Source of the DNA: Ascidiella aspersa
Lineage: Eukaryota
DNA: 64,000 nt
Reading direction: 5' to 3'
NCBI GenBank assembly: GCA_963924565.1
Contig: OZ004607.1
Coordinates: 31,496,001-31,560,000 of the forward strand
The notes beneath the pieces were generated by a model. The model did not search any database, was not told the DNA's origin, and worked only from the letters and a program-made list of their open reading frames with translations. Positions 1-64,000 of this stretch are shown here, in pieces (position 1 is the first letter of the stretch; each line of letters begins with the position of its first letter). A program made the position numbers and the translations under genes.

Positions 1-417
1 TAAGTTGTTTCTTAACAGCATTAAGTAATTTTACTAAAGAGAAGCATCTTTTTAAAATGCAAGTCGCACGATCCCAGTTTCGGACGTGCCACTTCGCACA
101 ATGAAAGTCTCACGCGCGGGACAATAAAGCGCATCAGGCGGTGAGTCGCTTCGTCACTTCACAAGCTGGACAAAGCAAGCTAATATGAACGAATTCTGTA
201 TGAAAGTTTTTCTGCTGCTAGATGGCAGTCGTTAGCTAGAAAGAGCTAAAACGCAATATTTCAGGTTTTTGCCCCCCAAGCAAAGGCCCCTGGGGGTGCA
301 GCCTCATAAAATTCTACAAAGCACCTACATACCACTCTACGCCATGTCTGAAAATTTGAAGGTTCTACGATGTATACTTTTTCTATAAAGCTTCGGACAA
401 AAATCGGTCTGAAACAT

Positions 418-600
418 ACCATAGGAAACCATAGGAAACTATAGGAAACCATAGGAAACCATAGGAAACCATAGGAAACCATAGGAAACCATAGGAAACC
501 ATAGGAAACCATAGGAAACCATAGGAAACCATAGGAAACCATAGGAAACCATAGGAAACCATAGGAAACCATAGGAAACCATAGGAAACCATAGGAAACC
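418..600. repeat. 10-bp tandem array (ACCATAGGAA)n, ~18 units
   Basis: Directly visible near-perfect decamer repeat with one variant unit; it explains the spurious FLWFPMVSYG ORFs on the minus strand. Confidence 0.97.
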
Positions 601-607
601 AAAAAAG

Positions 608-760
608 AATAACGGCAAAAACAAGATATGTCCCGAAAATAAATTTTCGGCCCATATAATAACGGCAAAAACAAGATATGTCCCGAAAATAAATTTTCGG
701 CCCATATAATAACGGCAAAAACAAGATATGTCCCGAAAATAAATTTTCGGCCCATATAAT
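608..760. repeat. 50-bp tandem repeat x3, each unit with a CCGAAAA-TAAA-TTTTCGG hairpin
   Basis: Identical units start at 608, 658 and 708, directly after the decamer array. Confidence 0.95.
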
Positions 761-2329
761 TAATCGAAATCACTAGGTACGTTATGCACGTATCTGTAAT
801 GTAGCTTGAAACTTAACTGACGATGATTCAAATGCTATAGAAACGTCTTTTTTAAGAAGATGTCGATTTACGCGACATACTTAGCAATCATTTTTAAGTT
901 AAACGAAACAGTCTCGTAATTCACCATACCAATCTTTTGAACACACTTTCGGTGAAAATTGGTCCTCACTTTTTGACCCATACGAGCTATTTTGAACAAC
1001 GGAGCGGTTACCAACAAATCTATATGATATTTTGGGTCATTTTGTTTAAAAAAGATAAAACGCCCCCTAAGTTGCGTGTGTGTAAGTGATATAAGTACGT
1101 CCAACATCGTTATTAGGTTGTGTTTTAATAACATCAAATTGCCTGACCAAGCATAAACACTGCGTTAAAACAATACTGAAGAAAACTTGGTTGCCTATAG
1201 TGGAACCGCACTCTGCTTTGACTGTCCAAAACACTACATTATTTTGAACTTCATGTCTCATGTTAAACACGTGACCATCAACCGAGCCTATATTTGTGAC
1301 GCAACCCAATATTTCCCTGTAGCATTTTTTGTCCAAACCCTGTAGTTTACGGCGAGAGCAAGTGTCGTTGATGTTCAGTTAGTTGCAGTTAATCATGATG
1401 ATTTGACCTTCTTTTCGCTCCAAAGAAACCAGAGCCTCACTTAAATAACACTTTCGAAAGTATATTATCTTTTTTAATATGCATTAAATGCACCACGCTG
1501 CAAAACGATTCCAAAGTGTTGGTTCAAAAATTCGTGTCAGACAACGCTTAATTATTATTAAATCGATTTAATGTTACGCAATGAAAAGATTAAAGTTGGG
1601 AGACTTCCTACAAAAAAATTGTCAAATGTCTTAAACTTTGTTTTGCAGATAGCTGAAAAAATGCATTATTTACAAAGACAAACAAATCCATTTTCGTTAT
1701 TCTGATTTCATTATCAGCACCTTGCGTTACTTGGATCTTAAAATTAAATTAAATTATGGCAAAAACACGACAATTTTCTAAAATTGTGGCTTCATAGAAC
1801 CACAACGCCGAAGGTTGAATCATCGCGATTAGTAGCATTAAAGATAAGCCAAATTAAAGATACCACATGTGCTTTGTGGGTTCACGTCGACCAGCCAGAA
1901 CTCAAAATACTATGGTTTCTGGGCAAAAAGTGCCTGAGGGGCTTTTGTGACGTCACATTAAGCGTCTTGCGATTGATGCCGCTCGTCAAATATGTGACGC
2001 AACAGAGGCGTTTATGTGAAATGTAGCCACCTGGATAACACTGGTTTACAGCAAATTTGCTCCAGCCAAGGTGGCAACCTTTTTTGACTAATTTTAGGGT
2101 GCTGAGTTCAAATCGGGCATTGATATTTGTGCATCACGTCAGGATTTTGAGTTAAGATTTTTTTCAATTAGGGGTAAAAAGTAATATTTCGTTAAATATG
2201 TAAAAAAGGGACTTAAATCATACCATATAAAAATTTGAATACAGCCTTATCAGAGATTGAACTTTTGCAGTAAGATGAACTTTCTACAGTAAGTCGCCAA
2301 ATCATGCACACTATGCATTTTTTATATAA

Positions 2330-2900
2330 AAGAAGGATAGAGTACCGGGGGAATTGTGACATTGGTAAGGGACTGACAATGATCTAATGATACGAGGAAA
2401 AGCGGTCCATAATATAAAAGATATGTGGTCAAAAATTAGTTTGGAGATAACAGTGTGAAACAGTTCAATATATCAAAGCACTAAATTTAAAGCGGAGGAT
2501 TATAACGAAATGACAAACTGGAAATATCCAACAGAACCAGTTTAATAACAGAGGACAACATCAGTTGGAAAAAATCAGAAAGGTTATATAATACTTGTTG
2601 CAATACATGTTTAAACTGAATAACGAGTTATTCGAAACGTTCAAAATGCAACCTACTTCTGTATGGGCTTTGATATTTTTTATTACGTCTCGCTACAACC
2701 TCCAATCATTATGCTCAAAGTTAGTAAAATTGCGAATCATACCCAGTCAATTGAAAGAGCTATTAGAATCGTTACAGAAGCAAGAAATCCTGTTTGGAAA
2801 TTTAAGAAGAAAGGGAGTTATTCTTTCCAAGTTGAACTCCCGAAAACTCGAGTTTTTAACTGTCTAAAAAAACAAGTATTAAGTCACAGCAGATAAATTT
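2330..2900 (+). mobile_element. Degraded DNA-transposase C-terminal remnant (superfamily uncertain)
   Basis: Broken frames give KAEDYNEMTNWKYPTEP and NHTQSIERAIRIVTEA, resembling the DY.DLIDW...TEPP and CHTQAVER.VK.VTEA motifs of invertebrate transposase-derived ORFs. Recognised from memory; multiple stops and frameshifts. Confidence 0.55.
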
Positions 2901-3503
2901 CACTTGAAAAACATAGATTAAACATAACCTAAAATTTCGCGTTTTTACCAGATTTTGCAATTTTCGGCAAAAATTGGACTCAATTTCCTTAACCAATACA
3001 TGTTCAAATGAGCTTAAATTTTGTATATAACGGTTTAAGGTGTCTATCTATCAAAATCCATATAAGGCAGGTGGGTTTGAAAAAAAAAAGATTTCACGAC
3101 CCGCCCTACTATATATGCTTCCAACTATTCCGGAAGACAGACTGTATTAACGCATTGCAAAAATATATTGATTCTAAACAAGCCATTTTTTAAAGAAATT
3201 CAATAAAATGATTCACTGCAAAATTTACTTTGAGTATTTTATAAAAGCCATCTTTATGATGAGAATATTTTTTAAACGAAAATTAAAAAAAATAATAATA
3301 ATTTTAATAAAAACATAAAAAGTATTTTCAAATTTCAACGAACAGCTAAGAAATTTACGTTTTGCAAAGGAGTAAATTTGGCAGCGAGCGATTTACCAGA
3401 AATGATTTTGATGATTCACTTTAGTTCGTAATTGTAGAAAACCCTCCCAGAAGGTAAAGCTAATTATAAGTCGCGCGTCTTCAACGTCACAAAAGCCAGG
3501 CCA

Positions 3504-3549
3504 GCCAGGGGCAAGTACTGGCCGGTGAACGTCTGGTTAAAGTATAAAA
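3504..3549 (+). promoter_or_regulatory. Core promoter of the TSP1/trefoil-like gene: AP-2-type GCCAGGGGC (3504-3512) and TATAAAA (3543-3549)
   Basis: The TATA box lies upstream of a non-coding first exon ending at AAG|gtaagt (~3652); GCC-N3-GGC matches the AP-2 consensus. Confidence 0.55.
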
Positions 3550-4011
3550 GGGACAAGCTTCTCTCCAAAAGTCACAAGTTCGCGACAAGTTTGAAGCGAA
3601 TTGTTCCAGGGAGAGCGACTCTTTCGAAATAAAAAGTTGGACGAAACACAAGGTAAGTGCTAGAAAATAATTCTTTGAAGGGGCAAACTTCGGTTTAATT
3701 AAAGCAAATAAAACTAAAAATGTAACTTATAATGTATGCACAAAGATGCAAATAATGAAAAGAGACGGGAAAGTTTAATAGCGATTGATAGTATAAAAAC
3801 AAACGAATTATACACTGAAAACAAAATGCAATTAGGGACTTCATCTTAATTTTATGTATGTTGTACATAATCGATATCTTTATTGTCATATGCGTTGTAT
3901 AAAATATAGCATAATTTTGTTGATTTTCTTTACATTTCTCGATATATATGTATACCAAGTATATTGTTTTCATTTTCAGAAATTCTGCAAACCTAAACTG
4001 AATCGCTCAAG

Positions 4012-7000
4012 ATGAGATTGATTTTTGTTTTCAGTCTAGCGCTCCTAGTGACTTTTGCGCTTGGACAACAAGGTAATGTATTTTGATGAATAAATAAGTA
4101 ACTAAGAATGCATTTATAGGATAAAAATTATAAAAACAAAACCTTTATGTTGATGTTGGTAAATTATTTTAATTATTAACAATTCTTTTTCTATTTGCAG
4201 AATGCAAAATATTAACAGATTTGGTGACATCGGGAGAGATTGACCAAGGTAAGTTTAATGAAATATTGTTTAACATGGAAAATATTTTTGCAATGACCAT
4301 GGAAAATATTTTTGCAGTGACGTTTTTGTTCAACGTACGTGGACTTTGCCTATGTATACCTATAAAGAAAAACAAAAAGTTTTGAATAATTTGGTGACAT
4401 AATTTAATTAAAATAAACGTTTGGCCAAAGACATTTATCAAACATTGACAAGTAATAATCGTTTACTTTTCATTATAGCATCAACCACTCCGTGCACTTT
4501 GAACCCTTGTGACCCCGACAGCGCAACCGTAACTTCTCAAGAAGATTGTCCAACACATTGCGCTTTCTACAACAATAACTGCTTCTTGAAATTTAGTAAG
4601 TCAAAAACTCAGCTATACGTAAAATAAAGTGACATAATTTAGAAAGCTGGCACGCGTTTAACAATATCCAATGTCCGAAAAGTGATCTAATAAAAAACTA
4701 ATTGAATGCTTTTCTGTTTGTAGTTTCTATTGGTGCCATCGAAGAGATATACGGAAACACTACTGAAGCCAACGACCCCGAAGGGCGAAACTACCAAATT
4801 GGTAGGAATATAGGTTTATTTATTGGTAAAGTAAACAAGTAAGACGTAAACAAACTCTGGTTTAAAACTTTTGGTACGAAGATGCAATGTTCATTCTTGT
4901 TGCTTAAAACGTGGTAATATAAATTGAAAAAAATTTAAGCCAGCAAAGTTAAATTGTAAAATAGCCTACTGACATAGTTAAGTCGACTAAACTTATAACT
5001 TCAAATGGTTTTATTGTTTTACAGGAGGCGGTTCTTCTCTTTACCGTTACCCACCAGCTCAATATCCCCCCTTTTACCCACCTCATTCACCCTGCCCCTT
5101 GACATTCCCCGCAAATTGCAGAATCAACGCAAACGACCCAAACATCTTCAATCTACTTACTCCACCAGTGGACGTACCCTACTGCCAGAGGTGAATATTG
5201 TTTGCCACAACTTTTGCATTATGCAATGTTTTAAACTGAAAAGTAATATGGAATGTTTTGAACAGAAATCAATTTTAACTTTATTGTTATGTGAACAAAT
5301 TCCATGTAAACTACAATATAGTTAAGGAGAAATCTGTCGGTCAATGATGCAATTGCACGATCGAAATGATGCAATTGATTGGCAGATTCGGTGAGTCTGT
5401 GATGGCTTTCGGTGTACTAATAATACGAAAGCCGTAATGGTTGGCCAAAAAGCAGATTCAGAAGGGCTAAATCACTAACACGAATATGCGTGGGCATCTT
5501 TCATAGTAAGGATGTGTTTGTTTGTTTTTCTTTCAGAATCGCATGCAACTCACACGACCCAAGTTTGGAAACAAACCGATTAGCTTGTCATTCTCAACCT
5601 GGTTGTTACTTTGATGTTGAACTTGCGATCATCCGACGAGCAGCTGGCCACACAATCCTTCCAGGTGTTCCCGTCTGCCACCTCGCCATCAGAAACAAAG
5701 CTTTCAAAAGACTCGTACGCAAATACGAAAAAACGGTGAGGAATGATGTAAAAAAATTGATGCCAAATAATTATCTTGCGTTCTCATTCGAAAAATGTAA
5801 GTTGATAATCTTTGGAACCTCACCGAGTTCAATTAGAGACTCGCATTTTTTTCCTTGGAAAAGCTGGGTTTCGACAATCAAATAGACAAAAAAAACTTTG
5901 ATTATTATTTATAACAAAGAAACAAAAAATATTACTCAAGAAAAAAAAACATAAATATCTTTTCTTACAGAGTAACAAGAAGTGGAATGGCATCTACACC
6001 AAATGTTTGATCAATCAAAACCTAGAGGAAATTTACGCTCAACCAGCTGGTTGCTACATGGTTGATGTGCTTCAGTACATTGGAATTAAACCTAAGAGAG
6101 CCGGATGGCGAGGTACAGTATAGTAAAGATAAAAGGCCATAAAATATTCTAACTTTAACCGACCACGTTGGACTGCCATAAAATCCAGACTTGAATTAAT
6201 CTAGGACTAATTTTCAAAACTAGAATAAGCAGTAAACCCATATATACCGTAAAACATTTCTAAAATGCTTTAATTTAACGCAAGAATGTCACCCCAAGAC
6301 TGCTCATTGATCGGTGGATGCAGCAAACCTGGCCTCCATTGCTTTTACCCCGCTGAGTTACACAAGATCAAAGTGCGATCGGGAGAAGACAATCATCGCA
6401 AGCCGAACCCATCACCAAGAGACATTTACGGTCAACCGATGTGCTTGCCATTCAACCAACACGCAAGTCCTGTCGACTTCCTTAGCAACTACCACTACTG
6501 CTTGCAGTCTGGTTGCGTGCTCGATTCGTCATTGAGCTACCGTAAAGTTCGCGACGTCCTTTATAACATCACAATCACCGTTGTGCCCCAACAGTATCGT
6601 CATGCATTCTGGAACAAAGTTTGCAGCGGCCATGTTCGACCAGACAACTGGAGAGTGATCCTTAGACAGATCAGCTTCCCGATATTCACACCACAGCCAA
6701 ACCCTTACATTCCGCTCCCGTTTTCGCATGAAATTAACTCATCTCAACCAATCGCCCAAGAAAGAGATTATGGCCTTGGAGACTTTTTCGGACATGGAAA
6801 GAACCCACTTCCTTATTGCCCAGGTGATGCACCAAGTTACCCAACCGGAGGTCAAGGTTACCCGACAGGAGGTCACGGTTACCCAACCGGAGGTCAAGGT
6901 TACCCAACTGGAGGTCAAGGTTACCCAAACGGAGGTCAAGGTTACCCACAAGGTCCTCTTAACCCACAGCCATATTCTTACCAACAACCTCCATCACATC

Positions 7001-7815
7001 CACGACCCCCGACTTATCCACTTCCACAATATCCTCCTTTCCCACAATTCCCGTACCCGCGACCCCAGCCTTGCCCATACGCCAACCACCATCTTAGAGG
7101 TTACCTCAAACTGAAGGGAAGCTTCTCCGGTTGTTGTGAAAAGAATCTTTGCTACATCCCGCGTCCCCAGCTCTATAACCCGCATTCAGGCATCGCTCCT
7201 TACTACTCGCACTGGGAATCGTGGTCCACATGCTCTAAGTCGTGCGCTGGAGGACAGAGGACAAGGAAGCGTCCCTGCGTCTCATACAAGAGAGATAACT
7301 GTTACGGCGGCAAGGAAACTCAGACTGAGACCTGCAACTTGGGCGAGTGTCCTTTCTACCAGAATTGGACAAACTGGAGTCCTTGCAGCCAGACTTGCGG
7401 AGGAGGACGTCAGAGCAGGTCACGTGTTTGCTACCCAAATGGAAAGGGTTGCTCTGGGGGCTCAAAAGAGTCTCGTAATTGTCAAACCGGCAGTTGTCCA
7501 ACACTCGCCTGGAGTGCTTGGAGCAAATGCAGCTCTTCATGTGGAACCGGTCAGAAGCACCGCACGCGCACTTGCACACAACCCGGCGCTTATGAGTGCC
7601 CAGAAGACAAGCATGAGTCAGCCGATTGTTGGATCTACTCGGGGAAGGTTGTTCTTACTGCCACTTCCGCTTGCGAATACCCACTTTGCAAAGTAACCAA
7701 GCATTACAAATGTCAATGCCCCGATGGTGGAAACGGCCACTGCGTCGATTTCAAGCCTAAAGTATTTGAAACATGCTACGACGGTTACTGTGGAGGATTC
7801 TTTGGAAAAAAATAA
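4012..7815 (+). CDS. Secreted ~780-aa Cys/Pro/Tyr-rich protein with a trefoil(P)-like motif, GGQGYPT repeats and 3 thrombospondin type-1 repeats (putative tunic/ECM protein)
   Basis: Coding exons 4012-4072, 4201-4248, 4479-4595, 4724-4801, 5025-5190, 5537-5735, 5971-6112 and 6284-7815 join in frame. Signal peptide MRLIFVFSLALLVTFALG; GWRGMSPQDC..GGC trefoil-like motif; WxxWSxCSxSC..G.R.R.R.C three times; AATAAA near 7886. The final junction needs an AA acceptor (see findings). Confidence 0.85.
6838..6954 (+). repeat. 21-nt coding tandem repeat (YPTGGQG)x5
   Basis: TACCCAACCGGAGGTCAAGGT units, differing mostly at synonymous positions. Confidence 0.95.
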
Positions 7816-9190
7816 ATGTGTTCTGTAATAAAATTATCTGATTATATCGAAACTTTCTCGATCTATTGATAGATATTTATCCCGCAATAAAAATGTTACT
7901 GAAAAATGTATGTGATTTTTGTTATTTAAATCCAAAAAAAGATAATAGACGTAGATGCATGGTGGACAACAGTTGACTAGCTCTAAACAATTTTATAAAG
8001 CTTGACATCAGCCATAAGGAAAACAATATTTGGTATTGTCAAGAAGTATTTTCGCAATCCAAAAAAATGCCACTAATCCATAAAACTGAATTAAAGCTTA
8101 AATTTATACAATGCTCAGTCACCCGGAGCAGAAGTTTTATTATAATAATTGAGCTGCTTCTCCAAGTATTCGAGAGATGCTACAAAAGCTATACTGTGAA
8201 GAAGGATTTTCGGAAAATCATTATTTATTAATCATTTTAAATGTTTATCATTTATAATTTGAAAAATATACATTCGTTAATCTTATTAATACATCGTTTT
8301 CTCAATTGCTGTTTTCGCCCAATTATAAAACAAGTTTGAAGTTTAACGATATGTGAGTATGGTAGTTTGTGTAAACATTTTCTTTAAAAAATAGTACCAC
8401 GATTGACTACTATAGTCACTTGTATTCTGCAAATGGGCTAAATCAATATATAGTCTTTCACACCACGTTTTGTACCTGCGCTGGTTGAACATTATTTATT
8501 GTCGAAGCTTCACTGTTTCAAAAATTAATCAATTTGAAAATTTTTTGTGTTCACTGGCAAATATATCCAACCTTATAGTCAATTCAGATTAAACAAATCA
8601 AGCACGCTGCGTGAAGAAATATTTTTCGGTGCATACCAAACACGATATTTGAGAGGATTCATTGCCTTTATTAATTTTGAACAGCGGTCAATTCTTCTTA
8701 CTCGTTTGACATTTATTCACAAGGGGTAATCCCATGATGGGTATTTAATGAGTACGACCGTTGTTATGATCTCCATTCTACGACGATCACTGTTTTTTTT
8801 TAATTATTTGCCTTAAAAGTCGTCACAGCCCCTTGGTAGCTCGTTTTTCTGTATTTTAAATAGTGGCATATATTGTAAAATAGTACATCAACACATTTTA
8901 TGTAGTTAATCAACAGTGTCGATTTCGACATGAACGACAAATTTCTAAAATTAACATTGTGCAGGAAAAGTTAGTAAACAAATGTAACACTGAGGCTTGC
9001 ATAACTTTCAAAATTGTAAACCAAACCATGTATACCCTCGCATTAAAAAATACTGTAACGTTTTTTACGATTCGTAAACTTACCAAATCGTTACGGTGGC
9101 ATAATTTAAAAAATACCCTGAATTTAAATGTAAAATATTTAAACGACAAAACACCCTGAATTTGAATGTAAAACATTTTAAGGGCGGTCG

Positions 9191-10738
9191 TCACTTATAC
9201 CAACCAAGAGACTTCTTCACCGCCTTCGACCAATTAGACATTTCGCGTGTAAATTTTTGAAGATTAGCTGGTGTCGGTTCAATGACATTTTTTACTTGCA
9301 CCAATGACTGCAGTTGCTCTTCTTTCCAAAACCCTACCGCAATTCCTGCAAAGAAGGCCGCACCAAGGGCCGACATTTCACTGTGAGAAGGCCTATAAAT
9401 TTTCCGGCTTATAAGGTCGCTAGTCGTCTGCATAAGAAACGAATTAACCGATACACCGCCATCACACACCACCTTCTGAATCCTTAACTTCGTTTCGGCC
9501 GCCATGGTGGCGAAAAGCTGCTGATTTCGGTAGGCCAGCGACTCCACTACGGCCCTCACAATGTGGCAGGGCCGCGTTTCTTCTTTCAAGCCCATAAGGG
9601 ATGCGCAGGCCAGGTAATCATTTACAGGAGCGTGGATGCCGTTAAAGCCAGGTACAAAGTAAACCCCGCCCGATGTATCGCATTCAGCAAGGTGCTGGTC
9701 AATTTCTTCCGGTGATTTAATGATTCCCATTGACACGAGCCAATCTATCGCGGTCCCGGCAGTGTTGGAGTTTCCCTCTGCAATGTGCGCTATTTTATCG
9801 CCGATCTTCCACCCGATCAGCGGGTAGAAGCCGGCGACCGACGTGTGCGGGTTGGCGCCGACGTTTACGTCGAGAAACGCTCCGGTTCCCATCGTGAGCT
9901 TGACGTCGCCCGCGTTTACGCAGCGCTGCCCGAACATGGCCGACTGCTGGTCGCCGACAACACAGCGGATCGGGATTTTTGCGCCGAACAGCTCTGGGTC
10001 GCATTCACCGTAGTCGTCACTGGTGTCCAGTATGGGTGGGAACATGCTGCGAGGAATGCGCAGCAGGTTGAGAAAGAAGTCGCTCCAGTCTAGCGTGTAA
10101 GGATCGTAAAGTCCGGTCGAGCTTGCGCACGAATACTCTGAAACGAACACCTTTTCGTTGGTCAGCTTCCACACAAGCCACGTATCCAAGGTGGCAAAGC
10201 AGACTTTGCCGCCCTGCGCCAGCTCCTTGATTTTCGGGTATTGCTTGAGCAGCCAGAGAAGTCGGATCGAAACGTGCTGCGTTCTAAACCTCAGCACGGA
10301 AGCGGCGAGATAGCGCTTTTGCTGTGTGACTGTGTGAAGGCTTTTTGAACCGACGCGCACCGCCTTCATAAGGTACGAGTCGTTCCACTCGTTCGAGATC
10401 GAATCTCCGCGCGTGTCCTGCCACACTAGGAAATTGTGAAAGTACGCTCCGGTCTCAGAGTTCCAGACGATGAAGGTGGCGCGTTGGGTGGATATGCCCA
10501 TGGAAACTACACTGCTTGCGGCTATCTTGGCATCTGCAATCGAATCGCTTATGACCTCCTGTACGGTGGCCCACAGTTCGACCGGGTCCATTTCGGACGC
10601 CTGCGGTTCTGGTCTGAGTATGTTCAGCGGCCGAGACGACCTTCCCACAATCGTAGCTGTCTTGTCGTAGATAAAACACCTGACGTTGGTTGTGCCCACG
10701 TCCAACGACAGGACGTATTCCTTGCTAGTTGACTCCAT
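9191..10738 (-). CDS. GK5: Glycerol kinase 5 (FGGY carbohydrate kinase), single coding exon, 515 aa
   Basis: DVGTT, ISTQRATF..W, WQD.R, GDQQSAMFG, KLTMGTG, DGGVS and EMSALGAA motifs. The GK5-type insertion and STGLYDPY, and the C-terminal AVKKSLGWY, fit GK5 rather than canonical GK. Confidence 0.9.
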   Translation of the reverse strand: MESTSKEYVLSLDVGTTNVRCFIYDKTATIVGRSSRPLNILRPEPQASEMDPVELWATVQEVISDSIADAKIAASSVVSMGISTQRATFIVWNSETGAYFHNFLVWQDTRGDSISNEWNDSYLMKAVRVGSKSLHTVTQQKRYLAASVLRFRTQHVSIRLLWLLKQYPKIKELAQGGKVCFATLDTWLVWKLTNEKVFVSEYSCASSTGLYDPYTLDWSDFFLNLLRIPRSMFPPILDTSDDYGECDPELFGAKIPIRCVVGDQQSAMFGQRCVNAGDVKLTMGTGAFLDVNVGANPHTSVAGFYPLIGWKIGDKIAHIAEGNSNTAGTAIDWLVSMGIIKSPEEIDQHLAECDTSGGVYFVPGFNGIHAPVNDYLACASLMGLKEETRPCHIVRAVVESLAYRNQQLFATMAAETKLRIQKVVCDGGVSVNSFLMQTTSDLISRKIYRPSHSEMSALGAAFFAGIAVGFWKEEQLQSLVQVKNVIEPTPANLQKFTREMSNWSKAVKKSLGWYK

Positions 10739-12816
10739 TGCTGGTCACTGCTGTCTATCCCTATTGCTGCTGCTGGCTTTGCTTCAAAGTCCGTGGCTGC
10801 GCGTTTCTTCGCCAAACTACGGAAGTAAATCATTAACTTCTTACCCAGCTTGTTTGCTTAAAGCTCCTGGTCGCATATATAGCTGTCAACCGCGCGATGC
10901 ATGCTCGCTCAGGAAAAGCACATTGTTTCCGAATTAGCCAGTACCACGAAAAACAATAAATTCACTAAATCCTTTGTAAAAATGAATATCGTAATACTTA
11001 TTTTACCTTGTTTGGCAAATTTCTGTGCATATTTCGTCCAGTAACTCAACAACCAGTTACGAAAATATTACACGTATATCCACATGCGTGTGTTGAAGTC
11101 TCATAACACGGCCCTTTCGCACAGTTTTCGGTTGCCAGTCAGTTGTACCGGTAGTCATAACACGCACACTATACTGTGTGAATGGGCCCAAACCAACGTA
11201 TGTATTGTATGGAATTCCGGATAACGTGTGATTCATAATGTTGTTGCGTTGTACGGCCAACATGCCATTTTACAATGGTGATGCATAAGATTTAAACACA
11301 TTCTGAAACCTCTTCAAGATAGGCTAATTACAGATTAAGGTTGGCCTTCCGATCTACGTGTTGTTTATGGTTTGGAATTAAAGTCGTTAAATGTCACAAT
11401 TTAAGTAGACACATTAGGACTTGCAAAGTCAACCGATTCATAATTGCGCAACTATAGAACGATTGGATTTGAGGCAAGATAAATATAATAGAAGGTTCAT
11501 ATGCCTTTTGACGAGGAAATTTCTAATCTGGGTAAAACGTTAAGTAGCGAAACTTATGAAATTTACCAAGTAAAGCTGTTGGTTTCCAGGTAATTAACCT
11601 AAAATGCTTCAGGTACAGTCAACAAAAATGCAAACTTTGATTTCGTGTTTAGTATTTAACTTACGAAACGCAGCAACCAAGCTACAGCGTTTTCAACCTC
11701 GTCCAAATAACGAAGACGAAATACAACAATTAATGTTTTGCAAAGGCGCTATAACTTAGGCGAAGCATGAAAACATTACATAATTTAGTTTGAGAAAATG
11801 TAAATCTTGTGCGGACGAAGTTGTTCGTTCTTTATTTTTATGATTTGACATTTGCAGTTTTAACTTTATAAGAATTTTCATTTCAAAGTGAAAAGCTTTG
11901 CGTTAAATCGACGACCATGCGACTAAAATGCCTATTGCTGTCGGTTGTCTAAAAGGCGGTTAACAACCCTAGTAACGAGCGACTATCGATACTATAGCCT
12001 ACTACGATGTGACATCGGATATCAGCTCCGAACACATACTTTCGGTATTAACTTCCTTTTGAACAGGATATGTGTTCTTCTGTCTTACAGGCCTGTCTAG
12101 CCAAAATAGGACGGTTACGGAATTAGCACTGGCAAGACAAACACACCCGTGACCATAACACTGGTCGTACTACATCTGGACAGAGATATCTAATAAAAGC
12201 GTAATGACAATTAAAAAAGTAGTTAGCCATAGCTAAAAATATGATCCCACACATATTGTGCGAAATTCCGTGAAATCCACAAACAAGTCGCCGTCGTGAA
12301 GATCATAAGCCAGTCAATCCATGTTTCCATATTTTCGAAAATAATACATTTTTGAATTGCAAAGCTAAAAAGGTAAAAAAAAAAAGAAAAAAAAAAGGTC
12401 GAGTAGATCGACATCATCTAGATTAGGACGTTTTGATGCGAGCTTAAAGATGATAGACAAGCTCGTACCGAATTTTTAATCATGTACTCAATTTTTTTTG
12501 CTTTGCAACTCATTATCAAGCTACATTACATTCCGTGAATAGTGTACCCAAATACATTTTCTATTTTACTATTGTTTTTTTAATAGACACAAAGATTTAA
12601 TATATGTAACAAAATTGGAGAACCCAGCAACTCTTTAAAACTGCCATTATTTTGTTAAAATAATCGACTTGTTTGCTAATATTTCGTTTACTGTACTAAA
12701 TAGTTATACGCCTGCAATTGCCTTCGTCTTTATCGCTTTGAAAGGGGATCTTTAACGACAAGACATAGATGCAAATTTACTTCCAACCTACTTTACTTTT
12801 GCATATTGGTCTAGCC

Positions 12817-13224
12817 CAGCGGTTCTCAGCTAGTGGGCCATGAAAACTTTTTAGGTGGGTCACACAACAATTTGAAAAAGTTAGATTTATTAAAGAATTT
12901 AGTTCCATTTGTATAGTACCTAGATAGTTTCATTTGTGTCATATCTAAATAATTTAGTTTCATTTGTGTCTATACCTAATTTTACAGGAATATAATTGCT
13001 TGGGAAGGGATTCAATAGGAATGAAATGAAATGGAAACTTATTGTTTAGCAGCAAGTATCTCACTAATGCACGGTTGAATAAATAATCTGTTTTAACATC
13101 TGCTTCGCTATTTTTTGTTCTAAACCTTTTTTTACAGTTTGTTCTTTCATAAAAGTTTATTGGGCCACAAAATTTTTGTGCAACAAAAATGGGCCACGAA
13201 AGAAAACAAGGTTGAGAACCACTG
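12817..13224. mobile_element. hAT (Charlie/Buster-like) MITE
   Basis: TIRs CAGCGGTTCTCA...TGAGAACCACTG; 8-bp TSD GTCTAGCC on both sides. Confidence 0.9.
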
Positions 13225-13923
13225 GTCTAGCCCTTCTGAAGCTGCATTTTGATCAACGATTACGGCTTACATATTATTAGTACACCGAAATCTATCGCAG
13301 ACTCGCCGAATCTGTCGAGCAATGCTGCAAGCAGGGCAGGCTAGAAAAACAATTGAACTAGAAATTTTTCAATTTAGTCAGCGAGCACACCAAATCAAAG
13401 TGATACTCAATTTTGGGTCGCGGCCTAAAGAGGGGGTTAGGAAACATCGACTAAAGAGGTTTGGCGATCAAACAATCATTGCAAAATGATATCATTTTTA
13501 ATTGAAACTTGTACGCACTCAACAGCTACCAAAAGGATTGTTGTGAAGAGTAAACAAAGGAAAGAAGGAAAATTGTGACGGGGCATGAAATTCAGGTATG
13601 TAAGCTAAATGTAACAGGTTTATGTATTTTTTAACTGATAAAATAAGGTGTTTTCTTTTGCGGATGGTTAACGAACAAAGGCGGTCCAAAATAAATATAA
13701 AAGATAGCTCTAAATATTGTTATTTTAGGTGCCTACTGATGTCTTACTTATGCTAAGCCGAGAAACACCTAGTATGCAGCTAGGTTTGGTTCGGCTGTCC
13801 AATTTTTTTTAAGTAGGTTTACCAGGAGCTACATGGCAAGCCTATCAGAACATAACAGCACCTATGGTCGAGTGCAATACACCGACTTCGCTATCAGCAC
13901 GTCCATAAAAAGCTGCAGATTCG

Positions 13924-16900
13924 TCAAAGCACAATGTCGCGGACCGCTTTGGCTTCCACTCGATCCAGGTACTGCTTTATCTCGTCTCGCGCCAGCCAAG
14001 CGTATTCGACAACCCTCTTCGGGTCGGGCTGTAGCTTAAGCGTGGGCATACAAGTTGTGTTCGAGTTGCGCGGAACAAAGGCGCTGAAAACGAAGTTCTT
14101 AAGGCCAAGGGCACCCGCGATTGGACGTATTCGCTCGGGCAACTTTTGCTTGAAGAAGTTTGCCGGAGAGTTGGACAGAAACTGGGCGCCGCAGTCTCCC
14201 ACGTAACGCTTCAGTGCGTCTTTGGCGACCTGTACATATAAGCGCCTGGTGGTTATTAGACGCATGTATGTGGTGGCATCTGTACTAACAGGCTGAAACA
14301 CGGAAGGAATTTTCCGCAAACAATAAAATGTTAAATCAAGATTCTTGCTTTCGTATCAGATTATCTTAAGACTGGTAAAAATCATAAAATCATTATTTAA
14401 ATTTGATAGAAATATATAAACGAAAATCGATTTCTATTTGAAAAAAAATGATGGATGCCTATTCATCAGGCGAAATATATTTCTGTAAAATTTTAAGAAA
14501 CGATAAAAAACAATTAGGTAGGACGAAAATTCACAGACGGCGATTAAAGCGAGTGCTGATTGAAAGGCAACTGCCTGATTGGCGAATGCAAATTATTATA
14601 GTGCAATACCAATCCTGACTAGGAAAATCTACTTGGCATCCCGTGTTTTTAGGACAGCTGTACTTTTTTTACGAGAAATAATAGGATTGTGAGTCACATA
14701 AAAATAAAACAAATATATAGTACCAAAAAAACAAGCGGTATAGCTTGATTCTCATATACTTGGTACTTGTAATTCGTTTTCCATTGTAGACTTAAATCAG
14801 CACTGTTTTTTTTCAGAAGTTCAAATGGGGTGCTTAGGTTTGGGATTACATTTTGCACACTTTAGATTCGTACATTATATATATAAATTTAGTTCACCAG
14901 AGGTAAGACAGATATTTTCAAATATTCTCACCTGTTTTAATGGCGCCTCCTTTAATAGGTAAGCACTGACAGGTAGCGACCATATTTGGTCTTTACCCAA
15001 ATTTCGCTTCACAATAAGAACAAGTGAGTCTCGAGGTCGACGTTGTATGTTGGTGAGGTCATTGTCATCAATTTCTTGAAAAAATATAACATTATTTATA
15101 CAGAAGTACTTTAGGTATCATTACAGAAGTAGGTATCATTTTCAACAGTTCGAAAAACTATTTATTCATTTTCAACATCAGATTTATTTATTTTTCAACA
15201 TCTCATCTGGTGTTGAAAATTCAAAATGATTGGACTTCGATATTTTTACTACATCTTACTACAGCCTCCAACTATTGTGCTCCCGAAGTAGTCACTACAT
15301 TTCTGTTTTTATCAAAACTACCAATTAACTGAGATCACTTGTTGAAACTAGTAGGGAGTTGAACCGAAATCAAACCAGAAATTTATAAACTGGTTTAGGC
15401 GATTTCTTCCCAATAATGAGCTGCTCGCTTATTAATACCTAACGAAACTTAGACACTCATGACAATTCAAATAATTATTCTCCACATAAACATTTTTAGA
15501 TTTAACATAACTATTGCATCCGAACTTGAACTTTATAAATCAGTTTACAAATAACAATGGTCGAACCAGAGCTGAACCGGAACTTTTTATTTGCTCTGAA
15601 CCGAAACCACAACTGAACCGTATTCCGAAAAAATCCTAGAAACCAAAGAGTCAAACTACTCCCTGGTTAAAACAAACCAATATTGATACCCGTTTTTTTA
15701 CAATTCTGCCAAATGATGCCCTACACTGATTTTTAAAATACCTGGAATATAGTCAAAATTTGAATTAAATGAAAAGTAAATCAAAATAGCATTTCTGTTT
15801 ATCTTCCTACATATATTTATTAAACTCTTATTTTGTATAGTAACTTGGTATGATACAAAACAAAAGTTTTTGCAAAAAAATAGGAAATTTGTATAAATTT
15901 TACAAAAACTATATCATAATTTGGTAGTAAAATATCGGCTGATTTATCTGTATCAGTTTATCTCTGATCACATCTCCTAACGTGGGTATTTGGTTGGTTA
16001 TAAATATTAGGAAATTAATTACACAATAAATTGTTGCTCGCTACTTGGTTAACTATTATGTGATACAGTCACCTTTCATTTTAATGTGCTTTGCATTTGA
16101 AAGCGCACTTTTTTAACAGTGCTACAGTCATTTACAGGAATAGAATTTATCCATTTGTATATGGAGCATTTATTTTCTTCTGGGCATTTAGTTTTCCCGG
16201 AAAAAACCTGGTAACTTAAACAACCCGTACCTATTTCTTTATATGTGCTTTCGACTTCAGACAATTCCAAATCGTTGATATCTTCTATGTCGCGAAGTGT
16301 TTCTTGAAAATCAATCAGATCTTTGCCACCTTCCACACCTTTCTATAAAAAATTGAATAAATACCTCTATTTGACCAAAAAATTATTATTAACCTAAACT
16401 TATTGTACAAACTAAATGTCAAAAAAATAAACCTAATCTATTTGCAAATCTGTGTAAATAATTACCAAGGGGCTAAATTCCTTATGGAGGGCTAAGTCTG
16501 TAGATTTGTGCAATTTTGTTAATTAGTTATTGACTTGCATGTCTAGGTTGTAGGCAACAACTTTTGATTGAGCACAAAGTGTCATTACATAGCAATACCT
16601 TTTAAATTATATATTATTAAATGAAACAAATATTGCCCAAATGTTGAAGCATAAATTTATTTACACTTTTTTGATGTTTTAAACATATTTTTGGCAGATG
16701 TAGACAAACTAACAAGTGTTTTTGGAAAACGAACAAATACATTTTAATATACAAACAGTTGATACCAGTCATAATAAATAATGTTTAAAAACTGCTTTTC
16801 TGGTAAAATTTGTTATTGTAAACAATCACATTTTAGTTTAACTAATTAACGAATATAAGCACAACTTGCCACACAAATCAAAGATTATCAGGAACTTCTG

Positions 16901-17379
16901 GCATTACAATACTTTGCACACTAAAACTATGCATTACTTAGGAAATTATTCACCTGTATAATTTATTTTACCTCGACTTCCTTTATTATGTAATTTTGTC
17001 GGTTGCTTTCTGCTTCCCAATCACTCAGGCAGCTTTTTTCCAGTTCTTTTTGGGCCGCTAATTTGGCATATTCCTCCTCAATTGGCAATTTTTTTGCCTC
17101 AAGCAATGGGAGCCGTGTCTGTCATTTTGCATGAATACAAACAATTTTTCTTTTTTATAATTATGTTAGGGAAACTCTCATAATGCAATATACACTTACC
17201 AGACAAACAGCAACCTGAATTTTCCATTCTGTTGATGGTAGCGCTTTGAATTTAATTTCTCCTTTTGTGTGTACTTTACATTTTGAAGTATAATACAAAA
17301 AGTGACTAGATGAGATTTGGTGTTTTGCCTGTAATATTGACCTTCCTCTGAGAATTAGTCCAACAGGAAATCTTTCCAT
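13924..17379 (-). CDS. MRPL46: Mitochondrial ribosomal protein L46 (mL46), 5 coding exons, ~295 aa
   Basis: Exons 17379-17200, 17118-16972, 16342-16231, 15074-14932 and 14229-13924 join in frame with GT-AG. WKIQVAVCL-TRLP..EEEYAKL..ELEKS.LSD.E, TNIQRR..DSLVLIVK...WSLP, FLSNSP, YAWLARDEIKQYL match the mL46 Nudix-like architecture; basic N-terminal presequence. Confidence 0.88.
15352..15665. mobile_element. Degenerate copy of the CAGGGAGTCGAACC/GGTTC-rich hAT MITE family, in MRPL46 intron 3
   Basis: Ends tagggagttgaacc...actactccctg; internal GAACC repeats are reverse-complementary to the copies at 34378 and 40507. Confidence 0.7.
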
Positions 17380-18493
17380 TCCAAATTATTATTTTTTTAT
17401 TATTTGCTGTTTGATTTAAAAGAAAAACAGAATGATCACACATAAGCTAAACAGAAAAACAAAATTAAAAGAAGGTATGGAAAAAAACATTGATGTAAGA
17501 AGCTATGTGACAGTTTTTATGTCTATCGTAATTGGGGCTCAAGGTTTAACTTTAGAATAATGATTGTGGTAAGGAAACTCAAATGGCAGCTGGTGTACCA
17601 TTTCAACAATGCAAGATGTTAAGCATTTATAACTTCAAAAACAGATGTATGCATTCACCATTCTGAAGGGGGTGAAGGTTTGTCTGTGAAATAAACCTTT
17701 AGGGTACACTTGTCATACTATGCCACATACTGCAGACTGGGTTTAGTAGTCTAATGTTTAAGGATCTTAACAGGTTTTATTATACCAACCTGAGAGTTGG
17801 GACCAAAGTCTGAAGCTCGAAAACTAAGCATTTTCTCTGGAGCCAAAACCTGAGGCAGGCATGTAGCCATTTTTATAATTATTGTGAAGTACAAGTCATT
17901 TTATAAATTTGTCGAGCTTGGGTCTAAGCAAAAGGTATGAAACTTTTATTTGCTTCAGTTGCAGGCTCTAGTTGTTGGTAGTCTTTAGCAAACTTTAAAA
18001 TTTCTTGCCTTGGAAACATTCTGTACAACATTGTTTTTATAGAAAAGATTGTTATCAATGAACATTTTTACAGCGAAGACAAAATAAAGCCTATAAAATA
18101 ATTTCTAATTTGGCCATTACATTTCAAAAAATTAAATTTTTGTTGGTTTTGAAGCAAGTAAGCAAACTATTATTATTGTTTGGTATAATGGTAATTTTTT
18201 GCATTGCTTATTCAAACTGATTTTAGCTGACTGGACGACTGGCAACAGGATGCATATGTCTGCCTGGCCTATAGCATAAAATTTAGACCAGTTTCAGAAG
18301 TCTATTTTCTGTAGCGCACGAGATTGGAAACTTTGAATTAGCTGCGGGGGGAGACGATTTTGCAGCTTGAAATTGCGTGGCTGCAATAGTGTTATTTGTA
18401 AATTTCCACGTCTGAAAATGGAGTACTCTACTTAAAACCTGGGCCTTACTTTTCCACTAGCGCCCAGGTTAAGAACCATTTGTGTAGACTGAT

Positions 18494-18969
18494 CAGTGTT
18501 GTAATGACTTAAGTCATTGACTTGACTTAAGTGCACTTAAGTCACTGTTTTTAAATGACTTGACTTGACTTAAGTCTTTTGAGCAAATGACTTGACTTGG
18601 ACTTAAGTCATTTTATCAAATAACTTTGGATTAAATTAAGTGTTTTTTTTATTACATTTTTTCTCAAGTTTTGTACATTAAATACTTTTATTGCTGTATA
18701 CTGTGTTTGTGTTAATTTTTTAATTAAATTGTGGCTTATAATCGAAAGAGTTTACTAATTTTAATAATTTAACGTTCTATTTTTACGTCAATGACATGAC
18801 TTGCAATTGACTTGCTCTCATAACGACTTGACTGGGACTTGACTTGGGCAACCGATGACTTGGACTGGGACTTGACTTGTTATTTTTGCAAAATACTTGG
18901 ACTTAAGTTATTTTTCAAGTGACTTGACTGGGACTTAAGTCATTTCAAAATGATTTGTTTACAACACTG
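18494..18969. mobile_element. hAT-type MITE with GACTT/AAGTC subterminal repeats
   Basis: TIRs CAGTGTTGTAA...TTACAACACTG; TSD AGACTGAT. Related partial copies near 35790, 49962, 59460-59850 and 60440-60613. Confidence 0.9.
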
Positions 18970-19071
18970 AGACTGATATTTGAAAGATGTTAATAAAAAA
19001 CAACCCAGTATGTTTTGCGTTACTTTCTACGCACTAAATCAATAGAGCGCCGAATAAATATAATAATAACA

Positions 19072-19190
19072 CTTGACCCACCTAGACGCCAGACCTAAAC
19101 GCTAACTCGACTCGCGCCCTAAACCAAATAATGTTAAAAAATATATAACCCCCGGACGAAAATGTGTGGGATTCGAGACCAGCGTCCTTT
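19072..19190. repeat. Short interspersed repeat shared with 56121-56220 (possible SINE fragment)
   Basis: Both carry ttgac.cacc...ctaac....cccta aa...aatat...cggacgaaaatgtg..ggattc.agaccag; the minus strand here has a B-box-like GGTCTCGAATCCC. Confidence 0.55.
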
Positions 19191-20705
19191 CCTGTGACCT
19201 ACCGCAATTTGTTTTGCGGTATTCATAAACGCTGAATAAAACCATTTTAAATAGCCACTTCTATATATATACGTATTTACTAAAAAGCTTCTGTGCTACG
19301 TTACGCATGATTTCTCATAATCATACCAGTGCAGATTTGGTTGAACAGGCACATAGAAAAAAATGAAAACGAATACGGCTGAGATTTACTTGTAGACTGA
19401 TTCTTAAATGAAGTATGTATTATAAATGATGAGTTATTCTTTTACGAATTAGGGGTTATCGCCAATGTATGTTTAGTAATAGTTCATTTAATCGCGCAAA
19501 GACATAATTATATAGGCAAGGTTATTTGCACGACTAATTTTGAAACGTTAAAATCAAAAGCAGATTGACTATCGAATGTTAGGTATTGAAAGATAGGCAG
19601 GTTAATCAAAAACGTGCCCGTTTTATGGTGACGTCGCTTAAAAGCCACCATTCAATACGTGATAAAAACGCGCATAACCTAAAGAAATACCATGATGAAG
19701 GACTCCAGTTCAATTACCAAATCCATCGCTAGTGTCAGTGCGCAAACACAGCCTGTCAACGCAACAATGTCACATATTTAGCTTCAGCGATTTGATTAAA
19801 TTAACATCGACTACTTTAGAAACTAGAATTTTGCGTCCAGTGTTTAAATTAGCAATTCATAGAGCCTGCCAATAACTATATAGTAATTGGCATGCTCTAT
19901 GGATTTACATTATACAGGCTGTTGGTAAGCTGTTAGAAAACAGAAATCGTTTGTGGTAAAATAGAAGCATTACAATTGTCAATTAGTCAGTTGGTTTCCC
20001 CGTTAGGTAGTGCAGCGGTTCAGGTTATTTGAAACTGTAGCATCTTAAGCCATAATTAATGTATGGAGTATTTGTAGCATCTTAAGCCATAATTAATGTA
20101 TAATTACATATCATGGAATTTATCGTATTGCGTATTTTCAAATGTGTTGCTGTTGCACGCTTTTTGGCGCTGATAGAAATTGCAAAAACGTCGCTGAGCA
20201 AAACTTCCGACTTGAGCCGTGAGACCGCTTACCAAAAAACTTCCAGCCGTGATGTATTAATCACATCCGCAAACCGCAACCCCACCCATTTTACTCTCCT
20301 ACTGTAAACATTCTATTCAGTTGGTCGCCAGTGAATAAGGGGAGCGATTGTTGCTATAGCTGGCTTTCATGCTGGCTTGCTTAACACCAGCCAACAAAAA
20401 CTGTGTGAACTTGTAATTAGACTCAGACATTCCCATTGTTAGAAGAGAGGTTAATTGATAGAGGCAAAATACATTAATGATTCTCATAATTAACCACTTC
20501 TACAAAACAACCAAACGTTTTTTGGCAAACATTGTGCTGAAGCAGTGATGCACAACCTTAGTTCACTCGCTGCACACCAACAAAAAAATTCTAAATCTGC
20601 AATGGAAACATGCGAAAATACTCGAGCCAGCCAAAAGCGAAAGAACGTTGCATAATTAAATGAGCTGAAGGCAAGAAAAGTTTTGTTATATATGTTACTT
20701 CTGTC

Positions 20706-21058
20706 CAGGGCTGCGGAGTCGGAGTCGGACTCGGGTCTCGACGGAGTCGGTTTGTTTTGCCGGAGTCGGACTCGGGACTCGGGACTCGAGTAAGACCGCG
20801 TAAAACTACCCGAGTCCGACGTGCGCATGCGCAGTATCAAATTTTAAAACTGTTAAGGCGGCAAAATGTAAGTAGTAAATGTGTAATAGCAAATGGTGAA
20901 ATATTTTAAACCATGTAATGCGGAAAATCCACCTTAATTTAGGTGCGTAAATGGGTAAAATACAGGCTGTAGAGTCACAGCTGGAATCGGGACTTGAGAA
21001 AATCTTACATTTGGCCGGAGTCGGACTCGGGTTGTTTTTAACCGACTCCGCAGCCCTG
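20706..21058. mobile_element. hAT MITE with GGAGTC/GACTCG repeats
   Basis: Perfect 17-bp TIR CAGGGCTGCGGAGTCGG; TSD CTTCTGTC/CTTCGGTC (7/8). Confidence 0.9.
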
Positions 21059-22496
21059 CTTCGGTCTTAACTAAAATTGTAGAAGGATAGTAAACGACTA
21101 CTGAAAGACACCTGATTGGTATCAGCCTTTTTATTAGCGACGTTTGTGCGCCTTAATTTGAGCGTCAAGCGTTAGCGTTTAGCTGGCTCTGTGGAGAGCG
21201 TATAAATTACTGTATTTTATCATGTGGTACTGACTAATTAACTGTTAGTATAAGTGTAAGTAAAACGAACAAGAAATAAATTGTTTTTGACACTATAACA
21301 GTAGAATTTAAAATTCAAAACCGACCTAATTATATGGGCACACTTGCAATGTCATTTTAGCTTTAAATGCAACAATACATTCTTGATATATAATTTAGCA
21401 ACAATTTCGTTTTTCCTGCATACAGCCATTCAATTCCAATTCATATGGATGAAAAAGACAATGTAGAAAATTACAAAACATATTTTAGTTAATTAATTTG
21501 TTGGATCGCGTAAGCAGAATGCAATAAATCCTGCGTAAATCGTAGACACGGGTTCGTTTTTCAATATTCGACATTAAATCAACTTGTTAAATATTTTAAC
21601 ATACGGTAGCTAATTTATTGTAACTTTGTCAAACTCTTCAAACTATAACTGACTGAAAAATCGTCCTATTCTCACGAAATCATATAACGTACTAGTCCAA
21701 ACTCAAAGGCGCATTATTACCCAAAATTTGGTAACGTGAAAAACAGAGCAAATCAAAATATTGGAATCGAGTTTAGTAGGCTACCAATGTGACATGTAAA
21801 AGTGCACCAATGGTCCTAACAATCAGCTATGTGCATCACCTATACTTTGATCATACATTAATTGAACATAAAAAAAAACTATCAATTAAAATATCTTATT
21901 GAAAAACGTGCACGCAGGCTCCGCGGACTCGTTGTTGTAAAACACTGCACTAGACTTACGGTTCAGGTCATTATTTAAAATTTCAAAACCTTCTATGCCA
22001 CACAGTGTGCCAGCGTATAGCAACAACTGCTGACAGTAATTTTTTAAAAGTTACACTACACCGTTGTTGTGCACGAAATCAAGTTGCAGGCCTTCAAGGA
22101 TTGACACATATTTTCTTTTTAATTAAATAAAGTAGGACACACGGTCTCGGGCAAAGATACTTAACTACCCTGGCCGATTTGCAATGACGTCATAAATGTT
22201 TGAATTTTTCAGTAGGTTATCTAATGTTATTTGAAATGTATTGTGGTGCACCACATGTTACGTCAAGAGGTTATGTGCCGTAATACCTCTTTGTGACTTG
22301 AATCGCAACGAATCTTATCCGCTTTAATTTATATTACCCTCAACCAATGTCAACGTTAACACCTCAAATGCTTTAGTTGGTGTTTCTGTCAGGCACATGC
22401 GGTAGTATGGATGGGCAAATTTATATTCTAACACCTTGCACAATAATTGCAATTTATTTGTTAGACCACGTTTTCACTATAGTGTACAAAGATAAC

Positions 22497-23478
22497 ATGG
22501 GTAAAATTACTGACAGCGCTACATTCCTGTCTACGTTGGACGTTCGAGTCCTATGTGAGACGGACTTGCATCGCGTTCAGTCGTTTATAGCCAAGAATTA
22601 CAGCTGTCAGCATCCTTTGAGGCAAACATTCAGAGCAGAAACCGGGCGAGCAATCATAGAAGATAGGTTACGGATAGCGACAAAAATTGGAGACTGCGTT
22701 TCGCTTGGTATATTTGTCAAGGAAACAGACGAGCTGGTTTACGTTGAAATGAATTCGATTTTGAGTAAATCAAAGTCCGATTTTCCTGAAAGCAGTCCTA
22801 CTGATGCGACGAAGGAAGAAGAAGCAATGTGTACTTTCATGGCTTCCCTGGCAGGTTTGCCTTTGTAACGCACGCTGCTGCTGCTTTTTATTATTTATTG
22901 GTCGTTAATGTTTTATTGTTTGTATTTTAAATCATTTGTTAACAAGTGTAAGTTACATCCGCCATTGAGCATGAAAATGTATAGTAAACACAATAATTTT
23001 TATATTTTTTGTTTATCAAAATGGTTTTGTACATTTCATTGAACGAAATGCAAACATTTTCATGTACAACCTGTATACATGGTTGTAAAACCGTTAAAAG
23101 TCGGTTAAGTGTTTCCTTGTATTGTCTGTAGGTAATATCTTCGAAGATCTGAAGGCGAACACAATCTTTTTGACAAGCATGATAACAGTGGCTGAAAAGT
23201 ACCGCGGCCTTGGTTTGACCAATGTGTCGTTTGCAAGGCGCGAAGCCTTGGCGGCGTCAAAAAATTGCGATTTCGTGGTAGCATTACCGGTGTCAGCGTT
23301 TTCTCATCGCAGCCTGGTAAAGCAAGGCTACAGCACTTTGAGAAGGGTGAACTACTGTGATTACGTCGATCCAAGGACTGGGTTAAACCCAGATTTAAAT
23401 ATTTTACCCATACATAAATTTGCGACGTGCGTGTATAAACGTGTCAAAGCACAAGCGGAGATTTCCATTATAGAGTGA
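22497..23478 (+). CDS. Insect-type AANAT/Dat-like GNAT N-acyltransferase, copy A (234 aa, no PTS1)
   Basis: Exons 22497-22854 and 23132-23478, phase-1 intron. YSCQHPL, EKYRGLGL (acyl-CoA motif A), VSAFS, NYCDYVDP, LPIH; ends ...EISIIE. Confidence 0.88.
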
Positions 23479-24878
23479 TTCGTATATATTATAGAGTGAT
23501 TCGTATATTGTAAAATACACGTCAATTACGAAATCAGCAGCTAGTGAAACTACATGAGTAAAGCCTAAGGATACCAAAATGTCAGTAATATAATTGCAGT
23601 GAATTTGTTTTCCTAATTTATCACCAGGTAGCGCGTGTAAATCACTATTTAGACAGCGGGCCGATGCTAAATTTTGGCGGGGTCTAAATGGTAGATGTGT
23701 CCGGCGAAATCAAAACTAAAAAAGTTGAATATTTGTTGGTATTCCTATTTGTCTAAATTTAAATCTGGGACCAGGTGGTAGCATTCAACGACAAATTGCA
23801 TTAATGTTTTGAAAAGTTTTCGCAAATCTTGCTTCAACAGTTCAAAAAAATATATGTTAAAAGAAAAAGTTGCTATTTTTTCAGAAAAGTTACCATCTTT
23901 GTTGGACACGACTTGAAAAACCATATAAATCTCACTGTACCTACAGTTCAGGTTATATGTCCAATAATATCGGGGCCGATGGGTCATACTGGTACTTCGG
24001 GCATCCGCGATACACTGGAGCGACATTTCTAATGCTATACAGCACCAAAATATATTTTAAATTGTTGGTCTTTGTTAACCTTGTTAAATCATTTTTGTTT
24101 ACGATTGGAATGCAAAAAATACAGATGATGTGTGTTATTTTACTGGGCTTAATTTAATATTATAGGAAACAACTTGGCAAAAATGATACGAAGAGAGCTT
24201 TGAACTATTTATCTCTTATAATAAATGGCACAGTTTGTCCGCCGGTCGCCATGTGTTCGCCGCTCGGTCGCTGACATGTGATCTTAAAGAATTGCTGTCG
24301 GCCTACAATACATGATTCACCCATAGTTAATTTTAATCTAGTTTGTAAACTGCATTTTAATTTTAGTTCTAATCTTATCGTTTTTCTCGAATATAGACTT
24401 TGCCCAACAGAATTTTTCAGTTATCCATTTGTACCAAGTTTCATCCATGTGGTTAATATGATATGTTTCACCTAATATTTTAAAATGTGATCCAACGTTA
24501 TGCCATTAAAAATCCTAATAAATGTGTTTTCATTAAAATCCACAAAGTACTATCTTTGCGGAATTGGATTCCATGTTTTGTTTGAAAACTACTGACAAAG
24601 GCGATTGTTACAAAATAAGAGCTGAAATGACGCTAAACAAGAAACAACCAATAGAATTTCATCTTCTTGGTGAAACGAAAAAACGTGGTTTTGAAGAGGA
24701 AACTAGTATTTGTAATTTTAATCGAAAATTATGGGATTTAGACAGACAGTGATTTTGCTGTTGATGACAAGTGCTTGCAAATCAAATGCGGACAAAGGTA
24801 ATCTAGCTTATTGACTAATTTAATATGGACTACTATTTCAAAGCAGAATTTCAAATTGATGTTATTCTAGTTGTTTAG

Positions 24879-27543
24879 TTCAACGAATTTGGCGATCACT
24901 GCCAATTCCAATTCTAACCTAGTTGGTTAATTGCCTGTGTATTCTTGTTCTTTTTTATTTCCATTTTTTTATATTCGAATTCGTTCAACGGCGTTTTCTT
25001 GCTGTTCGTTACACATATTATGGTGGTTGCGGAAACTTGCCAGGGGTTAGCAACTACAAGTCGTTGCTACCAAACAGTAGCCTATCCATTTAAATTCATT
25101 ATAGTTCAAAAACTAGGAGAGTAAAAATGCCGTTATACAACATTTTTAGAAAAACCCGAATAAAAATAAAATTAGAATTAGAGCAAATTAGAATTAGCCG
25201 CATTTTGTTTAATTCTTTGAGTTATCAAATCTGGTGTAGTAGTCCATTAAAACTGCTGGCGTGTTTTAATAAGTAAATTGTTATCGTATAGAATAGATAG
25301 ATCAAAAAACGATATGAAAAATTAAAATTTTCTACACTTGAGTATGTATATTTCATTGAACAACCTAAATTGAAAACTTTTTTGCAGAACTTTCAGGCGA
25401 AAGTACAGACCCGGCGACCATATTTTGTTTTCCACCATGGCTTATGATGGTCGCGACATTTGTCTTTGCACTTTTGGTTTTATGGTCTGTCGTGATGTAA
25501 GTATGCTTTAATAACGTAACGATAAAGTCAGTGGTTGTTATAACATATTCGAAACTGGTATTTCGAGCTAATCTACGACCGTCCATCCAATATTAAATGA
25601 CTTTATTGTTTATATGACCAAAATAGAAAAACATATGCTGTATTGGACTCCAGCACCCAGTTCAAAGTAGGATTAATGCACAGTCGAAATTAAGTTTTGT
25701 TTGAAAAATACTTAAAATAGAAGAATAGCAATTTGCAAGATTTAAAATACATTCTAGAGCCAAAACAGCGGCGCCCTTACGTCTCATACCCTCTGTCTAC
25801 TCTTAACGTCATTTATATTATTGCAGTATTTTTCCCGTGAGTTTAAGTCCTATTCCGTCGTGGTTAATACTGCGTAATTGGCTTTATAATTTCATTGGTC
25901 TTTATACTACGGTTTTCATGATTCCGCTTAAGATATCCTGCCTTTGTAGGTCTTATTGTGGGTCACCGAACCTTGGGTTTTTCGCAAAATAAAATGGGTC
26001 TCATTACAACTATAAGAAGAAGGCGGTTAAGCGTTTGGCCGAAAAAAGTTGCTTGGTGTATAATTAGAGTTCACAAAAGTCATCCGTGATCACGGTAAAA
26101 AAGGTGTAATAAAAATATTTTAGGGATGTTTTATTCAAGGAAAACTCAATGTCATTGGTGAACTAGTTTATGGTTTAATTTTAGTATGGCTGTTTAACTG
26201 TCTATACGTTATGTTCATTTTAAAACAATTTACAATAAATGCGTGCGAAGGTCACGTGAACCTTGCGTTTTCGTGTTTTCGCTTTTGGATAAAGATATAT
26301 ATAGAATATATTTAAAAAAATATATATACAGGTTTTTTCAGGGAATTGCGCAAACCAAAAAAATAATTAAAAGTTGTTTTATTACTAAAACTCGATGTCC
26401 AGTCGTCTCCTAAAGCCCACATGATCAGTGTTTTACAACGATTAGTAAACATAATACCTTACATAATAATAAGTACCCCATTTCCACAAACATAATAAGT
26501 ACCCCATTTTCACTTCACCATAGTTTTTGAAAGGTGCCCAAATTAGTTTTATATCAGCTACCTTCTCATTCGACAGATACTACTACTCAGTCAGACTCAT
26601 ATGCAACAATATAGAGGCGGGCCAAAATAGAAGCGAAACCGGACCTATAAGGCAAGGGGGGCACCGGAACGTGGCAATGCGCAAGGCCGCGCGGCACCAA
26701 CGGAACCGGGAAAGTCCCCCGATTCCTCAGCGAACCATGGCCCTTCCGGGTACCTTGGCGCCGTCCGACCAGGTTCCAGTGATGCCCGTCCACACTGCGT
26801 CACAAGTGTACGATCCAGGAGAGAATGGACTTCAAAGGAGCCAAGTTCCACCCGATTTGAGATCTAAGGCCTTGGAGGTTTCTCACGTCACCGATGGCCT
26901 TGTCCTGACCAATCCCAATTCTGTAAGGCAAACCAGCTTTGGTCACTTTCAAGGAAGTTCGCGCAGAGTTAGTCCAGGACCTCACCCACTGCCAAGCTGC
27001 TACTCTAATATTCCGCCATTAACAGAAAACCTTCCCAGCAGACCATTTGCAAGCGGTTCTTTGCAAAAGCCTTTTGTCGACCGGAAAGCCAAACCAATGT
27101 ACATGACATTGCCCGTTTCTGAGTGGCCGCCGCCCTGCGGAGGAGGCAATGCAAGCTTGAAGCTAAATCCTTTGTACAGACCCTTGTCCGATTTACAGTC
27201 AGTGAAAAATAGTCCGACCTCTACTGATTCGACTTCTCCGGCCAAAGCCATTCAACTGAGACCCGATGATGAAGAGATATTGCCACGGGACCACGCGTTG
27301 GCCTAACAAAACTTTGACAAATCATATCCAAAAATTCCAATTTCAGAAAAATCGGACCCAGCCGAAGCAAATCAAGAAACATTAGAAGCAACACATTCAG
27401 TTACAGAAAAATCGGGCATAGCCAAACCAAATCGAGATACATTTAATCCAAAAAGTTCAGTTCCAGAAAAATCAGAACCAGCCAAAGCAAATCAAGATAC
27501 ATTGAATGCAAAAAATCCAAGTCCAAAAATGTCAGTCCCATGA
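24879..27543 (+). pseudogene. Orphan membrane protein gene with a Pro/Ser-rich signalling-type tail; apparently lesioned
   Basis: Exon 25388-25496 (TM ...PPWLMMVATFVFALLVLWSVV) splices in phase to 26577-27306. Related PSWLI-hydrophobic segments near 24918 (preceded by an in-frame TAA) and 25856 (frameshifted). The frame continues past TAA 27304-27306 to TGA 27543. Confidence 0.5.
27301..27540 (+). repeat. 60-bp (20-codon) degenerate tandem repeat x4
   Basis: Units start with GCC at 27301, 27361, 27421 and 27481; consensus AKANQDT..PK..V.EKS.P. Confidence 0.85.
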
Positions 27544-29995
27544 GAAAAAATCTAGAATAACTGCTAACCGAACATATGTTGTTTACGAAATTGATTAGAA
27601 TTATGTGACTTTTCTTTACTTTTTTGCCTAGATTTTTTGCTAGCTGCTATTCGGTGAATTTTTGTTTGTTGACTTACTTACATTCGGCCTTACTCTATTG
27701 TTTCGTAATTAGCTTAAAATTGCTTTTTCAATTATCTTTGGCGTGGAAAAATATCGTAAAACTGCCGAATAAACATTTTCTGTTTTTTTTCAAATTTCTT
27801 TTCAACTGCTTAAAAAGTCTCCAGCATGGAAAAAAATCGTTAAACTGCTAACGGGACATTTGCTGTTTGTGAAGTTCGTTGATGTTCTTTGTTACTCGAT
27901 TAGCTTTTTGTCAAATTAGTCAGGGAAGCGATGGCCATCACTTTTAACTTCAGGAAAATAACCACAACTCCACCACCATTTCTTATTTGGTGAATCGGTT
28001 AAATTTTTGTCTTGTTCGTTTCGTTTGTTGTTTATAGTTTTGGTTTTTCGTCCAAGTGCTGTCGTAAATGCTGCAAGCCAAACTAAAAGTTTGCCAAATG
28101 TTGAGTGTGATTTCCTATAAGGTTCTTTAATGTTCAGTGTAATTCGTTGTATTTTTTATGGTAAATAACTGAGACTGTAACTATTTTTTAGTTAAATGTC
28201 GCAAAACCAATGTTTAAAGCCCAACTGTGTGCCTGGTGTTGATTTCGTTGAAGTTGGTGTTATTCGTTTTGTTTTCTGCCTTGTGTTTCGTTTAGTTGTT
28301 GCTGTAAAAAGCCAAGACGAGAAAGTCGTATAACAAAATTTGCATTTAGTCGGGTCGGAGGTAATTGAACGTATTTTATGCAGATACGTGTTTTAAGGTA
28401 GATTATTACTATAATATGTGAAAATAATTTGTATAAAAGTTTTTGCGTATTCGTTGGTTTGATTACAAATTACCGGAAAATTTGTTACAAATTACTAGAA
28501 AATTGTTGTTTGTTAAAAGTGTAAATAGCCTTTTTTCGTTTTATTTCTGTATAAGTTATTCTGTTTGACTGACACTGGAGCAATTTTGTAAGCCCTCGAG
28601 TAGCGAAAACATACTGTAAAAAATTAAGGGACAAAAACGAAGAATTCTACTCAAAACTGTAGTTTTCTGGCTAGAAAGCTTAAACCCTCAGAAAAAAAAA
28701 ACGTATTACTCTTCAAAGTTCCGTCTTATTCGTTTTGCTATCATGTTTAAGTTCGCTTTTTTTTGCTTTTGGTCATTACCCATTAAATTCAACTTTAGAT
28801 TTTTAATGTCCCATATGTCTTACCATGATCCGGAGCAGCCAGATAATTACGTTTCTATTTTTGTTCTTATTTCGTTAATTCATGTTCTTTTTACTGTCAT
28901 TTTTCCCAATTTAAATGGCAGTACGCTGAACACATTGTTATTGGTTAGTTACGATTGTAGTTGGAATTCTTTGTTAGCTTGACTTGCAATTTCTTTTTTC
29001 TTTCTACCTTCATTCTTGCTGTTCATTCGTTTTTGTGAATAAACAAACTGAACATTATTTTTCCGTCGTCCGAACACAATGTAGCTTACATGGTTTATTA
29101 TTTAAATTTTTATTAAAAAAAACAATTTTTAAAAGGGGTTACCGTGTATAGCAGGAGTGGGCAATTACATTTTACAAGGGGGGTGCATGAGAATTAAAAA
29201 ATGTTTTGGAGGACCAGGTACAAAATTGAATCTAAAATACCATAATATAAAGTGTGTATGTTTTTTAATAAAAAAGTAAATAGCCTTTAAAACTTAAAGT
29301 TTAAAAACCTCAGTGAAACATAGGATCAGACATTTTGAGAAGTATATGTTTCGCCTAGACTAGACTGACATCGTCGGTTCCTATAAGGTTTATTCATTTT
29401 CAACATCAAATGTTCTATATTTGTGTATCTACCAGTGGTTAGCTTTTCCTTAAAAAAAACAACGCGCACCGCCTGCTGTAGACAGTTTTTTACGAGTCGT
29501 TGTTTGATAGGTTTATACCAGGGGTCGGCAACCTACGGCCCGCGGGCTGGATCCGGCCCACCGATGTAATTCATCCTGCCCGCCGTCTCTTTGACAAATT
29601 AGAGTCCATTTGACATACTTTTTGACTATTTTAACTACGTAAGTTCGAAAAATTTTCATACGTCCGGTTTGTTTACGTTTTTATGCTGTCTTTTCAACCA
29701 AATCAGCGCTTGTTTATTGTTGCGCCGTGCAAGGCTACCAAGTGCGTCTCGGAAAAATTGAAAACGTATTCAAAAATATTGCACATGTATTTTTTTTTTC
29801 ATTTTCCATTTTCGGCAATAACCTTTCAAGAAATCTAAAAGAAATGCCAATATACCCCCAAAAAAATCGCGCTCGCTTCGCTCGCCAACAGCGTCCTCAC
29901 TTAAATAGCTTAACCACACTTAGATAGATTAACTTTATATGTTATCGCGTTTTCCTCAAAACAGTCTTAATACACTTTTCATTAATAGTATGGAT

Positions 29996-31060
29996 CAGTG
30001 CTTCTTACACTTTTTTAGTTTTGTTTACCCCTAGCATATATCTCTAGATTTCATTCACCCTTGTCTCATGATATGATAAAACTATCTCGTCTATATATAA
30101 CAGCACAAAATGACTTGATTGTTTCGAATTTTGTTAAGATCAAATCAAGCTAAGTTTCACCATTGCAAATCTACAATTTCTCGAGTCCAGAAATATAAAG
30201 CTACAAAAGCACAAAACACAGTCATCAAATTTCTGTACATACACTCAGTGCAAACCAACTTCATTAATACAATAAGGAAAAAGAACACCAGTTTAGTAGT
30301 CGATTTACTGCAGAGCTATCATCCATGTCTGACGGTTCACTCTTATTCACCCCTTTTGAGTGGTTCACCCCTGCAAATTTCTTATTCACCCTGGGGTGAA
30401 CCCAGGACCGGATTAAGGTTTTCATGGACCTGGGGCTGAAGGGCATTGTGAGGCCTATTGGTCTGTTTTTATTATATTTATTGTTCCAAAAAGAATTAAC
30501 ATGAAATAAGATTTTTGATTCACTTATTAAACAGATTCATTTCACATGTGTTCTAGCTTTAGATAAAGCAAACCTGTTAAAAACATTATAGCTGTCGTGT
30601 TTTTCCAAAATCTCGAGTATAGCTCAGGAATGCAACCTACAGTATTTTGGCCATAGACGAACGCATTTGGCTCAATAGTCTTTTAAAGACTGAAAGTAAG
30701 CCTTCGCCTGAAAAATTAGTAATCATCAGACAAAGATGCATCCTTGATACAACAGATACGTTACTTTCGTCGTTAAAATGGCGTTCTTTTAGCAGTTCAG
30801 AAAAATGAATCAACTTTTCAGGCAGTGATTCTTTCAGAGTAACAACTTTTTAACCTTGTGGGCCCTCTTAAACTGCTGTACGGATCACAGTTTCGGAACC
30901 ACTGCTCTAGAATATACCTTTTTACACAAAGATAACATTGGCTAGTCCTAATAAATTGTTAGCGATGGGCCTATTTTTTGGTGGGCTTGGGGGTGCAGCC
31001 CCCTCAGCCCCCGTCTTAATCCGCCCCTGGGTGAACCATTCACCTGTTTAAGAAACACTG
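29996..31060. mobile_element. hAT MITE (CAGTGCTTCTTA...TAAGAAACACTG), nested
   Basis: TSD GTATGGAT on both sides; uninterrupted sister copy at 61954-62201. Confidence 0.92.
30403..31029. mobile_element. hAT MITE (CAGGACCGGATTAAG...CTTAATCCGCCCCTG), innermost
   Basis: TSD GGTGAACC on both sides. Confidence 0.9.
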
Positions 31061-31649
31061 GTATGGATTATGACGTGTGAACTCGAATTTTAAACCAAAC
31101 AAACGCTTTTTTGCGCTTTGCGCTTTGCGCTTTACTGCCTGTTTAAACGTAGTTAAAAACGTCTGAAAATGCAAAAAATAATCCGAGGCCCGCCTGATTC
31201 ACAGCTGTTCTAACATTTTAATAACACAATTCTTAGTTTCTAAATTCAGTTTTGTTTTAGCAATATATTCAAGATGTTTAATTTATTAAAGTATTTTCTA
31301 AACACTTTTATCTGTCGTTGGATTTATTATTTAAAACAACGTGATTACAAAAGACAATATGTTAAAGATTACATTAGGAAAAAAGGTAAACAGAATCCCT
31401 CTATCTAAAACCCAGGATAAAAATAATTGAAAGTTATACCCGTTTTATTTATGGGTGGCCATGTTCCCTTGAAGATTATGTGACTTATTTATATTTAACA
31501 CTAGACGATATACAGAAGTCTTGAAAACAATAAACCCATTTACACAGCAGAATGACTTTTTGAATATAAGATTAACAATTAGTGACAATTGGCTGGCAAT
31601 ATTTGAACATTTGAAGTTTTTATTAGAAAAAAAATAATAGAATAAAATG

Positions 31650-33458
31650 TTACAGTTTGCTTGAAAGAGACCTGATTTGCTCCACTCGTTTGTACATCAC
31701 TGCCGCACTGGTATGTATAGGCGATAAGTTCAAGTCTGGCTTTAATCCCGTCTTGGGATCAACATAATCGGCGTAGTTTATTCTCCTTAAAGTTTTAAAA
31801 CCCCGCTTTGCAGACATTTTTTGCGAAAATTTCGACACTGCCAAGGTTGCTGAATACTCGCAGCCTTTTGAAGCCGCAAGTTGATCGCGTAGAGGAATTA
31901 TCATGGAAAACAAACTTAAACCCCTGTAGTTTTCAGCCACAGCGCCCATGCTCAACCAAAGTATCTTTTCCGTGTTTAAATCCTTGAATATGTCGCCTGC
32001 AAAAAAACAGATTCAATTTTTTTCTAAGTTAGAGTAATGGTTTACCTACGTGTGCAAAAAATTTTACATCCGGTTTGTTTACGTTTAGACGTTGTGTTTT
32101 TACCTAGCTCAGCGCTTCTTTACCATTGCGCCGTGGAAGGCTGCCAAGTGCGTCGCGGACAAACGAAAAACGTAATAAAAAATATTAGAGATACATTTTT
32201 TAACATATTTTTGTTTTCGGAAAAATAAAATTTAAAAATTTAAAAGAAATTCCGGTATAAGAAATTTAAAAGAAATACCGGTATAAGAAATTTAAAAGAA
32301 ATGCCGGTAAACAAAATAAATTCGTTCCCTGCCTTAAAAAGGGTAACAAAAACTGAACTAGATTAATGAAAGACACACACTTCATTGTTGAGTTGCTGCT
32401 ACTAACAAAATGTAGCGAGCATTGGCGTATGGTTGTTTCTCGACTCGCTCCTCTATGAGCCTGCTTAGCTCAGTTGGTAGGATGCCGGTCTCGGTATGAC
32501 GGAAGGTCGTGAGTGCCTCACAGCAGGCTAGTTTTTTCTGGGCCACCCCTGTACTATTAATCGACGATTCTGCGATGGCTTTTCGGTGTATTGAACTAGT
32601 TTAACTATTAAACTTATCGCGTTTCTTTAAAGTAGTTTTATTACACTTTTTTATTGGTAGTATGGATGACGACGTGTGGACTCGAATTTTAAACCAAACA
32701 AACGCTTATACCCGATATTTTGGAGCAAAAGTACTGCGATCTAACCCAATATCGAATGACGTCATTACTATACTTTAAACAGGTAAAAATTGAAACGGTA
32801 TGAAGTACTTAGTTCGGGCTGTAAGGCCAAAATTTAGAGAGTTACGACGTTTAGTTGTCTGCAGTCACAGCTAACTTAATTTTTTTTTAATATACCTTTC
32901 AAAATAGCAATCATCGGGTTAGATCATAAATACCAGCAGAAATGCATATATCAATTTTGTATCTGATCGGCACAGATACCATCCCAGTGCCGGAGAAAAT
33001 ATAAAGGTTAACTGAAGTTAATTGGCCAGCAATTGAAGGCTAGTCATAAATAATTTTCTTAGTGTCACCCGGATATGTCTTAGCATGTTTTTGTGTAACC
33101 CACCTTCAATAAATTCCACGAAATCTACCATGACCTTCACCTTTTCGCTTAAAAACCCGATATCAGGCTCCTTTCCGTGGTTCGTCTTTGTGGCGATCGA
33201 GTTCATTTGAACAGCAACAAGTTCATTCGTTCCTTTGATGAAAACGCCCAACGAAACACCATCGTTGACCTTTGCACGAATTCGCTTTCGGTCAACAGCA
33301 ACCGCCTGATCGTTGTTAGTCCCGAAAACATCCCTCAGCGGATGCTGGTTGCTGTAGTTTTCGGCCAAAAAATCCGACACTCGATCGGAATCTTGTTCAG
33401 TGATAATTCGGACCTCGAGACCAGAAATAATCTTCGCTCGTTCGTCTTTTTTGTTCAT
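31650..33458 (-). CDS. Insect-type AANAT/Dat-like GNAT, copy B (233 aa, PTS1 -SKL)
   Basis: Exons 33458-33104 and 31996-31650; YSNQHPL, ENYRGL, AVSKFS, DYVDPKTGLKPDL.LSPIH, ends SLSSKL. Confidence 0.92.
32459..32529 (+). pseudogene. tRNA-derived sequence (elongator tRNA-Met-like pseudo-tRNA or SINE head) in the copy B intron
   Basis: Acceptor stem GCCTGCT/AGCAGGC, A-box TAGCTCAGTTGG, GAAGGTCGTGAG..CCTCAC T-arm lacking TTCGA, abnormal anticodon arm, downstream T-run. Confidence 0.7.
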
Positions 33459-33849
33459 GGTTTTAATTTGCTAAGCTTAACAGTTCCGTACAAACAATAA
33501 GAATTAAAATTGCTATAAAGTGCCCCAAAAATCAGTATTTTTGGATTTCAATTAAGCAAGGTAAGGTAAACTGTGACGCAAACTAATGACCTCAACTATA
33601 CAGCAAACTTTAAATGAGATTAAGTAAATTTAACAATGATAGTTTTATTCCTCACCTATATACCAATCTATTTGATATCACTATGGATTCTTCTAAGATG
33701 CAATTCATCAAGTTAATTTCTGTTTTTGGTAAAATTTAAAAAACACGCCTTGTTACAAAAAAAAAACACGCCTTGTTACAAAAAATGAAAAGGAATGATA
33801 TAAGGCTCGCCACATGACCATGGATTACAAAGGGAATTTTAAGATCAAT

Positions 33850-34377
33850 AAAAACAAAATGTTTTGCAATTCATATAAAACAAATATATAACATAGAAAA
33901 AAATAAAGCTACAAAACCTACAACAATAAAGATGAAACTTGGAAAATAATAAAAATGTTACAAAATAATAGCACACCAAAAAATACAATAAATAAACTAG
34001 CAGAAGAAATAGGTGAAATAAAAAACAAAATAAAATTGCAGAAATTCTCAACAACCACCTTGCAACTATTTGGACTGAAATGGCTAAGGAAATACCAAGC
34101 ACCTAAAACACATATCATAAATATCTATCTTCAACAAACACATTGCCAGAATCATTTTTCTTTTCATCAACTACAGAATTTGAAGTCAACAAATATACAA
34201 ATGAATTACATACAAAACAATCTATCGGACCACCACATGTAAACCCAATAAAATTTATCGAGCTAGCATCAAATGTTTTAACACCAATACTTACCAATCT
34301 ATATAATAATGGCATACTAAACTATAAACTTTCAAAATGGCTGAAAAATTCACACACTACACTATAATACCCAAGAT
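33850..34377 (+). mobile_element. Degraded non-LTR retrotransposon (CR1/L2-like) ORF2 fragment upstream of the RT domain
   Basis: SFFFSSTTEFEV...KQSIGP...PIKFIELASNVLTPILTNLYN...IIPK resembles the pre-RT KS.GPD.IP..LK....I..L..L.N region; A-rich strand bias. Confidence 0.7.
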
Positions 34378-34804
34378 CAAGGAGTCGAACCGTTTGACTT
34401 TTTCGGTTCAGGTTCGGTTCGGGTTCAAAGATTTTTTCGAAATCCGGTTCAGTTCCGGTTTCGTTTTCGAGCAATTTAAAAGTTCCGGTTCAGCTCCGGT
34501 TCGACCATCGTTATTTCAAAACCGGTTCATAAAGTTCCGGTTCGGATACAATATAAGTTGCGTTAAATCTCAAAATGTGGGTCGATAAATGTAGAGAATA
34601 ATCTTTGAATTGTCAGTCAAATTACTTGATGTATTAAATAACCTGCACTCATTTCTGAAATATCTATAAAAAGTTAAAAAATCAACGTTTTATTGATTTA
34701 ATATTCATATATTTTTCATAAGATTTCATACATGGCGTAACTTGGACAAAAATGACCCAAAACCGGTTCATAAAGTTCCGGTTCGGTTCCGGTTCGACTC
34801 CCTG
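34378..34804. mobile_element. hAT MITE (GGTTC-repeat family), internally deleted
   Basis: Ends CAAGGAGTCGAACC...GGTTCGACTCCCTG; highly similar to 40507-41053. Confidence 0.85.
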
Positions 34805-36538
34805 CAATAAACATGCGTTGCCGTTGATGACTTTGTGTTTGCTTATCTTATATTTCTTGTTTTCAATGTAGGCTATCATCATTACGTCTGTGGTGCGTAT
34901 AAAATGTTTTTTTTTTTACTGAACATTTGTGCAAACAGGGTGCAGAGGTGCTCTATTTACCTTACGGTCTTTCGCTGTGTCCTGGAACAAACAACTGTAA
35001 TTTTCTTGGTAAACTTTGTACTGCGTTCTGGTTGTTGCGGTTCCCAAATAATATCTGTCTATCCATTTATGCAGGGTCGGATCCAGGGTTTTATTTGGAA
35101 ATGATATAAAAATCTTTACAGAGATGACGACCTAAAGTTTCGTTAAAAACGTCATAGGCGAAACCACTTGGATCCGCATCTGACTGTATGTGTGCTAATC
35201 CTTGTTATATTCCATTTTTTGTTGGTATAACCTTTTTAAAACTATATTGGTCAGCTGAAACTGTTTTAGCGAAAAAAACGCACGTTTTGCCGTTGTAGAA
35301 ATCAAACAAGTAACATGTAAACAGGTATTGGTCTAACGTTAAAAATTAACAAGAGTTGACTACCTTTCATTTTTCATCTGACTGTCCACATGTTAACTCG
35401 AATAATAAATAAAAATGACCCACATGCAGCCGAGGTTTTAAAACTTCCAGGCAAACATGGTTAATTATCAACTAGAGGCAAACGCAAGTACTCTTCATCG
35501 TGAAATTTTCCATTAGGTCTATATATGAAACTCATAGCTCGACAGGGGCTTCTAAAGGCGGCACCTTTACCTTGATTCAAGCCTTTTGAACACATGCATG
35601 GCTTGGGTTAATATGAAATGTTTTCATTAAGCACTTTATAATTTTTTTGCACATAAAACAATTTGCTTGCTATATATCGCGCTTTTGTTTTTTTGGTTGA
35701 ATTGGTGCTCATATTCGAACCAGTTTACCAATTTAAATTAAACGTTTAATTTTTATGACAAGAATTGACGTAGAATTGGCTTGCTCTTATTAAGACTTGA
35801 CTGGGATTTGACTTGTTGTTTATTCAAAAGGACTTGGCTTGGTTATAGATTATTTTACAAGTGACCGATAATTTTAGACATCTTTAATTAACGCAACATA
35901 ATAACGTGTACCTGAATTTAAAAACCGGGTCGATGTTTTTAAGCCCGTAAAAGTCGTCATTTTTGTACCGGTAACTGAAAATCTCCTACTCTATACACAA
36001 TAACTGAAAAAAAGCACTCAGACATGTCAAACCAACCTTTCGATAATTTTGAGATGAAAAAGAAATACAAGTTATGAATGAAATCGACCAAATAATATGA
36101 AAATCCAGCAAAATGAACAAAAGCAGTTACGAACAGTACGTTGTTCGGTCTTACAAATGTTTAAAAAAACCTACACTTGATTATAGAATTAGTTGCTAGT
36201 TGTTCGATTTATCACTATTGTCACGATTTTACGCTACACTTTTAATTTCGTTTCGGAAAGTCTTCAACGCTATAGGAATACATAAAACAAAACAATACAA
36301 TGCCTAAAACTTTATTAGCGACAAAACACTGTGGTATACGTGACCATAAAAGTTTGGTAGCCTCTGTTGCTTTAACAATTTAACCATTTACTATTTATAT
36401 AATTTCAATATTGTAAACTCATTTTATAGGCCGCACGAATTGTTTCTTTTCATACAGAGCACCTTAGATACTTTTAAAATTAATCAGATTTAGGGCACAT
36501 AAAAAGTCTCAAGTAAAATATTTTTTTCATAGAAAGAG

Positions 36539-37349
36539 TTAAAGTCTACTTGAAGTGGAATTTGCAATTCCGACACGTTTGTACACCACTGCGGCCCCAG
36601 TGTGGATCTGGGACAGTTTCAAAACAGGCTTCAATCCCGTTTTCGGGTTGACAAAATCGCTGTAGTCTATCTGCCGTAAGGTAGTGAAACCGAGCTTTGC
36701 CGAGATGCGTTGTGCGAAATAGGAAACTGGTAAGCCTGCCTGACATTTGCAGCCCTTGTATGCGGCAAGCTGTTCGCGAAGCGCGCCCATCTTATAGGCA
36801 AGGCCCAGGCCCATATAGTCCTTATTCACTGCAGCCATGCTCAACCAAAGTATCCTTTCGGCTTGAAGGTCTTCTAATATGCCTTCTGCAAACAAAGGTA
36901 ACAGTTTTCCAGTCCATAGCGGTCCAACATGGTTAACCAGCCATGAAGAAAGGTTAAGTTTTAATTTTCCTTACCTTTAATATACTTGCAAAACTCCATT
37001 ACATCCTGTTCTTTATCATTTAAGACGCCGTAGTCGGGCTCTTTGCCATGGTTTGACTTTGTTGTCACCGAGTGCACTTCGGCGTAAATCAATTCGTTCG
37101 ATTCTTTGACGAAAATGCCCAACGAAGCGCCTTCACCGAATTTTGTTCGAATGCGCAAATCGTCAAATGCAATTGCACGGTCCAGTTTGACATCGAAAAT
37201 GTCCCACATCGGTTGCTGTTTGCTGTAGTTTTCAGCGAAAAATTTCAGCACCACGTCCAATGTCCTTCACGAAGAATTCGAACTTCCAAACCAGAAAGTA
37301 TGTCGGTAACGCCGTTTTTCACCAGAGCTTGCCACTGTTGAGTTGACAT
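36539..37349 (-). pseudogene. AANAT-like GNAT copy C with a 1-bp frameshift near 37261 (ends -SRL)
   Basis: The ATG 37349 frame (MSTQQW..DILSGLEVRILRE) shifts to LDVVLKFFAENYSKQQPM. Exon 1 ends at 36975 and exon 2 is 36885-36539; otherwise intact. Could be an assembly error. Confidence 0.8.
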
Positions 37350-39731
37350 GTCACTACAAATAGACAAGTACCAACAGTTTGGGGGAATTTTTAATGAAAG
37401 AACGGTGTCAAAAATCATTGTTTTGCTACAATTTATGTGAGACGTCAGTTGCGAAAGATAAACAAAGTCGCGAAAAATAGCACATGCAATACAAATTACA
37501 AATGAGCCATTACAAATCTGTCACTACAACAAATTGTTTTTTTCATGCAAATGTTTTTTACATGTAATTAAGTCTCTTTATTTAACAAACGTAGCGGATT
37601 ACTTCCCAAGTAAATAATGTATCGTGCAATTTTTTTTTAATTTCGTAACTGTATGTAAAATTACCTGGACTGGCAAAGGGTGCGGCAGGAAAACCTACCA
37701 TATTTCAAACTAGGAAAAAGAGACAAAATGTATAAGCAATTAAATCATTTATTGTCTCATCTCAAAGTCAAAAGGGCACCATTTAATGTTTTTATGCTCT
37801 AAAGATTACATCCTGTAAGTTGCGCCAAAGGTATTCGCCAGTCCAAGCCATTTTACATACAGATACGAAATTTAAAAAAAATTGAACAATACATTATTTA
37901 CTTATAAAACTTAAAACATGAAACCCTAATGGTGTATAATGTAACTTGTTATGCAGGCTGGTAAAGTTGGTCACTTCATCTTTAATTCTGGTTGTCGTAG
38001 GCTACAGCAATTAAAGCAACAACGTAAATCAAAAACCGTATTAGCTTGGCCAAAAGTCAAGTTGTCCAGTAAATTTAAGTTTAGTCCGCTCAAAAATTTA
38101 CAGTTAAACTTAAAACAACTCGGAACCCACTCCAGCCAAATTCCCCCACCACGACCCAACAGCTAAGTATTCTATCCATCAACCTAACAATCTTGTAGGA
38201 TATGGCCTTGATAAATATAGTGCAGGGATGGCGAACCACTAACCCACCACAGATTTTCAGTGACCCGACACTTGTCTCTCTGGAAATACCGAAATGCTAT
38301 CAATGATTTTCAGGAAAGGATAAATGTAAAAAAAACAATTAACTGTTCAAATCAGGGCAGCCTAATCTGTGGGCCGTGCAAAAGTGTTTTAGGGGTGACG
38401 AGTATAGGCCTACATTAACGGCACTTCAACAAATGCGTACAAAAAAGCAGACAACTGAAAGAATTTTGTTAATCGCTCTAAACCGTAAAGGGTGGCACAA
38501 GGAAGGAAAATTAAGACCACTAGGAACTATTTTGCTGGACTGCGAACGGGTTGTTTTACCGAGTCCGTATCCCCGACTAAAATGTATTATTCAACATATC
38601 CAAAGTCGGATAAGAAAATTGTTGTACTGTTTACCTGTAAACCAGCAGTTAATCAGATATTTTAAAACCAAACATTATATGTGGAGTACAACGCAAGGTA
38701 AAGGCTACAGAACATGCTTCGATAAGGCAGAGCCTAAATATAAATTTAACCGGCTGCTCGAAAAACACTTCATGACAGCCTATTCTAAACCCACTCAACC
38801 TACTGAATAAACTGCTTCAACATTTTAAAACTGCTTTCAACATTTTTCAAAACGATTTTCCAGATTGCAGTTTTTGGCGTACTTTAGTTATATCTGCAAA
38901 AAACGCATAACTTTGTCTTTGAATACAGCCTACTACATAGCATTTAAGAAAGCGTTGTTAGTACCTCAAAACAAAAGCCCTTTTTTTTTAGGGTGGTAAA
39001 TTATAAAACCAATTGGTTTATTGCATTCTTCGGCAGTTTACTGAAAATCATCTCTGTAATTTTCCATGCGTTTCGGTATGAAAATTATTCCACTTCCATG
39101 CGTTTTTTGATTGCGTTTAGAAACAGTATAAAAAATAAAAAAGTTTACCTTTGCGTTCAAAAACTTTGTTGTCTTTTCTCTATGTTTTAAGCTGTTCTGT
39201 TATTTGGTGATGTTACTGTCGTTTCGCGACTGTATAATCCGTAGGCCTAGTTTTATTCAAAAGCCAACACGACTAACGTATGTCATGTCAGACACGTTTT
39301 TGAAGAATTCATTAATTATGCCTTTTCCGCTCTTACTAGTTCGGTTAACGGAGATGCTGGTCGGGCTGCAGAGTGTGCAGATTTTACTGCTATTAACGAT
39401 ACGACATATCAAGCACTTGATTAAATAAAAAACTACAGTGCAACAGGAAAGCTGTGTATATACTAAAGTTCAGAAATACATCGCTAGATGAATTAACGTT
39501 CTTATACGCTACAATTTAAAAGAGATAAAACTTTGTCCGATGTTAGTGAGTCAAAATTGCCAGAAAAAAAATATTGAAACAATGTAAATTGCACCGTTAT
39601 GGCCTCGTTGGGCTTACGGTGTCTTTATTTTAAGTCCTAGCGATACTAACTTAGGTTTCTAAATATCCAGCTAAAAGCGTTATTAACGTAACTATTTCAC
39701 ATTTTTACTTCCAGGTAAAGCAGCTGCATTT

Positions 39732-40230
39732 ATGAGCAAAAAGGCGATCGTGTTGAAATTCGTTCTGGTCTGAAGGTACGAGTAAGATTAAGAACGGGTG
39801 TTGAATTTTTTGAATAAAACTTACTGCAACCAGCATTCACTGAGGGAAATCTTCGAAGTTAATTGATTCAGAGAGTGGGCCAGGCAAAAATTTAATTTTG
39901 CGAATAAAATGATTAATAACAACGTATTTTTATGCTTGCAGGAGACATCTGCCAAGATCGGAAAACAGAAGAGATGCTTTGAATAAGCCTGGGCACTGTT
40001 GCTGAAAAAACTACAGGCAATTAAACCGGGCCTTGCTCGTAGATCCACTACGCAACCAGCTTGCCGTATATAAAAGCTGGTTTAATGATTTGAGGGAGAT
40101 TAAGTACAGTGATTAAACGTTGACCCGAAAACGGGTTTAAAACCAGACTGATTTATTTCACCTATACATCAGTGCTTTGATCTTGTACACACGAGTCGGA
40201 CCACCGAAAGTTCTTTCAAGCAAACTCTGA
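39732..40230 (+). pseudogene. Decayed AANAT-like GNAT copy D
   Basis: Recognisable SGL.VR, TYCNQHSLREIF, ttgcag|GAGACATC acceptor, W->TGA in the LW.S motif, VDPKTGLKPD and terminal AGC AAA CTC TGA (SKL*). Large deletion in exon 1 and frameshifts. Confidence 0.88.
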
Positions 40231-40454
40231 CTCTCGTCCGTAAGAATAGATCGTTTTAAAACATGGAATTTACTTTTTAATATTATTGATATCTCACGAA
40301 AAACACTATGGTAAATTTAAATGGAACAAAACCGAAACAGTTATCGCTTTTGTAGTTGAAGTGGACAGAAAACATTCGGATCTCTCCCTGCGCGCTATGA
40401 CCCCATAAACTCGTTAAAAGGCGCCAATATCTATAAATGAAGAGTTGGACACAC

Positions 40455-41140
40455 CTTCTTTACGAAATTATAAAGCGATTTTGCTGACCCGAAACCTGGT
40501 TTGAAGCAGGGAGTAGAACCTTTTGACTTTTCTGGTTTAGGTTCGATTCGGGTTCCAGGATTTTTTCGGAATCCGGTTTAGTTCCCGTTTCGGTTTCGAG
40601 CAATTTAAAAGTTCCGGTTCAGCTCTGGTTCGACAGTCGTTATTTCAAAACCGGTTCATAAAGTTCCGGTTCGGATACAATATAAGTTGCGTTAAATCTA
40701 AAAATATGTAAATCTTTGAATTGTAAGTCATTTAATCAAAGTTACGTGACGTAATAAAAAGACAACACCTCATAATTCAAACATACAAAAAATAAAAAAT
40801 CCACGTTTTATTTATTATTTTCATATTTTTTTTTAAATCGAACATGGCATAATTGACTTTGTAAAATACAAGTTGTGACGTCATGCTTGAGTGAACCTCT
40901 TTCATGTACAGGTTCAGGTTCGGTTAAGGTTCAAGTTTTTTCAAATTATTCGGTTCAGTTACGGCTCCTTAAAATCTTACAAAAAACAGGTTCGGAAGAA
41001 ACGACCCCAAACCGGTTCATAAAGTTCCGGTTCGGTTCCGGTTCGACACCCTGGTTTGAAGTCCTATATTATTTGGTAAATTATGCATCTCGTTACTCGC
41101 GCGTCGGCCTTACAAAGAGTCGGGCACCAAAACCCATTTT
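40455..41140 (+). pseudogene. Exon-2 relic of a further AANAT-like copy (E), split by a MITE
   Basis: gattttgctgacccgaaacctggtttgaag (D.ADPKPGLK) before the MITE; acaaagagtcgggcaccaaa after it resembles YKRVG. Confidence 0.6.
40507..41053. mobile_element. hAT MITE (CAGGGAGTAGAACC...GGTTCGACACCCTG)
   Basis: 8-bp TSD GTTTGAAG on both sides; GGTTC subterminal repeats. Confidence 0.92.
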
Positions 41141-42379
41141 TTTTAAATGTACGCCGTTGCCCCGATAGTGATAACAAATTGCCAAACTGCGTTTAAAGTT
41201 ATTGGAACTTTAAACGATTACCATCACGATTTAACCAATAATAAACGTACAAAATGTGGAAAGTTTTGCTATATTAAACTTCCATATGTTCAATTGTAAA
41301 ATTGGTCTTTCGTCAAAATTTTACTAAAATCTTTTTCAGGGCAAATCATTTTCACGGCAATATAGGCTAATTGCAATAGGCGAATACCAGGCATACAATA
41401 AAGGAAAAACAACAATGGACCACATTCTAAACCACTCTAGGCGCGAAAAACGAGATAAACACCCGATAACCGGACACTGCAGCATTCTAATGCCCGCTAC
41501 TGCGCAGAAAATGATTAGAAGCTGCAAGAAAAGTGTCTTGCCTAATGATCATTGTGTTGACATGCTCATAAAGTATAAAGTATACTACTTTTTAAATACA
41601 TCTGTAGAATGGGGTAAGCCGTTTAGCAAACAGAATACAGCTGACCAGACTCTAGACAACTAGAAATATTTTACCTTTTTTAAAATTCGGTATGCATGAC
41701 TGTCCACAGCAGACCAGCGTTTGTGGCCACTTGCGCGTGCCAAATAACCACACAGTGGCGCGTAAACAAATCTAAAAGTTTCGCGAGCGGCATGTCAATG
41801 TTTTCTTTTTAGTTAATTGAAGTGAATAGGAAGAAGTTTACACATGGATGTTTCATTCCGAAAAAGTAAGCTGTTATTCGTACTTTTATGTTTGAACTAG
41901 CTTTGTAGGTGTTTGTAATGTGTGTTTTTTTATAAAGATAGGAGTATATTGCTTAAGTTATAGTGCTCAAATTTTGCGGGCAGCGCAGCTTAAGATTTCG
42001 AAAATAATTTGCGGTGCAGCGCAGCTTGCGAACAACCTATTAAAGTGTGGTGCAGCGAACACAAATTTTATGTTTTTACCACCTCTAGTGGCTGACCTCA
42101 AAAGCGTGTTTATCTTTCGTTAATAATTAATTTTCCTATAAAGTTGGGAAGATTTGACCAGTGCGGTAAACGGGTCATTCCGTCTCATACCACCGGTCAA
42201 ACATGTTAGTCCGAGTAAAGTTCTTTATGAAAAGAATTTAAAAATGCAGTGTTATAACGGCACAAAGTTAATTATAGTGTCGAAGTTTATCGGTGTGTTT
42301 CTAAATAAGATACTGTTTTTTAGTAATAGAACCACATCCCCAGTTTCAGCACAGTTGCAAAACATAGTAACTTTATATA

Positions 42380-43663
42380 ATGGACAAAACAGAAAAACGT
42401 GCAAGGATTCTTTCTGGTCTGGAGGTCCGAAAAATCACGGAAGAAGATTCAGAACGGGTGTTGCAGTTTTTAGCTGCAAATTACAGCAAACAGCACCCGC
42501 TGAGAGATATATTCGACGTTAGCACAGATCGGGCGATTGCATACGACCGACAGCGAATTCTGGCAAAGGTCAACGATGGATTATCGTTCGGTGTTTACGT
42601 CAAAAAAACCAACGAGCTTGTTGGTGTGGCAATGAGTTCGGTGGCTACAAAGACGAACCACGGAAAAGAGCCTGAATTCAGTGGCCTAAACAAAAAGGAG
42701 CAGGCCATGGTAGATTTTGTCGAATTTATTGAAGGTAAGGGTAAAATATGAAAATCTATAGTCAAGCAACCGTATCCAAGTGGTATATGGCTATAGGTTT
42801 TAGGACATTAGTTTTACGAAACATTTACTATACCTATTTGAGTGGTTTTGGTTTGAATGTTAGGGCAAGCATTAAATAGGTTAATTTAATCTATAAACAC
42901 ATCAAAATCGTTGTCAATTTTTTCTAATTTTATGTATAATTTTATAGATCTTTATCAGATCTATTTCTCTAAAGCGGGGACTCTTGCACTTTTTCGAACG
43001 CTGTCCCCACAAAATTCGGCATGAAAATTGGCAAAGATGGCGTCACAAACAGATTAAGTTGAAACCTGCTGTTTAGGGTCAAACTTGTGTACAAATTTAA
43101 AACTGAGATCGAGCCGTATTATATTTTCATTAATCTTTTGAAAACATCAGTCTATTCAAATTATACACTTAAGTTATAATTAGGCCTTCACGAACGCCCA
43201 AAATTAGTCCACGTGTAGGCTACGCCCAAGGCGTCCACGGATCCTAGTTTAAAAGTCTAAATTTACACACGAACAATAGCTACATGGACAGCTATTAAAA
43301 CTGATTTTTTTCGCAGGAGACATATTCGAGGATCTCAAGACAGAAAAGATACTTTGGTTAAGCATGGGAGCTGTGGCTAAAAACTACAGGGGCTTAAATC
43401 TGGCAGCCTTAGTGGATCCTATTCGTGAGAGACTTGCCGCTGCTGAAGGTTGCGAATATTTAGCAAGCTTGGCGGTATCCAACTTTTCACAGCGCAACTC
43501 AGCAAAGCAAGGCTTCAAAATTTTGAGGGAGATAAACTACAGCGACTACGTTAACCCCAAAACGGGTTTAAAGCCAGATTTAAAGTTGTCCCCTATACAT
43601 ACTCGTGCGGCAGTTTTGTACAAACGAGTGGAAGTACCAAAGTCTCTTTCGAGCAAATTATGA
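42380..43663 (+). CDS. Insect-type AANAT/Dat-like GNAT, copy F (233 aa, PTS1 -SKL)
   Basis: Exons 42380-42734 and 43317-43663; same phase-1 intron; ends SLSSKL. Confidence 0.92.
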
Positions 43664-46067
43664 TATTCTACTCCAAAAACTGGTTTCGTTTTGAGATGTA
43701 TAACACTTAAAGAGTTGTTAAAAATGTTTCCCGTTTAAGCTAGAGAAAATAAGTTTTGTTGTCCATCGCCTGGTAACATGCGACAAAATAAAAATTTTTG
43801 CCCAAATGAAATTTTCCTATCAATAAATTTGCCCAAATGAAATTTTCCTATCAATATTCTGTTATCGATTCATAAATTTACGTTCGAGTTGCAATGTTTT
43901 CGTATGAACTTTGATTTATGTATTTAATTACTGATACTATTATTTGTTCGTTTGCTTATATGTTTTAGTTGCTACGAAAGCTTAAATAAATATGAAGCAC
44001 GAAATATTTCGCATGAAGCTCGAAAATACATTTGGTGTCAAATTAAAGATAATCTTTAAAAAAATGTATAAGTTTACAACGAGAAGATCGGCGAGTGTTC
44101 CTTGCTGCAGCAAATGCCTGGAGTACTTGATGAGAAAGCAGTATCTCAGGAAGGTGCGATAAACAACTCCTTGCTTGAATTCCGAGCGCTGGTCTTGAGG
44201 TGCCTATATAAACTATTTGGCCGGGTCACTCTTACGCTTGCACATAACCGTGTGACATGGTTGATGGAAATCTAAGTTGAGTACCATGCCACCCTCTCCA
44301 CAAACTGTGTTTTTGCCAAGTTTAACAGCAAAACTGTGTAACAAAAAATATGTTTTTTAAGACATTTTTTCGTGCACAAAAGAGACTGCTAAGCGAAGGG
44401 TGGTCCAAACTTTTATCCGTAATCTTCAACTCAACTTACGACAAGGTGTTAAAATTTTAAGATTTTGTTGTTTAAGCTGTGCGTAAAACTATCGTATAAA
44501 CTGTTTACGTTTTCGTGGCAATCGTACAGGCTCGACTGTGCGTGGTCCACGAACAATACAATAATAATATTGCGGCCCCAGAATTGCATGGACAACCCTG
44601 ATTTAGATGAACAACTTATCGTGGTGCTTACAGAGCTAAGCACGTTTAAAAGTACCGTAGGCCTAACACAACTAAGAGGATTTATGGATACGTGCCCTGT
44701 ATTTAGCAAGTAACGCCACATTACAAGACTTCCGGAAAATCTCACAATCGTGCCATTACACGAAAACCCCATGACGATTGACCAGGCAACTGAGTCAGGT
44801 AGAGTACAAAAAGGCTGCAGGGCATGTACAATTACTGACCTGTTACCGCGTGGCAAAAATCGGACGCTTTTACTGCTGTTAGTTTACAAGTCGACTTCAG
44901 TAAAATAGGTTGAATTTTACTGTAGGCTACTGCAAATTATCTATTGGGTTTCAAATATGCAGAGAGATACAGAACTAAAAGCAAACTTTCCAAGCAACAA
45001 AATTGATGCAAAAAGTTATGCTTCGTTTTAATGTAAACAAGTCGAACTTTATTTATGTGTTTACACTTAATTACTATGGCATTGAAAATATACAAAAAAC
45101 TTAAACTCTGGTTTTCAAAATACAACGGATTAACCCTGGTAACTTCATAGATGTGTAGTTCAATCATCTCCTGTCGACATTAACATTTGATCATATTTGT
45201 GCATGAGGGAAACAGTGAGAGGTATCATGTTTACAAAAAAGCAACATTTGTCTGGTTTTCTGTAGCCTGCTAGATTTTTCTGTGATTACATTTTGAATTG
45301 TGACTTCATCGTGAAACATTGCTTTGCAACACGCAATTCGGTCTCTGAATATTATAAACACCTACAGTAGTTTGGCACATGCCAGTAAAATCAGGTTTAT
45401 ATACCTTCTATGTATGTATGGTCAGCCAATGCTGAAATCTTAATACCTAATGGTACTTTTCGAACCCAAAATTATTAGATATTATTTATTTATCAGTCGT
45501 CAAAGGTATACGCAACATTGTGTAAATTCCAGTCTATACTTCAGTATCTGTGAAGCGATTTACCCTTAGCGATTTACAAAAATCAAAGAAGCGATTTACA
45601 AGATCAATGCAGCGATTTACAAAATCAATTCTTAGTCCAAACAGATTTTTCGCAGACGCTAAAATTACGAAATTTTAATTTTTGTTGAGATTTTGATTTC
45701 AAACTAATGTTTCGTTCGCTAATAAAAAATAGTCAAAATACATGTACAGACTGAAATGCAAATTGTAATAACATACACGAGCACAAACTTGATGCTCAAA
45801 AATATGGTATTATATTACCAAAATTGTGAATAAAAGTGAAAAAACATTTTAACGATTTTTAGATGATTAAAACTCTTCCTGGTCATAAGAACTGATTACT
45901 TGACATCTTAAGGTTTCCCAAACCCAATATTCACGTTTTTTTCTAATTATTTGTATATAGGTTGTGGAGCCTTTTGTACTGAACAAACTTCGCCTTCTGG
46001 ATATCACCGTCTGTGGTTTAATTTAGGTTGAACTAACTTTAGCTGATATCATTTGGCAACCTTCAGT

Positions 46068-47052
46068 ATGGTCAAAACAGACAAACGTGCAAGGATTATT
46101 TCTGATCTGGAAGTTCGAGTAATCACAGAGGCTGAAACAGACCGCGTGTTGCAATTTTTGGCTAAAAACTACAGCAAGCAGCATCCTCTGAGGGATATTT
46201 TCGACACCAACAACGATCGTGTTGTGGCAGTTGATCAACAGCGTATTCGGTCAAAGGTCAACGATGGCGTTTCCTTGGGTCTTTTCGTCAAAAAAACAAA
46301 CGAACTTGTGGGCGTCGAAATGAACTCGGTGTTAACAAAGACGAATCACGAGGCAGAGCCCGAACTCAGCGACTTGAACGAGAAAGAACAAATCATGATG
46401 GATTTCATCAACTTTATCGAAGGTAAAACATTTAATTACACTTTTACAGTCTCCAAACCATCTTTGTTATAATCAGAAAAGTTAATTTAATATGTTAGTT
46501 TTTTAGCGCGAGCTAACTGTTTTTGATCTTTACGTTTTGTGAATCCCAAAAGAAAGTGTTCTAAAAATAAAATGGTCTATAAAAATGCAATTTTTGGAAC
46601 CCAATTTAGCCGCAAGGCTAAACAATATTTTCAAACTAAAACGCTCATCTTTACAATTAGCGACTGAAACAACAAGGAAACCCTAACATACTTTTATGTT
46701 TACAGGAGACATATTGAAAGACCTGAACGCCAACAAAATACTTTGGATGAGCATGGGTGCTATAGCTGAAAACTATCGGGGATTAAATCTCGCCGATATG
46801 GTGGATCCTTTTCGTGAGCAACTTGCGGTTTCCAAAGGCTGCGACTATTTTGCAAGCTTGGCTTCATCGTACTACTCGATCAACAACTCGAAAAAGCAAG
46901 GTTTCACCATTTTAAGGAAGATAAACTACAGCGATTACGTTGACCCGAAAACGGGTTTGAAGCCAGATTTAAAATTGTCACCTGTTCACACTTGTGCCGC
47001 AGTGGTGTACAAACGAGTCGGAACAGCAACACCTCTTTTAAGCAAGCTGTGA
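46068..47052 (+). CDS. Insect-type AANAT/Dat-like GNAT, copy G (233 aa, PTS1 -SKL)
   Basis: Exons 46068-46422 and 46706-47052; ends LLSKL. Confidence 0.92.
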
Positions 47053-48935
47053 ATTTTCTGAAATTTTTTCCTAGATTGTTTTGAAATGTAAGGTTGAATT
47101 TGTGTTATTTTTGTTTATGACAATACGTGAAGGCCTAATAGTCAACAAATTGATGTAAAACGTGTATTGTGGTACTATTTTCAGTTTGACAAAACAGTTC
47201 TATGAGCTATACGGCTTTGTAAGCACTGATAAATATACTTTCGTTACTTAGACACCATGACGGGTTAAACCTTCTATCAGGTACATGATAGCGACTTGAT
47301 AAACAGTCAAAATTTTCGGCGCCGGTGAACAAAGGTGATATACTTTGCAACGTACATCGGTATCCACAATTAATCGAGTTAAAGTAAAATTAAAAACATA
47401 AAAACATATTTCACAACAAATACTTAATAAAGATTTAACAATATCCGGATTATCTTCGAGGTATGATTTATTTTGCTTATACTTAAAACAATACCTCAGT
47501 ATTTCCAGTAAAGATTGTAATAAAACTAATTACGAACATGTGTGGTTTTATAAAGTTATTTGATTTCTATATAGTTATACGAATACCTTTCTTAAAAAAA
47601 CATTTAAATCACCGTTAAGAAAAATGGACCTAGGCCTAAAGCCCTAAACAATAACGAGAAGACTTAATGATTCTGTTATTATTAAAGTTTCTTAAAACAT
47701 ACAAGATGTCGTAGATTTCAAGTTATTACTAAAGATTCGTCGGTGTACCGTTTATCATTAGGGATTCATCTCTTAGTTATAACAAAAAGTAAAAAAAAAT
47801 CTTGGCCAGCTTTATATGCATATTAATACAACGTATAATAGCCACTAACTGGCTTCTAGAAACAGCCTGGACATTTAACTTACTATGTTAGTCTGTGGCA
47901 TTAAATTCATAATTACCACATTTGGTATATTTGCATTACCGTACAAATCACATTCATACAAACAAGTTACCTCTTTGTGCAAAGCTAATCGCAACTGTTT
48001 GAACAAGGGCTTGGTTAGAAAAGAGATTTAGGTCTAGGATATATGCTTATTTGTTCGGGAGCCATGAATGGTTTAGAAATAGCCACGTCAAGATATCAAT
48101 AACCTCAAGAAAATTCCTGTTCCCGGTTAAACTTGTGCGCAAATGTTTAACTTAAATTCTGTTCGAAAGCATACAAGAATGTTTGGGCAAAACGTTCGCG
48201 CGAAGCCCAAAAATAATTTCGTTTGTTTGGTTTAGATTGAAAAACCTTTAAGTAAGAAGAGGACTTGTTACAACACAAAAATTTGTAAGAAGCGCCAAAA
48301 AGCACTTGTGCTAAAAACGATTCACCAGAAATGAGGAAAATAATCTATAAATCCAGAAATGATTCGCGTTTGATGTGCTTAATAGTTTGAGGGACCATAT
48401 GCCCTCGTGATCCGCATAGATCCAACCTGTCTGTGACTAAGATTGATACATTAAACGTTTCCTTCCGCAAAAAAAAACATAAACAAACGAATGACTTATA
48501 AGATCGTGCTTTTACACAGCGTTTTATAGTGTTTTGCCAGGCAAGCAGAACATGCTACTTTACTTGCAGATTGTTCAGTAATAGTTACTAAATGAACCGA
48601 TTTCTAACCAAAGTAAGCAAAACAAAGGTGAACGAATATGCGTTCAGCTGACTATAGTTAGCCCGTTATTAGGCATTGACTAGCAATTAAAGGATAATGT
48701 ATGTGAAGAAACGTCTTTAAGCAAAGATGAGTTTTAACAAAATAAGTCACAACTCACAACAGTTGCGAAAAAACTTTGATCTCGCTCGATTATAACTATA
48801 GTATTCTTGCTAGAACGTTCAACGCTATATAGTAGGTACGGTAATCGCCGTCAAAAGAAAAGCAGGTTGGGTGAAGGGTGTTATCTCTACGTACCTTTTG
48901 ATACCTTTTGACACTCCCTTTACTTTACTTTAGCA

Positions 48936-49686
48936 CAGTGTTTCTCAACCTTTTTTACTTGGGGGCGCACCTAGAGACATTTGAAAACCTGGCGGCGCAC
49001 CTTGCGAGCGAAGCGAGCGCAAAATTTTTGAGGTGTACCGGTATTCGTTTTAATTTGGTGTCAATTTTTATTATATAGGCTTTATAATTGCAAATCTTTA
49101 AAGGATCTTCAGCCTTGACCAAAATTGGAACAACATCAACTTCGGAACAAAATACAGTTAGGAATAAGGCGTAAATAGGACTAATACCTAATAGTCGTAA
49201 TAATGACAAAATCGGAATCCGACCTAAATGGCAAAAATAAGGCCTATACCACCTTTTACCTAACCCTAAACCCCACCCATAACTATCACTAACTTCCCTG
49301 ATAATTTCAACCCTAACCCAATTGAAGCCAAAACAGGGGCGAAAAATCCGAGGCCAAAATAGCGGCGCCGAAATGGCGACAACAAACGGCCAATGCCAGA
49401 CAAATGCCAGACATTCCATACCCTTTCCCTACAGTTTTAACGTTATTTTGTCTATTAAACTCTTATTCAGATTAATTTGGGACTTATTTGGACATGTTTA
49501 GGCCTTATCTAGACTATTTTACATTTTATTCTATCGTGATTACTGCGAGTTTGGCGTTATTATGTCGGTGGTCTTAATACTATGGTATTATAGATTATCT
49601 AATTGAGATATTGCTACTTTGTAGGTCTTATTACGTTTTCTAGTTGGAAGTACTGTGAAATCGATCAGCTAAGCTCAATGTGAAAG

Positions 49687-49721
<35 letters not shown>

Positions 49722-49797
49722 AAACATATTATTTTTTCTTTTTTTTCCCGCGGCGCACCTTGTAGCCTTCCACGGCGCACACGGTTGAGAAGCGCTG
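48936..49797. mobile_element. hAT MITE (CAGTGTTTCTCAACC...GGTTGAGAAGCGCTG)
   Basis: TSD CTTTAGCA on both sides; contains a (TA)n tract and an internal cctaacc-rich segment. Confidence 0.9.
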
Positions 49798-50399
49798 CTT
49801 TAGCACGTCACATTCTCGAGTTGGGTTTTTTCTCTTTTTTGAGTCGAGAACGTTCAGCAGAACTTTGGGGTATGCGGGGATTACCTAAGCTGTATTCTCC
49901 AGAAAACAACAAAGTCAAAGAGTTGTAAAACAACACAAAAAGTATAGCCATACATATTTAGCAGTGTTGTAAAAAAGTTATTCAAAAATGACCACAGCAT
50001 TTTTAAACAATTTCCAAGTTAAGTCCAAGTCAAGCCATTTCTATACCAAGTCAATTCCAAGTTAAGTCATGGGCATCAAACATAAATGTAGAGCTATAAT
50101 AATTAGCAAATTTATTTAATTAATTGTAACTTTGTCGCATAGTAAACATCAAAAACGAAGCAAATAGCAAGCAACTTTTTTCACGATAAAAAAATAAAAG
50201 GTTAATTTACCTATCATTTACCAAAAATTAAGTTAAGTCAAGTATTTTTTGGCTGTCCGCCTAGTTTGTGGACGATTATGTAAGATTGCATTTTATGTCA
50301 AGAGTTGCATAAACATCTGCCCTGATGCTAACCATATGTTTTATTTCATGGAAAAAAATAATTTAAACAAGGTAAATTGTAAGCATAGCATTCACAGTT

Positions 50400-51621
50400 A
50401 TGGCAAAAAAGGAGGATCGTGCAAAGATTCTTTCTGGCCTCGAGCTTCGAGTCATCACGGAGGAAGATTCAGATCGGGTGTTGGATTTTTTGGTAAAAAA
50501 TTACAGCAATCAGCATCCGCTTAGAGAGATATTCGGCGTCACAATAGCTCGAGGGATTGAATTTGACCGACAGCGATTTCGGGCAAAGGTCAAAGACGGT
50601 GTTTCCTTGAGCGTCTATGTCAAAGCAACGAACGAACTTATTGGCGTCGAAATGAGCTCGGTGGCCACAAAGACGAATCATGGAAAAGAGCCTGAATTCG
50701 ACTGTAATGAGAAGGAGCAAGTCATGATAGACTTTTGCGATTTTATAGAAGGTTGGCCTTTAAAATATTTAAGTTTCAGTGATTAGGGTTTTGCAATTAA
50801 AATAAGTGTAAAATAACTAAAATGATCCGGATGCATTTTACATTCTATAATAAATTAACTTTATGAACAAGCCCTAGTGGATTTTGTCAAGTTCATCGGA
50901 GGTCAGAGAAAATGCATTGATATTCAGTCTCAAAAATAAAATATTCTCCAATTTCCTTTAGTCACTAATAGCTGTCGTTCTGTAAAATTCCTAAGCATTG
51001 ACAAAAGTCAAACTTAAAAAAGTGCATTGCTGACTTACATGTAAAATTAGATTATTATTAAAATCTAAAATAAGTTTTATTTGCCGCATTTCAGAGGAAA
51101 ACTTTTAGTAGGAATATTAAGTGGTCTTGCGATATTACAAGTGTTACAACGATAAAGTTAACCGGTTTTGTGTGACACAATTGCTGTTTCTTCAAATACC
51201 GTTTTATATATCGTTCGTAAAACAAGCACAATTTTACTTCTTCCAATAAAAATACAACTGTTTTTTTCTTGCAGGAGACATCTTCCATGATCTAAAGACA
51301 GACAAGATACTTTGGTCGAGCATGGCCACTGTGACTGAAAAGTACAGGGGTTTGAATCTGTCCTCTCTTGCAGATTCTACTCGTGAGAAGTTTGCCGCAA
51401 CTAATGGTTGCGAGTATCATGCAACTTTGGCGGTGTCGAACTTTTCGCAGCGCAAATTAACAAGGGCAGGCTATACGACTCTGAGGGAGATAAACTACAG
51501 CGATTACGTTGACCCCAAAACAGGTTTGAAGCCGGATTTGAAGTTGTCCCCTATCCACACTCTTGCGGCGGTTATGTACAAGCCAGTTGGGGCAACAGAG
51601 TCGATTTCAGGCAAACTGTAA
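50400..51621 (+). CDS. Insect-type AANAT/Dat-like GNAT, copy H (232 aa, ends -GKL)
   Basis: Exons 50400-50751 and 51275-51621; ends ISGKL. Confidence 0.92.
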
Positions 51622-52013
51622 AATTATTGAACGATATATCCTAAATCGTTTTGTCAGTTGATAGTAACACCATTGCTGGCAAATTGTGAAAATTTGTTTT
51701 GCTCAAGCTGCCAATTTCTCGTAAACATTTTCTGAGATTACGTTGGGATGTAAGGTTGTGTTTGTGTTTTTTGTTGATAATATTACATTTTATTCAAAAA
51801 AATGCTCTGAAAGGCGAACCAATTATGGATTTTTAATTATCTCTATTCTAAAGACCTTGAATTTAAGCTTGTGAATAGGCCTACGCACTTACGGCAAGGT
51901 TGTTTACAACTTTCTACTTATAACGAGTAATGGCACCAAAGTCAATCATAAGTAAACTGTGATATTTGTTACGGTAACCTATATTTCTTTGATCGTTTTG
52001 GGATTGTATAGTG

Positions 52014-52324
52014 CAGTGGTTCTCAACCTTTTATGGCTTGCGGCACCCCTCAGAAAAAATAAATAGATTGCGGCTCCCTTACAAAATTTTTCTGTAGGTA
52101 AATCACTATAGAATGTCACAATAAACATAAACGGAACTGAGCAAACACACATGAACTCTGCACAACGTGGGAAGTTTTAATTAGATTTATTCCACTCTAA
52201 TCTTACACAAAAAGTTGTAATAGTCCAAAAATCAGATTATTAAAGATTCTCAAATATCTGTCGGCACCCTTGGCTTTATAAATAGCACCCCAAAGTGCCG
52301 CGGCACCCCGGTTGAGAACCACTG
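52014..52324. mobile_element. hAT MITE (CAGTGGTTCTCAACC TIR)
   Basis: TSD GTATAGTG; sister copy at 61111-61398. Confidence 0.92.
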
Positions 52325-53516
52325 GTATAGTGGATATTATTTTTGCAATCGCAGGCAAACTGTTAATATTAATTACGCTGAAGTTAATTGTGCACTTACA
52401 TTTTCAACTCCGCGTTGAACCAATACTTATACTAAGACTATAGCCGTTTTTTATATTTTTCTGACACCTATTTAAATGCGTGCGTACCGAGACCTAATAA
52501 AAGTTGTACACGCTGATTAGAAGATGAACTGATTTTGCCTAACACAAAAGGCGGCAAGTTGTTTTTTGCAGTGTGCAAAAACAATTTCTCGTTTGTTAGT
52601 TTTTTCACAGATTTTGCGGTAATTTTTGTCATATTAGTTTTAGGATTTTATCAATCACGTTATACGTTAACGTATTACAATTGCTTTGTAGGGTTTTTTA
52701 ACGCAATTTTCACATGAATTTATTTCCGCTGTCTAAAACAAATAGGAAAGTGGAAATTAACTTCTTTAACCAGAAATAAGTTCACTGTAAGCTTCTCTGT
52801 AAAAATTTGACTAGAAAAAAAAAAGAGTATAAAACATTTATTGCCCGACTAAGTAGAAAACAAGTTGAGTGTTAATTTTAACGAAGTTTGATAGTTGCAT
52901 ACAACAGCCAAGGTGAAAGTAAGCCGGAACAGCGTTACCAGTAAAATAAGTGCTACAGGAACACCGCTCCGGCAAAATATTATTTCCACATACGCCGTGC
53001 TGGTAAAAACTGTTTTTTTTCACCATATCATCCCATAATCTCTTTGAATATTTTTAAACTAAGATTTGAATTGCATATTTGAGCATTTCACTGAACGATA
53101 ACCACAGGTTTCCAAAAGTTACTTGTTTCTGACGTCCTGCCTTGACATACCTTGATGACGCCATATTTTAACATTCGCAAGCGATCCGGTAACTATTTTT
53201 TTTTCATCGCTGCGGAAAAAAAAGTCTACTTTCACTCGTGAACAGCAGACATTCACGACGAATGCATGGAGCAAATGTTGGCAGTTTTAGAACAGCTAAA
53301 TACAACGTAAACGAAAACAGGCCAACACGGGGTTTACAAATAACAAAAAAACAGCGCAACAAACATTTTATTAGAAGTAAATAAGATGCGTTGTTTAGGT
53401 ATAAGAGAGTCGACGATGTTCCAACCTTCACTTGCCTCGTCAAGCGTCATTTTAAGGCTTCTACAGAAGCTACAGTTTTTGGTTTAAGGAATTCCCCCCA
53501 AACTTGAGCCATGTTT

Positions 53517-55917
53517 TTATTCATTCCGCAATCTCTTTATTGCTGGTTCAACTGGTGTCCCAGACCTCTTTAATGACTCGTCTGATTCTATGTAAATAGG
53601 TAATTAAAACATAACTTTAAGCTTAACCATGATAAAATAGTTAAAAAATAGAAAAAAAACAATATACAAACTTAGCAAAAAATGTCATTTTTGCTTGTAA
53701 AATGTAATGTAGTGAAATACAGTTGACATACTGTCTGTTTGATTGGATAATTCACCAACATTGCCGTTGGGAAAGGATCCTAAAGAATCTCTTGATTTCT
53801 CATCTTGCCAGGTTGAGGTAGAGTCCATTGAACTTTCATCAATATCCGCAGGACTTGGTGCGGATGTCGGTGTAGACACATTAGTAGTAGCTGAATACGT
53901 TTTTGAAAAAAACTTTAGGATAGGTAATATGCAAAATATTAAATTATGGATTATAAAAACAAATAAATATATGGGGGTTAATCACAATTTTTTTGAATAT
54001 AATGTTCTTTCAAAAATTGTTGTTCAAATAACTAGAGAAAGACCTTTAAATAAAAACTTCTGATATTTCACTTCTATCGATGTATTGCTATCTGTAAATT
54101 TTGACCAATATTTAATACAAAAATTTGTGAAAAAAAAATTGAATTTTTTCTAAAAATTGAAACAAATTTCCATTTTTTAAACTTTTGTGTAGCTTTAGGC
54201 CTTTCAATGTGCAAAATAAGAGATTACTAAATATAGGTCGATAAACTAAAATCATTTTTTTTTAGATTTTTTTAATAGTTAATTCAATTTTTGACTACCT
54301 CGAGGTATATAATAAAATTGTTATCGGAACAGAGTGCCAAATATTAAAAATAGTGTATCAGTTCGAAAAAGTGATATCGGTTGAACTCTAGAAGCAATGC
54401 ACAACATTAACTTATTTTTGAACAACACCTACTGTTGTAAGGCGGCTCCATTGAATTCTCATTGGAAGGATCTATAATACTTGTTGCAGGATTAACTATA
54501 GGAGGGATAAGTTGATCGCCAGTTGTCCATGTTTGTGCTGTAAACAATTGATCAGCATCACGTTATAACTTATAAACGTGCAATAAGATAAAGTGTAAAT
54601 CATGAACCAGAAACAGTTGAATTCAAAAAATATTGTTAGAATTATTTTATGATCATAAATTTGTGCACAAGAGTATACAAAGCAGGGTGTCAAACTACAG
54701 CCTTACTGAGGGCCGAGCCCGCATTAGGTAAATAATTCGAGTACATGATGGAGCTGCATTATATCAAACATATTTATTGTATCTGCATTATGCCTCATAT
54801 ACACATAGATGTTTAAGCAGTATTTATCTATAAAAAGTAATGGAGGGCCATTGGAACCAGCATGATCTTATTATCTTCAAACACCAAATATCAATTAAGG
54901 AAAACATTGTATTTAACAAATTTCATTTGTGCTAAATTTAGGTTGCCAAAAATTGTTGATATTTTTGCTTCTAAAATAAGAAAATAGTCAGACATTCGCA
55001 ACAGTTTTACGTGTAAGAGGCGTCATGCGACCATCAGCAGCATCTTTGAAACACCTGGTTTAGAAGGAGTTCCTCAATTTTAAATAGAAATTGGCCAAGT
55101 TTAACGAAAATAATTAAGTTTAATACATGCGATTTGGGTGTGTGAAAGTTTAACCAACTTCTTGGTGAGTCAACTTCATATCCACACAACATTCAAAACA
55201 ATTTCAGATCTTGCCGAAAAAAATCTTTTTTTTAAAAAGGACTCGCAGACTGCACGAAATGGTTGCGAAGCGACATGGATGTTTGACATACCTGATAAAG
55301 TAAATAAAACTGAGTATGTACATGCTAAAAAATATATAAATACATGTTAAATAAAACAAATATTTACTTTGTGGTAGTTTTTCAGGTTTTATTTCTTTTA
55401 CAGTTTCTGCAACTGGAACCCATTTGTAAATGCGAAGAGATGAGTCAGCTAAAGAAACCCATTTTTTCTCCCTGAAATATAATATATAATAAAGCAACAT
55501 AAGGAAATCACAACACAATGAAAAATTATGTACTGTATTTCCAATGTTTATAGACTTTTTAGATATCTTCTGATTTAAGCAGCAAAAAAATTAATAACAA
55601 ATTTCACACTAAATCACACAATAATAATTTAATCTAGAACATCAACAAGTGGTTTGGAATAACTACATTGAAGGGTAAATAAAGGATTATTTTAAAAGAG
55701 ATTATCAGATAGTATGACAAATAAACTTAATTTATGACAACATAGACAGCAATAAAATAAACGAAAATTAAATTTGTTAACTATTCTAAAACAAACAATA
55801 AATATACAATTCAAATTTATACCATTTGCGAACTTTTTCCAACACTGTCATGGCTCGTTTAATGTCATCTTTAGCACGACTTCTGGTCTCAGCTCGAGAA
55901 GATCTGCTTGATGACAT
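53517..55917 (-). CDS. BCL7: BCL7 family protein (BAF/SWI-SNF subunit)
   Basis: Exons 55917-55823, 55471-55368, 54495-54433, 53890-53732 and 53587-53517. N-terminal [15 protein letters not shown]...EKVRKWEKKWV...[12 protein letters not shown] is the BCL7 signature; C-terminal PAIKR. Confidence 0.93.
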
Positions 55918-56680
55918 TTTTAAATGTATATATATATTGTCTAAAAACAGTACAAATCAAATTAAACCCTTTGTGGATATCAAAGTTAGAATAAATTCTA
56001 TAGTTGTTTAGACGCTACTCTCAAATTCCACCACTTTTTTTACAGTAACAAAACAAGTTGTCAAAAATGAAAATGCAAGAAATAAATAAACATGGAAGAA
56101 TAAATATAATAATAATAATACTTGACACACCCGTCCAAAATTCTAACTTGCACTGTGACCCTAAATTGTTAACAATATAACATCTCGGACGAAAATGTGG
56201 TAGGATTCTAGACCAGTGCCAGTTATTTTACTTATATAAAGTGAATGAATAGGCTAAGGATATTTAACATATTTCCCGCAAAATGTGTGTGTAAATGGAT
56301 GATACTATCATTGTTAACCGCTTCTTATTGCTCACACCAATTTTTAAAAGACAATACTTCATTCTACTGCCACAGTAACCATAAAACTACGCCTGTTCAC
56401 ATTGTCCAATATTTACAATTCGACTGATGGCTCTTCTATCGCGCACATCGCACAACAATGGCGGACGTTGTCTGTCATATCCGAACAAAAAAGGCCATCT
56501 TTTAAAAGTTAGTTAAAACTTTCGTTCAGTTGTTTTTGATTCAAAAAAAGAAAAAGCGTATTTATATTGCTATTTTTTTCATTCTGGTTGTTTGATTTCT
56601 GATTTTTATACGTTTTTTATAAAACCCATCACAAAATAAATAAAATAAGGTGCGCCACTATGCGGAATCCACAAAGGATG

Positions 56681-56713
56681 GTTGTTATAGAAACGTAAAC
56701 TGGCATGTTTGCT
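56681..56713 (+). promoter_or_regulatory. RFX X-box (GTTGTTATAGAAAC) plus forkhead-like GTAAAC/TGTTTGC sites upstream of DNAI1
   Basis: Close match to the X-box palindrome GTTRCYATRGYAAC, ~110 bp before the ATG of a motile-cilium gene. Confidence 0.65.
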
Positions 56714-56800
56714 TTAAGCTTGATTGCTGAGATTTTTACAAATAAAAAGCGCAGTTAGTTTCTAAGCAATTATTAGTAATTAATCAAGGCTACAATAGAT

Positions 56801-59800
56801 ATGCCTCCCAAAGCAAAGTCTATCAAGGTAAGTTAAAATATACTTCTTTTAAAATATAAAAATTTGCACAAACTAACTTGCTAAATGGCAAATACTAAGG
56901 CAAAAATAGCCAAAAAAATGAGAAGGTAAATATTGAAACCTGAAATCATAACATTTGATGGATTTATTTTAATACTAGGTAAAAGTATTTTTAAAACTTA
57001 TCCAAGTCTCAATTCTGTTTAATATTGATTTTTGAGATTAAAAATAATTTAATACTCGTATAGGACTACATTAGTTGCCATTTAACCTAACAATCTTTAG
57101 GCAACATAAATATAATAATTTTTTTTCTGGTATATAATAAATATTTTACTAATAAGTGTTGGCATATTACTTCTTTAGTTTTGTAAAATTACAAACAAAA
57201 TATACATAAAACCCATATTGATGCTGATCATCTTTTTAAAATAAGTTTATTTAAATTTATCAGAAATACCATATCCTAAAAGTTTGAAATAAATGCATGT
57301 ATATTTTCTTAGATTCCGAAGCGAAATCTTAGATAAATCCTGCTATTAATTAAACCTTTACATTTTGCCATTAGGCGTACTCATTATAGTCATTAATCAA
57401 TATTTACTATTTTATTATTTACAATTTTGTGTTAAATTTGATTGCTAGGGGCCAGGCTCTACAGTTGGAGCCAAGCCTAGTAAAATGAAAGGAAGACAAA
57501 AGAATCGGGTAAGAAAAATAGTTTTCAATTCTGACCAAGTTTATATTTACCAAGATAGTGTGAACTCTTCTAAACAAATCTTTTGTTTTGTTTGAATTCC
57601 CAAAGAGGATTTTATTAAATTTAACGTAGGTTTGTAAAGTTGTGTTATCTTGGAAATTGATTTGTTATATAACATATTTTTAGGAGGAAGATGATATGAC
57701 AGAGATGGGTGACCTCAGTGATGAATATGTCCATGGAAAGACCCTTGTAAAACCAGAAGACCAGTTGGACTTGAATGAAACTGAGCTTAAAGAAGAGTTT
57801 ACTAGAATCCTTACTGCAAACAATCCACATGCTCCACAAAACATTGTCCGCTTCAACTTTAAGGTCAGTTATTTAGCAAATTCAAGTTTCCTTATTTTTT
57901 GTGTTTTGCAATACTGATTTTAGATGTTTGTGTATTGATTGGAATGCATTGTTTTAATACTTGAATCAAGGACTATGATCATTGCTTATATCGATTCATT
58001 TGAATCTTATTATTTAATTATGCTTGCAATTTTATCTTAATAGTCATGAAATTTTTTTCATATTTTTACTACAATATTAAAAAAATATATGCCTTTAATG
58101 AACAACTAAATTTCCAGGAAAAGAAAAATTAACAAATAGTTATTTCATCTAAGTATAGAAATGTTTTAAAGGTTCAGTTTATGTTGGCACCTTTTTAAAG
58201 CATTTTTTACCTGACATACAATAAACCTAATAATGGCTTCTCCTACTCAGAATCTCAAAGTTTTAAGGATTGTACACAATATGTGATTAGCTATTTTGTC
58301 ACTGATCATATGTATATTTTCAATTATTAGGAGCGAACATACAAGCAAACTTCAAGTGTAGATCAGATTGCAATTCACTTTGCCCTGGATGGAAACATGC
58401 TGCACAAAGACTCGGATGAAGCCCGAAGACAGAGAGCCAAGGCTGGCATCGGAGAGAGTCGAAGGTAAATGTCTTGTTGATACTTGATATATATGTTCTA
58501 TATATTTACAACCAGAATAAAGAGCACTAGAAATGGAAATTTATTATGTTTAAATACAAATCAAACACTATGCTTCTAAATTGCGCTATTTTGTTACTAC
58601 GTTTGATATTCTTTTGTATGTAATTTCCAATTGGTACCTATTGTTTGTTTGTATTCCCCATGAAGCTGAAAATCAGTTGAATTTTTCATTGGGTAAGTTT
58701 TTAGTCTTTGAAACATGAATCATATTTCGTATAAAGGTTTCTATATAAAGGTAAAACAACTACCTAACATTGTTACATAAATAAACATAATCTACGTTTC
58801 ATACTTTTTTTTGTTCCTTTTTTTTTTTCTTTTTTTTTTTGTACTTCTTTTTGCCATTTTTTAATCTAGAGGGAAAGCATGGCACAAATTAAAACCTTTG
58901 TTCTCGTAAGCGCCAATACAAACTGGTCTTTGGCAAATAAAAAAAGCATTTAACCGACATCGAACCCGTCTTTTTCATAGTGAGGCTGCGTTGAGCGAAG
59001 CTGGTGAGGATGAAGCAACTGGAACCGGCGAAGGAGAAGAAGGTGACAAGGAAGAAGTGGCTGAGGCACCACCGGCCAAGAAGGAAAGCCTCCGGAATCA
59101 GTTTAACTTTAGCGAGAGGGCCTCGCAAACCTTCAACAATCCCTACAGAGTAAGTGAAGGTTATCTTATGCACTGATATCCAGACCCCACTAAGTAAAGT
59201 TTTTTTTATTGTAAATCACAAGTATTTGTTTTTTTGTTTTTTTTTTGGCATTTTGATTTTCATTTGGGCTCAAAAACTCCTCACACAAATTCAAATGACA
59301 AAATAAAAAAAATGTTCTTTGAGAAATAACCTGACAACTCTGATATACGTCTACGTGGCGTTTAATTAAGTACTAGAAATCATAAAAAAGTGGCTCTAGG
59401 CAACCCATACTGGTTAAAAACTTAAATTATATATCTAGCCATTAGATATTTTAAATATTGTAAACAAGTCATCTTGAAACGACTTAAGTCCCACTTGAGC
59501 CATTGCTAATATAACTTACGTGTTTGAATAAATAAGTCTAGTCAAAGTCACCCATTACCCACTTCATGTCTCAGTCAAGTCGTAATACAAGCAAGCCAAG
59601 GCCTTATCATAAAAATCAAACGTTAAACTATTAAAATTGGTAAACCCGACCCAGATTATGAGCAATAAAAAACGCAACATATAACAAGAAGGTTTAAAAA
59701 GTTAAATAACACAACTTATAATGCATAATATGAACACATTATTTCAACCCAAGTCTTTATTCAAGCATCTTTTAGTCAAATCCAGTCATTTGTGAGTTAA

Positions 59801-62800
59801 GTCAAGTCAAGTCATTTTGTCCAAAAGTTCAAAGTCAAGTCACCACAACACTTTAGCATACTAAATTTAACGAGTTAACACTATTAATCACACGGATATT
59901 CCACGCATGGTACCGAAACATTTAAACAATTGCATTACTAAATAACCCATTCAACAAGGGCCATAACTCTTAACCACAGTGTGCATATAAATTCTTTTAT
60001 ATTTTTACAAAAGTTTTTAAAGGCGTTTTCCTAAAGTTCAAGTTTCCCTTTCTAAGAGGATTGGACAAGCAAAACACCAGCCTACGAAAATTGTATATGT
60101 AAGCCATTTTGACAAAAAACATGCACAAGTTATTTATGTTTATTTGTAAAGGAACGTGGATGTGCAACCGAACCTCCGCCGAGATCGAACTTCTCCGCCA
60201 CGGCCAACCAGTGGGAAATCTACGACGCTTATTACGAGGACATACAGAAACAGGTTGGCGGTCGGTTTCTATGTGTTATAAACAAGTCATTTCAAAATCC
60301 AAGACACAAAAATAAAGCGTCATCAACACTTAATTGGTAAACTCGTCCTGCTATAAACTACAACTAAATTGTTTATATGCAAAATTTAAGATTAATATTC
60401 GAATTTTATTACTACTTAGTTGATTAAAATACTTCATTTTACCCAAGTTGGTTTACAGCAAGATTTAAGTCCACTTCAAGTCACTTTTTTAAAAGACTTA
60501 AGTCAAGTCAAGTCATTTAGTCAAAAGACTTTTAAAGTCAAGTCAAAATTATCTGAAAACAGTGACTTAAGTGCACTTAAGTAATTTCATCGACTCTAGT
60601 TCATACAACACTGCCGTTTATTTTCGGTCTGTTTTAATTTTTAACAGCGCACGCGTTGTTTTTAAACGGCATTGGGGTTTTCATTTGTGCTCAGATACTC
60701 CTAACACAAAATCAAATGAAAAATGAAAAAAAATGTTCTTTAAGAAATAACCTGACAACTCTAATATTCGTCTACGAGGCGTTTAATTACTGGAAATCAT
60801 AAAAGAGTGTTTCCAAACCATAACGGTTAAAAACTTAAATTATATATCTTGTTGCGCTTAGATATTTTAAATATCGTGATACACAACCTTAAAGTTAATT
60901 CTGTTATAGGAGAAAGCGAAAGAAAAGGCAAAACAAGTCCCCGCCTACAGAAAGGACGACGACAAGACCAAAAAGAAGCTTGTGGTGCCAGAGACGCAAA
61001 CAGACGACATCTCGCGGGTCGCAATGGCCGCAAAGATTGTCGGTAGGTGGCGCTAGGTAGTTTTTTTTTTAATTTTTGTCACGTAAATCAAACAAAACGA
61101 TTATCTAGAAAAGTGGTACTCAACCTAATATGGCTTGCGGCACCCCTAAGAAATAATAAATAGATTGCGGCACCCCTACAAGATTTTTACGTAGGTAATT
61201 TACTAAAATGTCACAATAAACAGAACTGGAACAACACCATTAACTCTAAACAACGCAGGAAGTTACAATTTGATTTATTCCACTCTAATCTTACACAAAA
61301 AGTTGTAAGAGTTGAGCAAAAAACAGATTCTTAAATTTTTTTAAATTTTTCGAGGCACCCTTGAGCATTAGAAATGGCACCCCGGTTGAGAATCACTGAT
61401 CTAGAAGCTATATTCTAGGAAAACACTACATTTCAATACGAAACTGCGCGGCCATAAATCTTTGTTAGATATTATTGTAATCTTGAATAAGGTTTTTTTG
61501 CTTTTATTGTCTATATACATTTTTTTTGCCCTCATGATCAATAGGATATTTCTTCAAGCAATACTTTTTGTGGCGTGAAACTTTATTTCTCTGTAATCGC
61601 ACGTGTTCCGATAACGTACAACTGATAAAAGTATCGGAGTGCCCAAGTTGCCAAAGAACACGCGAAAAAAACGAATTTCTCGCAACGCTTCGGACCCCGA
61701 TAAAGTTTGTTTTAAAACCCAAACTTTGCTCGACAGAGAGGATGGTGAACCAGAACACGTTCGACGACATCGCACAGGACTTCAGCTACTTCGAGGACGC
61801 TTCGGACGAGTTCAGAGACCAGGAAGGCACTCTCCTGCCCCTCTGGAAGTTCTGCTACGACAAAGCAAAGCGCCTCGCCGTCACTGCAGTCTGCTGGTAA
61901 GAGGTGTTATAATGCAGGTGGAAACTATAGAAGGCGAGGTGTCATACCTAGACCAGTGCTTCTTAAACTATTTTAGTTTTGTTCACCCCTAGCATCTATC
62001 TCCAGATTTCATTCACCCTTGTCTCATGATAGGATAAAACTATCTCATCTATATATAACAGCACACCCGGAATATCCGCCATGCTCGCAAGCTATCATTC
62101 AATTCTGACGGTTCACCCTTATTCACCCCTTTTGGTTGGTTCACCCCTACAAAAATTTTATTCACCCTGGGGTGAACCACTTACCTGATTAAGAAACACT
62201 TACCTAGACGAGAGAGCGCCTTGCGATAATAATTACCCCCGACTGCAATTGCGCTTTACATTTCTACTTCAAACAGAAGCAAAAATCGGTTATGATTGGA
62301 TATGACGCTGACTTTCTTAATTTTGAGTTAACTTAATTACTTTGCATTATTTTTACCTATAGCAAGTAATACCTCATAAGTAACTTTTTTGAAAACGTAG
62401 TTCTAGAAACAAATTACGTTCCTTTCGCTTTCAAAGGTACATGTTATTATCACAATTTAATAAAACAAAGTTAGAGCCTTTTTTTGTTTAAATTCGTTTT
62501 ATTGTCCCTTTGTTTAAAACCCATTTTTGGAAACTAAAATACGCATTAAACACTTGCCCAGTATTTTTAACAGTCTATCAAAGGTAGATAAAACCCATAC
62601 AGCATTTATGTGGTAAATTTAGGTCAACGTTTATATTTTTAGCGTCATTTTCAATTCTCACAGCCCTTTTACGCTTTACATAAACTTTACGCTAACCTAC
62701 GATTGGGTATTTGCATACGTGTTAACTAAATATATAAAATATAACATAAATGGCATGTAAACTTGAATTCGTACCCTATCTATGGGAAACATTAACAAAC

Positions 62801-63805
62801 CACAAATTAAACGTTAGTTCAGTGGTTCTTTAACTGGGGGGCGCTAGAAATTGACAAGTTCTGTATGAATTATGACTAAACATTTAGGCGAAGTGATATT
62901 TTCCTGCTACTAATCCTTAAATTAAACATTTGGTATCCAAAAAACAGTTACATCATTCGCAATAATGCAACTTACCTGGAAATAAATTTCTGTTCTGCTT
63001 TTTTTTTTTTGAAACTAGGTGGGGCGCGAGTTTTGTTAAAATTGCAATCGGAGGGCATGTCTCAAAAAGTTAAAAACCACTGCGTTAGATGGATGTATTT
63101 AACAATACCATCGAACGGTAAATGTAAATACTAAGTATAGATAGACCGATATATCGGTTTACCGATAATATTGGCCGATATTTGGCTTCTAGCGATATAT
63201 CGGTATCGGCAAATGTAGGCCGATACGTTGGCTGAAATTTGACTACAAAAATATGATATATTTTTTGCTGTACAACAAACAACTTACCCATGTTAGATTA
63301 AAAAAATAGGGTTTTAGCATCACGCCAAGTTAATATGCAAAATAATAGTTTAATTAGAATAAAGGTGTATAAACTAAAACGTTATTTGGATTTTATTTAT
63401 AATTAATTTAAGTTTTGAACACTTTTTCTAGGTATGTAAAAAAATCGGTATCGGGTATCAGTATCAGTCCAAAAAAGGGATATCGGTCGATCTCCAATAC
63501 TAAGTATATATTTGTGTGGAAGGAACCCAAATCACTAACCAAATATATCTTTATAATGAATTGCAAAGCCAAAAAGGTCGAGTAGATCGACATCATCTTG
63601 ATTAGGACGTTTTTATAAGTATATATTTGTATTGAAGGAACCCAAAGCACTACGACTTATTCGCCACCGGCCACGGCTCGTACGACTTCACGAAGCAGGG
63701 ACGTGGAATGCTGCTCTTCTACACGCTCAAGAATCCCTCGCACCCCGAGTACATTTACTCCACTGAGAGCGGAGTCATGTGCCTCGACATCCACCCGCTC
63801 TACCA
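56801..63805 (+). CDS. DNAI1: Axonemal dynein intermediate chain 1 (outer arm, WD40), 5' part; continues beyond the window
   Basis: Exons 56801-56827, 57449-57508, 57684-57863, 58331-58464, 58981-59149, 60152-60253, 60910-61042, 61737-61896 and 63638-63805. [76 protein letters not shown] and LKNPS.PEY match DNAI1. Confidence 0.95.
59255..59462. repeat. ~200-bp segment duplicated at ~60668-60875 (adjacent DNAI1 introns)
   Basis: Shared ttttcatttg.gctca...gaaataacctgacaactct...ggttaaaaacttaaattatatatct...tagatattttaaatat. Confidence 0.8.
61111..61398. mobile_element. hAT MITE, same family as 52014-52324
   Basis: TSD ATCTAGAA; shared internal gcggcacccct...ccactctaatcttacacaaaaagttg. Confidence 0.9.
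61954..62201. mobile_element. hAT MITE, uninterrupted sister of 29996-31060
   Basis: TSD ACCTAGAC; single GGTGAACC empty site. Confidence 0.9.
62820..63082. mobile_element. hAT MITE (CAGTGGTT...AACCACTG)
   Basis: TSD CGTTAGTT/CGTTAGAT (7/8). Confidence 0.8.
63136..63496. mobile_element. hAT MITE with CCGATA/TATCGG repeats
   Basis: Imperfect TIR around GACCGATA/TATCGGTC; TSD ATACTAAG on both sides. Confidence 0.82.
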
Positions 63806-64000
63806 GTGAGTGCTGTAGGGCGCGGCCAAAAACAGCGGGTTTGAGGGTTGCAAATTGAAAAAAAAAATCATTGACATAAAAATAAAAGCATATCAACACG
63901 TAATTGGTTAAGGCGTCCGACTATGAAGTACAACTCAACCAAGAATCACAAAAACGCAATATCTGGCAATTAAATTGTTTTATGTGCAAAATTTGAGATT

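Follow-up and report, generated by a model that had tools for sequence, protein, structure and literature searches.

We found that the window, the whole 64-kb stretch of Ascidiella aspersa DNA analysed here, carries part of an array of two-exon genes for insect-type arylalkylamine N-acetyltransferase-like (iAANAT-like) proteins of the GNAT superfamily, and that the copies ending in SKL or SRL are most likely imported into peroxisomes, a reading in which enzyme activity and import are what we infer and to which we give a probability of roughly 0.6.

By tblastn and HMM scans, six two-exon copies (A, B, C, F, G and H) and two relics (D and E) were located in the window (Table 1), with matches between copies at E-values of 1e-27 to 1e-56, well past chance. 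The eight related loci of the first-pass annotation, with the C-termini it gave them, were thereby recovered, scrap E being marginal because of its E-value. The extent of the cluster had to be revised, however, since five further copies (I, J, K, H' and G') lie past the window end, at C1:31567328-31587956, so that the array continues after position 51621 and totals 11 genes over ~70 kb. The inverted duplicate of the G/H block, at C1:31582394-31587974, lies ~35 kb downstream of the block and outside the window, and has 78-88% identity to it. Ten of the 11 array copies have an uninterrupted frame together with intact splice sites and a start codon, and for all pairs dN/dS is 0.12-0.33 at dS of 0.16-1.4 (counts pooled over separately handled exons); the array copies are under purifying selection. 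The array forms one intron-bearing clade within an ascidian expansion; in the 309-Mb genome this family has at least 90 matches, mostly intronless, and several of those elsewhere in the genome contain stops. An artefact of contamination or recent transfer was rejected because the genes have spliceosomal introns and, on a 41-Mb contig, are surrounded by animal genes.

Table 1. Family copies and relics in the window, in window positions.
Feature	Position	Strand	Remarks
Copy A exon 1	22497..22854	+	ATG to donor G/GT; most divergent copy; QHPL kept
Copy A exon 2	23132..23478	+	347 nt incl. stop; motif A YRGLGL; end ...SIIE
Copy B exon 1	33104..33458	-	
Copy B exon 2	31650..31996	-	347 nt; end SSKL
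Copy C exon 1	36975..37349	-	frameshift near 37262, in-frame TGA; QHPL to QQPM
Copy C exon 2	36539..36885	-	end SSRL; motif-A Arg to Met (YMGLG); Ser at Dat Ser186 position to Ala
Relic D	39728..40230	+	adjoining exon-1/exon-2 remnants; several stops, internal deletion; end ...VLSSKL then stop
Scrap E	40363..40506	+	weak exon-2 remnant (..SDFADPKPGLK..); E = 0.012
Copy F exon 1	42380..42734	+	
Copy F exon 2	43317..43663	+	end SSKL; motif A YRGLNL
Copy G exon 1	46068..46422	+	
Copy G exon 2	46706..47052	+	end LSKL
G+H block	46014..51971	.	repeated as inverted duplicate with H' and G'
Copy H exon 1	50400..50751	+	
Copy H exon 2	51275..51621	+	end SGKL, non-canonical; one base from SKL (AGC to GGC)

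In all six two-exon copies of the window a Gly codon is broken after its first base (donor G/GT, acceptor CAG/G), so the intron is in phase 1, and exon 2 measures 347 nt including the stop codon; the acceptor of F, G and H is a CAGGAG tandem, of which the first AG yields this length. Reading of the splice sites thus bears out the common phase-1 intron and the 347-nt coding exon 2 claimed earlier. The two-exon structure holds for all six copies, but the description of all as full-length does not, since copy C is frameshifted in exon 1, between ...EVRILREGH and DVVLKFF..., with a stop in that exon; because of this frameshift and of its degraded motifs, copy C is probably a pseudogene. From its two exons each gene would produce a soluble single-domain protein of ~233 residues, exon 1 giving the N-terminal half, the part that makes up the amine pocket of the insect enzymes, and exon 2 the predicted acyl-CoA-binding core (the beta4-alpha3 motif A, motif B and the last strands) together with a putatively flexible tail of ~10 residues.

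Judged from profile searches and a structural model, the family is the insect-type arylalkylamine/polyamine N-acetyltransferase branch (iAANAT/AANATL) of the GNAT superfamily. Against the PDB, the exon-2 profile placed only insect AANATs on top (Aedes aaNAT2, 4fd5, at 4.5e-10 and Dat at 2.7e-5), and the full-length family profile returned aaNAT2 at 6.8e-27, Tribolium AANAT at 8e-23 and Dat at 4e-15, then AgmNAT and the polyamine NATs, with profile positions 10-224 aligned to residues 6-222 of the aaNAT2 chain and the first ordinary GNAT outside iAANAT at 1e-3. The exon-1 profile gave no PDB match at E <= 10 and no Pfam match, and aligns only within the full-length profile; single-exon Pfam searches yielded nothing useful, and the relatives P0001 and P0008 pass PF00583. 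In the ESM Atlas, the closest clusters come from arthropods and are named 'aralkylamine N-acetyltransferase'. For the fold we relied on an AF2 model (pLDDT 93.3) of the closest intronless paralogue, L013, which stands in for the spliced window proteins, with identities of ~50% in exon 2 and 35% in exon 1; Foldseek ranks 1-21 for this model were all iAANAT-family structures, at TM ~0.85 (target-normalised 0.72-0.87). The insect-type AANAT-like assignment proposed from the motifs is supported by both profiles and by the Foldseek top 21, all of them insect structures. The vertebrate-type AANAT ('timezyme') was rejected as a candidate, with no such structure at E <= 0.01 for the family profile; vertebrate-type and non-vertebrate-type AANATs also belong to the GNAT superfamily and acetylate arylalkylamines, yet they form a different family. 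Word-index searches of the protein library with exon 1, Phallusia P0004 and the family alignment returned almost no matches, and in the representative library of 1.8 billion proteins nothing exceeded 50% identity to the window copies. The relatives that carry a name all come from ascidians (Phallusia, Ciona and Styela), in agreement with the tunicate origin suggested for this DNA.

The C-termini of the window copies read IIE (A), SKL (B, F, G and relic D), SRL (C) and GKL (H), and those of the copies past the window SKL (I, J, K and G') or GKL (H'). SKL or SRL, which fits the PTS1 pattern [SAC]-[KRH]-[LM], ends eight of the 11 array genes; copy A has no PTS1 because its C-terminus is ...SIIE. 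Across the family, whose C-termini were read for 46 of at least 90 matches, a canonical PTS1 occurs in 14 of 46 copies (30%) and is absent from 32, vs 14 of 2466 (0.6%) for other ORFs of the same DNA, and on this comparison chance SKL endings were rejected. The last three residues are 64-100% identical among copies vs 5-50% for the 7-residue linker at positions -10 to -4, the S, K and L codons vary synonymously, and the SKL end is also present in Ciona XP_078481902.1 and in Phallusia CAB3265803.1 and CAB3262859.1. From these alignments the PTS1 tripeptide looks selected across paralogues and species, and it was gained or lost at least four times within the ascidian expansion. The designation of SKL and SRL as PTS1-type endings is supported, the tripeptide being conserved and the linker variable. 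Because the tail of the L013 model has low pLDDT (76 and 56 in its last two 10-residue blocks), the C-terminal tail may be exposed. Of the peroxisome import machinery, Pex3 (PF04882) and Pex14_N (PF04695) domains match above cut-off in the genome. A C-terminal SKL is not a guarantee of import, and it also matches the class I PDZ-ligand pattern. Since SKL-ending relatives occur in Ciona and Phallusia, the SKL trait is ascidian-wide and not specific to this lineage, a point on which the first-pass annotation needs correcting; the cluster is also one arm of a family of at least 90 matches, and most of the family copies read have no PTS1.

Several Dat-like motifs noted from the sequence (the x-P-L, YRG, Ser, Y.DY and P.H elements) are present, but the catalytic Glu is a His. 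The general-base Glu of Dat (Glu47, D-E-P-L) is not conserved in the array, and the printed alignments and the census have at its column the His of Q-H-P-L in all intact array copies and in most copies of the genome; this residue would be placed where Dat has its general base, and may itself act as one. The motif-A Arg and the YRG element are kept in all intact array copies, as is a Ser at the position of Dat Ser186 (..S-x-F/Y-S..), replaced by Ala only in the broken copy C, and this Ser would sit where Dat has its own. In F, G and H, Asn has taken the place of the fourth-position Gly of motif A (R/Q-x-x-G-x-G/A); B, I and J have Ser there and K has Arg, and the Gly is retained in A and pseudogene C. 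The YRGLG form given for motif A is thus right for A and C, and wrong for the SKL copies, in which N, S or R stands for its second Gly. Because the motif-A Gly is replaced in the SKL copies and the Glu base is not conserved, catalysis of acyl transfer by these copies may be altered or lost. In the proposed mechanism the acyl group would pass from acyl-CoA to a primary amine.

Since SKL or SRL closes eight of the 11 genes, the proteins of these eight would most likely be taken, already folded, into the peroxisome matrix by PEX5, and copy A, without the signal, would remain cytosolic. As most array genes end in a conserved SKL import signal, part of this AANAT-like family probably works inside peroxisomes. 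More broadly, we hypothesise that part of ascidian amine N-acylation has moved into peroxisomes, with a His-base branch split between cytosol and peroxisome through repeated gain and loss of SKL, and with acyl-CoAs derived from beta-oxidation being turned into N-acyl amines or acetylpolyamines. We hold this proposal tentatively, at somewhat less than even odds; if true, both the compartment and the metabolic link would be undescribed for any iAANAT-type enzyme. The products named at first reading, for tunic tanning or as pyridoacridine side chains, are guesses.

It could instead be that these are ordinary cytosolic iAANAT-like acetyltransferases whose SKL is unused for import, being masked, in a poor context, or part of a PDZ-type interaction. 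Such a reading is compatible with the 32 of 46 family members without a canonical PTS1 and with a signal that is repeatedly gained and lost, with the solved insect enzymes in the alignments, which stop right after the last strand and have no tail, and with A, H and H', which lack the canonical signal within the same array. We nevertheless consider it unlikely, since SKL is retained over dS ~1, through synonymous codon changes and beside a freely varying linker, ends the Ciona and Phallusia relatives as well, lies on a tail predicted to be unstructured, and is enriched 30% vs 0.6%. The enzymes might, on the other hand, be peroxisomal and have polyamines (spermidine, spermine or agmatine) as their substrates instead of arylalkylamines, the N-acetylpolyamines being made beside the peroxisomal acetylpolyamine oxidase, with back-conversion in one compartment. 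Animal N1-acetylpolyamine oxidase is indeed peroxisomal, which would suit this idea, and the solved polyamine, spermine and agmatine N-acetyltransferases (5k9n, 5yag/4fd4 and 7ciu) are all strong matches; however, no result here separates the amine classes, and an expansion of at least 90 matches suggests many substrates and not one housekeeping step, so we regard a restriction to polyamines as quite unlikely.

The replacement of the motif-A Gly by N, S or R, and of Dat Glu47 by His, would also fit SKL-clade proteins that are catalytically dead or repurposed GNAT folds, for example binders of acyl-CoA or of amines. This appears improbable to us, given that no intact copy has lost the motif-A Arg, the YRG or the Ser aligned with Dat Ser186, that His can serve as a general base (vertebrate AANAT uses histidines), that Asn often tolerates Gly-like backbone angles, and that the low dN/dS reflects constraint on the proteins; Arg, His and that Ser are lost together only in the clearly decaying copy C. 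Most doubtful of all is that the array is mostly debris of birth-and-death duplication with few or no copies expressed. The frameshifted copy C, the relics D and E, the stops in family matches elsewhere and the lack of any transcript-derived protein of the clade among the 1.8 billion proteins of the representative library would fit such decay, but the ten copies that have kept their frames, splice sites and starts despite dS ~1, with dN/dS well below 1, speak against it. Peroxisomal import of the SKL/SRL copies as iAANAT-like enzymes is thus the reading we prefer.

iAANAT-type enzymes are known from insects, where they work in the cytosol to inactivate neurotransmitters, tan the cuticle and acetylate polyamines; to our knowledge their occurrence in tunicates was remarked on a single time, as a curiosity. 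Should the SKL copies prove to be peroxisomal, ascidians would possess a family of GNAT amine N-acyltransferases in an organelle that makes short and medium acyl-CoAs, which would provide a concrete and testable chordate route to N-acyl amines or acetylpolyamines, and a natural experiment in which gain and loss of a three-residue signal sorts a large enzyme family between compartments. Vertebrate BAAT and ACNAT1/2 and the fungal transacylase SidF are peroxisomal, and by analogy the array proteins would work alike, as PTS1-targeted enzymes that N-acylate an amine from the peroxisomal acyl-CoA pool. The fold of BAAT and ACNAT is of the thioesterase/esterase type and not that of a GNAT, and SidF belongs to a different fungal GNAT branch; homology of these proteins to the array was neither seen nor is it claimed.

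With the insect AANATs (Dat/AANAT1; Aedes aaNAT2, aaNAT5b/SpmNAT and aaNAT7; Drosophila AgmNAT and polyamine NAT; Tribolium AANAT) the array shares the GNAT sub-fold and a length of ~215-240 aa, and several motifs besides: x-P-L where the base lies, YRG opening motif A, the Ser aligned with Dat Ser186, and Y.DY and P.H near the C-terminus. The general base is Glu47 in the insect enzymes, whereas the ascidian array has His, and this Glu to His change offers a natural way to test the mechanism proposed for iAANAT. The ascidian SKL clade has lost the second motif-A Gly, and compared with the solved insect enzymes shown, which end at the last strand, the ascidian tail is ~10 residues longer and ends in SKL. 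The ascidian host is moreover a deuterostome, and its family is much larger (at least 90 matches).

Two iaaNAT genes in Ciona intestinalis and four in Saccoglossus have been reported in a review in which the word 'peroxisome' occurs 0 times (Hiragaki et al. 2015, PMC4394704). The likeness to those genes is that the same family is found in tunicates, and the difference that the review counts two genes in Ciona, whereas the present family is expanded, forms a cluster and has a PTS1 in part of its members. The first-pass annotation needs correcting in that iaaNAT genes in Ciona were already on record; the PTS1 subfamily, like the size of the expansion, appears undescribed. Exon 2 of the window copies is matched by Ciona XP_078481902.1 and XP_078495813.1 and by one Ciona savignyi protein.

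The assignment of the window genes to the insect-type arylalkylamine N-acetyltransferase-like (iAANAT) GNAT family, made in the first-pass annotation, proved right as judged from exon-wise profiles and clear homology to a modelled paralogue. Pfam detected nothing with single exons of the window copies and a PDB search with exon 1 alone gave no matches; a profile built from exon 2 of all six copies had only insect enzymes as top PDB matches (Aedes aaNAT2, E-value 4.5e-10; Drosophila Dat, 2.7e-5; a Tribolium enzyme, 5.9e-5). A profile of 58 full-length sequences (A3), comprising intronless paralogues and database relatives, matched aaNAT2 from end to end (6.8e-27), followed by the Tribolium enzyme (8e-23), Dat (4e-15) and then aaNAT7, aaNAT5b/SpmNAT, polyamine NAT and AgmNAT; next came a Chlorella-virus polyamine acetyltransferase (2e-8), ordinary GNATs appeared from 1e-3 only, and vertebrate AANAT was not among the matches of this profile. 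Furthermore, a model with a pLDDT of 93.3 was obtained for the intronless paralogue nearest to the window copies (L013:1471-2196:-, with an SKL terminus), which shares about 50% identity with them in exon 2 and about 35% in exon 1; the 21 best Foldseek matches of this model were all iAANAT-family structures. The nearest ESM Atlas clusters were arthropod 'aralkylamine N-acetyltransferase'.

Searching with the exons of one copy (tblastn) and scanning all open frames with HMMs showed that the window has six copies of two exons each (A+, B-, C-, F+, G+, H+), besides the relic D and the scrap E. When the junctions were read, exon 1 of all six ended in E/K/A followed by G and the intronic GT, and exon 2 started with G after CAG, so that in every copy the intron is in phase 1 and splits a Gly codon after its first base. 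Exon 2 is always 347 nt with the stop counted, the predicted proteins have 231-234 residues, and the C-termini are IIE in A, SKL in B, F, G and relic D, SRL in C and GKL in H; the earlier description of the copies, intron phase, exon-2 length and C-termini was therefore correct. Copies F, G and H carry a tandem CAGGAG acceptor (NAGNAG type) at exon 2, as do the five copies found beyond the window, and a protein one codon shorter is possible from it; splicing at the second AG would take the Gly out of the conserved G-D-I-F element.

These five further copies, likewise of two exons, are on the minus strand just past the end of the window, which spans C1:31496001-31560000; I, J and K terminate in SKL, H' in GKL and G' in SKL. 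Together with the six in the window they make an array of 11 genes across about 70 kb, within which the block of G and H is an inverted duplicate of the H'-G' block, at 78-88% identity. The short frame RVMAPKSIISKL sits within this duplicate and resembles the family C-terminal tail with SKL, at a non-significant E of 8.6; it may be the leftover of an older exon-2 end. Across the whole 309-Mb assembly the exon-2 profile had at least 90 matches, the count being a lower bound, and most copies in clusters elsewhere have one exon with an open frame of 225-245 residues. In the clusters on C6, SKL terminates one clade of three copies; neighbouring copies end in SKF, GKL, HNL, HKL or unrelated residues, and several contain stops.

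The 46 copies fetched from the A. aspersa genome all fell into one group with three database proteins in an exon-2 tree (SH-aLRT 91, under our threshold of 95). The intron-bearing copies, namely the C1 array and two C8 genes, formed a well-supported clade (99), with G paired with G' and H with H'. The relatives with a name are all ascidian: Phallusia mammillata CAB3265803.1 and CAB3262859.1, Ciona intestinalis XP_078481902.1 and XP_078495813.1, a Ciona savignyi 'N-acetyltransferase domain-containing protein' and an uncharacterised Styela clava protein. In nr/UniRef, CAB3265803.1 (P0004) bears the title 'ribosomal protein S6 kinase-related protein'; since Pfam found no kinase domain in it and its alignment is that of an iAANAT-like GNAT, this title is apparently a misannotation. 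Two other database proteins, P0023 (1352 aa) and P0034 (931 aa), contain 10 and 5 separate exon-2-query matches and are probably predictions joining tandem family members of another genome.

In alignments to the A3 profile, the column of Dat Glu47 (D-E-P-L), at which the Dat E47N mutant chain has N, holds His in the window copies (Q-H-P-L), and likewise in most copies of the genome. All intact copies retain a Ser at the column of Dat Ser186. The Arg and first Gly of motif A (YRG) are kept; its canonical fourth-position Gly is Asn in F, G, H, G' and H', Ser in B, I and J, and Arg in K, and is kept only in A and in C. Copy C is probably a pseudogene, since a frameshift in exon 1 puts a TGA in frame and it has QQPM for QHPL, YMGLG for YRGLG and Ala for the conserved Ser. 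We read the active site as variant rather than dead, because dN/dS is 0.12-0.33 at dS 0.16-1.4 for all pairs and only the frameshifted copy loses Arg, His and Ser together. Such a site would combine a His base with a modified pyrophosphate loop.

A functional peroxisome-import tripeptide (PTS1) is the most economical reading of the C-termini, to which we give a probability of about two in three on several observations taken together. Identity at the last three residues is 64-100% from B to K, against 5-50% at positions -10 to -4. In the fetched DNA, an [SAC][KRH][LM] end occurs in 14 of 46 family copies and in 14 of 2466 other open frames, and among about 45 foreign cluster representatives, 8 have SKL, AKL, ARL or SHL ends, Ciona and Phallusia proteins with a name being among these. 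Moreover, the tail of the L013 model has low confidence, which suggests that it is flexible, and the genome encodes Pex3 and Pex14 domains. The S, K and L codons vary synonymously between copies (AGC/AGT, AAA/AAG, CTG/TTA/CTT), GKL is one base apart from SKL, and the PTS1 state requires at least four changes on the exon-2 tree, even when trust is limited to well-supported branches. The peroxisomal location predicted earlier for the SKL copies is reasonable, with conservation as its support; the specific products proposed with it, such as N-acyl-dopamine, are unsupported.

For Ciona intestinalis, Hiragaki et al. 2015 (PMC4394704) reported two iaaNATs and for Saccoglossus four; they termed the deuterostome occurrence unexpected and made no mention of peroxisomes. 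Full-text searches, with subscription journals outside their coverage, turned up neither a description of a peroxisomal iAANAT-type enzyme nor one of the present ascidian expansion. To what is known the present analysis adds a great expansion in ascidians, the His at the base position and a conserved PTS1 in a sizeable subset.

Features of the window and related loci in the assembly (window positions unless a contig is named)
Feature	Position	Strand	Description
Minisatellite	261-773	-	30-nt unit
Thrombospondin type-1 frame	6286-7815	+	509 residues, three repeats; Pfam TSP_1 2.8e-25
FGGY-family carbohydrate kinase frame	9191-10738	-	515 residues uninterrupted; FGGY_N 4e-46, FGGY_C 2.5e-28
Relic D	39728-40230		riddled with stops
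Scrap E	40363-40506		marginal
Tandem acceptor, F	43308-43318		CAGGAG
Tandem acceptor, G	46697-46707		CAGGAG
Tandem acceptor, H	51266-51276		CAGGAG
Duplicated block, G and H	46014-51971		
Frame RVMAPKSIISKL	51924-51959	+	about 300 nt 3' of copy H stop
Copies I, J, K, H', G'	C1:31567328-31587956	-	two-exon
Family cluster	C6:26058001-26113000		among loci L014-L039
Family cluster	C6:27568001-27669429		among loci L014-L039

The window also holds features of other kinds. The thrombospondin frame, in which a Gly/Pro/Tyr-rich GGQGYPT repeat precedes the thrombospondin repeats, would be either one large exon or a gene of one exon, and the intronless FGGY kinase gene may be a retrogene or resemble glycerol kinase 5. 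The minisatellite, whose open frames read as about seven head-to-tail 10-residue units (VSYGFLWFPM), is probably non-coding repeat DNA.
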